A DNA stretch of 49,828 nt from Candidatus Geohabitans tengchongensis (GCA_031459625.1 JAVKIH010000001.1:58390-108217), one strand, 5' to 3'. Positions 1 to 49,828 are shown, counted from the stretch's first letter. Translations and numbers: made by a program. Notes: generated by a model not told the origin, from the letters alone.

Positions 1-468
1 GCGGTGGTGACCGTGAGCCGCGGCGAGGGGGAGTGGCGGCGGGTCGTCGTCCTTCCACGTGAAAAGGCGGGCCCGCCCGAGGAGGTGGGCGAGCAGGAAC
101 CCCTCAACGCCCGATATCGTTTCGGCGAGCGGACGCGACGCCCTGAGCAGGGAGGATCCCCACAGCGTTCTGACCGCGGGCGGAGGACGTGGCCGGGGAA
201 TCGAGAGCGGACAGCTCAGGGACGCAGGCCGAGGCCTCCCCGTCCAGGCGCGACTCCTGGGGCTGACCGACATGGGCAGGGATACGGTCCTCGCATGGGC
301 CGCGCCCCCGTCGTCCCACCATGGGCCGCACCCTCCCGCGGCACGGAGAAGGAGGGCCCGCCGGGCCGCCGCCCGGAGGGGCTTCCCGCGGATGAGGAGT
401 TGGAGGCAGAGATCGAAGCGCTGGCCCGAAGGATGGGACGGTCGCCCGAAGACGATCAGTCGAAGTAG
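1..468 (+). CDS. jag: 3' part of Jag/EloR/KhpB RNA-binding protein (end of R3H domain plus long low-complexity tail); 5'-truncated
   Basis: AVVTVSRGEGEWRRVVVLP resembles the R3H C-terminus of Jag; sits directly upstream of rsmG-parA-parB. Confidence 0.7.
   Translation, partial: AVVTVSRGEGEWRRVVVLPREKAGPPEEVGEQEPLNARYRFGERTRRPEQGGSPQRSDRGRRTWPGNRERTAQGRRPRPPRPGATPGADRHGQGYGPRMGRAPVVPPWAAPSRGTEKEGPPGRRPEGLPADEELEAEIEALARRMGRSPEDDQSK
51..66. promoter_or_regulatory. parS-like site inside jag
   Basis: CCTTCCACGTGAAAAG matches the 12-bp core of TGTTNCACGTGAAACA. Confidence 0.55.
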
Positions 469-493
469 CCGGGCCTGGCGCAAGGGGGTCTGA

Positions 494-1222
494 CTGGCCC
501 ACCCCTCCGAATCTCCCCGGGAACTCATCCTCGAGGGTGCTCGAGCTCTCCGCCTCGAAGTCCCACCTGAGGCGCTCGGACGCCTGCTCGCCTACGCCAG
601 GCTCGTGCTGGAGTGGCGCGACCGGGCCAGCCTGACCGCCTATGGGGCCCTGGAGGTGATCGCACGGTGCCTGGTGGTGGAGTCGCTCTTCTGCCTGGCC
701 GCGTTCCCCTTTCCCCCTCGCGCCCGAGTCATCGACATCGGCACCGGGGCCGGCTTCCCGGGGGTCCCCCTGGCAGTCCTCCGTCCGGACCTGGACGTCA
801 CGCTTCTGGAGGCTTCCCGGCGGAAGGTGGCGTTCCTGGAGATGGCCACTCAGGCGATCGGCCTTGCCGTCCGGATCATCCACGGAAGAGCCGAAGACAT
901 CGCCCGGCAGCAGGAGCACCGCGAGGGGTATGGAGTGGTCGTCTCCCGTGCCGCCGCCCCCCTGCGAATCATCCTGGAGCTAGCCCTCCCGCTGCTGGCT
1001 GTTGGAGGTGCTGGTCTCTTCTCCTCCGGCGCAAGAGCCGCCGAAGAGGTGGCCTCTGCTGGCGCTCACCTGGCTGCCCTTGGAGGGGTCCTGGGCTCCG
1101 TCTGGTTGCCTCCTCCGGCCCTGGAGACGGTCTCGCGGGTGGTCGTGGTCACCAAGGTGGCTCGAACGCCGGAGAGGTTCCCCCGTCGCTTTCAGCGGAT
1201 GCGTCGCGACGTTTTCACGTGA
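494..1222 (+). CDS. rsmG: 16S rRNA m7G527 methyltransferase RsmG (GidB); probable CTG start
   Basis: DIGTGAGFPG, LLEASRRKVAFL, HGRAED and VSRA motifs; frame is open back to CTG 494, which follows AAGGGGG. Confidence 0.92.
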   Translation: MAHPSESPRELILEGARALRLEVPPEALGRLLAYARLVLEWRDRASLTAYGALEVIARCLVVESLFCLAAFPFPPRARVIDIGTGAGFPGVPLAVLRPDLDVTLLEASRRKVAFLEMATQAIGLAVRIIHGRAEDIARQQEHREGYGVVVSRAAAPLRIILELALPLLAVGGAGLFSSGARAAEEVASAGAHLAALGGVLGSVWLPPPALETVSRVVVVTKVARTPERFPRRFQRMRRDVFT

Positions 1223-1227
1223 AAACG
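1210..1227. promoter_or_regulatory. parS-like centromere site
   Basis: Perfect 18-bp palindrome CGTTTTCACGTGAAAACG with parS core TTTCACGTGAAA, just upstream of parA. Confidence 0.75.
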
Positions 1228-1301
1228 GGGGGAGGAGGCGAGGTAGCTCCGGCGAAGAAGCCAGGAGGTCGCAGCAGCCTTACGGCACCTTTCGTCGCAC
1301 C

Positions 1302-2093
1302 GTGCATCGGACTATCGCCATCGTGAACCAGAAAGGCGGGGTGGGGAAATCCACCACCGCCGTGAACTTAGGGACTGCGCTTGCCCTCGAGGGTCTGCGG
1401 GTACTCGTCGTAGACCTCGACCCCCAGGCCAATGCCACGAGCGGGCTGGGCGTCCCCAAGCCTCCCGCGCGCGCTTCCATCTACCACGTCCTCATCGAGG
1501 GAACCTCGCTGGAGCAGGTGATCGTCCCGACCGCCGTGCCGGGCGTCTTCCTGGTCCCCTCGAACATCCACCTGGCCGGAGCCGAGGTCGAACTGGTCCC
1601 CATGCTCTCCCGGGAGACCCGGCTGCGGGAGGCCCTGGGTGCGCTGCGCGAGGCCTACGACGTCATCCTGCTCGACTGCCCGCCTTCGCTCGGCCTGTTG
1701 ACGATCAACGCGCTGACGGCGGCGCAGGAAGTGCTGATCCCTATCCAGTGCGAGTACTACGCCCTCGAGGGGCTGAGTCAGCTCCTGGACTCCATCGGCC
1801 TCGTCCGCCGCCACCTGAACTCGCAGCTGGAGGTCACCGGTGTCCTCCTGACGATGTACGACAGCCGGACCAGGCTCTCCGATCAGGTCGCAGACGAAGT
1901 CCGCGGGTTCTTCAAAGAACGGGTCTACCGGACGATTATTCCCAGGAGTGTGCGATTGGCGGAGGCTCCCAGCCATGGCCTCCCCATCGCCCTGTACGAT
2001 CCCGGCTCGCGCGGCGCGGAGGCGTATGCCGAGCTGGCCAAGGAGGTCATGACCCGTGGACGACCGGTTGGGGTCATCGAGCACGTCGGCTGA
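1302..2093 (+). CDS. parA: Chromosome partitioning ATPase ParA/Soj
   Basis: NQKGGVGKSTT deviant Walker A, DLDPQAN, DCPPSLG, IQCEYYALEG; start set at GTG 1302. Confidence 0.95.
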   Translation: MHRTIAIVNQKGGVGKSTTAVNLGTALALEGLRVLVVDLDPQANATSGLGVPKPPARASIYHVLIEGTSLEQVIVPTAVPGVFLVPSNIHLAGAEVELVPMLSRETRLREALGALREAYDVILLDCPPSLGLLTINALTAAQEVLIPIQCEYYALEGLSQLLDSIGLVRRHLNSQLEVTGVLLTMYDSRTRLSDQVADEVRGFFKERVYRTIIPRSVRLAEAPSHGLPIALYDPGSRGAEAYAELAKEVMTRGRPVGVIEHVG

Positions 2094-3003
2094 GCACCGG
2101 CGTCGAGCGCTCGGGCGTGGGTTGAGCGCGCTGCTGGGCCGGGAGGCGCTCGACGAGGGCGCGGTGCGGGAGATTGCCATCAGCGACATCCGTCCCGGTC
2201 CCTTCCAGCCCAGGGGCCCCGTCGCGGCCGAGGATCTGGCCGACCTGATCGCATCCGTCCGCGAGCGCGGCGTCATCCAGCCCGTGGTGGTGCGGCCTGT
2301 GGAGGACGGCTACGAGCTGGTGGCAGGCGAACGACGGTGGCGGGCGGCGGTGGCGGCCGGCCTGGCCGTCCTCCCGGCCGTGGTGCGGCGCCTGTCCGAT
2401 CAGGAAGCCCTCGAGGTGGCCCTGATCGAGAACCTCCTGCGGGAGGACCTCTCGCCGCTCGAGCGCGCGCGCGCCTACCGGCGTCTCCACCAGGAGTTCG
2501 GCCTGACGCAAGAACAGATCGCCGCCCGTCTCCACCGCAGCCCCTCCAGTGTGGCCAACACGCTGCGGCTCCTCCACCTCCCCCCGGAGGTCCAGCACGC
2601 CCTGGAGCAGGGTCGGCTGACCGAGGGACACGGCAGGGCCTTGCTCGGTCTGGCCGACGAGGAGGCGATCGTGGCGGCGGCCCGGGAGGTGCAGCGGCGC
2701 AACCTCACGGTGAGGCAGGCCGAGCGCCTGGTCAGGCGGTGGGGTGCAGGGCCCCGCCGGCGTGGTCGACCGCACAATCTGGACCTCCAGGCGGTGGAGG
2801 AGGAGTTGACCGCCCGGTTCAAGACCCGGGTCACCATCACGGGCGGGCGGCGCGGGGGGCGCATTGCCATCGCCTTCTACAGCTTGGAGGACCTGGACCG
2901 GCTGGTCGCCCTGCTCCAGCAGGCTGCCGAGGCCGCATCCAGGCCGGATTCGGCCCCTCCTCCGGTCGCCCCCACGCCGGTAGCCTCTACCCCTCTCGGG
3001 TGA
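2056..3003 (+). CDS. parB: Chromosome partitioning CTPase ParB/Spo0J
   Basis: LGRGLSAL, QPR, AGERRWRA, ALIENLLREDL and HTH region. Confidence 0.95.
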   Translation: MDDRLGSSSTSAEHRRRALGRGLSALLGREALDEGAVREIAISDIRPGPFQPRGPVAAEDLADLIASVRERGVIQPVVVRPVEDGYELVAGERRWRAAVAAGLAVLPAVVRRLSDQEALEVALIENLLREDLSPLERARAYRRLHQEFGLTQEQIAARLHRSPSSVANTLRLLHLPPEVQHALEQGRLTEGHGRALLGLADEEAIVAAAREVQRRNLTVRQAERLVRRWGAGPRRRGRPHNLDLQAVEEELTARFKTRVTITGGRRGGRIAIAFYSLEDLDRLVALLQQAAEAASRPDSAPPPVAPTPVASTPLG

Positions 3004-3022
3004 GGCCGCCCTGGGCCGGGCC

Positions 3023-3610
3023 GTGACCCGCGAGGAGGCCTGGGAGCTCCTCTGCCGGTGGGTCCAAAGTCCGGCGCTCAGGCGCCACCTGCTGGGGGTG
3101 GAGGCGGCCATGCGCGCCTACGCCCGGCGGTTGGGCGGTGACCCTGACCTCTGGGGGCTGGCCGGGCTCCTCCACGACCTCGACTACGAGCGCCATCCCT
3201 CCCAGGAAGCGGGCCACCCCTACCGCGGGGCGGAGGCCCTCCAGGCGGCCGGTGCCCCTCCGGAGGTCGTCCGGGCTGTCCTGGCCCACGCCGACTATAC
3301 GGGCGTGACCAGGGAAACACCCATGGAGAAGGCGCTCTTCGCCTGTGACGAGCTCGTGGGGTTCCTGATCGCCGTCGCCCTCTCCCGCCCGGGACGGACC
3401 ATCGCCGAGGTGGACGTCCCGGCGGTCTTGAAGAAACTCAAGGAGAAGGCCTTCGCGCGCGGGGTGAATCGCGAAGAGCTCAGGCGGGGCGCTGCTGAGC
3501 TCGGGGTGCCGTTTGAGAAGCACATCCAGGTGGTGCTGGAGGCCCTCCAGGCAGAGGCGCCGGCGCTGGGCCTCGCCGGCGAGGCATCGGTCCCACCGGG
3601 GTCCGGTTAG
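3023..3610 (+). CDS. HD-domain (HDIG-like) phosphohydrolase
   Basis: RRH...GLLHDLDYE...LFACDEL...FARGVNR motifs. Confidence 0.85.
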   Translation: MTREEAWELLCRWVQSPALRRHLLGVEAAMRAYARRLGGDPDLWGLAGLLHDLDYERHPSQEAGHPYRGAEALQAAGAPPEVVRAVLAHADYTGVTRETPMEKALFACDELVGFLIAVALSRPGRTIAEVDVPAVLKKLKEKAFARGVNREELRRGAAELGVPFEKHIQVVLEALQAEAPALGLAGEASVPPGSG

Positions 3611-3660
3611 GCGGATTCCACGCCGAGGCGGCGGAGGAGATCGCCTCCTGGCTGTGGAAG

Positions 3661-4164
3661 GTGAGCCGCGATCCCGGTCCCCACGGTCCGGCACTCCACA
3701 TGGCCGTCCGCATCGACCCGATCGTCCTCAGCATCGCCCTGGTCGCCCTCGCTACCGTGCTGGCGGTGACGGCGCTCTTTCTCGTGGTGCTGCTTCGACG
3801 GCAGCTCCGCCTGGCACCCCGGCCTGCTCCCGACGACCGCGGGACGGCAGATCGCCTCATGGCGGTCGAGCGACGCCTCGCGGACCTGGCCGACCAGGTC
3901 CGCGAAGTGCGCGACGCCCTCGACCGTACTGTGCAACACGTCGGCATGGTCCGCTACGATGCCTTTCAGGACCTTGGCGGGCAGATGAGCTTCAGCCTGG
4001 CGCTGCTCGACCGGCGGCGTACCGGCGTGGTGGTGAGCGTCCTGAACGGTCGGGACGGAAGCCGGGGCTATGCGAAGGCGGTCGTCGGTGGGCGCCCCAC
4101 CCTCCCCCTGTCAGAGGAGGAGGCGGAGGCGGTCGCTCGGGCGCTCGGCACCCCGTCAGTCTGA
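3661..4164 (+). CDS. DUF4446-family membrane-anchored protein
   Basis: N-terminal TM helix, coiled coil, VRYDAFQDLGGQMSFSLALLD...YAK. Confidence 0.8.
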   Translation: MSRDPGPHGPALHMAVRIDPIVLSIALVALATVLAVTALFLVVLLRRQLRLAPRPAPDDRGTADRLMAVERRLADLADQVREVRDALDRTVQHVGMVRYDAFQDLGGQMSFSLALLDRRRTGVVVSVLNGRDGSRGYAKAVVGGRPTLPLSEEEAEAVARALGTPSV

Positions 4165-4293
4165 GGGGATCCCGGAGCCGCCGGCTGCGGCGCGGCGTCG
4201 GCGGCCGGGGCGCGCCCATCGGACACCGATGCGGGTTCGGCCTCGGGTGTCCGGCCGTTGACCCGCCCGGGGTGAGGTAGCGGAGCGCCGCCC

Positions 4294-5031
4294 GTGCTCT
4301 TCCGCGACCGACGCGAGGCCGGTGAGCGGCTGGGGGAAGCCCTGAGGGGCCTCGACCTGGCTGATCCGGTGGTCCTGGCCATTCCCCGGGGCGGCGTGAT
4401 TGTCGGGGCGGCGGTCGCCGCAGCCCTCGCCGCTCCCCTCGACGTCATCGTCCCGCGCAAGTTGCGCGCGCCCGACAACCCCGAGCTGGCCATCGGGGCG
4501 GTGGCCCACGACGGCTCGGTGTACCTGGACCAGACGCTCCTCCACCTGCTGGGGGTGGACGACGCCTATGTCGCCGAGGAGGTCCGCCGCCAGCGTGAGG
4601 AGATCCGCCGCCGCCTCTTCCTGTACCGGGGACGGGAGGACTACCCCTCCATGGCCGCGCACACGGTGATCCTGGTCGACGACGGCATCGCCACCGGTGC
4701 TACGATGATCGCAGCAGCACGGGCCGTTCGGGCGATGCGGCCCGCTCAGACGGTGATCGCCATCCCGGTCGGTCCGCCGGACGGCGTGCAGCGGCTGGAA
4801 CGGGAGGCCGATCGGGTGGTCGTCCTGGAGACCCCGCCGACCTTCTACGCGGTGGGCCAGTTCTACGAGGACTTCACCCAGACGACCGACGAGGAGGTCC
4901 TGGAGGCGCTGGGGCGCTCCGCCGGTGCCGCAGGTCCGGGGCCGGCGCGGGGCGCGGCGCCCGGCCGGGAGGACGGGGAGCGCCGGGAGGGGGAGGGCGG
5001 GCAGCATCGGCCAGGGGAGGGCGGGGCATGA
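4294..5031 (+). CDS. Type I phosphoribosyltransferase-family protein
   Basis: FRDRREAG, AIPRGGV, PRPP loop VDDGIATG, AVGQFYEDF. Confidence 0.88.
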   Translation: MLFRDRREAGERLGEALRGLDLADPVVLAIPRGGVIVGAAVAAALAAPLDVIVPRKLRAPDNPELAIGAVAHDGSVYLDQTLLHLLGVDDAYVAEEVRRQREEIRRRLFLYRGREDYPSMAAHTVILVDDGIATGATMIAAARAVRAMRPAQTVIAIPVGPPDGVQRLEREADRVVVLETPPTFYAVGQFYEDFTQTTDEEVLEALGRSAGAAGPGPARGAAPGREDGERREGEGGQHRPGEGGA

Positions 5032-5046
5032 GTGAGGGACTGAATC

Positions 5047-6177
5047 GTGGGTGAAGCGACCACGCTGCGGCGGACGCCTCTCCACGCCGCGCACCTGGCG
5101 CTCGGGGCGCGGATGGTACCCTTCGCCGGGTGGGAGATGCCGGTGCAGTACCGGGGGATCATGGAGGAGCACCTGGCGGTCCGCTCGCGGGCGGGGCTCT
5201 TCGACGTCTCCCACATGGGCGAGATCCTGGTCGAGGGGCCGGGCGCCCTGGAGACGCTCCAGCGCCTGCTCACCAACGACGTCGGGCGGCTGCGGGTCGG
5301 GCAGGGCCTGTACTCTCCTATGTGTGCACCGCACGGCGGCATCCTGGACGACCTCACCGCCTTCCGCGTGGGCGAGGAGCGCTACCTCCTCGTCGTGAAC
5401 GCCGCCACCACGGCCAAGGACCTGGCCTGGGTGGCCGACCACGGCGATCAGGCGGTCGTCCGCGACGTCTCGTCGGAGATGGCCCTGCTGGCCCTGCAGG
5501 GACCGGCCGCCGAGGTTATCCTGAGCCAGCTGACGCCGGCCCCGCTCGCGCGCCTGCGTCCCTTCGACGCGGTGCCGCGCACGACGGTGGCCGACCGGCC
5601 GGCCTTCCTCTCCCGCACCGGCTACACCGGCGAGGACGGGTTCGAGATCGGCCCGGCCTGGGAGGACGCGCCCCCGGTGTGGGAGGCCCTCCTCGCCGCC
5701 GGCCAGCCCCTCGGGCTGCAGCCGGCCGGATTGGGAGCGCGCGACACGCTGCGGCTGGAGGCGGGTTTCATGCTCTACGGCAGCGACATCGACGAGACGA
5801 CGACGCCGCTCGAGGCGCCGCTGGGGTGGACGGTGAGGTGGGAGAAGGGAGACTTCATCGGGCGGGCGGCGCTGCTGGCGCAGCGGGAGCGGGGGGTGGA
5901 GCGCCGGCTCGTCGGCTTCACCCTGGCGGAGCGCGCCATCGCCAGGCACGGCTTCCCCATCCTGCGGGACGGCGCTACGGTCGGGCGCGTGACCAGCGGG
6001 ACCTTCAGCCCGACGCTGCAGCGCAGCATCGGCCTGGGCTACGTCGCCGTGGTCCACGCGGAGCCGGGGACCCCGCTGGCCGTGGAGATCCGCGGCCGCC
6101 CCGTGCCGGGGGAGGTCACCCGCCTCCCCTTCTACCGGCGCCCGAAGGCAGAGCGGCCGGTCGCCGCGGGGCGCTGA
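5047..6177 (+). CDS. gcvT: Glycine cleavage system aminomethyltransferase T
   Basis: FAGWEMPVQY, FDVSHMG, RTGYTGEDGFE, GLGARDTLRLEAG. Confidence 0.96.
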   Translation: MGEATTLRRTPLHAAHLALGARMVPFAGWEMPVQYRGIMEEHLAVRSRAGLFDVSHMGEILVEGPGALETLQRLLTNDVGRLRVGQGLYSPMCAPHGGILDDLTAFRVGEERYLLVVNAATTAKDLAWVADHGDQAVVRDVSSEMALLALQGPAAEVILSQLTPAPLARLRPFDAVPRTTVADRPAFLSRTGYTGEDGFEIGPAWEDAPPVWEALLAAGQPLGLQPAGLGARDTLRLEAGFMLYGSDIDETTTPLEAPLGWTVRWEKGDFIGRAALLAQRERGVERRLVGFTLAERAIARHGFPILRDGATVGRVTSGTFSPTLQRSIGLGYVAVVHAEPGTPLAVEIRGRPVPGEVTRLPFYRRPKAERPVAAGR

Positions 6178-6194
6178 CGGCGACGAGGTGGGCG

Positions 6195-6578
6195 ATGTTC
6201 CCTGAGGACCTCCGGTACACGAAGGAGCACGAGTGGGCGCGGCGCGAGGATGGGCGGATCCGTGTCGGCATCACCCGGTTCGCCGCCGACCGCCTCAGCG
6301 ACGTCGTCTTCATCGAGCTCCCCCGTCCCGGCAGCACGGTGACCCAGATGCAGACCTTCGGCGTGATCGAATCGGTGAAGGCCGTCTCTGACCTCTACGC
6401 CCCGGTCTCGGGGACGGTCGTCGAGGTGAACACGCAGCTGGCCGAGCGCCCCGAGCTGGTCAACCAGGACCCGTACGGAGCGGGGTGGATGCTGCTCCTG
6501 GAACCCAGCGACCCCACGGAGTGGGAGCGCCTGCTGTCGGCGGAGGAGTACCGGCGGCTCGTCGGCGAGGAGGCCTAG
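6195..6578 (+). CDS. gcvH: Glycine cleavage system H protein
   Basis: MFPEDLRYTKEHEW, lipoyl site IESVKAVSD, NQDPYGAGW. Confidence 0.96.
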   Translation: MFPEDLRYTKEHEWARREDGRIRVGITRFAADRLSDVVFIELPRPGSTVTQMQTFGVIESVKAVSDLYAPVSGTVVEVNTQLAERPELVNQDPYGAGWMLLLEPSDPTEWERLLSAEEYRRLVGEEA

Positions 6579-6580
6579 CG

Positions 6581-7960
6581 GTGGCCCGCGCCTGGGTGCC
6601 CCACAGGTACCTGCCGCTGACCGAGGCGGACCGCGCGCAGATGCTGGCGACGATCGGTGTGGCCGACGTGGAGGACCTCTTCGCCGACATCCCGGCGAGC
6701 GTGCGGCTGCTGCGGGACCTCCGCCTTCCCCCCGCCCCCAGCGACGCCGAGCTGCTGGCGGAGCTGCGCGCGTTCAGCGGCCAGAACGCCGACGCGGACC
6801 GCTACGTCTGCTTCCTCGGGGCCGGCGCCTACGACCACTTCATCCCCAGCGTCGTCTGGCACCTGGCCGGGCGCGCGGAGTTCGTCACCGCCTACACCCC
6901 CTACCAGGCCGAGCTGATGCAGGGAGAGCTGCAGGCCACCTACGAGTACCAGAGCCTGCTGTGTGCCCTGACCGGCATGGAGGTGGCCAACGCCTCCATG
7001 TACGACGGGGCCAGCGCGACCGCGGAGGCGGCCGTCATGGCGCGTGACCTCACGCGGCGCTCCGGCATCCTCCTGTCCACCGCGGTCCACCCCGAGTACC
7101 GCCAGGTGCTGCGCACCTACACCGCCCCGCTGGGGCTCACCGTGACCGACCTGCCGCACGAGGGCGGGGTCACGACCCCGCAGGCGGTGCGCGACGCCCT
7201 GGACGGCGAGACCGCGGCCGTCGTCGTCCAGCACCCCAACTTCTTCGGCCGCCTGGAGGAGGTGCGGGCGCTGGCGGAGGCCGCCCACGCCGCCGGCGCG
7301 TTGTTGGTGGTGGCGGTGGCCGATCCGGTGGCCTACGGGCTGCTGCAGCCGCCGGGGGCGCTCGGCGCCGACATCGTCGCCGGCGAGGGGCAGCCGCTCG
7401 GCAACCACCTGAACTTCGGCGGTCCCTACCTGGGCATGCTGGCCACGCGCGAGGCCTTCGTGCGCCGTATGCCCGGACGTCTCGTCGGCGCGACGGTCGA
7501 CGCGCGTGGCCGTCGCGGCTTCGTCCTCACCCTGCAGACCCGCGAGCAGCACATCCGGCGCGAGCGGGCGACGAGCAACATCTGCACCAACGAGGCCCTC
7601 AACGCCCTGGCGGCCGCCGTCTACATGGCGGCGCTGGGGCCGCACGGCCTGCGCCAGGTGGCGGAAGCATGCGTCCGCAAGGCCCACTACGCGCGGGAGC
7701 GCCTGTGCGCCCTGCCCGGGTTCGGCCTGGCCTTCCCCGGCCCGACGTTCCACGAGTTCGTCCTCACTTGCCCGCTGCCGCCCGAGCGGCTGAACGACGG
7801 GCTCCAGTCCCGAGGGATCCTGGGGGGACTGCCGCTCGGCCCCTGCTACCCGGACCTCGACCACGGCTGGCTCCTCTGCGTGACCGAGATGCGCACCCGG
7901 GCGGAGATCGACCGGCTGGTGGAGGCGGTGGCGGAGATCGCCGAGGAGGACGTCCGATGA
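6581..7960 (+). CDS. gcvPA: Glycine dehydrogenase subunit 1
   Basis: [41 protein letters not shown]. Confidence 0.95.
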
Positions 7961-9498
7961 CGGAGCACCACGGGATCGCCTCGGCCGGGGTGAGCGCCCC
8001 GCCGCAGGAGGCGCCGCGCCGGCCGGACGCGGACGGGATCCCGCTGCTCATCGAGCAGAGCGCCCCGGGTCGTCGGGCCGCCGCCCCGCCGGCGAGCGAC
8101 GTGCCCCCCGTGCCGCTCGAGGCCATCCTCCCCCCGGCCGTCCTGCGCCCCACGCCGCCGCCGCTGCCGGAGGTGAGTGAGCTCGACCTGGTGCGCCACT
8201 ACACCCGCCTCTCCCACCGCAACTACGCGGTGGATCTGGGGTTCTACCCGCTGGGGTCGTGCACGATGAAGTACAACCCCAAGGTCAATGAGGACGCGGC
8301 GCGCCTGCCGGGCTTCGCCCGCCTCCACCCCTACACCCCCGGGCCGCTGGCCCAGGGGGCGCTGCGGCTCATGGCGGAACTGGAGGCGATGCTGGCCGAG
8401 ATTACCGGCATGGACCGTGTCACCTTCCAGCCCGCCGCGGGCGCGCACGGGGAGCTGACGGCGCTCCTGATGGTCCGGGCCTACTTCGCCGACCGCGGGG
8501 AGCGTCAGCGCACGCGCGTGGCCGTCCCCGACTCGGCCCACGGCACCAACCCGGCGTCGGCGGCGATGTGCGGCTACGAGGTCCTCACCGTGCCCAGCGA
8601 CCGGCGCGGCAACATCGACGTCGAGGCGCTGCGGCGCATGGCCGACGGGCGCCTGGCCGCCCTCATGCTCACCAACCCCAACACGCTGGGGCTTTTCGAG
8701 GAACGCATCCTCGAGGTGGCCGAGCTGGTGCACGGGGTCGGGGCCCAGCTCTACCTGGACGGCGCGAACTTCAATGCCATGCTGGGGATCACCCGGCCGG
8801 GCGACCAGGGGTTCGACCTGATGCACACCAACCTGCACAAGACCTTCAGCACCCCGCACGGTGGCGGGGGGCCGGGCGCGGGGCCGGTGGCGGTGAAGGC
8901 CCACCTGGCGCCCTACCTGCCGGTCCCGGTGGTGGAGCGCGACGGCGACGGCTACCGGCTGGACTACGACCGCCCGAAGTCGATCGGCCGCGTGCGGGCC
9001 TTCTACGGGAACTTCGCCGTGCTGGTGCGCGCCTACGCCTACATCCGCGCCTACGGACCGCTGCTGCGCCAGGTCTCCGAGGCGGCCGTCCTCAACGCCA
9101 ACTACCTGCTGGCGCTGCTGCGCGACGCCTTCGACCTTCCCTACGACCGGCCGTGCAAGCACGAGTTCGTCCTCTCCGGCCGGCGGCAGAAGCGGGAGTC
9201 CGGGGTCACCACGCGGGACATCGCCAAGCGCCTCCTCGACTACGGCTTCCACGCGCCGACGATCTACTTCCCGCTCATCGTGGAGGAGGCCATCATGGTC
9301 GAGCCCACCGAGACCGAGAGCCGCGAGACCCTGGAGGCCTTCGCCCGGGCCATGCTGGCTGTGGCGGAGGAATGCCGCACGCAGCCCGACTTGGTGCGCA
9401 CCGCCCCGCACACCACGCCCGTGGCGCGGCTGGACGAGGTCACCGCCGCGCGCCGCCCCAACCTGCGCTGGCGGTTGCCGGAAGACCCCCCGGCGTGA
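7957..9498 (+). CDS. gcvPB: Glycine dehydrogenase subunit 2
   Basis: [24 protein letters not shown] site [20 protein letters not shown] overlap with gcvPA. Confidence 0.95.
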
Positions 9499-10481
9499 CG
9501 GACGCGCCAGGCGCCGAGCGGGGTGGGGCGGCGGCCAGCGCTGTCGCGCTGACGCTGGAGGCCATCCGGGCGGCGCGCGAGCGCATCGCCCCGCACGTCC
9601 TGCGCACGCCCCTCCTGCCCTTCCACCCGCAGCCGGGGATCTGGCTCAAGGTGGAGGGAGTCCAGCCCACCGGCTCCTTCAAGGTGCGGGGGGCGGCGAG
9701 CCACCTCACCACGCTGTCACCCGGGCGCGGGGTTATCACCGCCTCTTCGGGCAACCACGGACAGGCGGTGGCCTACGTGGCCGCACGCCTCGGCCGGCCC
9801 GCCACGGTGGTCGTCCCCGAGGACGTTCCGGCGGTGAAGGCCGAGGGGATCGCCCGCTGGGGCGCGCGCCTCCTGCGCCACGGGCGCACCAGCGAGGAGC
9901 GGATCCGGCTGGCCCTGGACCTGGCCGAGCGCGAAGGGCTGGCCTACGTCCCGCCGTTTGACGACCCGCTGGTCATGGCAGGGCAAGGCACCGTGGGTCT
10001 GGAGATCGTGGAGGACCTGCCGGAGGTGCGGGCGGTGCTGGTGCCGGTGAGCGGTGGAGGGCTCATCTCCGGGGTCGCGGTGGCGGTCAAGGGGCTGCGC
10101 CCCCAGACGGCCGTCCTGGGCATTGAACCGGCCCTGCTACCCCGGTTTGCCCGCTCCCGCGCCGCCGGACGCCCTGTCCGGCTCCCCTTTGCTCCGACGG
10201 TGGCAGACGGCCTGCGCGTCCTGGAGCCCGGTCGCCTCACCTGGGAGGTGACCCGGGTCTGCGTCGACGACTTCGTGGCGGTGCCGGAGGAGGCCATCCT
10301 GGAGGCGGTGCGCCGCCTCCTCCTCGAGGCGCGGCTAGTGGTGGAGCCGTCGGGGGCGGTCGGGCTGGCTGCGCTCCTCAGCGGAACCGTCGACGTGCCC
10401 CGCGCCGCCGTGATCGTGCTGTCCGGCAGCAACGTGGACCCGGACCTGCTCGCTCGGGTGCTGGCGCGGTCCACGCTCTAA
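9495..10481 (+). CDS. PLP-dependent threonine/serine dehydratase family protein (no C-terminal regulatory domain)
   Basis: [37 protein letters not shown] overlap with gcvPB. Confidence 0.85.
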
Positions 10482-10643
10482 CCGGTCGGTCGCTCTCCCC
10501 GTCAGCTCCTCGGGCTTCCCTGCGTCAGTTGTGAGCCTGGAGCGTGCTCAGGCTCGGCGCCAAGGAGCTCCTGCGGGTGCGTCCCCTTCAAGATTGCGCT
10601 CTGACGCGTCTGGCCCCGCGCGAGGCCGTGTGAGGGAGAAAAT

Positions 10644-10690
10644 CGTACATCTGTTCGCTAAACCAGGGTTGCTGTTCGTACGTGTGTTCG
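10644..10690. promoter_or_regulatory. Two LexA (SOS) boxes upstream of lexA
   Basis: CGTAC-ATCT-GTTCG (10644-10657) and CGTAC-GTGT-GTTCG (10677-10690), each one mismatch from CGAAC-N4-GTTCG. Confidence 0.85.
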
Positions 10691-10800
10691 GCATACGCTT
10701 GTCCCGACGAGAGGCCACCCTGCCGTGGCAGGCGGCCCGGAGGCCATTCAGGAGGGCCCGGTCCGGGCACGGTTGAGAGGCTCGAGGAGGCAGCAAAGAG

Positions 10801-11427
10801 ATGGGCGGGCGGCTGACCCAGCGTCAGCAGCAGATCCTGCAATACGTCGCCACCTGCATCCGCCGCTCCGGCTACGTCCCCTCGGTCCGCGAGGTGGGCA
10901 GGGCGGTGGGGTTGCGCTCCCCGTCCACGGTCCACCAGCACCTGGTGGCGTTGGAACGCAAGGGCTACATCCGCCGGCACGGCGACCGCATGCGGGTGCT
11001 CCAGATCACCGACCGCAGCGCGCTGCGTGACCTCGAGGAGACGGTCGCCCTGCCGCTGGTGGGGCGGGTCTCGGCCGGGCTGCCGGTGCTGGCCGAGGAG
11101 CACGTGGAGGACATGATCCCTGTGCCCCGGCGCTTCGTGGGGTGGCAGGAGGAGTGCTTCCTGCTCACCGTCCGTGGCGACAGCATGGTCGGGGCGGGGA
11201 TCCTGCCGGGCGACCTCGTCATCGTCCGCTGCCAGCAGACTGCGCAGCCCGGGGACATCGTCGTGGCGCTCTACGGGGAGGAGGCTACCGTGAAGCGCCT
11301 GGCCCGCGAGGGGGAGCAGCTCGTGCTCAGGGCCGAGCACCCGGCCTACCCGGTGCTGCGGGGGACGTTCGAGATCATCGGCAAGGTGGTGGGGCTTCTG
11401 CGTGGATACCACGAGGCGCGGGGATGA
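10801..11427 (+). CDS. lexA: SOS repressor LexA
   Basis: wHTH PSVREVG...STVH; cleavage site VSAG; catalytic GDSM and TVKR. Confidence 0.96.
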   Translation: MGGRLTQRQQQILQYVATCIRRSGYVPSVREVGRAVGLRSPSTVHQHLVALERKGYIRRHGDRMRVLQITDRSALRDLEETVALPLVGRVSAGLPVLAEEHVEDMIPVPRRFVGWQEECFLLTVRGDSMVGAGILPGDLVIVRCQQTAQPGDIVVALYGEEATVKRLAREGEQLVLRAEHPAYPVLRGTFEIIGKVVGLLRGYHEARG

Positions 11428-11615
11428 GCGCGGGGCCGGCGGTCGCCAGACGCCTCGCCTACCGCGCGGCACCGTCGGCGCGGCCGGCGCCCCCGCGCCG
11501 GCGGGCGGTGTGGGAGCGGCTCCTGGACGACGAGCAGGCCCTGCGGCTCAAGGCGTTGCTCTTCCTTGTCCTCCTGCTGGTCACCGCCTGGTGGGAAGGT
11601 CCCCTCCGGCCTTGA
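11424..11615 (+). CDS. 63-aa small membrane protein translationally coupled to lexA
   Basis: ATGA overlap with the lexA stop; basic N-terminus and C-terminal hydrophobic ALLFLVLLLVTAWW. Confidence 0.6.
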   Translation: MSAGPAVARRLAYRAAPSARPAPPRRRAVWERLLDDEQALRLKALLFLVLLLVTAWWEGPLRP

Positions 11616-11746
11616 CCCGGCTCGACCCACCCCAGGCAGGGCCCTTGCGACGCGGTTGAGCCGGGCCTCTCGACACGTGGGGGGGGTCCCCACCCGGGGC
11701 CGTCCCACCCTAGGAGACCACACCGCAGGCGCCGAAGCCCCGCTGC

Positions 11747-12271
11747 GTGGGCGAGGCCGACGCACGGCCGCACCTGGAGGCCGGGGAGGACGCGCTCCGA
11801 CGGGAGGCCTGGCCGGAGGCCGAGGCCGCCTTCCGCGAGGCCGTGGCGAAGCACCCCGACTCGGCCGTGGCCTACAGCAAGCTGGGCGTGGCGCTGGCAC
11901 GGCAGGGCCGGTACGAGGAGGCCCTCCAGGTCCTCCAGGTGGCGGTGGCGCTCAACCCCCGGTACGCCGCCGCCTACAGCAACCTGGGCAACGTCTACCG
12001 CGAGCTGGGGCGGCGCGACGAGGCACTGCGCGCCTACGAGCGGGCCATCGAGGTCGACCCGGACTACTGGGTGGCCCACCAGAACCTGGGCGTCCTCTAC
12101 AAGGAGATGGGGCGCGTCGGCGATGCCGTGCGGGAGTTCAAGAAGGCCACGCGGCTCTCCATGCGTGCGCCCGCCGGTGCCCCCCGTCGCGGCTGCCTGG
12201 GGCCGGCTGCGGCCATCGCCCTCCTGGGTGCTGCCCTCCTCCTCACGCCGCTGCTCCTCTCCGCGCGCTGA
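11747..12271 (+). CDS. Tetratricopeptide-repeat protein with C-terminal membrane anchor
   Basis: Repeated AYSKLG/AYSNLG/AHQNLG TPR units and a hydrophobic tail. Confidence 0.85.
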   Translation: MGEADARPHLEAGEDALRREAWPEAEAAFREAVAKHPDSAVAYSKLGVALARQGRYEEALQVLQVAVALNPRYAAAYSNLGNVYRELGRRDEALRAYERAIEVDPDYWVAHQNLGVLYKEMGRVGDAVREFKKATRLSMRAPAGAPRRGCLGPAAAIALLGAALLLTPLLLSAR

Positions 12272-12404
12272 GGGCCCCCCGCAGGGCACGTTTGGCCCAT
12301 CAGGGAATGTTGGGCAGCGGGCGGGCGTTACGCTATGGTAGCGGGGGAGCTGCGCGGTGTGCTCCCGTCCGCAGGACGGTGACCGTAGGAGGAGCGAGGG
12401 ACGC

Positions 12405-12743
12405 ATGGCGAAGCCGACGCACGTCACGGAGGAGACCTTCGAGCGCGAGGTGGTCCAGGCCGACCTGCCGGTCCTGGTGGACTTCTGGGCGGAGTGGTGC
12501 GGCCCGTGCCGGATGATCGCTCCCATCGTCGAGGAGTTCGCCAGGGAGTACGAGGGGCGCATGAAGGTCGCCAAGGTGGACGTGGACACCAACCAGGGGC
12601 TGGCCATGCGCTTCAACATCATGAGCATCCCCACCCTCGGGCTCTTCAAGGGCGGGCAGCTGGTCGAGCGAATCGTCGGGTACATGCCGAAGGCGGAGCT
12701 CAAGCGGCGGGTGGACGCCGCGCTCGCGGCGAGCGTGCGCTGA
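12405..12743 (+). CDS. trxA: Thioredoxin
   Basis: [11 protein letters not shown] and SIPT motifs. Confidence 0.96.
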
Positions 12744-12791
12744 CCGGCCAGGCCCCGAGCGGCCGACCGCACAGGCCCCGCCGGGCCCGGG

Positions 12792-13784
12792 TCAGGAGGG
12801 TCGCGGGGAGGGGGTTTCGGCCACCGAGCGCGGCTCCCAGTGCTCCTCGGGGGTGAGCGCCTCCGCCCCCTGCAGCCAGCGCTCCGCCTCCATCGCCGCC
12901 ATGCACCCGAAGCCGGCGGCGGTGACCGCCTGGCGGTAGGTGTGGTCATGGACGTCGCCGGCGGCGAAGACGCCCTCCCGGCTCGTGCGCGTCCCCCGGA
13001 CGACGAGGTAGCCCTGCGGGGTCATCTCCAGCTGCCCCTGGAAGAGGCGGGTGTTCGGGACGTGGCCGATGGCGATGAAGACGCCGTCGGTCCGGAGCAC
13101 GCTCTCCTCCCCCGTCTGGCGGTCCCGCACCCGGACACCCGTCACCTTCTCGTCGCCCAGGACCTCCACCACCTCGCTGTTCCAACGGAAGCCGATCTTG
13201 GGGTGGCGCCGGGCCCGCTCCTGCATGATCGCGCTGGCCCGCAGCCGGTCGCGGCGGTGGATCACCGTGACGGAGCGCGCCAGGTTGGCCAGGTAGAGAG
13301 CCTCCTCCATCGCCGTGTCCCCGCCGCCTACGACGACCACGTCCTGGTTGCGGAAGAAGAAGCCGTCGCAGGTGGCGCAGGTGGAGACCCCCCGCCCCAG
13401 CAGGCGCTGCTCCGAGGGCAGTCCCAGCATGCGCGGCGAGGCTCCGGTGGCAATGATGAGGGCGGCGGCCAGCACCTCCTCGCCGCTGGCCGTGCGGATG
13501 CGGAAGGGCCGGCGCGACAGGTCCACCGCCTCCGCGTCCTCCGAGCGGAACTCCGCCCCCACGCGCTCGGCCTGCAGGCGCATGGCCTGCATGAGGTCCG
13601 GGCCCATGATCCCGTCGGGGAAGCCGGGGTAGTTCTCCACCAGGGTGGTGAGCATGAGCTGGCCGCCCGCCTCGCTCCCCTCGATGACCAGCGGCGCCAG
13701 GTTCGCCCGGGCGGCGTAGATGGCCGCCGTCAGCCCGGCGGGGCCGCCCCCCAGGATCACCACGCGCCGCACCCGCCCCTCCAT
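12792..13784 (-). CDS. trxB: Thioredoxin-disulfide reductase
   Basis: [29 protein letters not shown]...YRQAVTAAG. Confidence 0.96.
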
Positions 13785-14071
13785 TCCCGATTCGATGCCC
13801 TCCTCGTCACGCCTGGACAGCGTTGGCCTGGACGACGTGACACCGTGAGCCTACCCGAAACCCGGGCGCGGGGAAATGGCCGCGGGCGCCGGCGCCGGAC
13901 AGGCGAGGGCCGCGGCGACACCGACCGGCCCGGGCGGGGCGCTGCCGTCGTCCGGCCGCATCACGCCCTCAAACGCCGGACGGCACGGGGCCATTCCCCG
14001 GGCCCGTCGTCGTGGCCAGGGCGCGGCAGGTGGTGCAGGCGTGGTGCAGGGCGCCGCGCCCCGGTCCGGAA

Positions 14072-14114
14072 TTGACAATATTATTGTCAGATCCCTTGAC
14101 AATGGCGCTGACAG
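14072..14114. promoter_or_regulatory. Tandem inverted-repeat operators upstream of the heat-shock operon
   Basis: TTGAC-AATATTATT-GTCAG (14072-14090) and TTGAC-AATGGCGCT-GACAG (14096-14114); each contains a TTGACA -35-like hexamer. Confidence 0.65.
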
Positions 14115-14138
14115 TGGGTAGGTAAGGGGTATGGAGGT

Positions 14139-14504
14139 ATGGGGCTGGGCACCACGCTCAGGAAGGCGAGGGCGGGAGGCATGAGGAGTCGGCGGGAGGA
14201 CACGCCCCTCTACCTCATCAGCATCGCCGCCGACCTGGCGGGGCTCCACCCCCGGACGCTGCGGATCTACGAGGAGAAGGGCCTGCTGGCCCCCCGGCGG
14301 CGGAACCGCATCCGCCTCTACTCCGACCGGGACATCGAGCGGGTGCGGCTGATCCGCCACCTGACCCAGGAACTCGGGGTAAACCTGGCCGGGGTGAAGC
14401 TCCTCCTCGAGGTCTACGACCGGGAGGAAGCGGGCCGCAGCGGGGACGTGACCTGGATCTTCAGCCGGCGCAGCGTGCGCGTGCGCCGGAGCGGCGAGCG
14501 GTGA
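14139..14504 (+). CDS. hspR: MerR-family heat-shock repressor HspR (alternative start 14181)
   Basis: PLYLISIAADLAGLHPRTLRIYE...RLYS...LTQELGVNLAGV; first gene of the dnaK operon. Confidence 0.85.
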   Translation: MGLGTTLRKARAGGMRSRREDTPLYLISIAADLAGLHPRTLRIYEEKGLLAPRRRNRIRLYSDRDIERVRLIRHLTQELGVNLAGVKLLLEVYDREEAGRSGDVTWIFSRRSVRVRRSGER

Positions 14505-14548
14505 GTGGCTGAGGACGCGGACGCGAAGGGCGAAGGGAGGGAGGAGCG

Positions 14549-14995
14549 GTGAGCATCCGGCGGTGGGACCCGTTCGATGAGCTGGCCTCGCTCCGGGAGT
14601 CGATGGAGCGGGTCTTCGACGAGTTCTTCACCTCCCGGCGGACGGAGCGGCGCGGAGTCCCGGCGGTCTGGGAGCCGGCGGCCGAGCTGTTCGAGACCGA
14701 CAGCGAGGTCGTCTTCCGCGCCGAGATGCCCGGCATCGATCCGAAGAGCGTCGACGTGACGGTCTCGGAGGACGCGCTGACGGTGCGGGGCGAGGCGCGC
14801 GCCGAGGAGGAGCAGAAGGGCCGCAACTACTACCGCCGCGAGCTGCGCTACGGTTCGTACCAGCGGACGGTGGCGCTGCCGACGGCGGTCCAGGCGGACC
14901 AGGCCCGGGCGGCCTACCGGAACGGCATCCTGGAGGTCCGCCTCCCCAAGGCGGAGCGGGCCCGGGCCAAGTCGATCAAGGTGGAGGTCGAGTAA
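14549..14995 (+). CDS. Hsp20/alpha-crystallin small heat-shock protein
   Basis: WDPF N-terminus, [27 protein letters not shown]-terminal IKV. Confidence 0.93.
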
Positions 14996-14997
14996 CC

Positions 14998-16896
<1,899 letters not shown>

Positions 16897-16911
16897 GGAG
16901 CGGGGGCGACG

Positions 16912-17553
16912 ATGACGGAGGAGCGCAAGGCGCCCGAGGAGCTGGCACCACCCAGCGAGCCCCGCGACGAGGTGGCCGCACCGGAGGCGCCGGTGGAGGG
17001 GCCGCGGGAGGGCGCGGTCGCCTCACCTGAGGCGACCATCGAGCAGCTGCGCGCCGAGGTGGAGCGCTACCGCGAGGAGGCGGACCACCACTGGCAGCAG
17101 TTCCTCCACGCGGCCGCCGACCTGGAGAACTACAAGAAGCAGGCGGCGCGGGCGCGGGAGGAGGCGGTGGCGCGGGCGCGGCGCGAGCTGCTGGCCGTGA
17201 TCCTGGGAGTGGTGGACAACCTGGAGCGGGCCCGCGCCTACGCCCGAGAGGCGGCGGTGCGGGCGGCGTCGCCTGAGGGGGACGTCACCGCGGCCCTGGC
17301 CGGCCTGCAGGAGGGGCTGGAGATCACCCACCGGCAGATCCTCGAGCTCCTGGAGCGGTTCGGGGTGCGGCCGTTTGCGGCCGTCGGCCGGCCCTTCGAC
17401 CCGCGCCTCCACGAGGCCATCGAGGCCGTGCCGCCCGACGAGGCCCATCCTGCCGGCACGGTGGTCGAGGAGGTGGAGCGCGGGTACCTGATCGGGGAGG
17501 ACGTGCTGCGCCCCGCGCGGGTCCGGGTGGCCCGCGCGGGCGACGGCGCCTGA
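16912..17553 (+). CDS. grpE: Nucleotide exchange factor GrpE
   Basis: ADLENYKK, VVDNLERA, FDPRLHEA, GY...LRPARVRV. Confidence 0.95.
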   Translation: MTEERKAPEELAPPSEPRDEVAAPEAPVEGPREGAVASPEATIEQLRAEVERYREEADHHWQQFLHAAADLENYKKQAARAREEAVARARRELLAVILGVVDNLERARAYAREAAVRAASPEGDVTAALAGLQEGLEITHRQILELLERFGVRPFAAVGRPFDPRLHEAIEAVPPDEAHPAGTVVEEVERGYLIGEDVLRPARVRVARAGDGA

Positions 17554-17616
17554 TCGGGCGCCGCGGCGCCGGGACGGGGCGGCACGGCGGCGGGGAGCAC
17601 GTCGGGGCGGGCGGAG

Positions 17617-18585
17617 ATGGAGTTCAAGGACTACTACAAGATCCTGGGCGTCGAGCGGACCGCCGACCAGAAGACGATCAGCCAGGCGTTCCGCCGCCTG
17701 GCCGCCCAGTACCACCCCGACGTGAACAAGAGCCGGGGGGCGGAGGAGCGCTTCAAGGAGATCAACGAAGCCTACCAGGTCCTCCACGACCCGGAGAAGC
17801 GGGCCCGCTACGACCAGATCTACGACGCCTACCAGCGCGGCGGAGTCCCCTGGGAGCAGTTGTTCCGCGGCGCCTACCAGCAGGCGCCCGGCGGCTACAC
17901 GGTCACCTTCGGGGACCTGGGCGACCTGGAGGACCTGCTGGGCGGGGGCTTCAGCGAGTTCTTCCAGCAGTTCTTCGGGGGGCTGGGTGCGCGCCCGGGC
18001 CGCCGCCGCGCGGGGCGCCGGCCCTCCGCCGTGGAGGAGGTGCTGCGCGGGGCGGAGGCGCGGCCGCAGGCGAGCGCGGAGTTGGAGCTCACCCTGGAGG
18101 AGGCCTTCCGGGGCGTGCGCAAGCCGGTGACGCTGCAGGTGGACGGGACCACCCGCCGCCTCGACGTCACCGTGCCCCCGGGGGTGCGCGACGGGCAGCG
18201 CCTGCGCCTCGGCGGCGCGCTCGACGGCGGCGACCTCTACCTGACCATCCGCATCCGCCCGCACCCGGTCTTCACCCGGCAGGGTGACGACCTGCTGGTG
18301 GAGGTGCCGGTCTCGCTCCCCGACGCGCTGCTGGGGGCGGAGGTCGAGGTCCCCACACTGGAGGGGCCGGTGCGCATGCAGATCCCGCCCGAGACGCAGA
18401 ACGGGCGGACCTTCCGCCTGCGCGGGCTGGGGATGCCCCGGGCCGGTGGCGGACGGGGCGACCAGTTCGTGCGCGTGCGGGTGGTGCTGCCGGAGCGGCT
18501 CACCGAGGAAGAGCGGCGGTTCTTCGAGGAGATGCGGCGGCGCCGCGCGGGCGGCGGGCGCGCCCGGGCCGCCGGCAAGGTCTAG
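17617..18585 (+). CDS. dnaJ: Class B J-domain chaperone (DnaJ/CbpA-like, no zinc finger)
   Basis: [20 protein letters not shown], DnaJ C-terminal domain; no CxxCxGxG repeats. Confidence 0.88.
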
Positions 18586-18635
18586 GCGCGGGGCGGCGGA
18601 GCTGCACGAGCCCAGGGGCAGGGAGGGTTTCGGTC

Positions 18636-21266
<2,631 letters not shown>

Positions 21267-21295
21267 GGGATCCCCGGCGGCCTCCGGGCGGCCTC

Positions 21296-21304
21296 TGGTA
21301 GGAT
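21296..21304 (+). promoter_or_regulatory. Possible extended -10 promoter
   Basis: TG-G-TAGGAT about 80 bp upstream of the next gene. Confidence 0.35.
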
Positions 21305-21382
21305 GATCTCGACGCCCGCGGCGCGCGCCGACGCCGCGACGCGTCGGCCGCGACGCAGCCCAACGACCGGGAGGCACGCCGG

Positions 21383-22882
21383 GTGCTCGAGGTCACCGTC
21401 TTCACCAGCGGGGCGGTCCTGCTGGTCCTGGAGATCGTCGCCAGCCGCGTGCTGGCGCCGTTCTTCGGCAACTCCGTCTACGTCTGGGGGAGCCTGATCG
21501 GGGTCTTCCTGGCCGGGCTGACCCTCGGCTACTTCGTCGGGGGCCGGGTCGCCGACCGCTGGCCCTCGCCGGTGCTCTTCAGCGCGCTGGTCTTCCTGGC
21601 CGGCGCGCTGACCTTCCCCATCCCCTACGTGGCGCGCCCGCTGCTCGGGGCCCTGGTCCTGGCCGGATTCGGCCCCCGTGCCGGCTCGCTGCTGGCCGCC
21701 GCCCTCCTCTTCCTCCTGCCGAGCGTGGTCATGGGCACGGTCTCGCCCTTCGCCGTGCGCCTGCGGGCCCGCAGCGTCCTCACCGTCGGCAACGTCGCCG
21801 GCGTCCTCTACGCCCTCTCCACGCTGGGCAGCATCCTGGGGACGCTGCTGGCCGCCTTCGTCCTCATCAACGCCTTCGGCGTGCGCGCGATCATCCACGG
21901 GCTGGGGATTATCCTCATGCTGCTGGCGGTGGCGGGGCTCCTCACGGCCCGGCGCGCGGTGGCGGCGGCCGCCACCGGCGGGCTGGCGGTGGCCCTGGTG
22001 GCCGGCGGGGTGGCGGCTGGTCCGGTGCACGCGCCGGACGGGGTGGTCTTCCAGCGCGACACCGTCTACCACCAGATCACCGTCTCCGACGAGGGGCGGG
22101 TCCGCTACCTGAAGCTCGACAACTACTGGCAGAGCGGCCTCGACCTGGACGACCCGCACCGCACCGTCTTCGCCTACAGCGACTACATGCACGCGCCGCT
22201 CCTGCTCGTCCCGCGGCCGGAGCGGGTGGCGCTCATCGGGCTCGGCGGCGGCACCGTGCCGCGCCGGTTCGTCGAGGACTACCCGCAGGTGCAGGTGGAC
22301 GTGGCCGAGCTCGACCCGGAGGTGGTCGCCGCCGCCTACCGGTACTTCGACCTGCCGCGCACCCCGCGGCTGCGCGTCATCGCGCAGGACGGCCGCCTCT
22401 TCCTCTTCACCACCCCGACGCGCTACGACCTCATCCTCCTGGACGCCTACCTGATCGACACCATCCCCTTCCACCTGGCCACGCGGGAGTTCTTCGAGCT
22501 CGTCGCCGCGCGCCTGCGGCCGGGCGGGGTGGCGGCCAGCAACGTCATCGGCGCCCTGGACGGCCCCGACAGCCGCCTCTTCCGCGCCATCTACAGGACC
22601 TTCCGCACCGTCTTCCCCACGGTCTACGTCTTCCCGGTCGGGTGGCACGCCTACGGCAGCGCGGCGTCGGTGCGGAACATCATCATCGTCGGTACCCACG
22701 GGGCGCCGCTCGACGCCGCGGCGCTGCGCGCGCGGGGGGCGGCCCTGGCGGGGACGGTGGTGCGGGTGCCGGGCTTCCCCGACGTGGTGGCCAGCCTCTA
22801 CCCGCACCCCGTCCGCACCGAGGACGTGCCGCTCCTCACCGACGACCACGCCCCGGTGGACGCGCTGATCCCGCGGCGGTGA
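21383..22882 (+). CDS. Fused multi-TM membrane domain / spermidine-synthase-like SAM-dependent transferase
   Basis: About 7 N-terminal TM helices, then IGLGGG, ELDPEV, QDGR, LLDAY and HLATREFF. Confidence 0.88.
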   Translation: MLEVTVFTSGAVLLVLEIVASRVLAPFFGNSVYVWGSLIGVFLAGLTLGYFVGGRVADRWPSPVLFSALVFLAGALTFPIPYVARPLLGALVLAGFGPRAGSLLAAALLFLLPSVVMGTVSPFAVRLRARSVLTVGNVAGVLYALSTLGSILGTLLAAFVLINAFGVRAIIHGLGIILMLLAVAGLLTARRAVAAAATGGLAVALVAGGVAAGPVHAPDGVVFQRDTVYHQITVSDEGRVRYLKLDNYWQSGLDLDDPHRTVFAYSDYMHAPLLLVPRPERVALIGLGGGTVPRRFVEDYPQVQVDVAELDPEVVAAAYRYFDLPRTPRLRVIAQDGRLFLFTTPTRYDLILLDAYLIDTIPFHLATREFFELVAARLRPGGVAASNVIGALDGPDSRLFRAIYRTFRTVFPTVYVFPVGWHAYGSAASVRNIIIVGTHGAPLDAAALRARGAALAGTVVRVPGFPDVVASLYPHPVRTEDVPLLTDDHAPVDALIPRR

Positions 22883-22889
22883 GCGGGCG

Positions 22890-23099
22890 GTGGCCATCCT
22901 CAAGCTCTACGAGGGGGACGTCGTCCGCACCCGCAGGCCGCACCCCTGCGGCAGCGACACCTGGCAGGTGGTCCGGCTGGGGGCCGACGTGCGCATCACC
23001 TGCACGGGGTGCGGGCGCAGCGTGCTGGTGCCGCGGGTGAAGCTGGAGCGGCGCATCCGGCAGTTCGTCCGCCGCGGTCCGGGCTACCGCCCCGACTAG
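22890..23099 (+). CDS. DUF951-family (YyzM-like) small protein
   Basis: GDVV..RRPHPCGS..W...RLGADVRITCTGCG. Confidence 0.88.
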   Translation: MAILKLYEGDVVRTRRPHPCGSDTWQVVRLGADVRITCTGCGRSVLVPRVKLERRIRQFVRRGPGYRPD

Positions 23100-23102
23100 C
23101 CG

Positions 23103-24191
23103 GTGGCCCTCCGGGCGGGGCTGGTCGGGTTGCCCAACGCGGGAAAGTCCACGCTGCTGAACGCGCTCTCCCAGGCCCGCGCGGCCACCGCTCCCTACCC
23201 CTTCACGACCATCGACCCCAACCGCGGGGTGGCCTCCGTCCCGGATCCGCGTCTGGAGGCGCTCGCCCGGGTCCTCCGTCCGGCGCGGGTCGTCCCCGCC
23301 ACCGTCGAGGTCGTCGACATCGCCGGGCTCGTACGTGGCGCCTCGCGGGGCGAGGGGCTTGGCAACCAGTTCCTGGCCCACGTGCGCGAGGCGGACGTCC
23401 TCCTGCACGTCGTGCGCCTCTTCGCCGCGCCCGAGGTGGCGCACGTAGAGGGGGCGATCGACCCGGTGCGGGACGCCGAGATCGTCGAGGCGGAGCTGCT
23501 CCTGGCCGACCTAGCCCAGGTGGAGCGGCTGCGGGAGCGCGCCGGCCCGCGGGCGCGCAGCGGCGATGTGGCCGCACGGGCGGAGGTGGAGGTGCTCGAC
23601 CGCCTGAGGGAGGCGCTGGCCCGGGGGATCCCGGCGCGCCACGCGCTGGAGGGGGAGGAGCTGGCCCGTCTGGCCCCCTGGCGCCTCCTCACCGCCAAGC
23701 CGGTGCTCGTCGTGGCGAACGTGGACGGGGCGGCCTCGAGCGCGGCCCTCGAGGGGCTGCAGCGTCACGCCGAGGCACAGGGGGCGCGCCTCGTTGCCCT
23801 GGACGCCCGCCTGGAGGCCGACCTGGCCGAGCTCCCCGCGGAGGAGGCGGCGGAGTTCCGCCGTGCCCTGGGCGTCGACGAGAACGCCTCCGGCGTCGGC
23901 CGCCTGCTGCGGGCGACCTACGAGCTGCTGGAGCTCATCACCTTCTTCACCGTCCTCTCCCAGGAGGTGCGGGCCTGGCCGCTGCGCCGGGGCGCCACGG
24001 CGCTCGAGGCGGCGGGGCGGATCCACACGGACATGGCACGGGGGTTCATCCGGGCCGAGGTGGTGCCCTGGGAGGGGCTCGTGGCGGCGGGCAGCCTCGA
24101 GGCGGCGCGGGAGCGGGGGCTCCTCCGCGCGGAGGGGCGGGGATACGTGGTGCAGGACGGCGACATCCTCACGATCCGGTTCGCCGTATAG
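23103..24191 (+). CDS. ychF: Ribosome-binding ATPase YchF
   Basis: [36 protein letters not shown] domain with IHTD..RGFIRAE. Confidence 0.95.
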
Positions 24192-24251
24192 GAGGAGATC
24201 TGCCCGGTTTGCGCGAAACCTACCCGACAGCCATCATGCCGACATCCTGAC

Positions 24252-25070
24252 ATGCCGTCATTGCCGGGCTCAACCCGCCTCAAACCCGACCGCCCCGCTG
24301 TGGGCTGGACGCCCCGGCCCGTCTCCGCCCAGCCCCTCAGCCTCGTCCCCAAGTACCACCAGGTGCGCGCGGACATCGAGCGGCAGATCGCCGCGGGGAC
24401 CCTGGCCCCGGGGACGTTGCTGCCCCCCGAGCGGGACCTGATGCGGGCGTACGGGGTGAGCCGGATCACGTTGCGGGAGGCGCTGCGCCCGCTCCTGCTC
24501 CAGGGGACGCTCGTCTCGGTGCGGGGACGCGGCATCATGGTGGCCCAGCCCACCATCCGCCAGGCCGGGGACGTGCTGGTCTCCTTTACCGACGTGCTGC
24601 GCTCCCAGGGGCTGGAACCCGGCATCGGGCAGGTGGAGATCACGGTGGAGCCGGCGCCTCCCGAGGTGGCCGCCGGGCTGCGCCTGCCGCCGGCGACCCC
24701 CGTCGCCCGGGTGGCCAGGGTGCGCACCGCAGGGGGTCGGCCGGTCAACTACAGCGTCTCGCACCTACCGGCCTCGGCGGTCCCTGGGCTCGAGGTCGCC
24801 CGGCTGGCAGCGGTGGGATCGCTCTACCACCTCCTCCGCCAGGACTACGGCCTGGAGGTCGCCCGGGCCGAGGACGAGATGTGGGCCCGGGGGGCCACGC
24901 GGCGGGAGGCGGCCTTGCTGGGCATCCGCGCCCGCGCTCCCGTCCTCATCCTGCGGCGCCTGGCCCTGCTCAGGAACGGCGAGCCCATCGAGCACGGGAT
25001 CTCGGTGATCCGCTCCGACATCTACCGGTACGGGGTCCGGCTGGCGGCGCCGCCGGTCGGCGGAGGCTAG
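24252..25070 (+). CDS. GntR-family (HutC/UTRA) transcriptional regulator
   Basis: PKYHQV...LPPERDL...VSRITLREAL...GRG HTH plus UTRA-like C-terminus. Confidence 0.9.
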   Translation: MPSLPGSTRLKPDRPAVGWTPRPVSAQPLSLVPKYHQVRADIERQIAAGTLAPGTLLPPERDLMRAYGVSRITLREALRPLLLQGTLVSVRGRGIMVAQPTIRQAGDVLVSFTDVLRSQGLEPGIGQVEITVEPAPPEVAAGLRLPPATPVARVARVRTAGGRPVNYSVSHLPASAVPGLEVARLAAVGSLYHLLRQDYGLEVARAEDEMWARGATRREAALLGIRARAPVLILRRLALLRNGEPIEHGISVIRSDIYRYGVRLAAPPVGGG

Positions 25071-25073
25071 ACG

Positions 25074-26036
25074 GTGACGCGTGCGGAGGCGGGTGGCGGC
25101 GCCGAGCAGGGCGTAGGCGTAGCCCGCCGGGCCGCCGAGATCCTGGACGACCTGCGCCTGCTGCGGATCCGGGGCGGGAGCGCCATCGGCCGGGCGGCAT
25201 TCACCGCGCTGGCACTGGCGGCGGCGGAAGGGCCCGACGACCCCGCCGCGCTGGGTGCGCACGTGCTCGACGTGGGACGGGAGCTGCTGGCCCTGGCCCC
25301 CGTCATGGCCACCGTCGCCCGCGTCGTCCACGACGCCGAGGCCATCGTGGAGGAGGAGCTTGGCCGGGGCGCCCCCGCATCCCAGGTCCGGGCGCGCCTT
25401 CAGGCCTGGGCAGAGCGGAGCGTCCGGCGGTCTGAAGCCGACATGGCCCGCCTGGCCGAAGTGGGGGCGCGCCTCGTGGGGTCGGGACGAACGCTGGTGA
25501 CGCACAGCTTCAGCGACACCGTCCTGCGGGTCCTCACCCACGTCGCGCGCGCCGGGGCGACGGTGCGGGTGGTGGTAACCGAGTCCCGCCCCCTCTTCGA
25601 GGGCCGGCGCCTGGCCGAGGCGGTGGCGGCGCTCGGGCTGCCCTGCGAGCTGATCCCAGACGCCGCCATGGGCGTGCGGGTGCGGGGGGCGGACCTGGTC
25701 ATGGTCGGCGCGGACGCCGTCCTCCCCTCGGGGGCCTTCCTGAACAAGACCGGCACCTACCTGCTGGCGCTCGCCGCAGCGGCTGCCGGTGTCCCTGTCT
25801 ACGTGGCGGCAGAGACGACGAAGGTGGACCCGCGGGCCGCCCTGGGGTGGCCCGTGCCCGTGCCCGACCGCCCGGCGGCAGAGGTGTTGGGCGAGTGGAC
25901 GCCGCCGCCAGGGCTCATCGTCTGGAACCGCTTCTTCGAGACCACGCCGGCCAGGCTGGTGGAGGCCTTCGTCACGGAGCGCGGCGTGTTGAGCCCGGCG
26001 GCGATGGCGGCCTCGGCCCGGGCCGACGAGGCGTAA
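25074..26036 (+). CDS. eIF-2B alpha/beta/delta-like protein (ribose-1,5-bisphosphate/MTR-1-P isomerase superfamily)
   Basis: IRGG, THSFS, ESRP..EG, VGAD, NKTGT, FETTP, TERG motifs. Confidence 0.85.
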   Translation: MTRAEAGGGAEQGVGVARRAAEILDDLRLLRIRGGSAIGRAAFTALALAAAEGPDDPAALGAHVLDVGRELLALAPVMATVARVVHDAEAIVEEELGRGAPASQVRARLQAWAERSVRRSEADMARLAEVGARLVGSGRTLVTHSFSDTVLRVLTHVARAGATVRVVVTESRPLFEGRRLAEAVAALGLPCELIPDAAMGVRVRGADLVMVGADAVLPSGAFLNKTGTYLLALAAAAAGVPVYVAAETTKVDPRAALGWPVPVPDRPAAEVLGEWTPPPGLIVWNRFFETTPARLVEAFVTERGVLSPAAMAASARADEA

Positions 26037-26045
26037 CTGCGGGCG

Positions 26046-27101
26046 ATGCCGGGGGTGGACCTCTACGACCGCATCCTGGGCAGCCTGGCTGCCGGCGTGA
26101 TCGGCGACGCCATGGGCGCGGCCACGGAGCAGCGCAGCTTCGAAGAGATCGTGCGCCTCTTCGGGGGCCCGGTGCGCGAGTTCCACCGTCCGCCACCGGA
26201 CAGCCCCTTCGCGGGGGGGCGCGAGGCCGCCCAGATCACGGACGACGCGGGGCAGATGTTGGCCATGGCCCGGGCGCTGATCGAGACCGGAGGCGTCCTC
26301 AGCGTCGAGGCCGTGGCCCGTCACCTGCTGCGCTGGGCGGAGGATCCCGAGGTCTTCCGGCGGTTCGCCGGCCCCACCACGCGCGCGGCCATCGAGGCGA
26401 TGCGCGAGGGGGTCCCGCCGCTGGAAGCGGGACGGCGCGGGCGCCTCACCAGCGTGGGCACGAGCAACGGCGCGGCCATGCGGGTGGCCCCCGCCGGACT
26501 GGCGCACCCCGGTGACATCGACGGCGCGGTGCATGATGCGGTGGTGATGTGCCTGCCTACCCACGCCACCCAGCTGGCCATGGCGGGCGCGGCCGCTGTG
26601 GCCGCCGGCGTGGCCCAGGCGCTCACCCCGGACGCCGACGTCTACAGCGTGGTGCGCGCGGCCTTTGCCGGTGCGGAGCAGGGCGAGGCGTCGGGGCGGC
26701 GCGAGGGGCGGGTGGTGGCAGGGCCGTCGGTGCAGCGGCGCATGGAGCTGGCGGTGGCGCTGGCGTTGCGCCACTCCGACCTGCTGGAGGCGGTGCAGGC
26801 GATCCACGCCGTGGTGGGCAGCGGGCTGCACATTGCCGAGGCCGTCCCCGCCGCCGTGGGCGTCTTCGTGGCGGCGGGCGGGGACCCGCTGGAGGCGATC
26901 ATGGGGGCGGTGAACATCGGGGACGACACCGACACGGTGGCCATCATCGCCGGCAGCCTAGCCGGAGCGCTGCGGGGGGCCCGGGCCCTGCCGGCCGACC
27001 TCATCGAGCGCGTCGAGCGCGCCAACGCGCTCGACCTGCGCGCGGTGGCCCGCGAGCTGACGGCGCTGGCCGAGCGGGCCCGAGTCCCCAGCGCCCGCTA
27101 G
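26046..27101 (+). CDS. ADP-ribosylglycohydrolase family protein
   Basis: GDAMG, TDD, SNGAAMRVAP, THA and GDDTDT metal-binding motifs. Confidence 0.92.
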   Translation: MPGVDLYDRILGSLAAGVIGDAMGAATEQRSFEEIVRLFGGPVREFHRPPPDSPFAGGREAAQITDDAGQMLAMARALIETGGVLSVEAVARHLLRWAEDPEVFRRFAGPTTRAAIEAMREGVPPLEAGRRGRLTSVGTSNGAAMRVAPAGLAHPGDIDGAVHDAVVMCLPTHATQLAMAGAAAVAAGVAQALTPDADVYSVVRAAFAGAEQGEASGRREGRVVAGPSVQRRMELAVALALRHSDLLEAVQAIHAVVGSGLHIAEAVPAAVGVFVAAGGDPLEAIMGAVNIGDDTDTVAIIAGSLAGALRGARALPADLIERVERANALDLRAVARELTALAERARVPSAR

Positions 27102-27202
27102 GGCGCTGCGGGCCGTCCGTGACCGTACCGTGGCGGGCGGTTCGGGAGGGGAGGTGAGAGGGGTCTCGTCGTCTAGGCGGAGGAGGGAAGGAGGTCGAGA
27201 CG

Positions 27203-28591
27203 ATGTGGGTGCGAGTGTGGGGAGGCCTCACGGCCCTGCTCGTCGCCGTGGTCGCCGGTGCGCTGGTGGCGAGCACGGTGCTGCCGGTCCGGGCGTCCCC
27301 CCGACAGGCTGAGGAGGCGGCCGCGGCCGGCGGGGCGGTGGCGCAGGCGGCGCGGCCGCGCGTCGTGCTCAAGTTCCTGACCATCACCGACGACGCCCAG
27401 ATCAACGCCTGGAAGGAGATCCTCCAGGAGTTCCGCAAGATCGAGGGCGGGAAGTGGGCCCACGTGGACCTGGCCTTCGAGTCGGTGCCGTTCCAGGACC
27501 TCTTCCCCAAGATCGAGAGCGCTGTGGCCGCGGGCGCCCAGATGGACCTGGTGCAGTCCGATGGCCCCGACATGAAGCACTACGCCTTCTACCGCAGCCT
27601 GGTGCCGCTGGGCCGCTACTTCACCCCGGAGGAGCTCAAGCAGTGGCTGCCGCAGTCCGTCGAGGAAGGCAGCTTCCGCGGCGTGCTCTACGGCCCGCCG
27701 ATGATGCAGTCCTGCTCACTGATGATGTACAACCGACAGATGACCGACGCCGCCGGCATCAAGCCGCCCACGACGCTGGGGCGGAGCTGGACGATGCGCC
27801 AGGCGCTCACCGCGTGGCAGAAGACCACCCGCCGCCCCGCCGGCTCCAGCGTCCCCACGGTGTGGGGGCTGCGCTGGGGGCAGGGGACGTGGGTCGGCGA
27901 CTACGAGCACGGGATCTTCCGGCGGTCGAACGGGGCCAAGGGGTCCAAGACCTTCCAGGGCATGGGCCCGGACGGGGTTACCTTCGTCGGCTACTTCGAC
28001 ACGCCCGAGGCCGTCGAGGCGATGCAGTTCTACCAGGACCTGCACCGCCGCTACCGGGTGACGCCCATCGAGCCGATCCCGCAGATCTTCGAGACGCGCA
28101 AGGCCGCCTTCATGGTGACGCCCGACAACCGCATCGGGGAGCTCAACCGCCTCTACGGGGAAGGGAAGTTCCCCTGGGGCGTGACCGGCATCCCCTACTT
28201 TAAGACCCAGCTCTGCCACACCGGGAGCTGGCACTACGGGATCTCGCCGAACACGCGCCACCTGGAGGAGGCGGTGGCATTCGTGAAGTTCGCCAGCAGC
28301 GACGCGGGGGCGCGCATCTGGTACAAGCACGTGCGCCAGCTCCCCGCCAACGTCAACCTGCTCAACAGCCTGCCCGAATACCGGCCGGGCGGGCGGCAGC
28401 ACATGTGGTTCGAGGCGATGCAGCGGATCGGGGTGCCGCGCATCCAGACCCCCGGCTACACCGAGTACCAGCAGGTCTTCGCCGAAGTGACCCTCAACAT
28501 CATCGCCGGCGCCGACGTCGCCCAGCAGATGAAGGCCGGAGCCCAGCGCATCCAGGGCCTGCTGGCCAAGTACCGGGGCTGGAACCGCTAG
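27203..28591 (+). CDS. Carbohydrate (CUT1) ABC transporter substrate-binding protein
   Basis: Signal peptide, 462 aa, SBP-like YN motif; followed by two permeases. Confidence 0.85.
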   Translation: MWVRVWGGLTALLVAVVAGALVASTVLPVRASPRQAEEAAAAGGAVAQAARPRVVLKFLTITDDAQINAWKEILQEFRKIEGGKWAHVDLAFESVPFQDLFPKIESAVAAGAQMDLVQSDGPDMKHYAFYRSLVPLGRYFTPEELKQWLPQSVEEGSFRGVLYGPPMMQSCSLMMYNRQMTDAAGIKPPTTLGRSWTMRQALTAWQKTTRRPAGSSVPTVWGLRWGQGTWVGDYEHGIFRRSNGAKGSKTFQGMGPDGVTFVGYFDTPEAVEAMQFYQDLHRRYRVTPIEPIPQIFETRKAAFMVTPDNRIGELNRLYGEGKFPWGVTGIPYFKTQLCHTGSWHYGISPNTRHLEEAVAFVKFASSDAGARIWYKHVRQLPANVNLLNSLPEYRPGGRQHMWFEAMQRIGVPRIQTPGYTEYQQVFAEVTLNIIAGADVAQQMKAGAQRIQGLLAKYRGWNR

Positions 28592-28597
28592 CCCCAC

Positions 28598-28628
28598 GCG
28601 CGGGGCCGCCCACGGGGCGGCCCCGCGC
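28598..28628. other. Perfect 14-bp GC hairpin after the SBP gene (likely mRNA-stabilising element)
   Basis: GCGCGGGGCCGCCC-ACG-GGGCGGCCCCGCGC, no U-tract. Confidence 0.7.
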
Positions 28629-28661
28629 ACCGCGGAGGAGCGCACGCGCCCAGAGGGCCAG

Positions 28662-29579
28662 GTGAGCGTCGCCACGCCCGCCCTCCCCGTCCCGCGCCGG
28701 TGGTGGACCGCCCGCCGCCGCGGCTACCTACTGGCCTTCCTGTTCATCGCCCCCGCCCTGGTGAACTTCCTCGTCTTCCGCTACCTGCCGATCCTGGCGG
28801 CGCTGCGGTCGAGCCTCTGGCAGTACAGCCTGCTGGGCGGGTACGGGACGTTCATCGGTCTGGGCGCTTACGGGCGCATGCTCGAGGACCCGATCTTCTG
28901 GACCTCGCTGCGGGTGACCGCGCTCTACGTCCTGCTCAAGGTGCCGGCGCAGGTGGCGCTCAGCCTGCTCTTCGCCGTCCTGCTCCAGCGGGAGACGCGC
29001 TTCGCCGCCCTGGTCCGCTCGGCCGTCTTCGCCCCCGTGGTGGCCTCCATCGTCGTCGTCTCGGTGATCTGGGCGCTGATGTACCACGTGCAGCTGGGGC
29101 TGCTGAACAGCATCCTCACCAGCCTGGGCCTGCCGCGGATCGCCTTCCTCTCCAACCCGCAGCTGGCGCTCGTGGCCATTGTCGTCATGATGGTCTGGAA
29201 GGAGCTCGGCTTCAGCATGATCATCCTCATGGCGGGGCTGAAGGGCATCCCCGACATGTTCTACGAGGCGGCACGCATCGACGGGGCCAGCCCCTGGCAG
29301 CAGTTCCGGGCCATCACCCTGCCCCTGCTGCGCCGGGTGCTGATGTTCGTCCTCGTCACCCAGACGATCTTCTCCTTCCAGGTCTTCGTCCCCGTCTACA
29401 CCATGACCCGCGGCGGGCCGCTGGACGCGACGAAGGTCATCGTCTACTACATCTACCAGAACGGCTTCCTCTTCCAGGACATGGGGTACGCCGCGGCCAT
29501 CTCCATGGTGACGCTGGCCATCCTGCTGGTGGTGAGCGGCGTGCAGATGCGGCTGCTGCGCAGCGAGGTGGAGTACTGA
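28662..29579 (+). CDS. Carbohydrate ABC permease (MalF/UgpA-like)
   Basis: EAA loop YEAARIDGA, ITLPLL, TRGGP, MGYAAA. Confidence 0.92.
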   Translation: MSVATPALPVPRRWWTARRRGYLLAFLFIAPALVNFLVFRYLPILAALRSSLWQYSLLGGYGTFIGLGAYGRMLEDPIFWTSLRVTALYVLLKVPAQVALSLLFAVLLQRETRFAALVRSAVFAPVVASIVVVSVIWALMYHVQLGLLNSILTSLGLPRIAFLSNPQLALVAIVVMMVWKELGFSMIILMAGLKGIPDMFYEAARIDGASPWQQFRAITLPLLRRVLMFVLVTQTIFSFQVFVPVYTMTRGGPLDATKVIVYYIYQNGFLFQDMGYAAAISMVTLAILLVVSGVQMRLLRSEVEY

Positions 29580-30523
29580 TGTCCTCCGGGCCTGTGGCCG
29601 AAGCCCGCGCGGTCCTGCCGGCCCGGCGAGGGGCGGGGACGGCGGCGTTCCTGGCCCGCTGGGCGCGCGCGGCCGGGCGGGACTGGTGGTGGTACCTCAC
29701 CGGGGTCGTCATCCTGGTCCTCTACGTCACGCCCTTCGCCTGGATGATCCTGGGGAGCCTGCGGCGGGAAGTGGAGATCTTCGAGTACACCTACCCGCTG
29801 ACCTGGCGCACCTTCGTCCCCGTGGAGTGGACGCTGAAGAACTTCCTCGACGTGCTCGGTCTCTCCCCGGAGGGGCGGGCCTTCGGGCTGAACTTCGGCC
29901 GGGCCCTGGCGGTGACGGCCTTCGTCTCGGCGGCCGTCGTACTCAGCTCGCTGGTGGTGAACACCATGGGCGCCTACTTCTTCGCCCGCCTGGACTTCCC
30001 GCGCAAGGAGGCGCTGCTGCTCGTCGTCATCGCCACCATGCTCATCCCCTTCGAGGCAGTGATGGTGCCGCTCTACATCGTCGTGCGGGCGCTGGGGGTG
30101 CAGGACACGGTGTGGGCCCTCGTCCTCCCCTGGTACGCCAGTCCCTTCGTCATCTTCGCCCTGGTTCAGTTCTTCAAGGAGATCCCGCGGGAGCTGGACG
30201 AGGCCGCCATCATCGACGGGGCCTCCTTCTTCGGGGTGCTGCGCCACGTCATCGTCCCCAACGCCGTCCCCGGGCTGGTGACCACGGCGCTGCTGGAGTT
30301 CCAGTTCATCTGGAACCTCTTCTACTGGCCGCTCATCGCCGTGGGGCGCAAGGAGCTGCAGACGATCCAGGTGGCCATCGCCCAGCAGACGACGCAGACG
30401 CAGATCTACTGGGGGCGCATCTTCGCCGGCTCGGTGCTGGCCTCGGTCCCCATCATCCTCCTCTTCCTCCTGATGCAGCGCTACTACGTCCGCGGCGTCG
30501 TCCTCTCCGGGGTCAAGGGGTAG
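29579..30523 (+). CDS. Carbohydrate ABC permease (MalG/UgpE-like)
   Basis: YFFARLDFP, IPRELDEAAIIDGA, WN..WPL, QRYYVRG...SGVKG. Confidence 0.92.
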   Translation: MSSGPVAEARAVLPARRGAGTAAFLARWARAAGRDWWWYLTGVVILVLYVTPFAWMILGSLRREVEIFEYTYPLTWRTFVPVEWTLKNFLDVLGLSPEGRAFGLNFGRALAVTAFVSAAVVLSSLVVNTMGAYFFARLDFPRKEALLLVVIATMLIPFEAVMVPLYIVVRALGVQDTVWALVLPWYASPFVIFALVQFFKEIPRELDEAAIIDGASFFGVLRHVIVPNAVPGLVTTALLEFQFIWNLFYWPLIAVGRKELQTIQVAIAQQTTQTQIYWGRIFAGSVLASVPIILLFLLMQRYYVRGVVLSGVKG

Positions 30524-30526
30524 GCC

Positions 30527-31483
30527 ATGGCCCCCCGGCGGGTGCTCATCGACACCGACCCCGGCGTGGACGACACCATGGCCATCCTCCTGGCCCTGGC
30601 CTCGCCCGAGGTCGTGGTGGAGGGCCTCACGGTGGTCTACGGCAACACCGACGCGGAGCAGTGCGCCCGCAACGCCCTGGCCGTGCTGGAGGTGGCGGGC
30701 CGGCCCGACCTGCCGGTGGCGGTGGGCGCCCGGCGCCCCCTCCTGCGGCCCTACACCGGCCGCGGCCGGCAGGTGCACGGGGCGGACGGACTGGGGGAGA
30801 CCGGCCTCGGGGCCGGCCGGCCCGTCCCCGAGGGGAACGCCGTGGAGTTCCTCATCGCCCGCGCCCGGGAGGCCCCGGGCGAGCTGACGGTGCTGGCGCT
30901 GGGCCCGCTGACCACCCTGGCCCTGGCCGTGAGCGTGGAGCCGCGCCTGGCGCAGTGGGTGCGCGAGGTGGTCCTCATGGGCGGCGGGGTGCGCGAACGG
31001 GGGAACGCCACCCCCGTGGCCGAGGCGAACTTCCACAACGACGCCGAGAGCGCCCGCATCGTCCTCCACGCCGGCTGGCCGGTCACCATGGTGGGGCTGG
31101 ACGTTACCCACCGCGTGATCATGACGCCGGCGCACCTGGCGCGGCTGGCCGCCGCCCGCACGCCGGTGACCGAGCTGATCGGGGCGATCACCCCCTTCTA
31201 CCTGCGCGCCGCCCGCCAGTTCGCCGGCATCGACGGGTTCTTCGTGCACGACCCCACCGCCGTCACCTACCTGCTCCGCCCCGAGTGGTTCACCACGCAG
31301 GAGCTCTACGTCGACGTGGTCACCGACAGCGAGCGGGCGCGCGGCCAGACCATCGCGGACTTCCGCGGGCAGTGGGGACAGCCGCCCAACGTGCGTGTCT
31401 GCCTGGAGGTGGACGCGGAGCGCGAGCTGGCCCTCTACCTCGAGCGGGTGACCGCCTACCGCCCGGGTGCCGCCCCGTCATGA
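30527..31483 (+). CDS. Nucleoside hydrolase (IU-NH family) 1
   Basis: DTDPGVDD, VHGADGLG, GPLT, MGG, AEANF, HDP. Confidence 0.93.
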   Translation: MAPRRVLIDTDPGVDDTMAILLALASPEVVVEGLTVVYGNTDAEQCARNALAVLEVAGRPDLPVAVGARRPLLRPYTGRGRQVHGADGLGETGLGAGRPVPEGNAVEFLIARAREAPGELTVLALGPLTTLALAVSVEPRLAQWVREVVLMGGGVRERGNATPVAEANFHNDAESARIVLHAGWPVTMVGLDVTHRVIMTPAHLARLAAARTPVTELIGAITPFYLRAARQFAGIDGFFVHDPTAVTYLLRPEWFTTQELYVDVVTDSERARGQTIADFRGQWGQPPNVRVCLEVDAERELALYLERVTAYRPGAAPS

Positions 31484-31537
31484 GCGAGAGCCCTGCCGTC
31501 GCCCGGCCATGACCCGCGCCCTTGCCCGCCCCTGGCT

Positions 31538-32494
31538 ATGACCGGCGTCCCCGCCGTGGAGACCCGCGGCCTCACCCGGCGCTACGGCGACCTGGTGGCG
31601 GTGCGCGACCTGGACCTGCGCGTGGAGGTCGGGGAGATCTACGGCTTCCTCGGGCCCAACGGGGCCGGGAAGACGACGACGCTGCTCATGCTGCTCGGGG
31701 TGGTCGCCCCCTCGGCCGGGCGGGTCTTTCTGTGGGGGCGGCCGCTCGAGGCCGACCCGCTGGGCCTGCGCGCCCGCATCGGGGTCGTCGGGGAGCACGA
31801 CTACGTCCACGACCACCTGACCGGCGAGGAGTACCTGCGCTTCTTCGCCGCGCTCTACGGCGTGCCCGACCCCGCCGCCCGCGTTGGCGCCCTGCTGGAG
31901 CGCCTGGGGTTGTGGGAGTTCCGCCGCCTGTGCGCGCGTGACTACTCCCGCGGCATGGCGCAGAAGCTGGCGCTGGCGCGGGCCCTGCTGCACCGGCCGG
32001 CGCTGCTGATCCTGGACGAACCGGTCTCCGGCCTCGACCCGCAGGGGGTGGTGGAGGTGCGGCGGCTCCTCCTGGAGCTGAACGAGGCCGGGGTGACCAT
32101 CCTCATCTCCTCTCACCTCCTCTCCGAGGTCGAGCGCACCGCCCACCGGGTCGGGATCATGCACCGCGGCCGCCTGCTGCGGCAGGGGCCGCTGTCGGCC
32201 CTACGCCTGGAGGGCGGCCGGGCCGTGGAGATCGAGGTGGCCCACCCCGCGCCGCACCTGGGCACGGTACTGGCGGCGCTGCCCTACGTCGGGCGCGTGG
32301 AGAGCGAGGGTCGGCGGCTGCTCGTCACCACGCTGGACGGGGAGGACCGGCGGGCGGCGCTCTCCCGGGCCGTGGCTGACGCCGGCGGGGTGATCGTGGG
32401 GATGCGCGTGCGTGAGCGGACGCTAGAGGAGACCTTCTTGCAGGTGACGGAGGCCGACGTCGACCGATGGGCATCCTCGCCTCCCGGCGGGTGA
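31538..32494 (+). CDS. ABC-2-type (exporter-like) ATP-binding protein
   Basis: GPNGAGKTT, YSRGM signature, LDEP, SSHLL, TLEETFL. Confidence 0.9.
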   Translation: MTGVPAVETRGLTRRYGDLVAVRDLDLRVEVGEIYGFLGPNGAGKTTTLLMLLGVVAPSAGRVFLWGRPLEADPLGLRARIGVVGEHDYVHDHLTGEEYLRFFAALYGVPDPAARVGALLERLGLWEFRRLCARDYSRGMAQKLALARALLHRPALLILDEPVSGLDPQGVVEVRRLLLELNEAGVTILISSHLLSEVERTAHRVGIMHRGRLLRQGPLSALRLEGGRAVEIEVAHPAPHLGTVLAALPYVGRVESEGRRLLVTTLDGEDRRAALSRAVADAGGVIVGMRVRERTLEETFLQVTEADVDRWASSPPGG

Positions 32495-33336
32495 TCCCCG
32501 CCGCCCCGGATCGGTGGCTGCGCTGGCCGCCTGTCGCGGCGATGGTCCGCCTCGACCTGCTGACGGCCCTCACCAGCCTCACCCCTTACGCCACGGCCGC
32601 GGCGGTGCTGGCCCTGGCCGCCCTGCTGCTGCAGAACGACCTGCACCGGATCCGTGAGGACGGCCTGCTCGTGCGCGGGGAGCCCTTCACCCTGCCGCTG
32701 GCGGCGGCGGGGGTGCTGCTGGCCGTCGTCCTGGCCACCTGGGCGGCGCTGGCGGTGGCGCGCGACCGCGAGCAGGGCGCGGTGGAGCTGCTCTGCTACG
32801 GTCCCGTCAGCCCGGCGGCCTACCTGCTGGCGCGGCTGGCCGGCCTGACGCTGCTGGCCGCCGTCCTCCTCCTCGTCGTGCTGGGAGGCTTCGCGCTGCT
32901 CAGCGCGGCCACGGGGTTGCACCTGGGCCCGCGGGCGGTGCTGGTCCTCCTGCTGACCATCGGCCCGCTGGCCGGCGCCGCCGCGCTCGGGCTCGCCGTG
33001 GCGGGCGCGGTGCGCCGGGCGCGGCCGGCCGTGCTGGCTGTGCTGGCGCTGGCCCTGGCGGGTGTGGGGCTGCAGGTCGCCCACGAGGTGCTGGCCCGCC
33101 TCCCCACGCCGGACTTCCACGTCAGCCCGGTCCAGGTGGTGCGCTGGACGGCGTTCCTGCTGTCACGGGTGACGGGATGGGCCCTGCCCTTCGGCTATGT
33201 CGACCGGCTGATGGCCGCGGTGCTGCGCGGGGATGCCGCGCAGGCCCTTCCCGCCGCCCTGGCTCCCTGGCTCTACACCGCGGTGTTGTTGGCTGTCGGG
33301 ACCATCGCGCTGGAGCGCACCGGGGTGCGGCGGTGA
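32491..33336 (+). CDS. ABC-2-type permease
   Basis: About 6 TM segments, ARDREQG..ELL..PVS motif; GTGA overlap with the ATPase. Confidence 0.78.
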   Translation: MIPAAPDRWLRWPPVAAMVRLDLLTALTSLTPYATAAAVLALAALLLQNDLHRIREDGLLVRGEPFTLPLAAAGVLLAVVLATWAALAVARDREQGAVELLCYGPVSPAAYLLARLAGLTLLAAVLLLVVLGGFALLSAATGLHLGPRAVLVLLLTIGPLAGAAALGLAVAGAVRRARPAVLAVLALALAGVGLQVAHEVLARLPTPDFHVSPVQVVRWTAFLLSRVTGWALPFGYVDRLMAAVLRGDAAQALPAALAPWLYTAVLLAVGTIALERTGVRR

Positions 33337-34655
33337 GGCGGCTTCCCCTCGCCCGGTGCCTGGCGGCTGTGGTCCTGGCCTGTCTGGTGGGCGCGGGGGC
33401 GGCGGCGGCCCAGGTCCCGCGCCGGGAACACCGCTTCGTCTACGGCGTGAACGCCTTCGCCTGGGACGGGTACGTCGGCGGCCTGTCGGCGCTGCCGGGG
33501 TATGCCATCTACCTGCTGGCGGGGCGGCCCAGCGTCGTGGGCGCGCGGGAGACCCTCGTCTACTACTGGCCCATCACCGGCGAATACCGGGCGGACTGGG
33601 ACACGATGAACGTGCCGGTGGCCGGCACGCTGGAGGTGTGGGAGGGCAGCCGGCTGGTGCGACAGCTGAGGCCGCTGCCCTACGTCATCCAGTACCCCGA
33701 CGGCCCCGACGGCCGCTCGGTCCTCTACGTGGGGGCGGAGGCGCACCGCCGCTACCAGGCCTTCGTGCGCGGTCGAGCGCGCTACCGCGACGCCCTCTGG
33801 CGGTACAGCGAGGCCAGGCGGCGGTACCTCGAGGCTCTCGACCGGGCCGTCCAGCTCCGGCGGCGCGGCGGCCGCCTGCAGGTGCCGCAGCCGCCGCCTG
33901 AGCCCCCACCCTTCCGCCTGTACAGTACGGAGGTCCACCAGGGCTTCGTGCTGGACCTGCCGCCGGGACGCTACCGGATCCGGCTGCGCACGCCGCAGGG
34001 GATCGTCCGCCCGCAGAGCGAGCGGACCGTGGTGGTCTTCACCCACCGACGCCAGGGGGTCGCCTTCACCATCGTGCCGCAGCGGCGGTGGACCGTCCCC
34101 GAGCGTGCGGACGACGGCGGCGGGACGATCTACGCCCGGCGCGGTGAGGTCCTCTACCTCCAGCCCCACGCCGCCCGGGATTACCCGGACCTGGCCTACG
34201 CGCGCCTGCTCGACCCTCAGAGCCGCGACGGGCGGCCCGACGGGTGGCGCTGGGTCCACACCGCGCCGATCACCCGCGCCCGCCTCGAGGTCGTCGGGTC
34301 GGCGGGGCGCACCACGGTCGAGCTGCGGCCCTACCGGGTGGTCCAGGTGCCGGGAGCGGCCCTGGGCTACGAGGTGCGGGCACCGCGTCGCGGACAGCCT
34401 GCCGACTTCCACGGCTTCGCCGTCACCGCCGAGGGGCGGCTGCGCCTGCGGCTGCTCGACCCGTCCGGCCGCCCCTACCCCGGCAGTGACCGGTACGTCC
34501 GCGTCCCGGTGACGGCGCCCGCCTCCGTCTTCTTCCTGGTCCCGCTCATCCCGCTCACCCTGGGCGCCGCCGTGGTGGCCTGGCGGCGAGAACAGCTCGG
34601 AGCCTGGCGGCGGGAGCCCGCAGGCCGGTCCCGGACGCGCGGTGAGGTGCGGTGA
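33333..34655 (+). CDS. Hypothetical exported protein with C-terminal membrane anchor
   Basis: Signal peptide ending AAAA-Q, Tyr/Trp-rich body, TM FFLVPLIPLTLGAAVVAW; GTGA overlaps at both ends. Confidence 0.75.
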   Translation: MRRLPLARCLAAVVLACLVGAGAAAAQVPRREHRFVYGVNAFAWDGYVGGLSALPGYAIYLLAGRPSVVGARETLVYYWPITGEYRADWDTMNVPVAGTLEVWEGSRLVRQLRPLPYVIQYPDGPDGRSVLYVGAEAHRRYQAFVRGRARYRDALWRYSEARRRYLEALDRAVQLRRRGGRLQVPQPPPEPPPFRLYSTEVHQGFVLDLPPGRYRIRLRTPQGIVRPQSERTVVVFTHRRQGVAFTIVPQRRWTVPERADDGGGTIYARRGEVLYLQPHAARDYPDLAYARLLDPQSRDGRPDGWRWVHTAPITRARLEVVGSAGRTTVELRPYRVVQVPGAALGYEVRAPRRGQPADFHGFAVTAEGRLRLRLLDPSGRPYPGSDRYVRVPVTAPASVFFLVPLIPLTLGAAVVAWRREQLGAWRREPAGRSRTRGEVR

Positions 34656-35722
34656 GCGCGCCGGTACTGCTCACCCTGGGCGGGCTCGTGGCCGATCTGG
34701 TGCTGCCCATCCCCGCGCTCCCGGTGCGCGCCGGGGAGCACCAGCTGGGTGAGTGGCTGCGGGTGGAGCCGGGCGGGCTCGGCAACTGCCTGGTGGTGGC
34801 CTCGCGCCTGGGGATGCGAACCGCTGCGCTGGGCTGGCTGGGCGACGACCTCTTCGGGGATCACCTTGTGCGCGTGCTGGAGCGCGAGGGCGTGGACCTG
34901 ACACCGCTCCTCCGTGTGGCCGGGCCGACGGCGACTTCGGTCGTCCTGATCGACCGCACCCGTGCCGAGCACGTCTTCCTGGGAACGTTCGGTGCGTCCG
35001 GGCCCGCGCGCGTGCCGCCCGACTGGGTGGAGCGGCTGGGGCCGGAGGTGTGGCTGCTCAGCGACGGCTACGTGCTGCTCCGCGCGGCGCCGCTCGTGGA
35101 GGAGGCGTTTGCGCTCGCCCGCGCCCGCGGGGCCCGCACGGCCTTCGACCCGGGCCCCCTCGCCCACGGCGCGCCGCAGGCCAGCCTGGGACGGACCCTG
35201 GCGCAGACCACGGTCCTTCTGCTCACCGAGGCCGAGGCTAGGGCGGTGATCGATCGGGTCGGCGCCACCTCCCCAGACCGCCTCACGCCCGGCACGGCCG
35301 TCGGTGCCGGCGCGGCGCGCCGTCCTGAGGTGCTGATGCAGGCGCTGCGCGGCCTGGGTCCCGACGTCGTGGCCGTCAAGCGCGGCGCAGCCGGGGCCGT
35401 GGTGGCGGGTCCCCAGGGCACCGTGGCCGCGGAGGGCTTTCCGGTGGCGGTGCAGGACACCACGGCCGCCGGGGACGCCTTCGACGCCGCGCTCCTCGTG
35501 GCGCTGGCCTTTGGGGCCGACATGCAGACCGCCGCCCTCCTGGCCAACGCCACAGGCGCGCTGTCCGTCACCCGTGTAGGCACCGGCACCGCCCTGCCGA
35601 CGGCGGCCGAGGTGGCAACCTTCCTGGAAACGCGCGGGGCCACCCTTCCCGCCTTCCTCCGCCGCCTGACCGGCGTGGGCGGGGAGTGTGCCGGGCCGGA
35701 GGTACCATGGCGCGCCGGGTGA
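34652..35722 (+). CDS. PfkB/ribokinase-family carbohydrate kinase 1
   Basis: PGG..N, GDDLFG, FDPG, VKRG, DTTAAGDAF. Confidence 0.9.
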   Translation: MSAPVLLTLGGLVADLVLPIPALPVRAGEHQLGEWLRVEPGGLGNCLVVASRLGMRTAALGWLGDDLFGDHLVRVLEREGVDLTPLLRVAGPTATSVVLIDRTRAEHVFLGTFGASGPARVPPDWVERLGPEVWLLSDGYVLLRAAPLVEEAFALARARGARTAFDPGPLAHGAPQASLGRTLAQTTVLLLTEAEARAVIDRVGATSPDRLTPGTAVGAGAARRPEVLMQALRGLGPDVVAVKRGAAGAVVAGPQGTVAAEGFPVAVQDTTAAGDAFDAALLVALAFGADMQTAALLANATGALSVTRVGTGTALPTAAEVATFLETRGATLPAFLRRLTGVGGECAGPEVPWRAG

Positions 35723-36660
35723 TCGTCGACTGCGACCCCGGGCACGACGACGCCCTGGCCATCCTCCTGGCGGGCCGGCGCCTCGAGGTGCTGGCCATCA
35801 CCACCGTGGCGGGCAACCAGACCGTCGAGAAGGTCACCACCAATGCGCTGAAGGTGGTGGAGGCGGCAGGGCTGACGGCCATTCCCGTGGCCCGCGGCGC
35901 CGCGACCCCCCTCGTGCGCCCGCCGCGCCACGCCCCGGAGGTGCACGGGGAGACCGGCCTCGACGGCCCCGAACTCCCGTCACCCCGGACTCCCCTCGTG
36001 GACCGGCACGCCGTCGACCTGATCGTGGAGACGGCGATGCGCGAGGACGACGTGACGCTGCTGGCGCTGGGCCCGCTGACCAACGTTGCCCTGGCGCTGC
36101 GCCGGGAGCCGCGCCTGAGGGGGCGGCTGCGGGAGATCTGCCTCATGGGCGGGTCCACCGCGCGCGGCAACGTCACCCCGGCCGCGGAGTTCAACATCTA
36201 CGTCGACCCCGAAGCCGCCCACGCCGTCTTCACGAGCGGCGTGCCGGTCAGGATGGTGGGGTTGAACGTCACCCAGCAAGTGGTGGCCACGCCGGAGCGC
36301 CGCCGCGCCATCCGGGCCGTGGGGACGCGCGTGGCGGCCCTCGCCGCCGACCTGCTGGAGTTCTACAGCGCGGCGATCCACCGCCTGTACGGGCTACCGG
36401 GCGGAGCGCTGCACGACCCGGTGGCCGCGGCGGCGCTCATCGACCCGTCGGTCGTCCGCTTCGCGCCGATGCACGTGGCGGTGGAGCTGCACGGCGAGCA
36501 CACCGCCGGCATGACGGTGTGCGACGACCGCTACACCCGCACCGCTCCCGACGTCCCCGCGGCCCGGCGCGGGGCGCCCCCCAACGCCGAGGTGGCCGTG
36601 GCCGTGGACGCGGACCGGTGCTTCGATCTCCTCCTCGACGTGCTACGCGAATACCCGTGA
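35707..36660 (+). CDS. Nucleoside hydrolase (RihA/RihC-like) 2
   Basis: DCDPGHDD, VHGETGLDG, AAEFNIYVDPEAA, LHDP. Confidence 0.93.
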   Translation: MARRVIVDCDPGHDDALAILLAGRRLEVLAITTVAGNQTVEKVTTNALKVVEAAGLTAIPVARGAATPLVRPPRHAPEVHGETGLDGPELPSPRTPLVDRHAVDLIVETAMREDDVTLLALGPLTNVALALRREPRLRGRLREICLMGGSTARGNVTPAAEFNIYVDPEAAHAVFTSGVPVRMVGLNVTQQVVATPERRRAIRAVGTRVAALAADLLEFYSAAIHRLYGLPGGALHDPVAAAALIDPSVVRFAPMHVAVELHGEHTAGMTVCDDRYTRTAPDVPAARRGAPPNAEVAVAVDADRCFDLLLDVLREYP

Positions 36661-36728
36661 GGGGAAGGCGCGGGGGGAGGCGAGGAGATCGCGGCGCGCC
36701 GGGTGGCCCGGGCCAGGCGACCCGGTGG

Positions 36729-37712
36729 TCAGGGCGGCGGGAGGTCTCCGATGCCGTGCGCGGCCAGGCAGGCCGCCGCCTGCGACTGGACGGCCGGAGT
36801 GATGCGCGGCACCCCCGGTGCGCCCAGCGTCACCGCCGCGGAGATGGCCCCGTGGAGCCCGGCGATGCGGGCCGCGTCGCTCCGGCCTCCCTCCCCCGCA
36901 CCGGGCGGCTTCGGCTGCGGCCTCGGACTCCGCTCCGGACCGGCCCGGATCGCCCTCGCCCACCCCACGAGCAGCCCGCCGCCGTAGGCGTTCCCCGCCC
37001 CCGTGACGTCGACCACCGGTCCCAGGGCGACGGCCGGCACGTGCACTGGGGCGGCGTCCCCCCGCGCCTGCACGAGCGACCCCGCGCGTCCCAGGCGGAC
37101 CGCCGCCAGGGCGGCGCCGGCCTCCAGGAAGGCGGTGAGCCACGCCTCGGGCGGCTGCGGGCCGAGCAGCGTGCGGCACTCCTCGCCGTTGGGGCAGACG
37201 ATGTCCACCCGGCGCAGGAGCGCCAGCACGGTGCGGCGGTGCTCCGGCACCATGTGCCAGGGTGCGGGCTCCCAGCAGACGGCGGCGCGGCGGGCCCGCA
37301 TGGCGGTGAGGAGCGCGTCCACGTGATCGAGCTGGGCGGTGTGCAGGTGGAAGCCGCGCGCGTCCACGAAGGGGGCGAGCTGGTCGGGGGTCGGCAGGAA
37401 GGCGGGGAACTCGTCCCGGGGCGAGCGGAAGATCTCCGTGCGGTGCTCGTCCGCGTCGTAGAGCTGCCAGGCTCTCGGCGTGGCGCGGTCGAGGCGGCGG
37501 ATGGCGTGCAGGTTCAGGCCCAGCGCCTCCAGCGCGGCCCAGTGCTCCGGGGGGAAGTCCCGGCCAATGCTGCCGACCAGCGCGACGTCGGGGCCCCACA
37601 GGCACATCCCGGCCGCGGCGTGCGTGGCGCCGCCGCCCAGCACGCCCTCGAAGAGCCGCCCGTCCGCCGCCCGGATGTCGTCCACGATGATCGAGCCGAC
37701 GGCGACGAACAC
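36729..37712 (-). CDS. PfkB-family kinase 2 (GAGN variant)
   Basis: IVDDI, LGGGATHAAAG, PN..E, DVTGAGNAY. Confidence 0.85.
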   Translation of the reverse strand: MFVAVGSIIVDDIRAADGRLFEGVLGGGATHAAAGMCLWGPDVALVGSIGRDFPPEHWAALEALGLNLHAIRRLDRATPRAWQLYDADEHRTEIFRSPRDEFPAFLPTPDQLAPFVDARGFHLHTAQLDHVDALLTAMRARRAAVCWEPAPWHMVPEHRRTVLALLRRVDIVCPNGEECRTLLGPQPPEAWLTAFLEAGAALAAVRLGRAGSLVQARGDAAPVHVPAVALGPVVDVTGAGNAYGGGLLVGWARAIRAGPERSPRPQPKPPGAGEGGRSDAARIAGLHGAISAAVTLGAPGVPRITPAVQSQAAACLAAHGIGDLPPP

Positions 37713-37713
37713 G

Positions 37714-38910
37714 CTACCCTCCCGGGGTGCCGTCTCCGGCGCGCAGCGTCCGCGATGCCCGGGCGGGCGACGAGGCGGCGCCGATCGGGCCCGCGCGGGG
37801 GAGCCGCAGGAAGATCAGGCAGCTCACCCCCGCGGCGAGCGCGCTGGCGGCGAAGACGGTTGACGCCCCTCCCCATCCGTACACCGCCCCGGCCAGTGCC
37901 GTGCCGATACCCGGCCCGAGGCCCATCAGCGCGGCGCCGTACAGCGCCTGTCCGGTCGTGGCCCAGCCCGGGGGCGTCAGGGTGCGCACCAGCACCACGC
38001 CGGCCACTTCCAGCCCCGCGATGGTCACGCTGTGGAGGAGTTGCAGCGGGAGGATGGGCCACGGGGACGCCAGGAGCGCGTAGAGCGTCCAGCGGATGGG
38101 CAGGGCCAGGAACCCGGTGCCCACCATGGCGGACAGCCCGAAGCGTTCGATGAGGCGGTGCATGCCGGCCATGAGCGGCACCTCGCCGAGGGCCGCGACG
38201 GCAAAGGCGGCCCCGACGGTCCAGGCCGGACTGCCCAGGTCGCGGAGGAAGACGGCGAGGAAGGTGTTGTTCACGCCCAGGCCGGCGCCGGCCAGCACGG
38301 CGGCGGCACAGAGTCGCCACAGGCGCGGGTCGGCGGCGCCGCGCAGGGCCAGGCGCGGCGCGGTGAGCCGGCCGGGGGGCGCAGGCAGGGCGAGGGAGAG
38401 CGCCGCGGCGGCGAGCATGACGACGGCATGGACCGGCAGCACGTGCTGGGGATGGCTGCGCACCACGGTCGCCCCCAGCGCGAAGACCGCCAGGGCGAAC
38501 CCCAGAGAGCCCCACAGGCGGATCCGTCCATACACGGCTTCCTGGGCCCTCAGGTGGGCGAGCGCCATGGCGACGGCGATCGGCAGCACGGCCGCCCGAC
38601 AGGCAGCGAACGCCACCGTGGCGGCGAGCAGCGTGGCGGAGGTCGAGGCGGTCCACAGGGCGAGGGAGGCCGCCGCGGTGCCCAGGCAGGCCGAGGTGAG
38701 GAGCGCCCGGGGCCGCTCGGTGAGGTCGGCGAGCAGGCCCCACAGCGGCTGGGCGACGACCTGGACCACCGGCAGCAGGCCGAGCAGCCAGCCGGTCGCA
38801 GCGGGGGTGAGGCCGCGGTCGAGGAGGGCCACGGCGATGAAGGTGATCGCGGCGATCCCCGTGTAGACGGTGGCGAAGAAGGCCCAGAAGGCGGCGGACG
38901 ACGCCCGCAT
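37714..38910 (-). CDS. MFS transporter (nucleoside:H+ symporter/HcaT-like)
   Basis: About 12 TM; PLWGLLAD, YGRIRLWGSLG, EVP, QLLHS, TGQALY. Confidence 0.87.
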   Translation of the reverse strand: MRASSAAFWAFFATVYTGIAAITFIAVALLDRGLTPAATGWLLGLLPVVQVVAQPLWGLLADLTERPRALLTSACLGTAAASLALWTASTSATLLAATVAFAACRAAVLPIAVAMALAHLRAQEAVYGRIRLWGSLGFALAVFALGATVVRSHPQHVLPVHAVVMLAAAALSLALPAPPGRLTAPRLALRGAADPRLWRLCAAAVLAGAGLGVNNTFLAVFLRDLGSPAWTVGAAFAVAALGEVPLMAGMHRLIERFGLSAMVGTGFLALPIRWTLYALLASPWPILPLQLLHSVTIAGLEVAGVVLVRTLTPPGWATTGQALYGAALMGLGPGIGTALAGAVYGWGGASTVFAASALAAGVSCLIFLRLPRAGPIGAASSPARASRTLRAGDGTPGG

Positions 38911-38970
38911 CGAGCGCACTGTTCCACCGGAGGTGCAGAGGTTCCTGGACGCCGTGGGGTGGGAGCGGTC

Positions 38971-40062
38971 ATGAGGGCGACGCAGCGCTCCGGGTCGCGC
39001 CCGGTGGACGTGGTGGCGGTCGGCGCCGCCGCGGTGGACCTGGTGATCCGCACGCCCCGCCTGCCCCGGTTCGACGAGAAGGTGACCGGGGCGCTGGTGG
39101 GATGGTTGCCGGGCGGGACGATGGCCAACGTCGCCTGCGCCCTCAGCCGGCTGGGCGGACGGGCCGTCTGGGTCGGGACGGTGGGCGCGGACCGCGGCGG
39201 CCGGCTCCTCCTGGAGGACTTCCGCCGCCACCGGGTCGACGCGCGCCTGGCCGTCGTCGATCGGCGTCAAGCGACGAACATGACGGTGATCTTCCTCCCC
39301 TCCCCCCATGAGGGATCACCCGATGCAGGATCATCGCGCCCGTCCCGCGGCTCGGCGCCGGCACAGGCCCGGTCCGGCGCCGTGGCCCCCGTGTCCGGGG
39401 CCGAGCGGGCCATCGTGGTGCTCTCCACCGCCCGCGACCGCCTGCCGCCCCCGGATCGGTGGCGCCGTCTGCTGGCGCGCGCGCAGTTCGTATACCTCTC
39501 CCCGCACGACGCGGCACTCGCTCGGCGCGTGGTCGCCACGGCGCGGCAGCAGGGGTGCGCGGTGGCGCTGGAGGTGGAGCCCACTGCCGCCCGCGCCCTT
39601 CCGGCCATCGACCCGTTGCTGTCCCGCGCGGACCTCCTGGTGTGCAACCGCGGCGGTCTGGCCCTGCTCGTCGGGTGCCGCCTCCGCAGCCGGCGCGATG
39701 CGGCGGCGGAGGCGGCGCACCTGCGCGCGCGGGGCCCGGCCCTGGTGGCGGTGACCCTGGGGGCGGAGGGGGCGCTGCTGGCCACCGCGGAGGGTGTCCT
39801 CGTCCAGGCAGGCTTCGCCGTCCCGGCCGTGGACACCACCGGCGCAGGTGACTGCTTCGGTGCCGCCCTGCTGCTGGCGCTGGCGCGACGGTGGCCGCCC
39901 GCACGGGCCCTGACGTTCGCCACCGCCGCCGGCGCCCTGGCCACGACGGGCGTCGGCCCGCGCGGCCACCTGCCGACGCGCGGCGAGGTCCGCCGGCTGG
40001 CCGAACGCGGCGCCCCGCCGCGCCTGATCCCCGTGGGATTCGGGCCGCGGCGTCGACCATGA
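38971..40062 (+). CDS. PfkB/ribokinase-family carbohydrate kinase 3
   Basis: PGGTMANVA..LSRLG, VGAD, VTLGAEG, DTTGAGDCF. Confidence 0.9.
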   Translation: MRATQRSGSRPVDVVAVGAAAVDLVIRTPRLPRFDEKVTGALVGWLPGGTMANVACALSRLGGRAVWVGTVGADRGGRLLLEDFRRHRVDARLAVVDRRQATNMTVIFLPSPHEGSPDAGSSRPSRGSAPAQARSGAVAPVSGAERAIVVLSTARDRLPPPDRWRRLLARAQFVYLSPHDAALARRVVATARQQGCAVALEVEPTAARALPAIDPLLSRADLLVCNRGGLALLVGCRLRSRRDAAAEAAHLRARGPALVAVTLGAEGALLATAEGVLVQAGFAVPAVDTTGAGDCFGAALLLALARRWPPARALTFATAAGALATTGVGPRGHLPTRGEVRRLAERGAPPRLIPVGFGPRRRP

Positions 40063-41399
40063 CCCGCGATCCGGCCCGACCGTACCGCACCCACCCGCCC
40101 GCAGCGCCGGTGCCGCTGGCGGCGCGACCGGCCCGGCGGCTCGTCCTGCGCGGAGGGCGCGTCGTCGATCCGGCGACGGGCCGCGACGGCGTCGCCGACG
40201 TGGCCATGGTGGCGGGGCGCGTCGCGGCGGTGGCCTCCGACATCCCCCTGGAGCGCGACGACCGGGTCGTGGACGCCGAAGGCCTGCTCGTGCTCCCCGG
40301 GCTAGTGGACCTGCACTGCCACCTGCACGACCTCTTCGACGTCTCCACCCGGCCGATCGAGGAGGCCGTGGTCCACGGCACCGTGCTGGCCCTCTCTCCC
40401 GGGGCCGGCAACACTTTCATGGCGCCGGCGCTGCTCGGGGCGGAGGTGGACCGCGGCCTGCCGCTCCACGTGGGGTGCTACCTGGGCATACCCGCCGTGC
40501 TGGGGACGCGGGCGCGTGTCGGCGACCTGGTGGCCTACTTCCGCGGAGAGCTCCCGGCCGACGCGCAGAGCGCCCTCATCACCCGAAATCCCCTGACGAA
40601 TGCGCTGGGCCGCCTGGCCGTCGGGCTGAAAGACCACATGGGCCACGCCATCCTCACCGACGAGGCGCTGGAGGCGGCGTTCACCGTGGCTGCCGGCGCC
40701 GGGCTCGTCCTCATGTCCCACTGCCAGGATCCGGAGCACGCCGAGCGCGTGGTGGCCGTCGCCAGTGGCCGGCCCGTGCTCCTCACTCACGCCACTGCGG
40801 CCGGGGGAGGCACCCACGGCGAGGCCCGGGAGAGCCTGGCCCGCGTGCTGGCTCTGGCGGCTCGCCCCGGCGTGGCGCTGGACTTCACCACGGCCCACCT
40901 GCGGGCGGGCGGCGGCCTGCGCGACGGCCTCCTCATCGATGAAGGGGCGCGACGCGTGGCCCTGGAGGCGCTCGCCCGGGGCGAGGTGGCTATCCTGACC
41001 TCCGACGGCCCGTGCAATGCCACGATGAAAGGGTTCGGAGACAGCTCTGCCAACATTCCGTGCCTGCTCGATCTGGTCGCTGAGGGCGTCCTCTCCCTCC
41101 CGCAGGCGGTGGCGACCATGACCGCCAACCCGGCCGCGCTACTGGCGCGCCTGACGGGGCAGACGTGGTGGGTCGAGGAGCTGGGGCACCTGGGCGTGGG
41201 GGCGCGGGCCAACGCGGTCCTGGTCCACCCGCGCGAACGCCACGCGGTGATGACGGTCGTCGAGGGCACGGTGGCGGCCTTCGAGGGGCGGGTGGTGCGC
41301 AGCGCCGCCGGCGTGGGCGGGTGGGCCGCCCGCACCGGCCTCCTCCCGCGCCTGGGGGTGGGCGACCTGCCGATCTTTCGCCGGATGCCGGTCCAGTGA
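40059..41399 (+). CDS. Metal-dependent amidohydrolase (dihydroorotase-like scaffold)
   Basis: LRGGRVVDP, PGLVDLHCH, KDH, SHC, TSD, TANPA, GHLGVGARA; ATGA overlap. Confidence 0.85.
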   Translation: MTRDPARPYRTHPPAAPVPLAARPARRLVLRGGRVVDPATGRDGVADVAMVAGRVAAVASDIPLERDDRVVDAEGLLVLPGLVDLHCHLHDLFDVSTRPIEEAVVHGTVLALSPGAGNTFMAPALLGAEVDRGLPLHVGCYLGIPAVLGTRARVGDLVAYFRGELPADAQSALITRNPLTNALGRLAVGLKDHMGHAILTDEALEAAFTVAAGAGLVLMSHCQDPEHAERVVAVASGRPVLLTHATAAGGGTHGEARESLARVLALAARPGVALDFTTAHLRAGGGLRDGLLIDEGARRVALEALARGEVAILTSDGPCNATMKGFGDSSANIPCLLDLVAEGVLSLPQAVATMTANPAALLARLTGQTWWVEELGHLGVGARANAVLVHPRERHAVMTVVEGTVAAFEGRVVRSAAGVGGWAARTGLLPRLGVGDLPIFRRMPVQ

Positions 41400-41428
41400 G
41401 ATGCCTGCGGGCGCGATGAGGGACTTAC

Positions 41429-42688
41429 ATGCGTGAGGTCAACATCGCTGGTCTGCTGCGCGACGGGTGCGACCTGCTCATTCGCGACGTGACGGTCGTG
41501 GACCCGGGACCACCGGGCTCTGTCAGAGACGCGCTCCGCATCCTGCCCCGCCACGACGTGGCCGTGCGCGGCCGCCACATCGCGGCCGGTCTCCCGACCG
41601 GTGCGGTCCCCCCCTGCCGCGGCCCGGCAGGTCGTCGACCCGCCGGCTGGATCGGCGCTCCTGCCCGGGCTGGTGAACGCCCACGCCCACATGACCATGG
41701 TGCTCCTCAGGGGCGCCGCCGAGGACGTGCCCGTGGAGGCATGGTTCAACGAGCACATCTGGCCGATGGAGAGCGCGCTCACCCCGGACGACGTGGCCTG
41801 GGGTGCCCGTCTGGCCGCGATCGAGCTGCTGGAGGGCGGCGTCACCACCGTGGCCGACCACTATTTCGCCATGGACCGCATTGCCGAGGTGGTCGCCGAG
41901 AGCGGGCTGCGGGCGCACCTGGCCTGGACGATGTTCGGGCGGGACGTTCGGGCGGGACCCGGTGGGGGAGCTCCGGCAGAGCGAGGAGTTCGCACAGCGC
42001 TGGCAGGGCGGGGCCGCAGGGCGCATCGCCGTCTGGCTGGGACCGCACGCGCCCTACACCTGCCCGCCCCCGTTCCTGCGACAGGTGCCCAGTGCGGCAC
42101 GGCGGCTGGGGCTTGGCTGCCACATCCACGTGGCGGAGACGCCGGACCAGGTGGCGCGGAGCCTCCAGGAGCACGGCATGAGCCCGGTGCGCCTGCTCGA
42201 GGCGGTGGGCCTGATGGAGGGTCCCCTCCTCTGCGCCCACGCCGTCCACGTCACCGACGAGGAGATCGGGCTCCTGGCCCGCACGGAGAGCGGCTGTGGC
42301 CCACTGTCCCAAGACCTTCCTCAAGCTGGCCGCGGGGATCGCGCCGGTCGTCAGGATGCGCCGCGCCGGAGTGACGGTGGCGCTCGGCAGCGACGGTGCC
42401 GCCAGCAACAACACGCTCGACCTCCTGGAACAGATGCGCCTGGCCGTGCTCCTCCAGAAGCACCAAGGGGAGGACGCCACCGCACTGCCGGTGGCGGAGG
42501 CCCTGGCGCTGGTCTACGCCACCCGAGCCTCGGACGTCCACACGGTCGTCGTGGACGGGCGCGTCGTGGTGGAGGACGGACGCATCCGCACGCTGGACCG
42601 GGAGGACGTCCTGCGCCAGGTCGAGACCCGCGCGCAGCGGCTGGCCCGGCGGGAGGGGCGCCGCCCGCACCAGACCTACCAGGCCTGA
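41429..42688 (+). pseudogene. Frameshifted MtaD-like (MTA/SAH/nucleoside deaminase) amidohydrolase
   Basis: PGLVNAHAH, GPHAPY, HIHVAET, AHCP and ALGSDG..SNN motifs are split over four segments by three frameshifts. Confidence 0.88.
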
Positions 42689-42747
42689 ACGGCCGGAGCG
42701 GCGACCCACCGCACGAGCCGATGAGTCGGGAAGAGCGGGAGGGCATC

Positions 42748-43674
42748 ATGGAGCGATTGATCATCGACACGGACACCGCCTCGGACGACGCGGTGGCGCT
42801 GCTGATGGCCCTGCGCTGGCCGCAGGTCCACGTGGAGGCCATCACCGTGGTGGCCGGCAACGTGCCGCTGGAGATGGGCAGCCGCAACGCCCGGTACACC
42901 GTGGAGCTGTGCGACCGCGAGACGCCGGTCTACGAGGGCGCCGCCCGCCCCCTGCTGCGGGAGCCGTCGTGGGCCTTCTTCTTCCACGGCACCGACGGCC
43001 TGGGGGACGTGGGCTACCCGCCCCCGACGCGCCCTCCCGCGCCGGGGCACGCGGTCGACGCCCTCATCCGCCTGATCCGCGCCGCCCCCGGCGCCTACAC
43101 CCTGGTGACGCTGGGCCCGCTGACCAACATCGCTCTGGCGCTGCGCCAAGCTCCCGACCTGGCCGCTGCGGTCCGCCAGTGCGTCGTCATGGGCGGAGCG
43201 GCCTGCACCGTGGGGAACATCACGCCCGCCGCCGAGTACAATATCTGGGTCGACCCCGAGGCGGCCCGGATTGTCTTCCACTCGGGGATGCCCATCCTGA
43301 TGGTGGGATGGGAACACTGCCGGGGCGCCGCCGCCCTGGACGACGCGGACATGGCGCGCCTCCGCGCCATCGCCACCCCTTATGCCGCCTTCGCGCTCGA
43401 CTGCAACCGAACCGCCCTGCGGGCCAGTCGGGAGTGGCTGGGCGAGCCCGGGCTGACCCTGCCCGACCCGGTGACGATGGCCATCGTCCTCGACCCGGCC
43501 GTCTGCACGGCGCGCAGCCGTCACTACGTGGACGTGGAGACCCAGAGCGAGCTGACCCGGGGGATGACCGTCGTGGACCGCCTTGGAGTCACCCGTCGCC
43601 CGCCGAACGTGGAAGTCTGCTGGGCGATCGACCCCCAGCGCTGGAAGGCCGTGCTGGAGGCGGCGCTGCGCTGA
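42748..43674 (+). CDS. Nucleoside hydrolase 3 (His-to-Pro variant)
   Basis: [33 protein letters not shown]. Confidence 0.92.
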
Positions 43675-43782
43675 GGTCCTCGTCCGAGATCTTCCGGCGA
43701 CGCCCCAGCGGTCCGGCTGGGGGTCTCGTGCGGGCATGGGAATTTTTCTTGTGCCCCCCGTACAAGGGGCAACGGATGCCGA

Positions 43783-43791
43783 TGCTATAAT
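43783..43791 (+). promoter_or_regulatory. Extended -10 promoter of the rpsF operon
   Basis: TG-C-TATAAT directly upstream of the leader. Confidence 0.75.
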
Positions 43792-43804
43792 TGGCTGTCA
43801 ATCG

Positions 43805-43880
43805 AGACTCCTGCCCTCGCCGCCCCGGAGGGGTTCGGCAGGGCCTCACGGCGCCCGGGCGCCGGAGTCCAGAGGAGGGA
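43805..43880 (+). ncRNA. S6:S18 ribosomal-protein leader (autoregulatory)
   Basis: CTCCT-GCCC...GGGC-GCCG-GAGTCCA-GAGGAGG: anti-SD pairs with the SD and a CCG motif is present, as in the Bacillus rpsF leader. Confidence 0.7.
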
Positions 43881-43884
43881 TGGC

Positions 43885-44322
43885 ATGCGGCAGTATGAGC
43901 TGATCGGGATCGTGCGTCCCGACCTCGAGCCCGACGCCGTCCAGGCCGTGGTGGAGCGCATCGGCCGACGGGTCGCCGAGGCCGGCGGCACCGTGGACGT
44001 CGTCGACGTCTGGGGGAAGCGGCGGCTGGCCTACGCCATCGGCCGGTACCGGGAAGGGATCTACTTCCTGCTCCGGTTCACGGTGCCGAAGGAGGCCGTA
44101 CCCGAGCTGAAGCGCCTGACGCGCATTATGGACGAGGTGATGCGCGCCCTGATCGTCGTGGCGCAGGGACCGCTGCCGGCGCCGAAGGCTGCGCCCGAGC
44201 GGGGCACTGAGCCGGTGCGGGCCGGCGAACCGGGACGGGCCGGCGCCGACCGGGGGACCGAACCTAGCCGGGCGGCCAAGACGGCGGAGCCCGCTGGAGA
44301 GGCGGTCCGGCCTCCGGCATGA
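43885..44322 (+). CDS. rpsF: 30S ribosomal protein S6 with C-terminal extension
   Basis: MRQYELIGIVRP, WGKRRLAYAI, EGIY. Confidence 0.95.
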   Translation: MRQYELIGIVRPDLEPDAVQAVVERIGRRVAEAGGTVDVVDVWGKRRLAYAIGRYREGIYFLLRFTVPKEAVPELKRLTRIMDEVMRALIVVAQGPLPAPKAAPERGTEPVRAGEPGRAGADRGTEPSRAAKTAEPAGEAVRPPA

Positions 44323-44359
44323 GTGGAGCGCCGTCAGCACGGCGCGAGGGGGGAGGACC

Positions 44360-44758
44360 ATGTTGAACCGCATCATCCTGATCGGCCGGCTGACGCGCGA
44401 CCCCGAGCTGCGCTACGTGCCGAGCGGCCAGCCGGTGGCGTCGTTCACCCTGGCGGTGGACCGCCCGTTCACCAACCAGGCCGGCGAGCGGGAGACCGAC
44501 TTCATCGACGTGGTGGCCTGGCGCAAGCTGGCCGACCAGGTGGCGCAGCACCTGACCAAAGGCCGGCTGGTCGCGGTCGAAGGGCGGCTGCAGATCCGCA
44601 GCTACGAGACCCAGGAGGGGCAGAAGCGCAAGGTGGCCGAGGTGGTGGCCGACGCGGTACGCTTCCTCGACCGGAAGGCGGCGCCGGTAGCAGCCGGGGC
44701 CGTCGCCGCTGCCGAGGAGGGGGAGGAGTTTGGGGGGGCCGACGACGTGCCCTTCTAG
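44360..44758 (+). CDS. ssb: Single-stranded DNA-binding protein
   Basis: LNRIILIGRLTRDPELRY, VEGRLQ, C-terminal DDVPF. Confidence 0.97.
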   Translation: MLNRIILIGRLTRDPELRYVPSGQPVASFTLAVDRPFTNQAGERETDFIDVVAWRKLADQVAQHLTKGRLVAVEGRLQIRSYETQEGQKRKVAEVVADAVRFLDRKAAPVAAGAVAAAEEGEEFGGADDVPF

Positions 44759-44795
44759 CCGCCCTCAGAGGTGAACCAGGGAGGAGCATCGATTC

Positions 44796-45050
44796 ATGGC
44801 TGAACGTGAGGAGCGGGCGCGGAAGCCCTGGCGCGGCCGGCGCCCGCGGCGAAAGGTGTGCGCCTTCTGTGCGGAGAGGGCGACCTTCATCGACTACAAG
44901 GACGCCGGAAAGCTCCGCCGCTATGTGACGGAGCGGGGGAAGATCGTGCCCCGACGGGTCTCGGGTACCTGCGCCCGGCACCAGCGGGCGCTGGCGGTGG
45001 CCATCAAGCGGGCCAGGGAGCTGGCGATGTTGCCCTACACCAGCGAATAG
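44796..45050 (+). CDS. rpsR: 30S ribosomal protein S18 (zinc-binding form)
   Basis: [30 protein letters not shown]. Confidence 0.97.
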
Positions 45051-45091
45051 GGGCGATGGGCGGAACCGTCCTAGGGCGCTGGTCAAGTATT

Positions 45092-45105
45092 CGAACAAAA
45101 GTTCG
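45092..45105. promoter_or_regulatory. LexA (SOS) box upstream of yybS-rplI-lonC
   Basis: CGAAC-AAAA-GTTCG, perfect consensus. Confidence 0.8.
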
Positions 45106-45219
45106 TATATCTGGGCGCAGAGAGCCTGGCCGAGTGTTCGGATAGCCGGGCTCCCAGGGGCGGGCTACCATGAGGAGGCGGGGGATGACCCCCGCCTCCC
45201 GTGCGTTGACCCGAGGGCC

Positions 45220-46296
45220 ATGTCCAGGATCCGCAGTGAAGCGAGCGTCTCCGTCAGGGGGGCTTCCACTCCCGCCAGGGGGACGTCCACCCGCGGCCTG
45301 ACCGAGGGGGCCATCCAGGCGGCGCTGGTGACCGTCCTCGCGCTGGGTGCGCGGTACGTCCCGCTGCTCGCGGTCGTCACGACCTTCCTCATCCCGCTGC
45401 CGCTGGCCGTGCTGGTCATCCGCCACGGGATCCGCCCCGCCGTGCTGGCCGCCGTCGTGGCGGGCCTCATCGCCGGGGCGCTCGCGGGCCCGCTGACCGG
45501 GTTCGGGATCCTCGCCACGGTGGCGCCATTGGGCATCGTGCTCGGGCTGGGCGCGCGTGCCGGCCGCTCGGCGCCGGCGCTCCTCGGGATGCTCACGCTG
45601 GTCTCCGTGGCCGCCCTCCTCCTCAACCTGGTGCTGACCCTGGCGCTGGCCGACGTCAACCCCTACCAGGTCATGATCGAGTCGATGCGGCGAGGACAGG
45701 AGGCGAGCGAGGCCTTCTACCGCCGCCTGGGCATCCCACCGGAACAGCTCGAGGCCACCAGCCGGCAGGTCAGGCAGGTCCTGGCGCTGATGCCCCGCCT
45801 CATCCCCGTGCTGATCGTGCTCGGTGGGGTGATGAGCGCCTGGATCAACTACCAGGTGGCCCGGGCCGTCCTGGGCCGGCTGGGCTACACCTTGCCGGCA
45901 CTGCCGCCGGCCTCCACCTGGCGCCTCCCGGCCTATGTGCTGTGGCTCCTCCCGGCGGGCCTCCTCTTGACGGCCACCGCCGGCCCGGTGCGGCCCCCGG
46001 AGGGCGAGACGGCTCCGCCGATGGCGATCCCAGCCGTGGTGGGGCTCAACATCCTCTACGGGGTGCAGATGGCCTTCGCCGTCCAGGGCATCCTGGTGGC
46101 CTGGGTGGCCCTGCGGCGGTACATCCTCCTGCCGTTCCTGCGGGTGGTGATCCTGCTCTTCGTGGTGCTGAACCCCGTGCTGGGGGTCGTCGTCACCCTG
46201 GCCGGCATGGCGGACTCGGTCTTCCGCCTGCGGGAGCGGCTCGACCCGAGCCTGGCCCGCAGCACACCGGCTGCGGGCGCGGAGGTCCGGTCGTGA
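45220..46296 (+). CDS. YybS/DUF2232-family membrane protein
   Basis: TRGLTEGA, PLPL, multiple TM segments; position between rpsR and rplI. Confidence 0.85.
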   Translation: MSRIRSEASVSVRGASTPARGTSTRGLTEGAIQAALVTVLALGARYVPLLAVVTTFLIPLPLAVLVIRHGIRPAVLAAVVAGLIAGALAGPLTGFGILATVAPLGIVLGLGARAGRSAPALLGMLTLVSVAALLLNLVLTLALADVNPYQVMIESMRRGQEASEAFYRRLGIPPEQLEATSRQVRQVLALMPRLIPVLIVLGGVMSAWINYQVARAVLGRLGYTLPALPPASTWRLPAYVLWLLPAGLLLTATAGPVRPPEGETAPPMAIPAVVGLNILYGVQMAFAVQGILVAWVALRRYILLPFLRVVILLFVVLNPVLGVVVTLAGMADSVFRLRERLDPSLARSTPAAGAEVRS

Positions 46297-46330
46297 ACCG
46301 CGCGGGCCTGATGCGAGGCGAGGTTTGGCC

Positions 46331-46780
46331 GTGAAGGTGATCCTGCTGCGCGAAGTCCCGTCCCTGGGGGCGGCGGGGGCGCTCGTCGAGGTCAAGGAGG
46401 GCTACGCCCGCAACTACCTCTTCCCGCGCGGGCTGGCGCGCGAGGCCACCGAGGGGGCCATCCGGGCACAGGAGCAGGCGGCGCGCGCGGCGCAGGAGCG
46501 CCGAGCCCGCGAGGCCCGGGAAGCGGACGCCCTGGCCCGGGCCCTGGAGGCGCTCGTCCTGGAGGTGCCGGCCAAGGCGGGCGCGGAGGGGCGGCTCTTC
46601 GGCGCCGTCACCGCGCAGCAGATCGCGCAGGCCCTGGCGGCCCGCGGACACGCGGTGGACCGGCGGCAGGTCGTCCTCCCCCATCCGGTCAAGACCCTGG
46701 GGATCCACCACGTGGAGGTGCGCCTCCCGCACGGGCGCACGGTCACCCTGACCGTGAACGTCGTCCCGCTCGGACGGTGA
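46331..46780 (+). CDS. rplI: 50S ribosomal protein L9
   Basis: KVILL..V.SLG..G..VEVKEGYARNYL.P and GRLFGAVT. Confidence 0.96.
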   Translation: MKVILLREVPSLGAAGALVEVKEGYARNYLFPRGLAREATEGAIRAQEQAARAAQERRAREAREADALARALEALVLEVPAKAGAEGRLFGAVTAQQIAQALAARGHAVDRRQVVLPHPVKTLGIHHVEVRLPHGRTVTLTVNVVPLGR

Positions 46781-46787
46781 TGGCGTC

Positions 46788-48683
46788 ATGCCCCGTCGAT
46801 TTGCCCGTCGCCAGACCCTGCCGCAGAAGCTCCGCGGCACCGAACACCTGAAGCGCCAGGTCCAGGCCCTCTACGGGGTGCTCGCCAGCGTCTACGGCCA
46901 GGAGGCCCTGGCCGCCCGCGCCGCCGAGACCCAGAGCGACGCGCTGATGCGCAGCCCCCGCCTGCGCGACCGCATCCTGGCGCTGCAGCGGCTGGTGGGC
47001 CACGACGGGCAGACACCCCCGGCGGACGAGGCCGACCTCTCGGCGGCGCTGGAGGCGGTGGAGGATCGGGTAGCCGACCTCATCGCCCGCAAGAACCTCA
47101 CCGCCGAGCTGGAGCGGCGGGTACAGGAGCGACTGGAGGAGCAGCGGCAGGCGCTCATCCGCGAGTTGCGGCTGGAGCTGCTGCGGGAGGCGGAGGGGGT
47201 CGAGACGCCGCTCACCGAGCGGAAGCTCCAGGACCTCGAGCGCCTCGACCGGATCAGCCTGGCCCGCTCGGTCCTCGAGCAGCTGCGGCCGCGCACGCTC
47301 GGCCAGGTGGTCGGCCAGGAGCGGGCCATCCGGGCGCTGCTGAGCAAGCTGGCGGTCCCCTTCCCCCAGCACGTCATCCTCTACGGTCCGCCGGGGGTGG
47401 GCAAGACGACGGTGGCGCGGCTGGTGCTGGAGGCGGCGAAGCGGATGCGCACCACCCCCTTCGGTCCCGACGCCCCCTTCGTCGAGGTGGACGGCTCCGC
47501 GCTGCGCTGGGACGGCCGGGACGCCACCGACCCGCTGCTGGGGGCCGTGCACGACCCCATCTACCTGGGCGGGCGGCGCGACCTGGCCGAGAGCGGCATC
47601 CCCGAGCCCAAGCTCGGCCTGGTCACCAAGGCCCACGGGGGCGTGCTCTTCATCGACGAGATCGGCGAGCTCGACCCGATCCTGCAGGCGAAGCTGCTCA
47701 AGGTGCTGGAGGACAAACGAGTCTTCTTCGAGTCAGCGTACTACGACCCCTCCGACCCCCACCTGCCGCAGTACGTGCGCCGCCTCTTCGAGCGCGGGGC
47801 CCCCGCGGACTTCATCCTCATCGGGGCCACCACCCGCGAGCCGGACGAGATCAGCCCGATGATCCGCTCGCGCTGCGCCGAGATCTTCTTCGACCCGCTC
47901 TCGCCGGAGCACATCCGGCGCATCGTGCGCCAGGCGGCGCGGCGGCTGGGCGTGGAGATCGCGCGTCAGATCCCCGACCTGATCAGCGAGTACACGGTGG
48001 AGGGGCGCAAGGCGGTGAACCTGCTGGCGGATGCCTACGGCATGGCCCTCCACCGCCGGGGCGGCCGCGGGCGCGTGCGCATCACCCGGGAGGACCTCCT
48101 GGAGGTGGTGCGGACGAGCCGGCTGGCCCTCTCCGCCCCGGTGCGCGGGCAGGAGCGCACCGAGGTGGGGCGGGCCTTCGCGCTGGGGGTGGTGCACTAC
48201 GTCGGCTCGATCATCGAGATCGAGGCCAGCGCCTTCCCCGCCGCACGCAAGGGCCAGGGGACGATCCGCTTCAACGAGACCGCGGGGACGATGGCCAAGG
48301 ACGCCGTCTTCAACGCCGCCTCGGTGCTGCGCCGCATGGCCAACATCGACATCGCCCACTACGACCTGCACGTGAACGTCGTGGGCGGCGGCCTCATCGA
48401 CGGCCCCAGTGCCGGGCTGGCCATGCTGGTGGCGATGATGAGCGCCATCCAGCAGCGGCCGCTGCGCCAGGACGTGGCCATGACCGGCGAGGTGAGCATC
48501 CAGGGGAAGGTCCGGCAGGTGGGGGCCATCCCGGAGAAACTCTACGGGGCCCGCCAGGCCGGCATGCGCAAGGTCCTCATCCCGGCCGAGAACGCCCAGG
48601 ACGTCGGGCAGCCCCCGCGCGGGCTCGAGGTGGTGCCGGTGGCCACGGCCGCCGACGCCCTCCCGCACGTCTTCGCGAAGTAG
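46788..48683 (+). CDS. lonC: Lon-family ATP-dependent protease (LonC type)
   Basis: GPPGVGKT, LFIDEIGE, catalytic DGPSAG and EK dyad; located between rplI and dnaB. Confidence 0.88.
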   Translation: MPRRFARRQTLPQKLRGTEHLKRQVQALYGVLASVYGQEALAARAAETQSDALMRSPRLRDRILALQRLVGHDGQTPPADEADLSAALEAVEDRVADLIARKNLTAELERRVQERLEEQRQALIRELRLELLREAEGVETPLTERKLQDLERLDRISLARSVLEQLRPRTLGQVVGQERAIRALLSKLAVPFPQHVILYGPPGVGKTTVARLVLEAAKRMRTTPFGPDAPFVEVDGSALRWDGRDATDPLLGAVHDPIYLGGRRDLAESGIPEPKLGLVTKAHGGVLFIDEIGELDPILQAKLLKVLEDKRVFFESAYYDPSDPHLPQYVRRLFERGAPADFILIGATTREPDEISPMIRSRCAEIFFDPLSPEHIRRIVRQAARRLGVEIARQIPDLISEYTVEGRKAVNLLADAYGMALHRRGGRGRVRITREDLLEVVRTSRLALSAPVRGQERTEVGRAFALGVVHYVGSIIEIEASAFPAARKGQGTIRFNETAGTMAKDAVFNAASVLRRMANIDIAHYDLHVNVVGGGLIDGPSAGLAMLVAMMSAIQQRPLRQDVAMTGEVSIQGKVRQVGAIPEKLYGARQAGMRKVLIPAENAQDVGQPPRGLEVVPVATAADALPHVFAK

Positions 48684-48779
48684 TTGTCCCCAGCCGTCCA
48701 CAGGTTGTCCACCGGGTTATCCCCTCAACACCCCCCTGAAATCCCGTAGTTGTCCCCAGAGATTCCCTCATCATCCACA
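48684..48779 (+). promoter_or_regulatory. Cluster of co-oriented DnaA-box-like nonamers
   Basis: TTGTCCCCA 48684, CCGTCCACA 48694, TTGTCCACC 48705, TTATCCCCT 48717, TTGTCCCCA 48750, TCATCCACA 48771. Confidence 0.65.
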
Positions 48780-48862
48780 AGGGAATCCCCAGGGCCAGGA
48801 GGCAATCCCCTAGCCCGGAGTACTCCCCTCGCCGCAGGCAGAAGGAGGACCCCGTAAAAGCG

Positions 48863-48876
48863 CGAACATGTGTTCG
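48863..48876. promoter_or_regulatory. LexA (SOS) box upstream of dnaB
   Basis: CGAAC-ATGT-GTTCG, perfect consensus, 35 bp before the ATG. Confidence 0.85.
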
Positions 48877-48911
48877 ATTACAGGGACGAGACAACCCGGA
48901 GGCCGTCCTCG

Positions 48912-49828
48912 ATGCGCGTCATGCCGCTGGAGCGCATTCCCCCCCAGAGCCTCGAGGCCGAGCAGAGCGTGCTCGGCTCAATGCTCCTGGAGCGGGATGC
49001 CATTGCCAAGGTCGTGGAGATGCTGCGGGGGGAGGACTTCTACCGCGACGCCCACCGCCGGATCTTCGAGGCGATCACCGACCTCTTCGAGCGGGGAGAG
49101 CCGGTGGACCTGATCACCGTCACCGATCGCCTGCGCGCGCGGGGGCAGCTGGAGGACGTGGGCGGCGCCGCCTACCTGACCGCGCTGCTCGACGCCGTGC
49201 CGACGGCGGCCAACGTCGAGTACTACGCCCGCATCGTCCTGCAGAAGGCGCTGCTGCGCCAGCTCATCCACGCCGGCACCGAGATCGTCGGGCTGGGCTA
49301 CCGCGAGGAGCAGGACGTCGAGGTCCTGGTCGACCAGGCCGAGAAGCTCGTCTTCGCCATCGCCAACCGGCGCATGCAGGTCGACTTCGTCCCCATCCGG
49401 GACGTCCTGCGGGAGTCCTTCGACCGCATCGACCGCCGCTACCAGGACAAGGGGACGGTTACCGGGGTCCCCACCGGGTTCACCGACCTCGACCGGCTCA
49501 CCGCCGGGTTGCAACCCGCCGACCTGGTGATCGTGGCCGCCCGGCCCGGCATGGGCAAGTGTTTGAAGTACGATGCCGAGGTCGTCGACCCGTCCACCGG
49601 CGCGCTGCGCACCATCCAGGAGATCGTGGGGGCGCGCCAGGCTTCGCTCCTCACCCTCGACGACACCATGCACCTCACCGCCGCCGCCCCCGGCGCCTTC
49701 ATCGACGACGGGATCAAGCCGGTCTTCCGCGTCACGACGGGCAGCGGGCGGATGGTGGAGACCACCCTCACCCACCCCTTCCTCACCCCGCACGGCTGGC
49801 GCGCCCTCCACGACCTCGTCCCCGGCAC
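48912..49828 (+). CDS. dnaB: Replicative DNA helicase DnaB, intein-containing; 3'-truncated (not in the supplied ORF track)
   Basis: Manual translation: RIPPQSLEAEQSVLGSML, DFYRDAHRRIF, VPTAANVEYYA, GVPTGFTDLD, AARPGMGK. Confidence 0.96.
   Translation, partial: MRVMPLERIPPQSLEAEQSVLGSMLLERDAIAKVVEMLRGEDFYRDAHRRIFEAITDLFERGEPVDLITVTDRLRARGQLEDVGGAAYLTALLDAVPTAANVEYYARIVLQKALLRQLIHAGTEIVGLGYREEQDVEVLVDQAEKLVFAIANRRMQVDFVPIRDVLRESFDRIDRRYQDKGTVTGVPTGFTDLDRLTAGLQPADLVIVAARPGMGKCLKYDAEVVDPSTGALRTIQEIVGARQASLLTLDDTMHLTAAAPGAFIDDGIKPVFRVTTGSGRMVETTLTHPFLTPHGWRALHDLVPG
49560..49828 (+). mobile_element. Intein N-terminal splicing region inserted in the DnaB Walker A motif
   Basis: After ARPGMGK the sequence reads CLKYDAEV (block A, Cys1) and later ETTLTHPFLT (block B TxxH) instead of the expected T/S. 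Confidence 0.92.

Follow-up and report, generated by a model that had tools for sequence, protein, structure and literature searches.

What does an uncultured hot-spring bacterium import and degrade with a block of 18 genes (24252-43674; 19.4 kb) that places three nucleoside hydrolases (NHs) beside an ADP-ribosylglycohydrolase-family (ARH) protein, three PfkB-fold proteins and an eIF2B-like protein? The preliminary description of the window – the whole 49,828-nucleotide stretch of DNA analysed here – took the block to be an island between ychF and rpsF for ADP-ribosylated or modified nucleosides, which would be cleaved and deaminated, the pentose then being phosphorylated and isomerised by analogy with archaeal pentose-bisphosphate pathways.

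The 18 genes of the block are real. Profile searches (Pfam/NCBIfam) recovered every family named earlier at the place given for it: GntR+UTRA, IF-2B, ADP_ribosyl_GH, a CUT1 solute-binding protein (SBP) with two permeases, an MFS transporter, three IU_nuc_hydro, three PfkB and two Amidohydro_1-type proteins, and an ABC ATPase with an ABC-2 permease and an orphan. The genes are mostly tightly coupled, as had been proposed, with intergenic gaps of at most 101 bp in 17/17 cases and at most 9 bp in 10/17, and form three strand runs: + (GntR to NH2), - (MFS, PfkB2) and + (PfkB3 to NH3). The block sequence is matched with 0 differences and 0 gaps by contigs of three out of four sequencing runs, all from one study and two possibly the source DNA itself. 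The features are:

24209-24214 (-35) and 24232-24237 (-10), + strand: candidate promoter with a 17-bp spacer, conserved in six aligned upstream regions
24234-24256, + strand: 23-bp CATG-repeat element overlapping the GntR start, kept in six aligned upstream regions
24252..25070, + strand: GntR/HutC-type regulator with UTRA domain (PF00392 and PF07702)
25074..26036, + strand: eIF2B-like (IF-2B) protein of the Ser145/Glu176 type (PF01008)
26046..27101, + strand: ARH-family glycohydrolase of the YegU/STM4067-like catabolic clade (PF03747)
27203..28591, + strand: CUT1 SBP with an N-terminal hydrophobic segment (PF13416/PF01547)
28662..29579, + strand: CUT1 permease 1 (PF00528)
29579..30523, + strand: CUT1 permease 2 (PF00528)
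30527..31483, + strand: nucleoside hydrolase NH1 with DxDxxxDD, His84 and His241 (PF01156)
31538..32494, + strand: ABC-2 (DrrA-like) ATPase (PF00005; TIGR01188 215 against a cut-off of 312)
32467..33336, + strand: ABC-2 permease with ~6 TM segments by hydropathy (PF12698)
33333..34655, + strand: orphan extracytoplasmic protein, no Pfam/NCBIfam match
34652..35722, + strand: PfkB kinase 1 (PF00294), anion-hole Asp present, ribokinase NxD and GGKG absent
35707..36660, + strand: nucleoside hydrolase NH2 with His80 and His236 (PF01156; UriH/RihA-like, sub-cut-off)
36729..37712, - strand: PfkB-fold protein 2 with Asn at the anion-hole catalytic Asp (PF00294)
37714..38910, - strand: MFS transporter (MFS_1_like, PF12832 199 bits; weak nucleoside:H+ symporter match, PF03825 42 bits)
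38971..40062, + strand: PfkB kinase 3 (PF00294)
40059..41399, + strand: amidohydrolase AH1, cyclic-amidohydrolase-like, binuclear ligands H86, H88, K191, H221, H244 and D316
41429..42688, + strand: AH2, pseudogene of an MtaD-like (MTA/SAH-type) deaminase with frameshifts and an internal deletion
42748..43674, + strand: nucleoside hydrolase NH3 of the purine-preferring type, Pro239 replacing the second His (3T8I match)

The order of the block is kept in 6 of 94 Sysuimicrobiota genomes and, at 44-84% identity, does not differ between genomes from hot springs and from soil; since the same order is seen again in other genomes, the arrangement goes beyond chance, and the co-conservation on which the preliminary description had made its reading depend is found. 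The eIF2B-like gene and AH1 both occur in the same six of the 94 genomes and in none of the others, and SBP orthologues of at least 79% identity (79-82% in six other genomes) occur in the six block genomes plus G085. The system is not tied to the position between ychF and rpsF: this site is a variable spacer, and the block is conserved elsewhere. The term ‘island’ fits an ameliorated cargo block but not a mobile one. Composition is close to that of the genome (GC 0.743 versus 0.732; GC3 0.93 versus 0.92), a profile search detected no integrase among the genes scanned, the repeats listed include none at the block edges, and an Rfam search of the whole window gave no match, and no tRNA site.

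All three NHs of the genome and its sole ARH sit inside the block. Loci sharing the SBP/permease/NH/ABC-2 core add a uridine phosphorylase (L231 and L232, that of L232 scoring above the TIGR01718 cut-off) or an adenine deaminase (L152). An adenosine deaminase accompanies the MFS/PfkB2/ABC-2/PfkB1 part in L199 and L202, and a PsuG-family pseudouridine-5'-phosphate glycosidase occurs in the related locus L028. Because the NHs are gathered here and related loci add nucleoside enzymes, riboside scavenging is well supported; gene content and order bear out that genes for the catabolism of nucleoside-like compounds are conserved together, covering import, glycoside cleavage and phosphorylation. Most likely, the block serves to take up nucleosides and ribose compounds related to them and to degrade these by two routes: on balance, we think it probable that the NHs cleave ordinary ribonucleosides (route A) and that hydrolase-resistant ribosides are 5'-phosphorylated and then cleaved by the ARH in the style of PsuK/PsuG (route B).

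In route A, three Ca-type NHs, two of the His/His type and one purine-preferring, would release base and ribose from ordinary beta-ribonucleosides. They score 319-341 bits on the IU-family Pfam model, against 34, and DxDxxxDD is present in all three and in every aligned orthologue. The NH1 motifs are kept in 11/11 orthologues, and the top PDB match of NH3 is the Sulfolobus purine nucleosidase 3T8I (E 2.6e-56), with which it has in common a Pro-Asp motif found in 6/6 NH3 orthologues. NH genes are no proof that ordinary nucleosides are the target, since RusNH of B. thetaiotaomicron is reported to be weak and dispensable (10.1101/574913). The ribose would pass to the genome’s canonical-looking ribokinase, a copy of which lies on contig C44, or to an island PfkB. 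The ribose motifs of ribokinase RbsK are NxD and GGKGxN; these are absent from the island PfkBs, which score 105 (PfkB1), 38 and 142 bits on the ribokinase model TIGR02152, against 300.

In route B, PfkB3 and/or PfkB1 would first 5'-phosphorylate NH-resistant ribosides, and the ARH would hydrolyse the riboside 5'-phosphate to aglycone and pentose 5-phosphate. The ARH is 41% identical (218 bits) to Salmonella STM4067 and 32% to YegU, and in a tree without a characterised outgroup the three form one supported set, with four distant ARHs apart. A PfkB gene lies in 24 of 26 loci of this close clade (18 within 300 bp; the two loci without one are short contigs) versus 0 of 54 distant-ARH loci, a comparison in which the control set is mostly from one phylum and five PfkB queries were taken from the close loci themselves. 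The Salmonella ARH belongs to an MFS-kinase-ARH-GntR block with a kinase annotated as aminoimidazole riboside kinase, and STM4066 phosphorylates aminoimidazole riboside (PMC3161100); the island kinases are just 27-28% identical to the Salmonella kinase, and the activity therefore does not transfer by orthology. Among the island proteins, PfkB3 comes closest, at 34% and 147 bits, to the kinase linked to the ARH of L028, a Bacillota locus with GntR, ARH (60%), PfkB, Bmp nucleoside ABC, Ser-type IF-2B and PsuG-family genes in one run, and it has in common with ARH-linked kinases a GG-T-x-x-N motif; judged by such sequence likeness, it is the likely partner of the ARH. PfkB1 immediately precedes an ARH in L144, L150 and L227, and the Asn that replaces the catalytic Asp of PfkB2 is found in 12/12 homologues. 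The order first proposed, cleavage and then phosphorylation, probably holds for the NH route alone, whereas the evidence suggests that the ARH acts after phosphorylation. If this is true, route B would give a function to a widespread uncharacterised hydrolase–kinase (ARH–PfkB) pair. Running counter to the two-route model, 7.5-12 kb of the full block separate the ARH from PfkB3 and PfkB1, which are partly in separate transcription units.

Alternatively, the block could import ADP-ribose or ADP-ribosyl conjugates (ADP-ribosylated protein remnants, O-acetyl-ADP-ribose, alpha-NAD); the ARH would free ADP-ribose, a housekeeping NUDIX enzyme would split it, and the NHs and kinases would finish the adenosine and ribose halves. 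We regard this as unlikely. It is consistent with a complete ARH metal site – aligned to ARH3, the di-metal site (Glu, TDD, DxDT, Asn, His) and catalytic residues are kept in 44-45 of 45 clade members per position – and with the presence of ADP-RGH genes in Bacteroidetes ribose-utilisation loci and the rus-dependent use of ADP-ribose by B. thetaiotaomicron (10.1101/574913). The genome has eight NUDIX genes elsewhere, but neither a NUDIX nor a phosphodiesterase gene lies in the block, and a kinase beside the ARH would be needless if the substrate already had a pyrophosphate. In ARH3, Phe and Tyr form an aromatic adenine clamp; compared at sequence level, the adenine-stacking Tyr position is aromatic in 1/43 clade members, the clamp missing in 42/43, and the Phe-equivalent offset in 0/43. 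Similarity to ARH3 is low, as are scores on the protein-ADP-ribosylhydrolase models DraG (52 bits, cut-off 337) and Tri1 (45 bits, cut-off 490). With the NUDIX genes outside the block and the stacking aromatic gone, ADP-ribose is not supported as the main substrate; ADP-ribosyl remnants are possible ARH substrates. ARH relatives in L029 and L030 adjoin an agmatinase-like gene, a neighbour that arginine-type aglycones would suit, and the aglycones may therefore not be nucleobases.

Returning to the two-route model, AH1 would ring-open the released base for nitrogen. Its binuclear ligand set is complete and invariant in 40/40, its fold is nearest to dihydropyrimidinase/dihydroorotase (16-20% identity), and a relative in L264 adjoins PucR, M20 and cyanase genes. 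AH2 is indeed decayed, as first described: compared with the intact copy in G031 (best match 4F0R, E 1.7e-69; 208 bits on the MtaD model, cut-off 779), it is frameshifted at ~41.55, ~41.95 and ~42.29 kb and lacks ~47 codons, in frame, at ~42.5 kb. Among the six block genomes the MtaD-like gene is intact in one, broken in one and absent in four, which argues against deamination as a core step; the deaminase would be an optional add-on, lost here. In L147 AH2 is almost wholly deleted.

Import would rely on the CUT1 SBP and permeases, powered by a shared ATPase of the MalK type; the MFS transporter may contribute. An ATPase for the importer is absent from the block; elsewhere in the genome there is one above-cut-off OB_MalK match. 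Even SBP homologues of 25-34% identity lie near a nucleoside hydrolase (L015, L234, L237, L248). Against the two-route model, the SBP has no close solved structure in a PDB search (best E 3.6e-10) and no near relative with a bound ligand, and other contexts include phosphoesterases (a 31% homologue) and a penicillin-amidase gene (a 33% homologue). The orphan, modelled by AF2 at pLDDT 90, has a signal peptide, two Ig-like beta-sandwiches, a long helical insert and a C-terminal TM anchor, and its fold matches are solely Ig-like (best Z 8.2). Its immediate upstream gene is an ABC-2 permease in 74/80 loci, the remaining six starting at most 715 bp from a contig end, and we infer that it is an accessory of the ABC-2 unit. 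A further point against the model is that this unit is also found near genes of unrelated kinds (ThiC-like radical SAM, inositol-phosphate genes); our guess is that with its Ig-domain accessory it probably exports an unusable product.

The GntR/UTRA protein, 28% identical to YegW and 31% to the Salmonella GntR adjoining its ARH, would be the repressor of this unit for scavenging ribonucleosides and compounds resembling ribosides. A strict sigma-70 scan gave no site. The pattern derived from the CATG-repeat element occurs once in the 2.76-Mb genome and in 9/267 loci, always upstream of GntR orthologues and nowhere else, with the reservation that it was built from the same loci on which it was scanned, L023 lying outside the alignment. 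The element is likely an autoregulatory GntR operator.

Somewhat less probable again than import of ADP-ribose is that separate modules (GntR-IF2B-ARH; SBP-NH1-ABC2-NH2; MFS-PfkB2; PfkB3-AH1-NH3), acting on different compounds and some on non-nucleosides such as amino-acid or amine N-glycosides, accreted and are held together by joint transfer rather than by one pathway. Such sub-modules are seen apart or recombined in L148, L151, L155, L199, L227 and L231, the block is split over three transcription directions, the operator-like element stands before GntR only, and AH2 is lost freely. However, the order shared at 44-84% identity by hot-spring and soil genomes, the fact that the two markers furthest apart occur in exactly the same genomes (6/94) and the return of nucleoside enzymes in most recombined versions all speak against this.

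The weakest step of the two-route model concerns the eIF2B-like protein, which would bind the freed pentose monophosphate and most likely isomerise it; because the genome already has RpiB, the substrate is probably a modified pentose. The top PDB match is the C135S mutant of ribose-1,5-bisphosphate isomerase (R15Pi). Ser145 occupies the catalytic-Cys site (Cys135 in PH0208) and is Ser in 19/20 closest homologues; among 120 eIF2B-like homologues Ser pairs with Glu in 102/102 and Cys with Gln in 12/12, and NUDIX-fused homologues are of the Ser/Glu type in 7/7. A Cys-bearing paralogue is located on contig C9. Two of the R15Pi 1-phosphate ligands (Arg22, Arg65, Gln166, Lys215) are kept as R33 and K225, while Arg65 is replaced by Ala75 and Gln166 by Glu176; the catalytic Asp and the sugar and 5-phosphate ligands are retained (D214, N224, K225, S147, K250). 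R15Pi itself was ruled out by Ser145, the two lost C1-phosphate ligands and the TIGR00511 score (152 bits, cut-off 314), and MtnA by Ser for the catalytic Cys and a sub-cut-off TIGR00512 score (121 versus 279 bits). As judged by these residues, the protein is a probable pentose-5-phosphate binder or isomerase.

That it is instead a non-enzyme sugar-phosphate sensor or scaffold, tuning kinase, ARH or regulator within the same two routes, we consider improbable. The C135S change inactivates Pyrococcus PH0208 but leaves micromolar binding, and eIF2B-alpha, which lacks both the 1-phosphate site and the Cys, keeps the 5-phosphate site (PMC5789824); the presence of RpiB also fits a sensor. Yet the perfect Ser-Glu covariation and the kept Asp, Asn and Lys point to an active site that was rebuilt, and the NUDIX fusions to substrate hand-over. 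Finally, the pentose-bisphosphate analogy drawn at the outset, with a PfkB as ribose-1-phosphate (R1P) kinase and the eIF2B-like protein converting R15P to RuBP, is very improbable: R15Pi is the closest solved family and PfkB1/PfkB3 reach 92-95 bits on a haloarchaeal R1P-kinase model, but scores are well under the cut-offs (R15Pi 152/314, R1P-kinase 95/330), the catalytic Cys and 2/4 C1-phosphate ligands are gone, the block has hydrolases and not phosphorylases, so that no R1P would be made, no aldolase is among its genes, and Rubisco was not found in the genome (0 PF00016 matches in one genome, 94% complete; control search positive in 5/14).

How does the block compare with known systems? It resembles archaeal R15Pi in fold, catalytic Asp and sugar and 5-phosphate ligands (PMC5789824), and departs from it and its pathway in the Cys-to-Ser and Gln-to-Glu changes, the loss of Arg65, and the lack of a phosphorylase in the block and of a Rubisco match. 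Bacteroidetes RUS are likewise variable loci that join PfkBs, a permease, NHs and sometimes ADP-ribosylglycohydrolases and free ribose from varied sources (10.1101/574913); here, SusC/SusD are absent among the 18 genes, GntR replaces RusR/LacI and the kinases are non-canonical ribokinases, and the RUS description, in the text of that source at hand, is without IF-2B, AH1 or an ABC-2 unit. Kinship with E. coli yegTUV/GgaR (YegW), proposed earlier, is upheld (ARH 32%, GntR 28%, PfkB 26%), although yegTUV has no NH, IF-2B or ABC importer; GgaR is reported as an ADP-glucose sensor, which counts against the two-route model, and yegTUV has no assigned function in PMC10819704. Closer is Salmonella STM4065-4066-4067 with its GntR, where the ARH is 41% (218 bits) and the GntR-UTRA 31% identical, a PfkB and a transporter are likewise in the block, and the kinase acts on a riboside (PMC3161100). 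That block has four genes versus 18 here, the additions being the CUT1 importer, three NHs, three PfkBs, the Ser/Glu IF-2B, AH1 and the ABC-2 unit; the kinases are only 27-28% alike, and neither YegT nor STM4065 has a BLAST match to the island MFS at E 1e-3. Of this module type, the clade ARH, GntR-UTRA and PfkB are thus found here, but not the YegT/STM4065-like MFS. In its proposed logic the block is like PsuK/PsuG pseudouridine catabolism, in which a PfkB 5'-phosphorylates a hydrolase-resistant nucleoside and a glycosidase yields base and ribose 5-phosphate (PMC9247573). PsuG (Indigoidine_A, PF04227) has no match in the block, whereas the L028 operon includes a PsuG-family gene; by analogy, the glycosidase role would here go to the ARH fold.

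The block and its surroundings are laid out as follows:

21383-22882 (+), fused MFS/spermidine-synthase gene 5' of ychF, which passes NF037959
23103-24191, ychF
24252-43674, the block of 18 genes in three runs: GntR to NH2 (+), MFS-PfkB2 (-), PfkB3 to NH3 (+)
43885-44322, rpsF
46788-48683 (+), LonC-type protease after rpsF-ssb-rpsR-DUF2232-rplI, which passes the sporulation Lon model TIGR02903 (870 versus 679 bits)

None of the 17 internal gaps of the block exceeds 101 bp, and 10 are no longer than 9 bp. Every gene family named in the preliminary description was confirmed when 28 frames were scanned against Pfam and NCBIfam, and none of the island genes among these frames reached a specific NCBIfam cut-off. 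The second amidohydrolase gene, AH2, is indeed decayed, as described before: compared to the intact copy in G031 (Ca. Calidihabitans tengchongensis, labelled Ca. Sysuimicrobiota and classed in the window's order), it carries frameshifts and an in-frame loss of ~47 codons. Contigs from three sequencing runs, all of one study, match the window there without difference, so a one-off assembly error is an unlikely source of these lesions, although two of the three runs may represent the source DNA; a relative sequenced in another study (run X5, the only one used of those with small word shares) differs from the window there by indels. The repeats listed for the window consisted of the similarity of the NH paralogues and GC-rich chance matches, and a terminator scan predicted 6 sites versus 2.0 expected, none of which we use as evidence.

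A 23-bp element overlapping the GntR start is conserved across six orthologous regions and has a single occurrence in the genome, with a plausible -35/-10 pair ahead of it; a strict promoter scan returned 0 sites, and the operator half-site has 5 matches elsewhere in the window versus 13 expected. Run X2, labelled as RNA, has flat depth and yields contigs of 5-13 kb that span genes of both strands, and therefore says nothing on transcription.

The block genes are co-conserved: the eIF2B-like gene and the amidohydrolase gene AH1, 14 kb apart, have matches in the identical 6 of 94 phylum genomes (G000, the window's own, G031, G037, G050, G065 and G066) and, at the thresholds used, nowhere else. 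The complete gene order is kept in G031 and G050, and overlapping parts agree in the remaining marker-positive genomes. The same six genomes and G085 have SBP orthologues of at least 79% identity; those of G009 and G010 reach 62-63%. Both markers are present in 0 of 33 other genomes of the window's family versus 5 of 22 of another family, a patchy distribution that either transfer or repeated loss could give. The base composition of the block equals that of the genome, and no signs of mobility were seen.

The location between ychF and rpsF, by contrast, is no property of the system, as the spacer is variable and the G031 block sits elsewhere. Among the best 29 of 40 rpsF loci of relatives, ychF adjoins in 13 and lies no more than 1.5 kb away in 18, G031 among them; G008 and G018 are part of this count, and in the 94-genome tallies they figure as non-matches. 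Only L147, a metagenome relative 92-96% identical, has the block at this site. In the family relatives G001, G012 and G017 the spacer holds unrelated cargo of 4-5.5 kb:

G001, CO-dehydrogenase/prismane, Fe-S protein and flavoprotein
G012, methyltransferase and amidohydrolase
G017, peptide ABC system and epimerase
Spacer-cargo loci: L238:14811-18513; L239:838-6150; L240:883-5221

As for its function, the block very probably behaves like a large locus for riboside scavenging. The host genome's three nucleoside hydrolases and its sole ARH all sit in the block. Both catalytic His residues are retained in NH1 and NH2, and Pro replaces the second in NH3, which most resembles the Sulfolobus purine nucleosidase 3T8I. 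Reshuffled versions of the block retain the nucleoside theme, with an adenine deaminase in L152 and an adenosine deaminase in L199 and L202; a uridine phosphorylase gene lies between the NH1 and NH2 orthologues of L231 and L232 (the L232 protein passes TIGR01718), and L028 encodes a nucleoside ABC system of the Bmp type together with a member of the PsuG family. Structural comparison assigned no substrate to the SBP: the best matches, at E 1e-10 or weaker, were maltose/trehalose-type binders. We somewhat favour a division of the work into two routes, whereby the NHs would split ordinary nucleosides, and resistant ribosides would be phosphorylated by PfkB and then cleaved by the ARH.

The second of these routes draws on the ARH itself. 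Residues Glu28, Thr65-Asp66-Asp67, Asn141, His173 and Asp294-x-Asp296-Thr297 are kept in 44-45 of 45 clade sequences, and a small residue is found in 42 of 43 at the position of the ARH3 Tyr, which we take to stack adenine. Judged by these residues, the site would fit a 5-phosphoribosyl group, not an adenine end. The protein is 41% identical to the Salmonella ARH and 32% to YegU; scores to DraG, Tri1 and ARH3 are weak. A PfkB gene is present in 24 of 26 close ARH loci (18 within 300 bp) versus 0 of 54 distant ones, in a sample of 80 loci kept of 127 found in the genome scan, in which related loci are not independent, Actinomycetota make up most of the distant set and 5 of the 10 kinase queries come from close loci. 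The neighbour of the Salmonella ARH is annotated as aminoimidazole riboside kinase, and STM4066 phosphorylates aminoimidazole riboside, according to the available text of PMC3161100. A riboside kinase adjoining a hydrolase whose site suits 5-phosphoribosyl rather than the adenine end suggests, by analogy, that the kinase would act first and the glycosidase second; in the part of PMC9247573 available, PsuK and PsuG likewise phosphorylate first and cleave the glycosidic bond afterwards.

Of the island kinases, PfkB3 best matches the ARH-linked kinase of L028, and a PfkB1 orthologue lies immediately 5' of an ARH in L144, L150 and L227. Neither PfkB1 nor PfkB3 passes the ribokinase model; a canonical-looking ribokinase is encoded on another contig. 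PfkB2 has Asn where the catalytic Asp would stand, as do 12 of 12 homologues; its Atlas matches were all generic PfkB clusters, and a search of the Mak32 literature gave nothing relevant. A low-complexity stretch of ~30 residues is inserted in PfkB3 (38971-40062) and absent from the other aligned kinases. An actinobacterial operon (L029:9122-16143 and L030) combines GntR, ARH (52-54%), CUT1, agmatinase-like and PfkB genes, which may point to a guanidino aglycone; two 12-bp palindromes lie between the GntR and ARH genes of L029.

The preliminary description had likened the eIF2B-like protein and its kinase to a pentose-bisphosphate pathway. This analogy fails: Cys is replaced by Ser, two of the four 1-phosphate ligands are lost, Rubisco was not found in the host genome, and the block has neither phosphorylase nor aldolase. 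Relative to the ligands listed in the available text of PMC5789824, the protein retains those for the 5-phosphate and the sugar, and at the 1-phosphate site Arg65 has become Ala75 and Gln166 Glu176. Among the best 120 of 158 homologues, position 176 is Glu in 102 of 102 of the Ser type and Gln in 12 of 12 of the Cys type; because Arg is kept at the Arg65 position in 65 of these 102, its loss is, on the alignment, particular to the clade of the window protein. NUDIX-fused homologues are of the Ser/Glu type in 7 of 7 cases, and a Ser-type protein occurs together with an ARH in three separate contexts (the block, L028 and L148). The host genome also has a Cys-type MtnA-like gene and RpiB; RpiA was not found there. 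With RpiB present, housekeeping R5P isomerisation does not require the eIF2B-like protein. The best PDB match is the C135S mutant of R15Pi, which, in the available text of PMC5789824, binds substrate without turnover; the rival explanation makes the eIF2B-like protein a non-catalytic sensor. We read it instead as a protein that binds, and probably isomerises, a reducing and perhaps modified pentose 5-phosphate. A second Ser-type gene of the host (G000 C11:1328-2338) has neighbours that, named by eye, are BtpA-like, peptide-type ABC, luciferase-like and a DeoR-type regulator.

All binuclear ligands are present in AH1 and unchanged in all 40 aligned sequences, and its fold resembles that of dihydropyrimidinase/dihydroorotase at 16-20% identity; AH1 is predicted, and likely, to open the ring of a base. 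Its homologues adjoin PucR, an M20 hydrolase and cyanase (L264), amidases (L257, L258), or PfkB and an ECF transporter (L256). AH1 had no match in plasmids and none in the four named-locus genomes; samples of two other phyla gave 4/401 and 2/401 matches. At or near AH1 homologues lie proteins of 400-415 aa matching neither Pfam nor NCBIfam, grouped here by position and size, not homology, from four loci of other phyla:

L257:12432-13643
L258:2444-3667
L264:10740-11984
L267:1170-2372

AH2 is MtaD-like. Deamination, earlier proposed as a step of the pathway, is better seen as optional than as core, since AH2 is intact in only one of six genomes, broken in one and absent from four; it is also absent from L137, L138 and L147. 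A homologue of the synthase part of the MFS/spermidine-synthase gene immediately precedes the block in G031 and follows it at a distance of 1.6 kb in G050; the loci listed for it are:

L013:3846-4673
L230:3494-4327

Such enzymes yield MTA and AH2 is MtaD-like, yet the association may be due to chance.

The Ig-domain orphan has 34 homologues in a protein search; in 74 of 80 loci (80 kept of 122) it comes after the ABC-2 permease. Its confident model has two Ig-like domains, a helical insert and a TM anchor. The Atlas gave no feature match and its structure search TM <0.3 for the query; Foldseek with VIA-align gave generic Ig-like matches only and no known enzyme fold, which does not imply a novel fold. 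The ABC-2/orphan unit accompanies nucleoside genes in some lineages and unrelated genes in others; our guess is that it exports a by-product. It comes with an extra carboxypeptidase-regulatory-like gene in L156, L168, L183, L186 and L193, and in L191 and L192; NTP-transferase and CDP-alcohol transferase genes precede it in L186, L191 and L192, and a ThiC-family radical-SAM gene is convergent with or near it in 5 loci.

Characterised ARHs are known to act on alpha-linkages. A joint reading, which we regard as possible but rather unlikely, would make YegU/STM4067-like ARHs riboside-5'-phosphate glycohydrolases, not ADP-ribose erasers, and Ser/Glu eIF2B-like proteins a third catalytic class. The ARH would act after its partner PfkB on alpha-linked or otherwise hydrolase-resistant ribosides (candidates being anomerised or modified nucleosides, alpha-ribazole-like compounds and ribosyl-amino-acid remnants), and the eIF2B-like protein would isomerise the reducing pentose 5-phosphate with Glu replacing Cys. 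If true, the block would be the first locus with the entire ARH route beside the ordinary beta-nucleoside route. The block exposes a large Ser/Glu subfamily (102 of the best 120 of 158 homologues) that databases label R15Pi, MtnA or translation factor, though it lacks their catalytic Cys, as well as a PfkB of the Asn type and an as yet uncharacterised family of cyclic amidohydrolases. Sysuimicrobiota are mainly described as facultative autotrophs, and the term 'nucleoside' is absent from the available main text of the phylum papers PMC11604079 and PMC11962464; the block suggests that nucleoside scavenging is, in this phylum, a patchy niche trait.

Searches of open-access PMC and bioRxiv literature returned no description of the block or of an activity for the YegU/STM4067-like ARH clade. 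Most parts of the block are familiar families, and similar riboside loci are already published. Feature tests reject the block as a Bacteroidetes ribose-utilisation system, a pentose-bisphosphate pathway or a DraG/ARH3 system; the ribose-utilisation systems are, in the available part of 10.1101/574913, a published case of a ribose-scavenging locus that brings kinases, NHs and ARHs together. The block includes a representative of the yegTUV/STM4067-type ARH modules. GntR-ARH-PfkB-transporter modules occur across several phyla, and the substrate of the E. coli yegTUV-type module is still open in the available text of PMC10819704. The block reduces this question to single-enzyme assays on hot-spring proteins, and gives a genomic context that the small modules lack.
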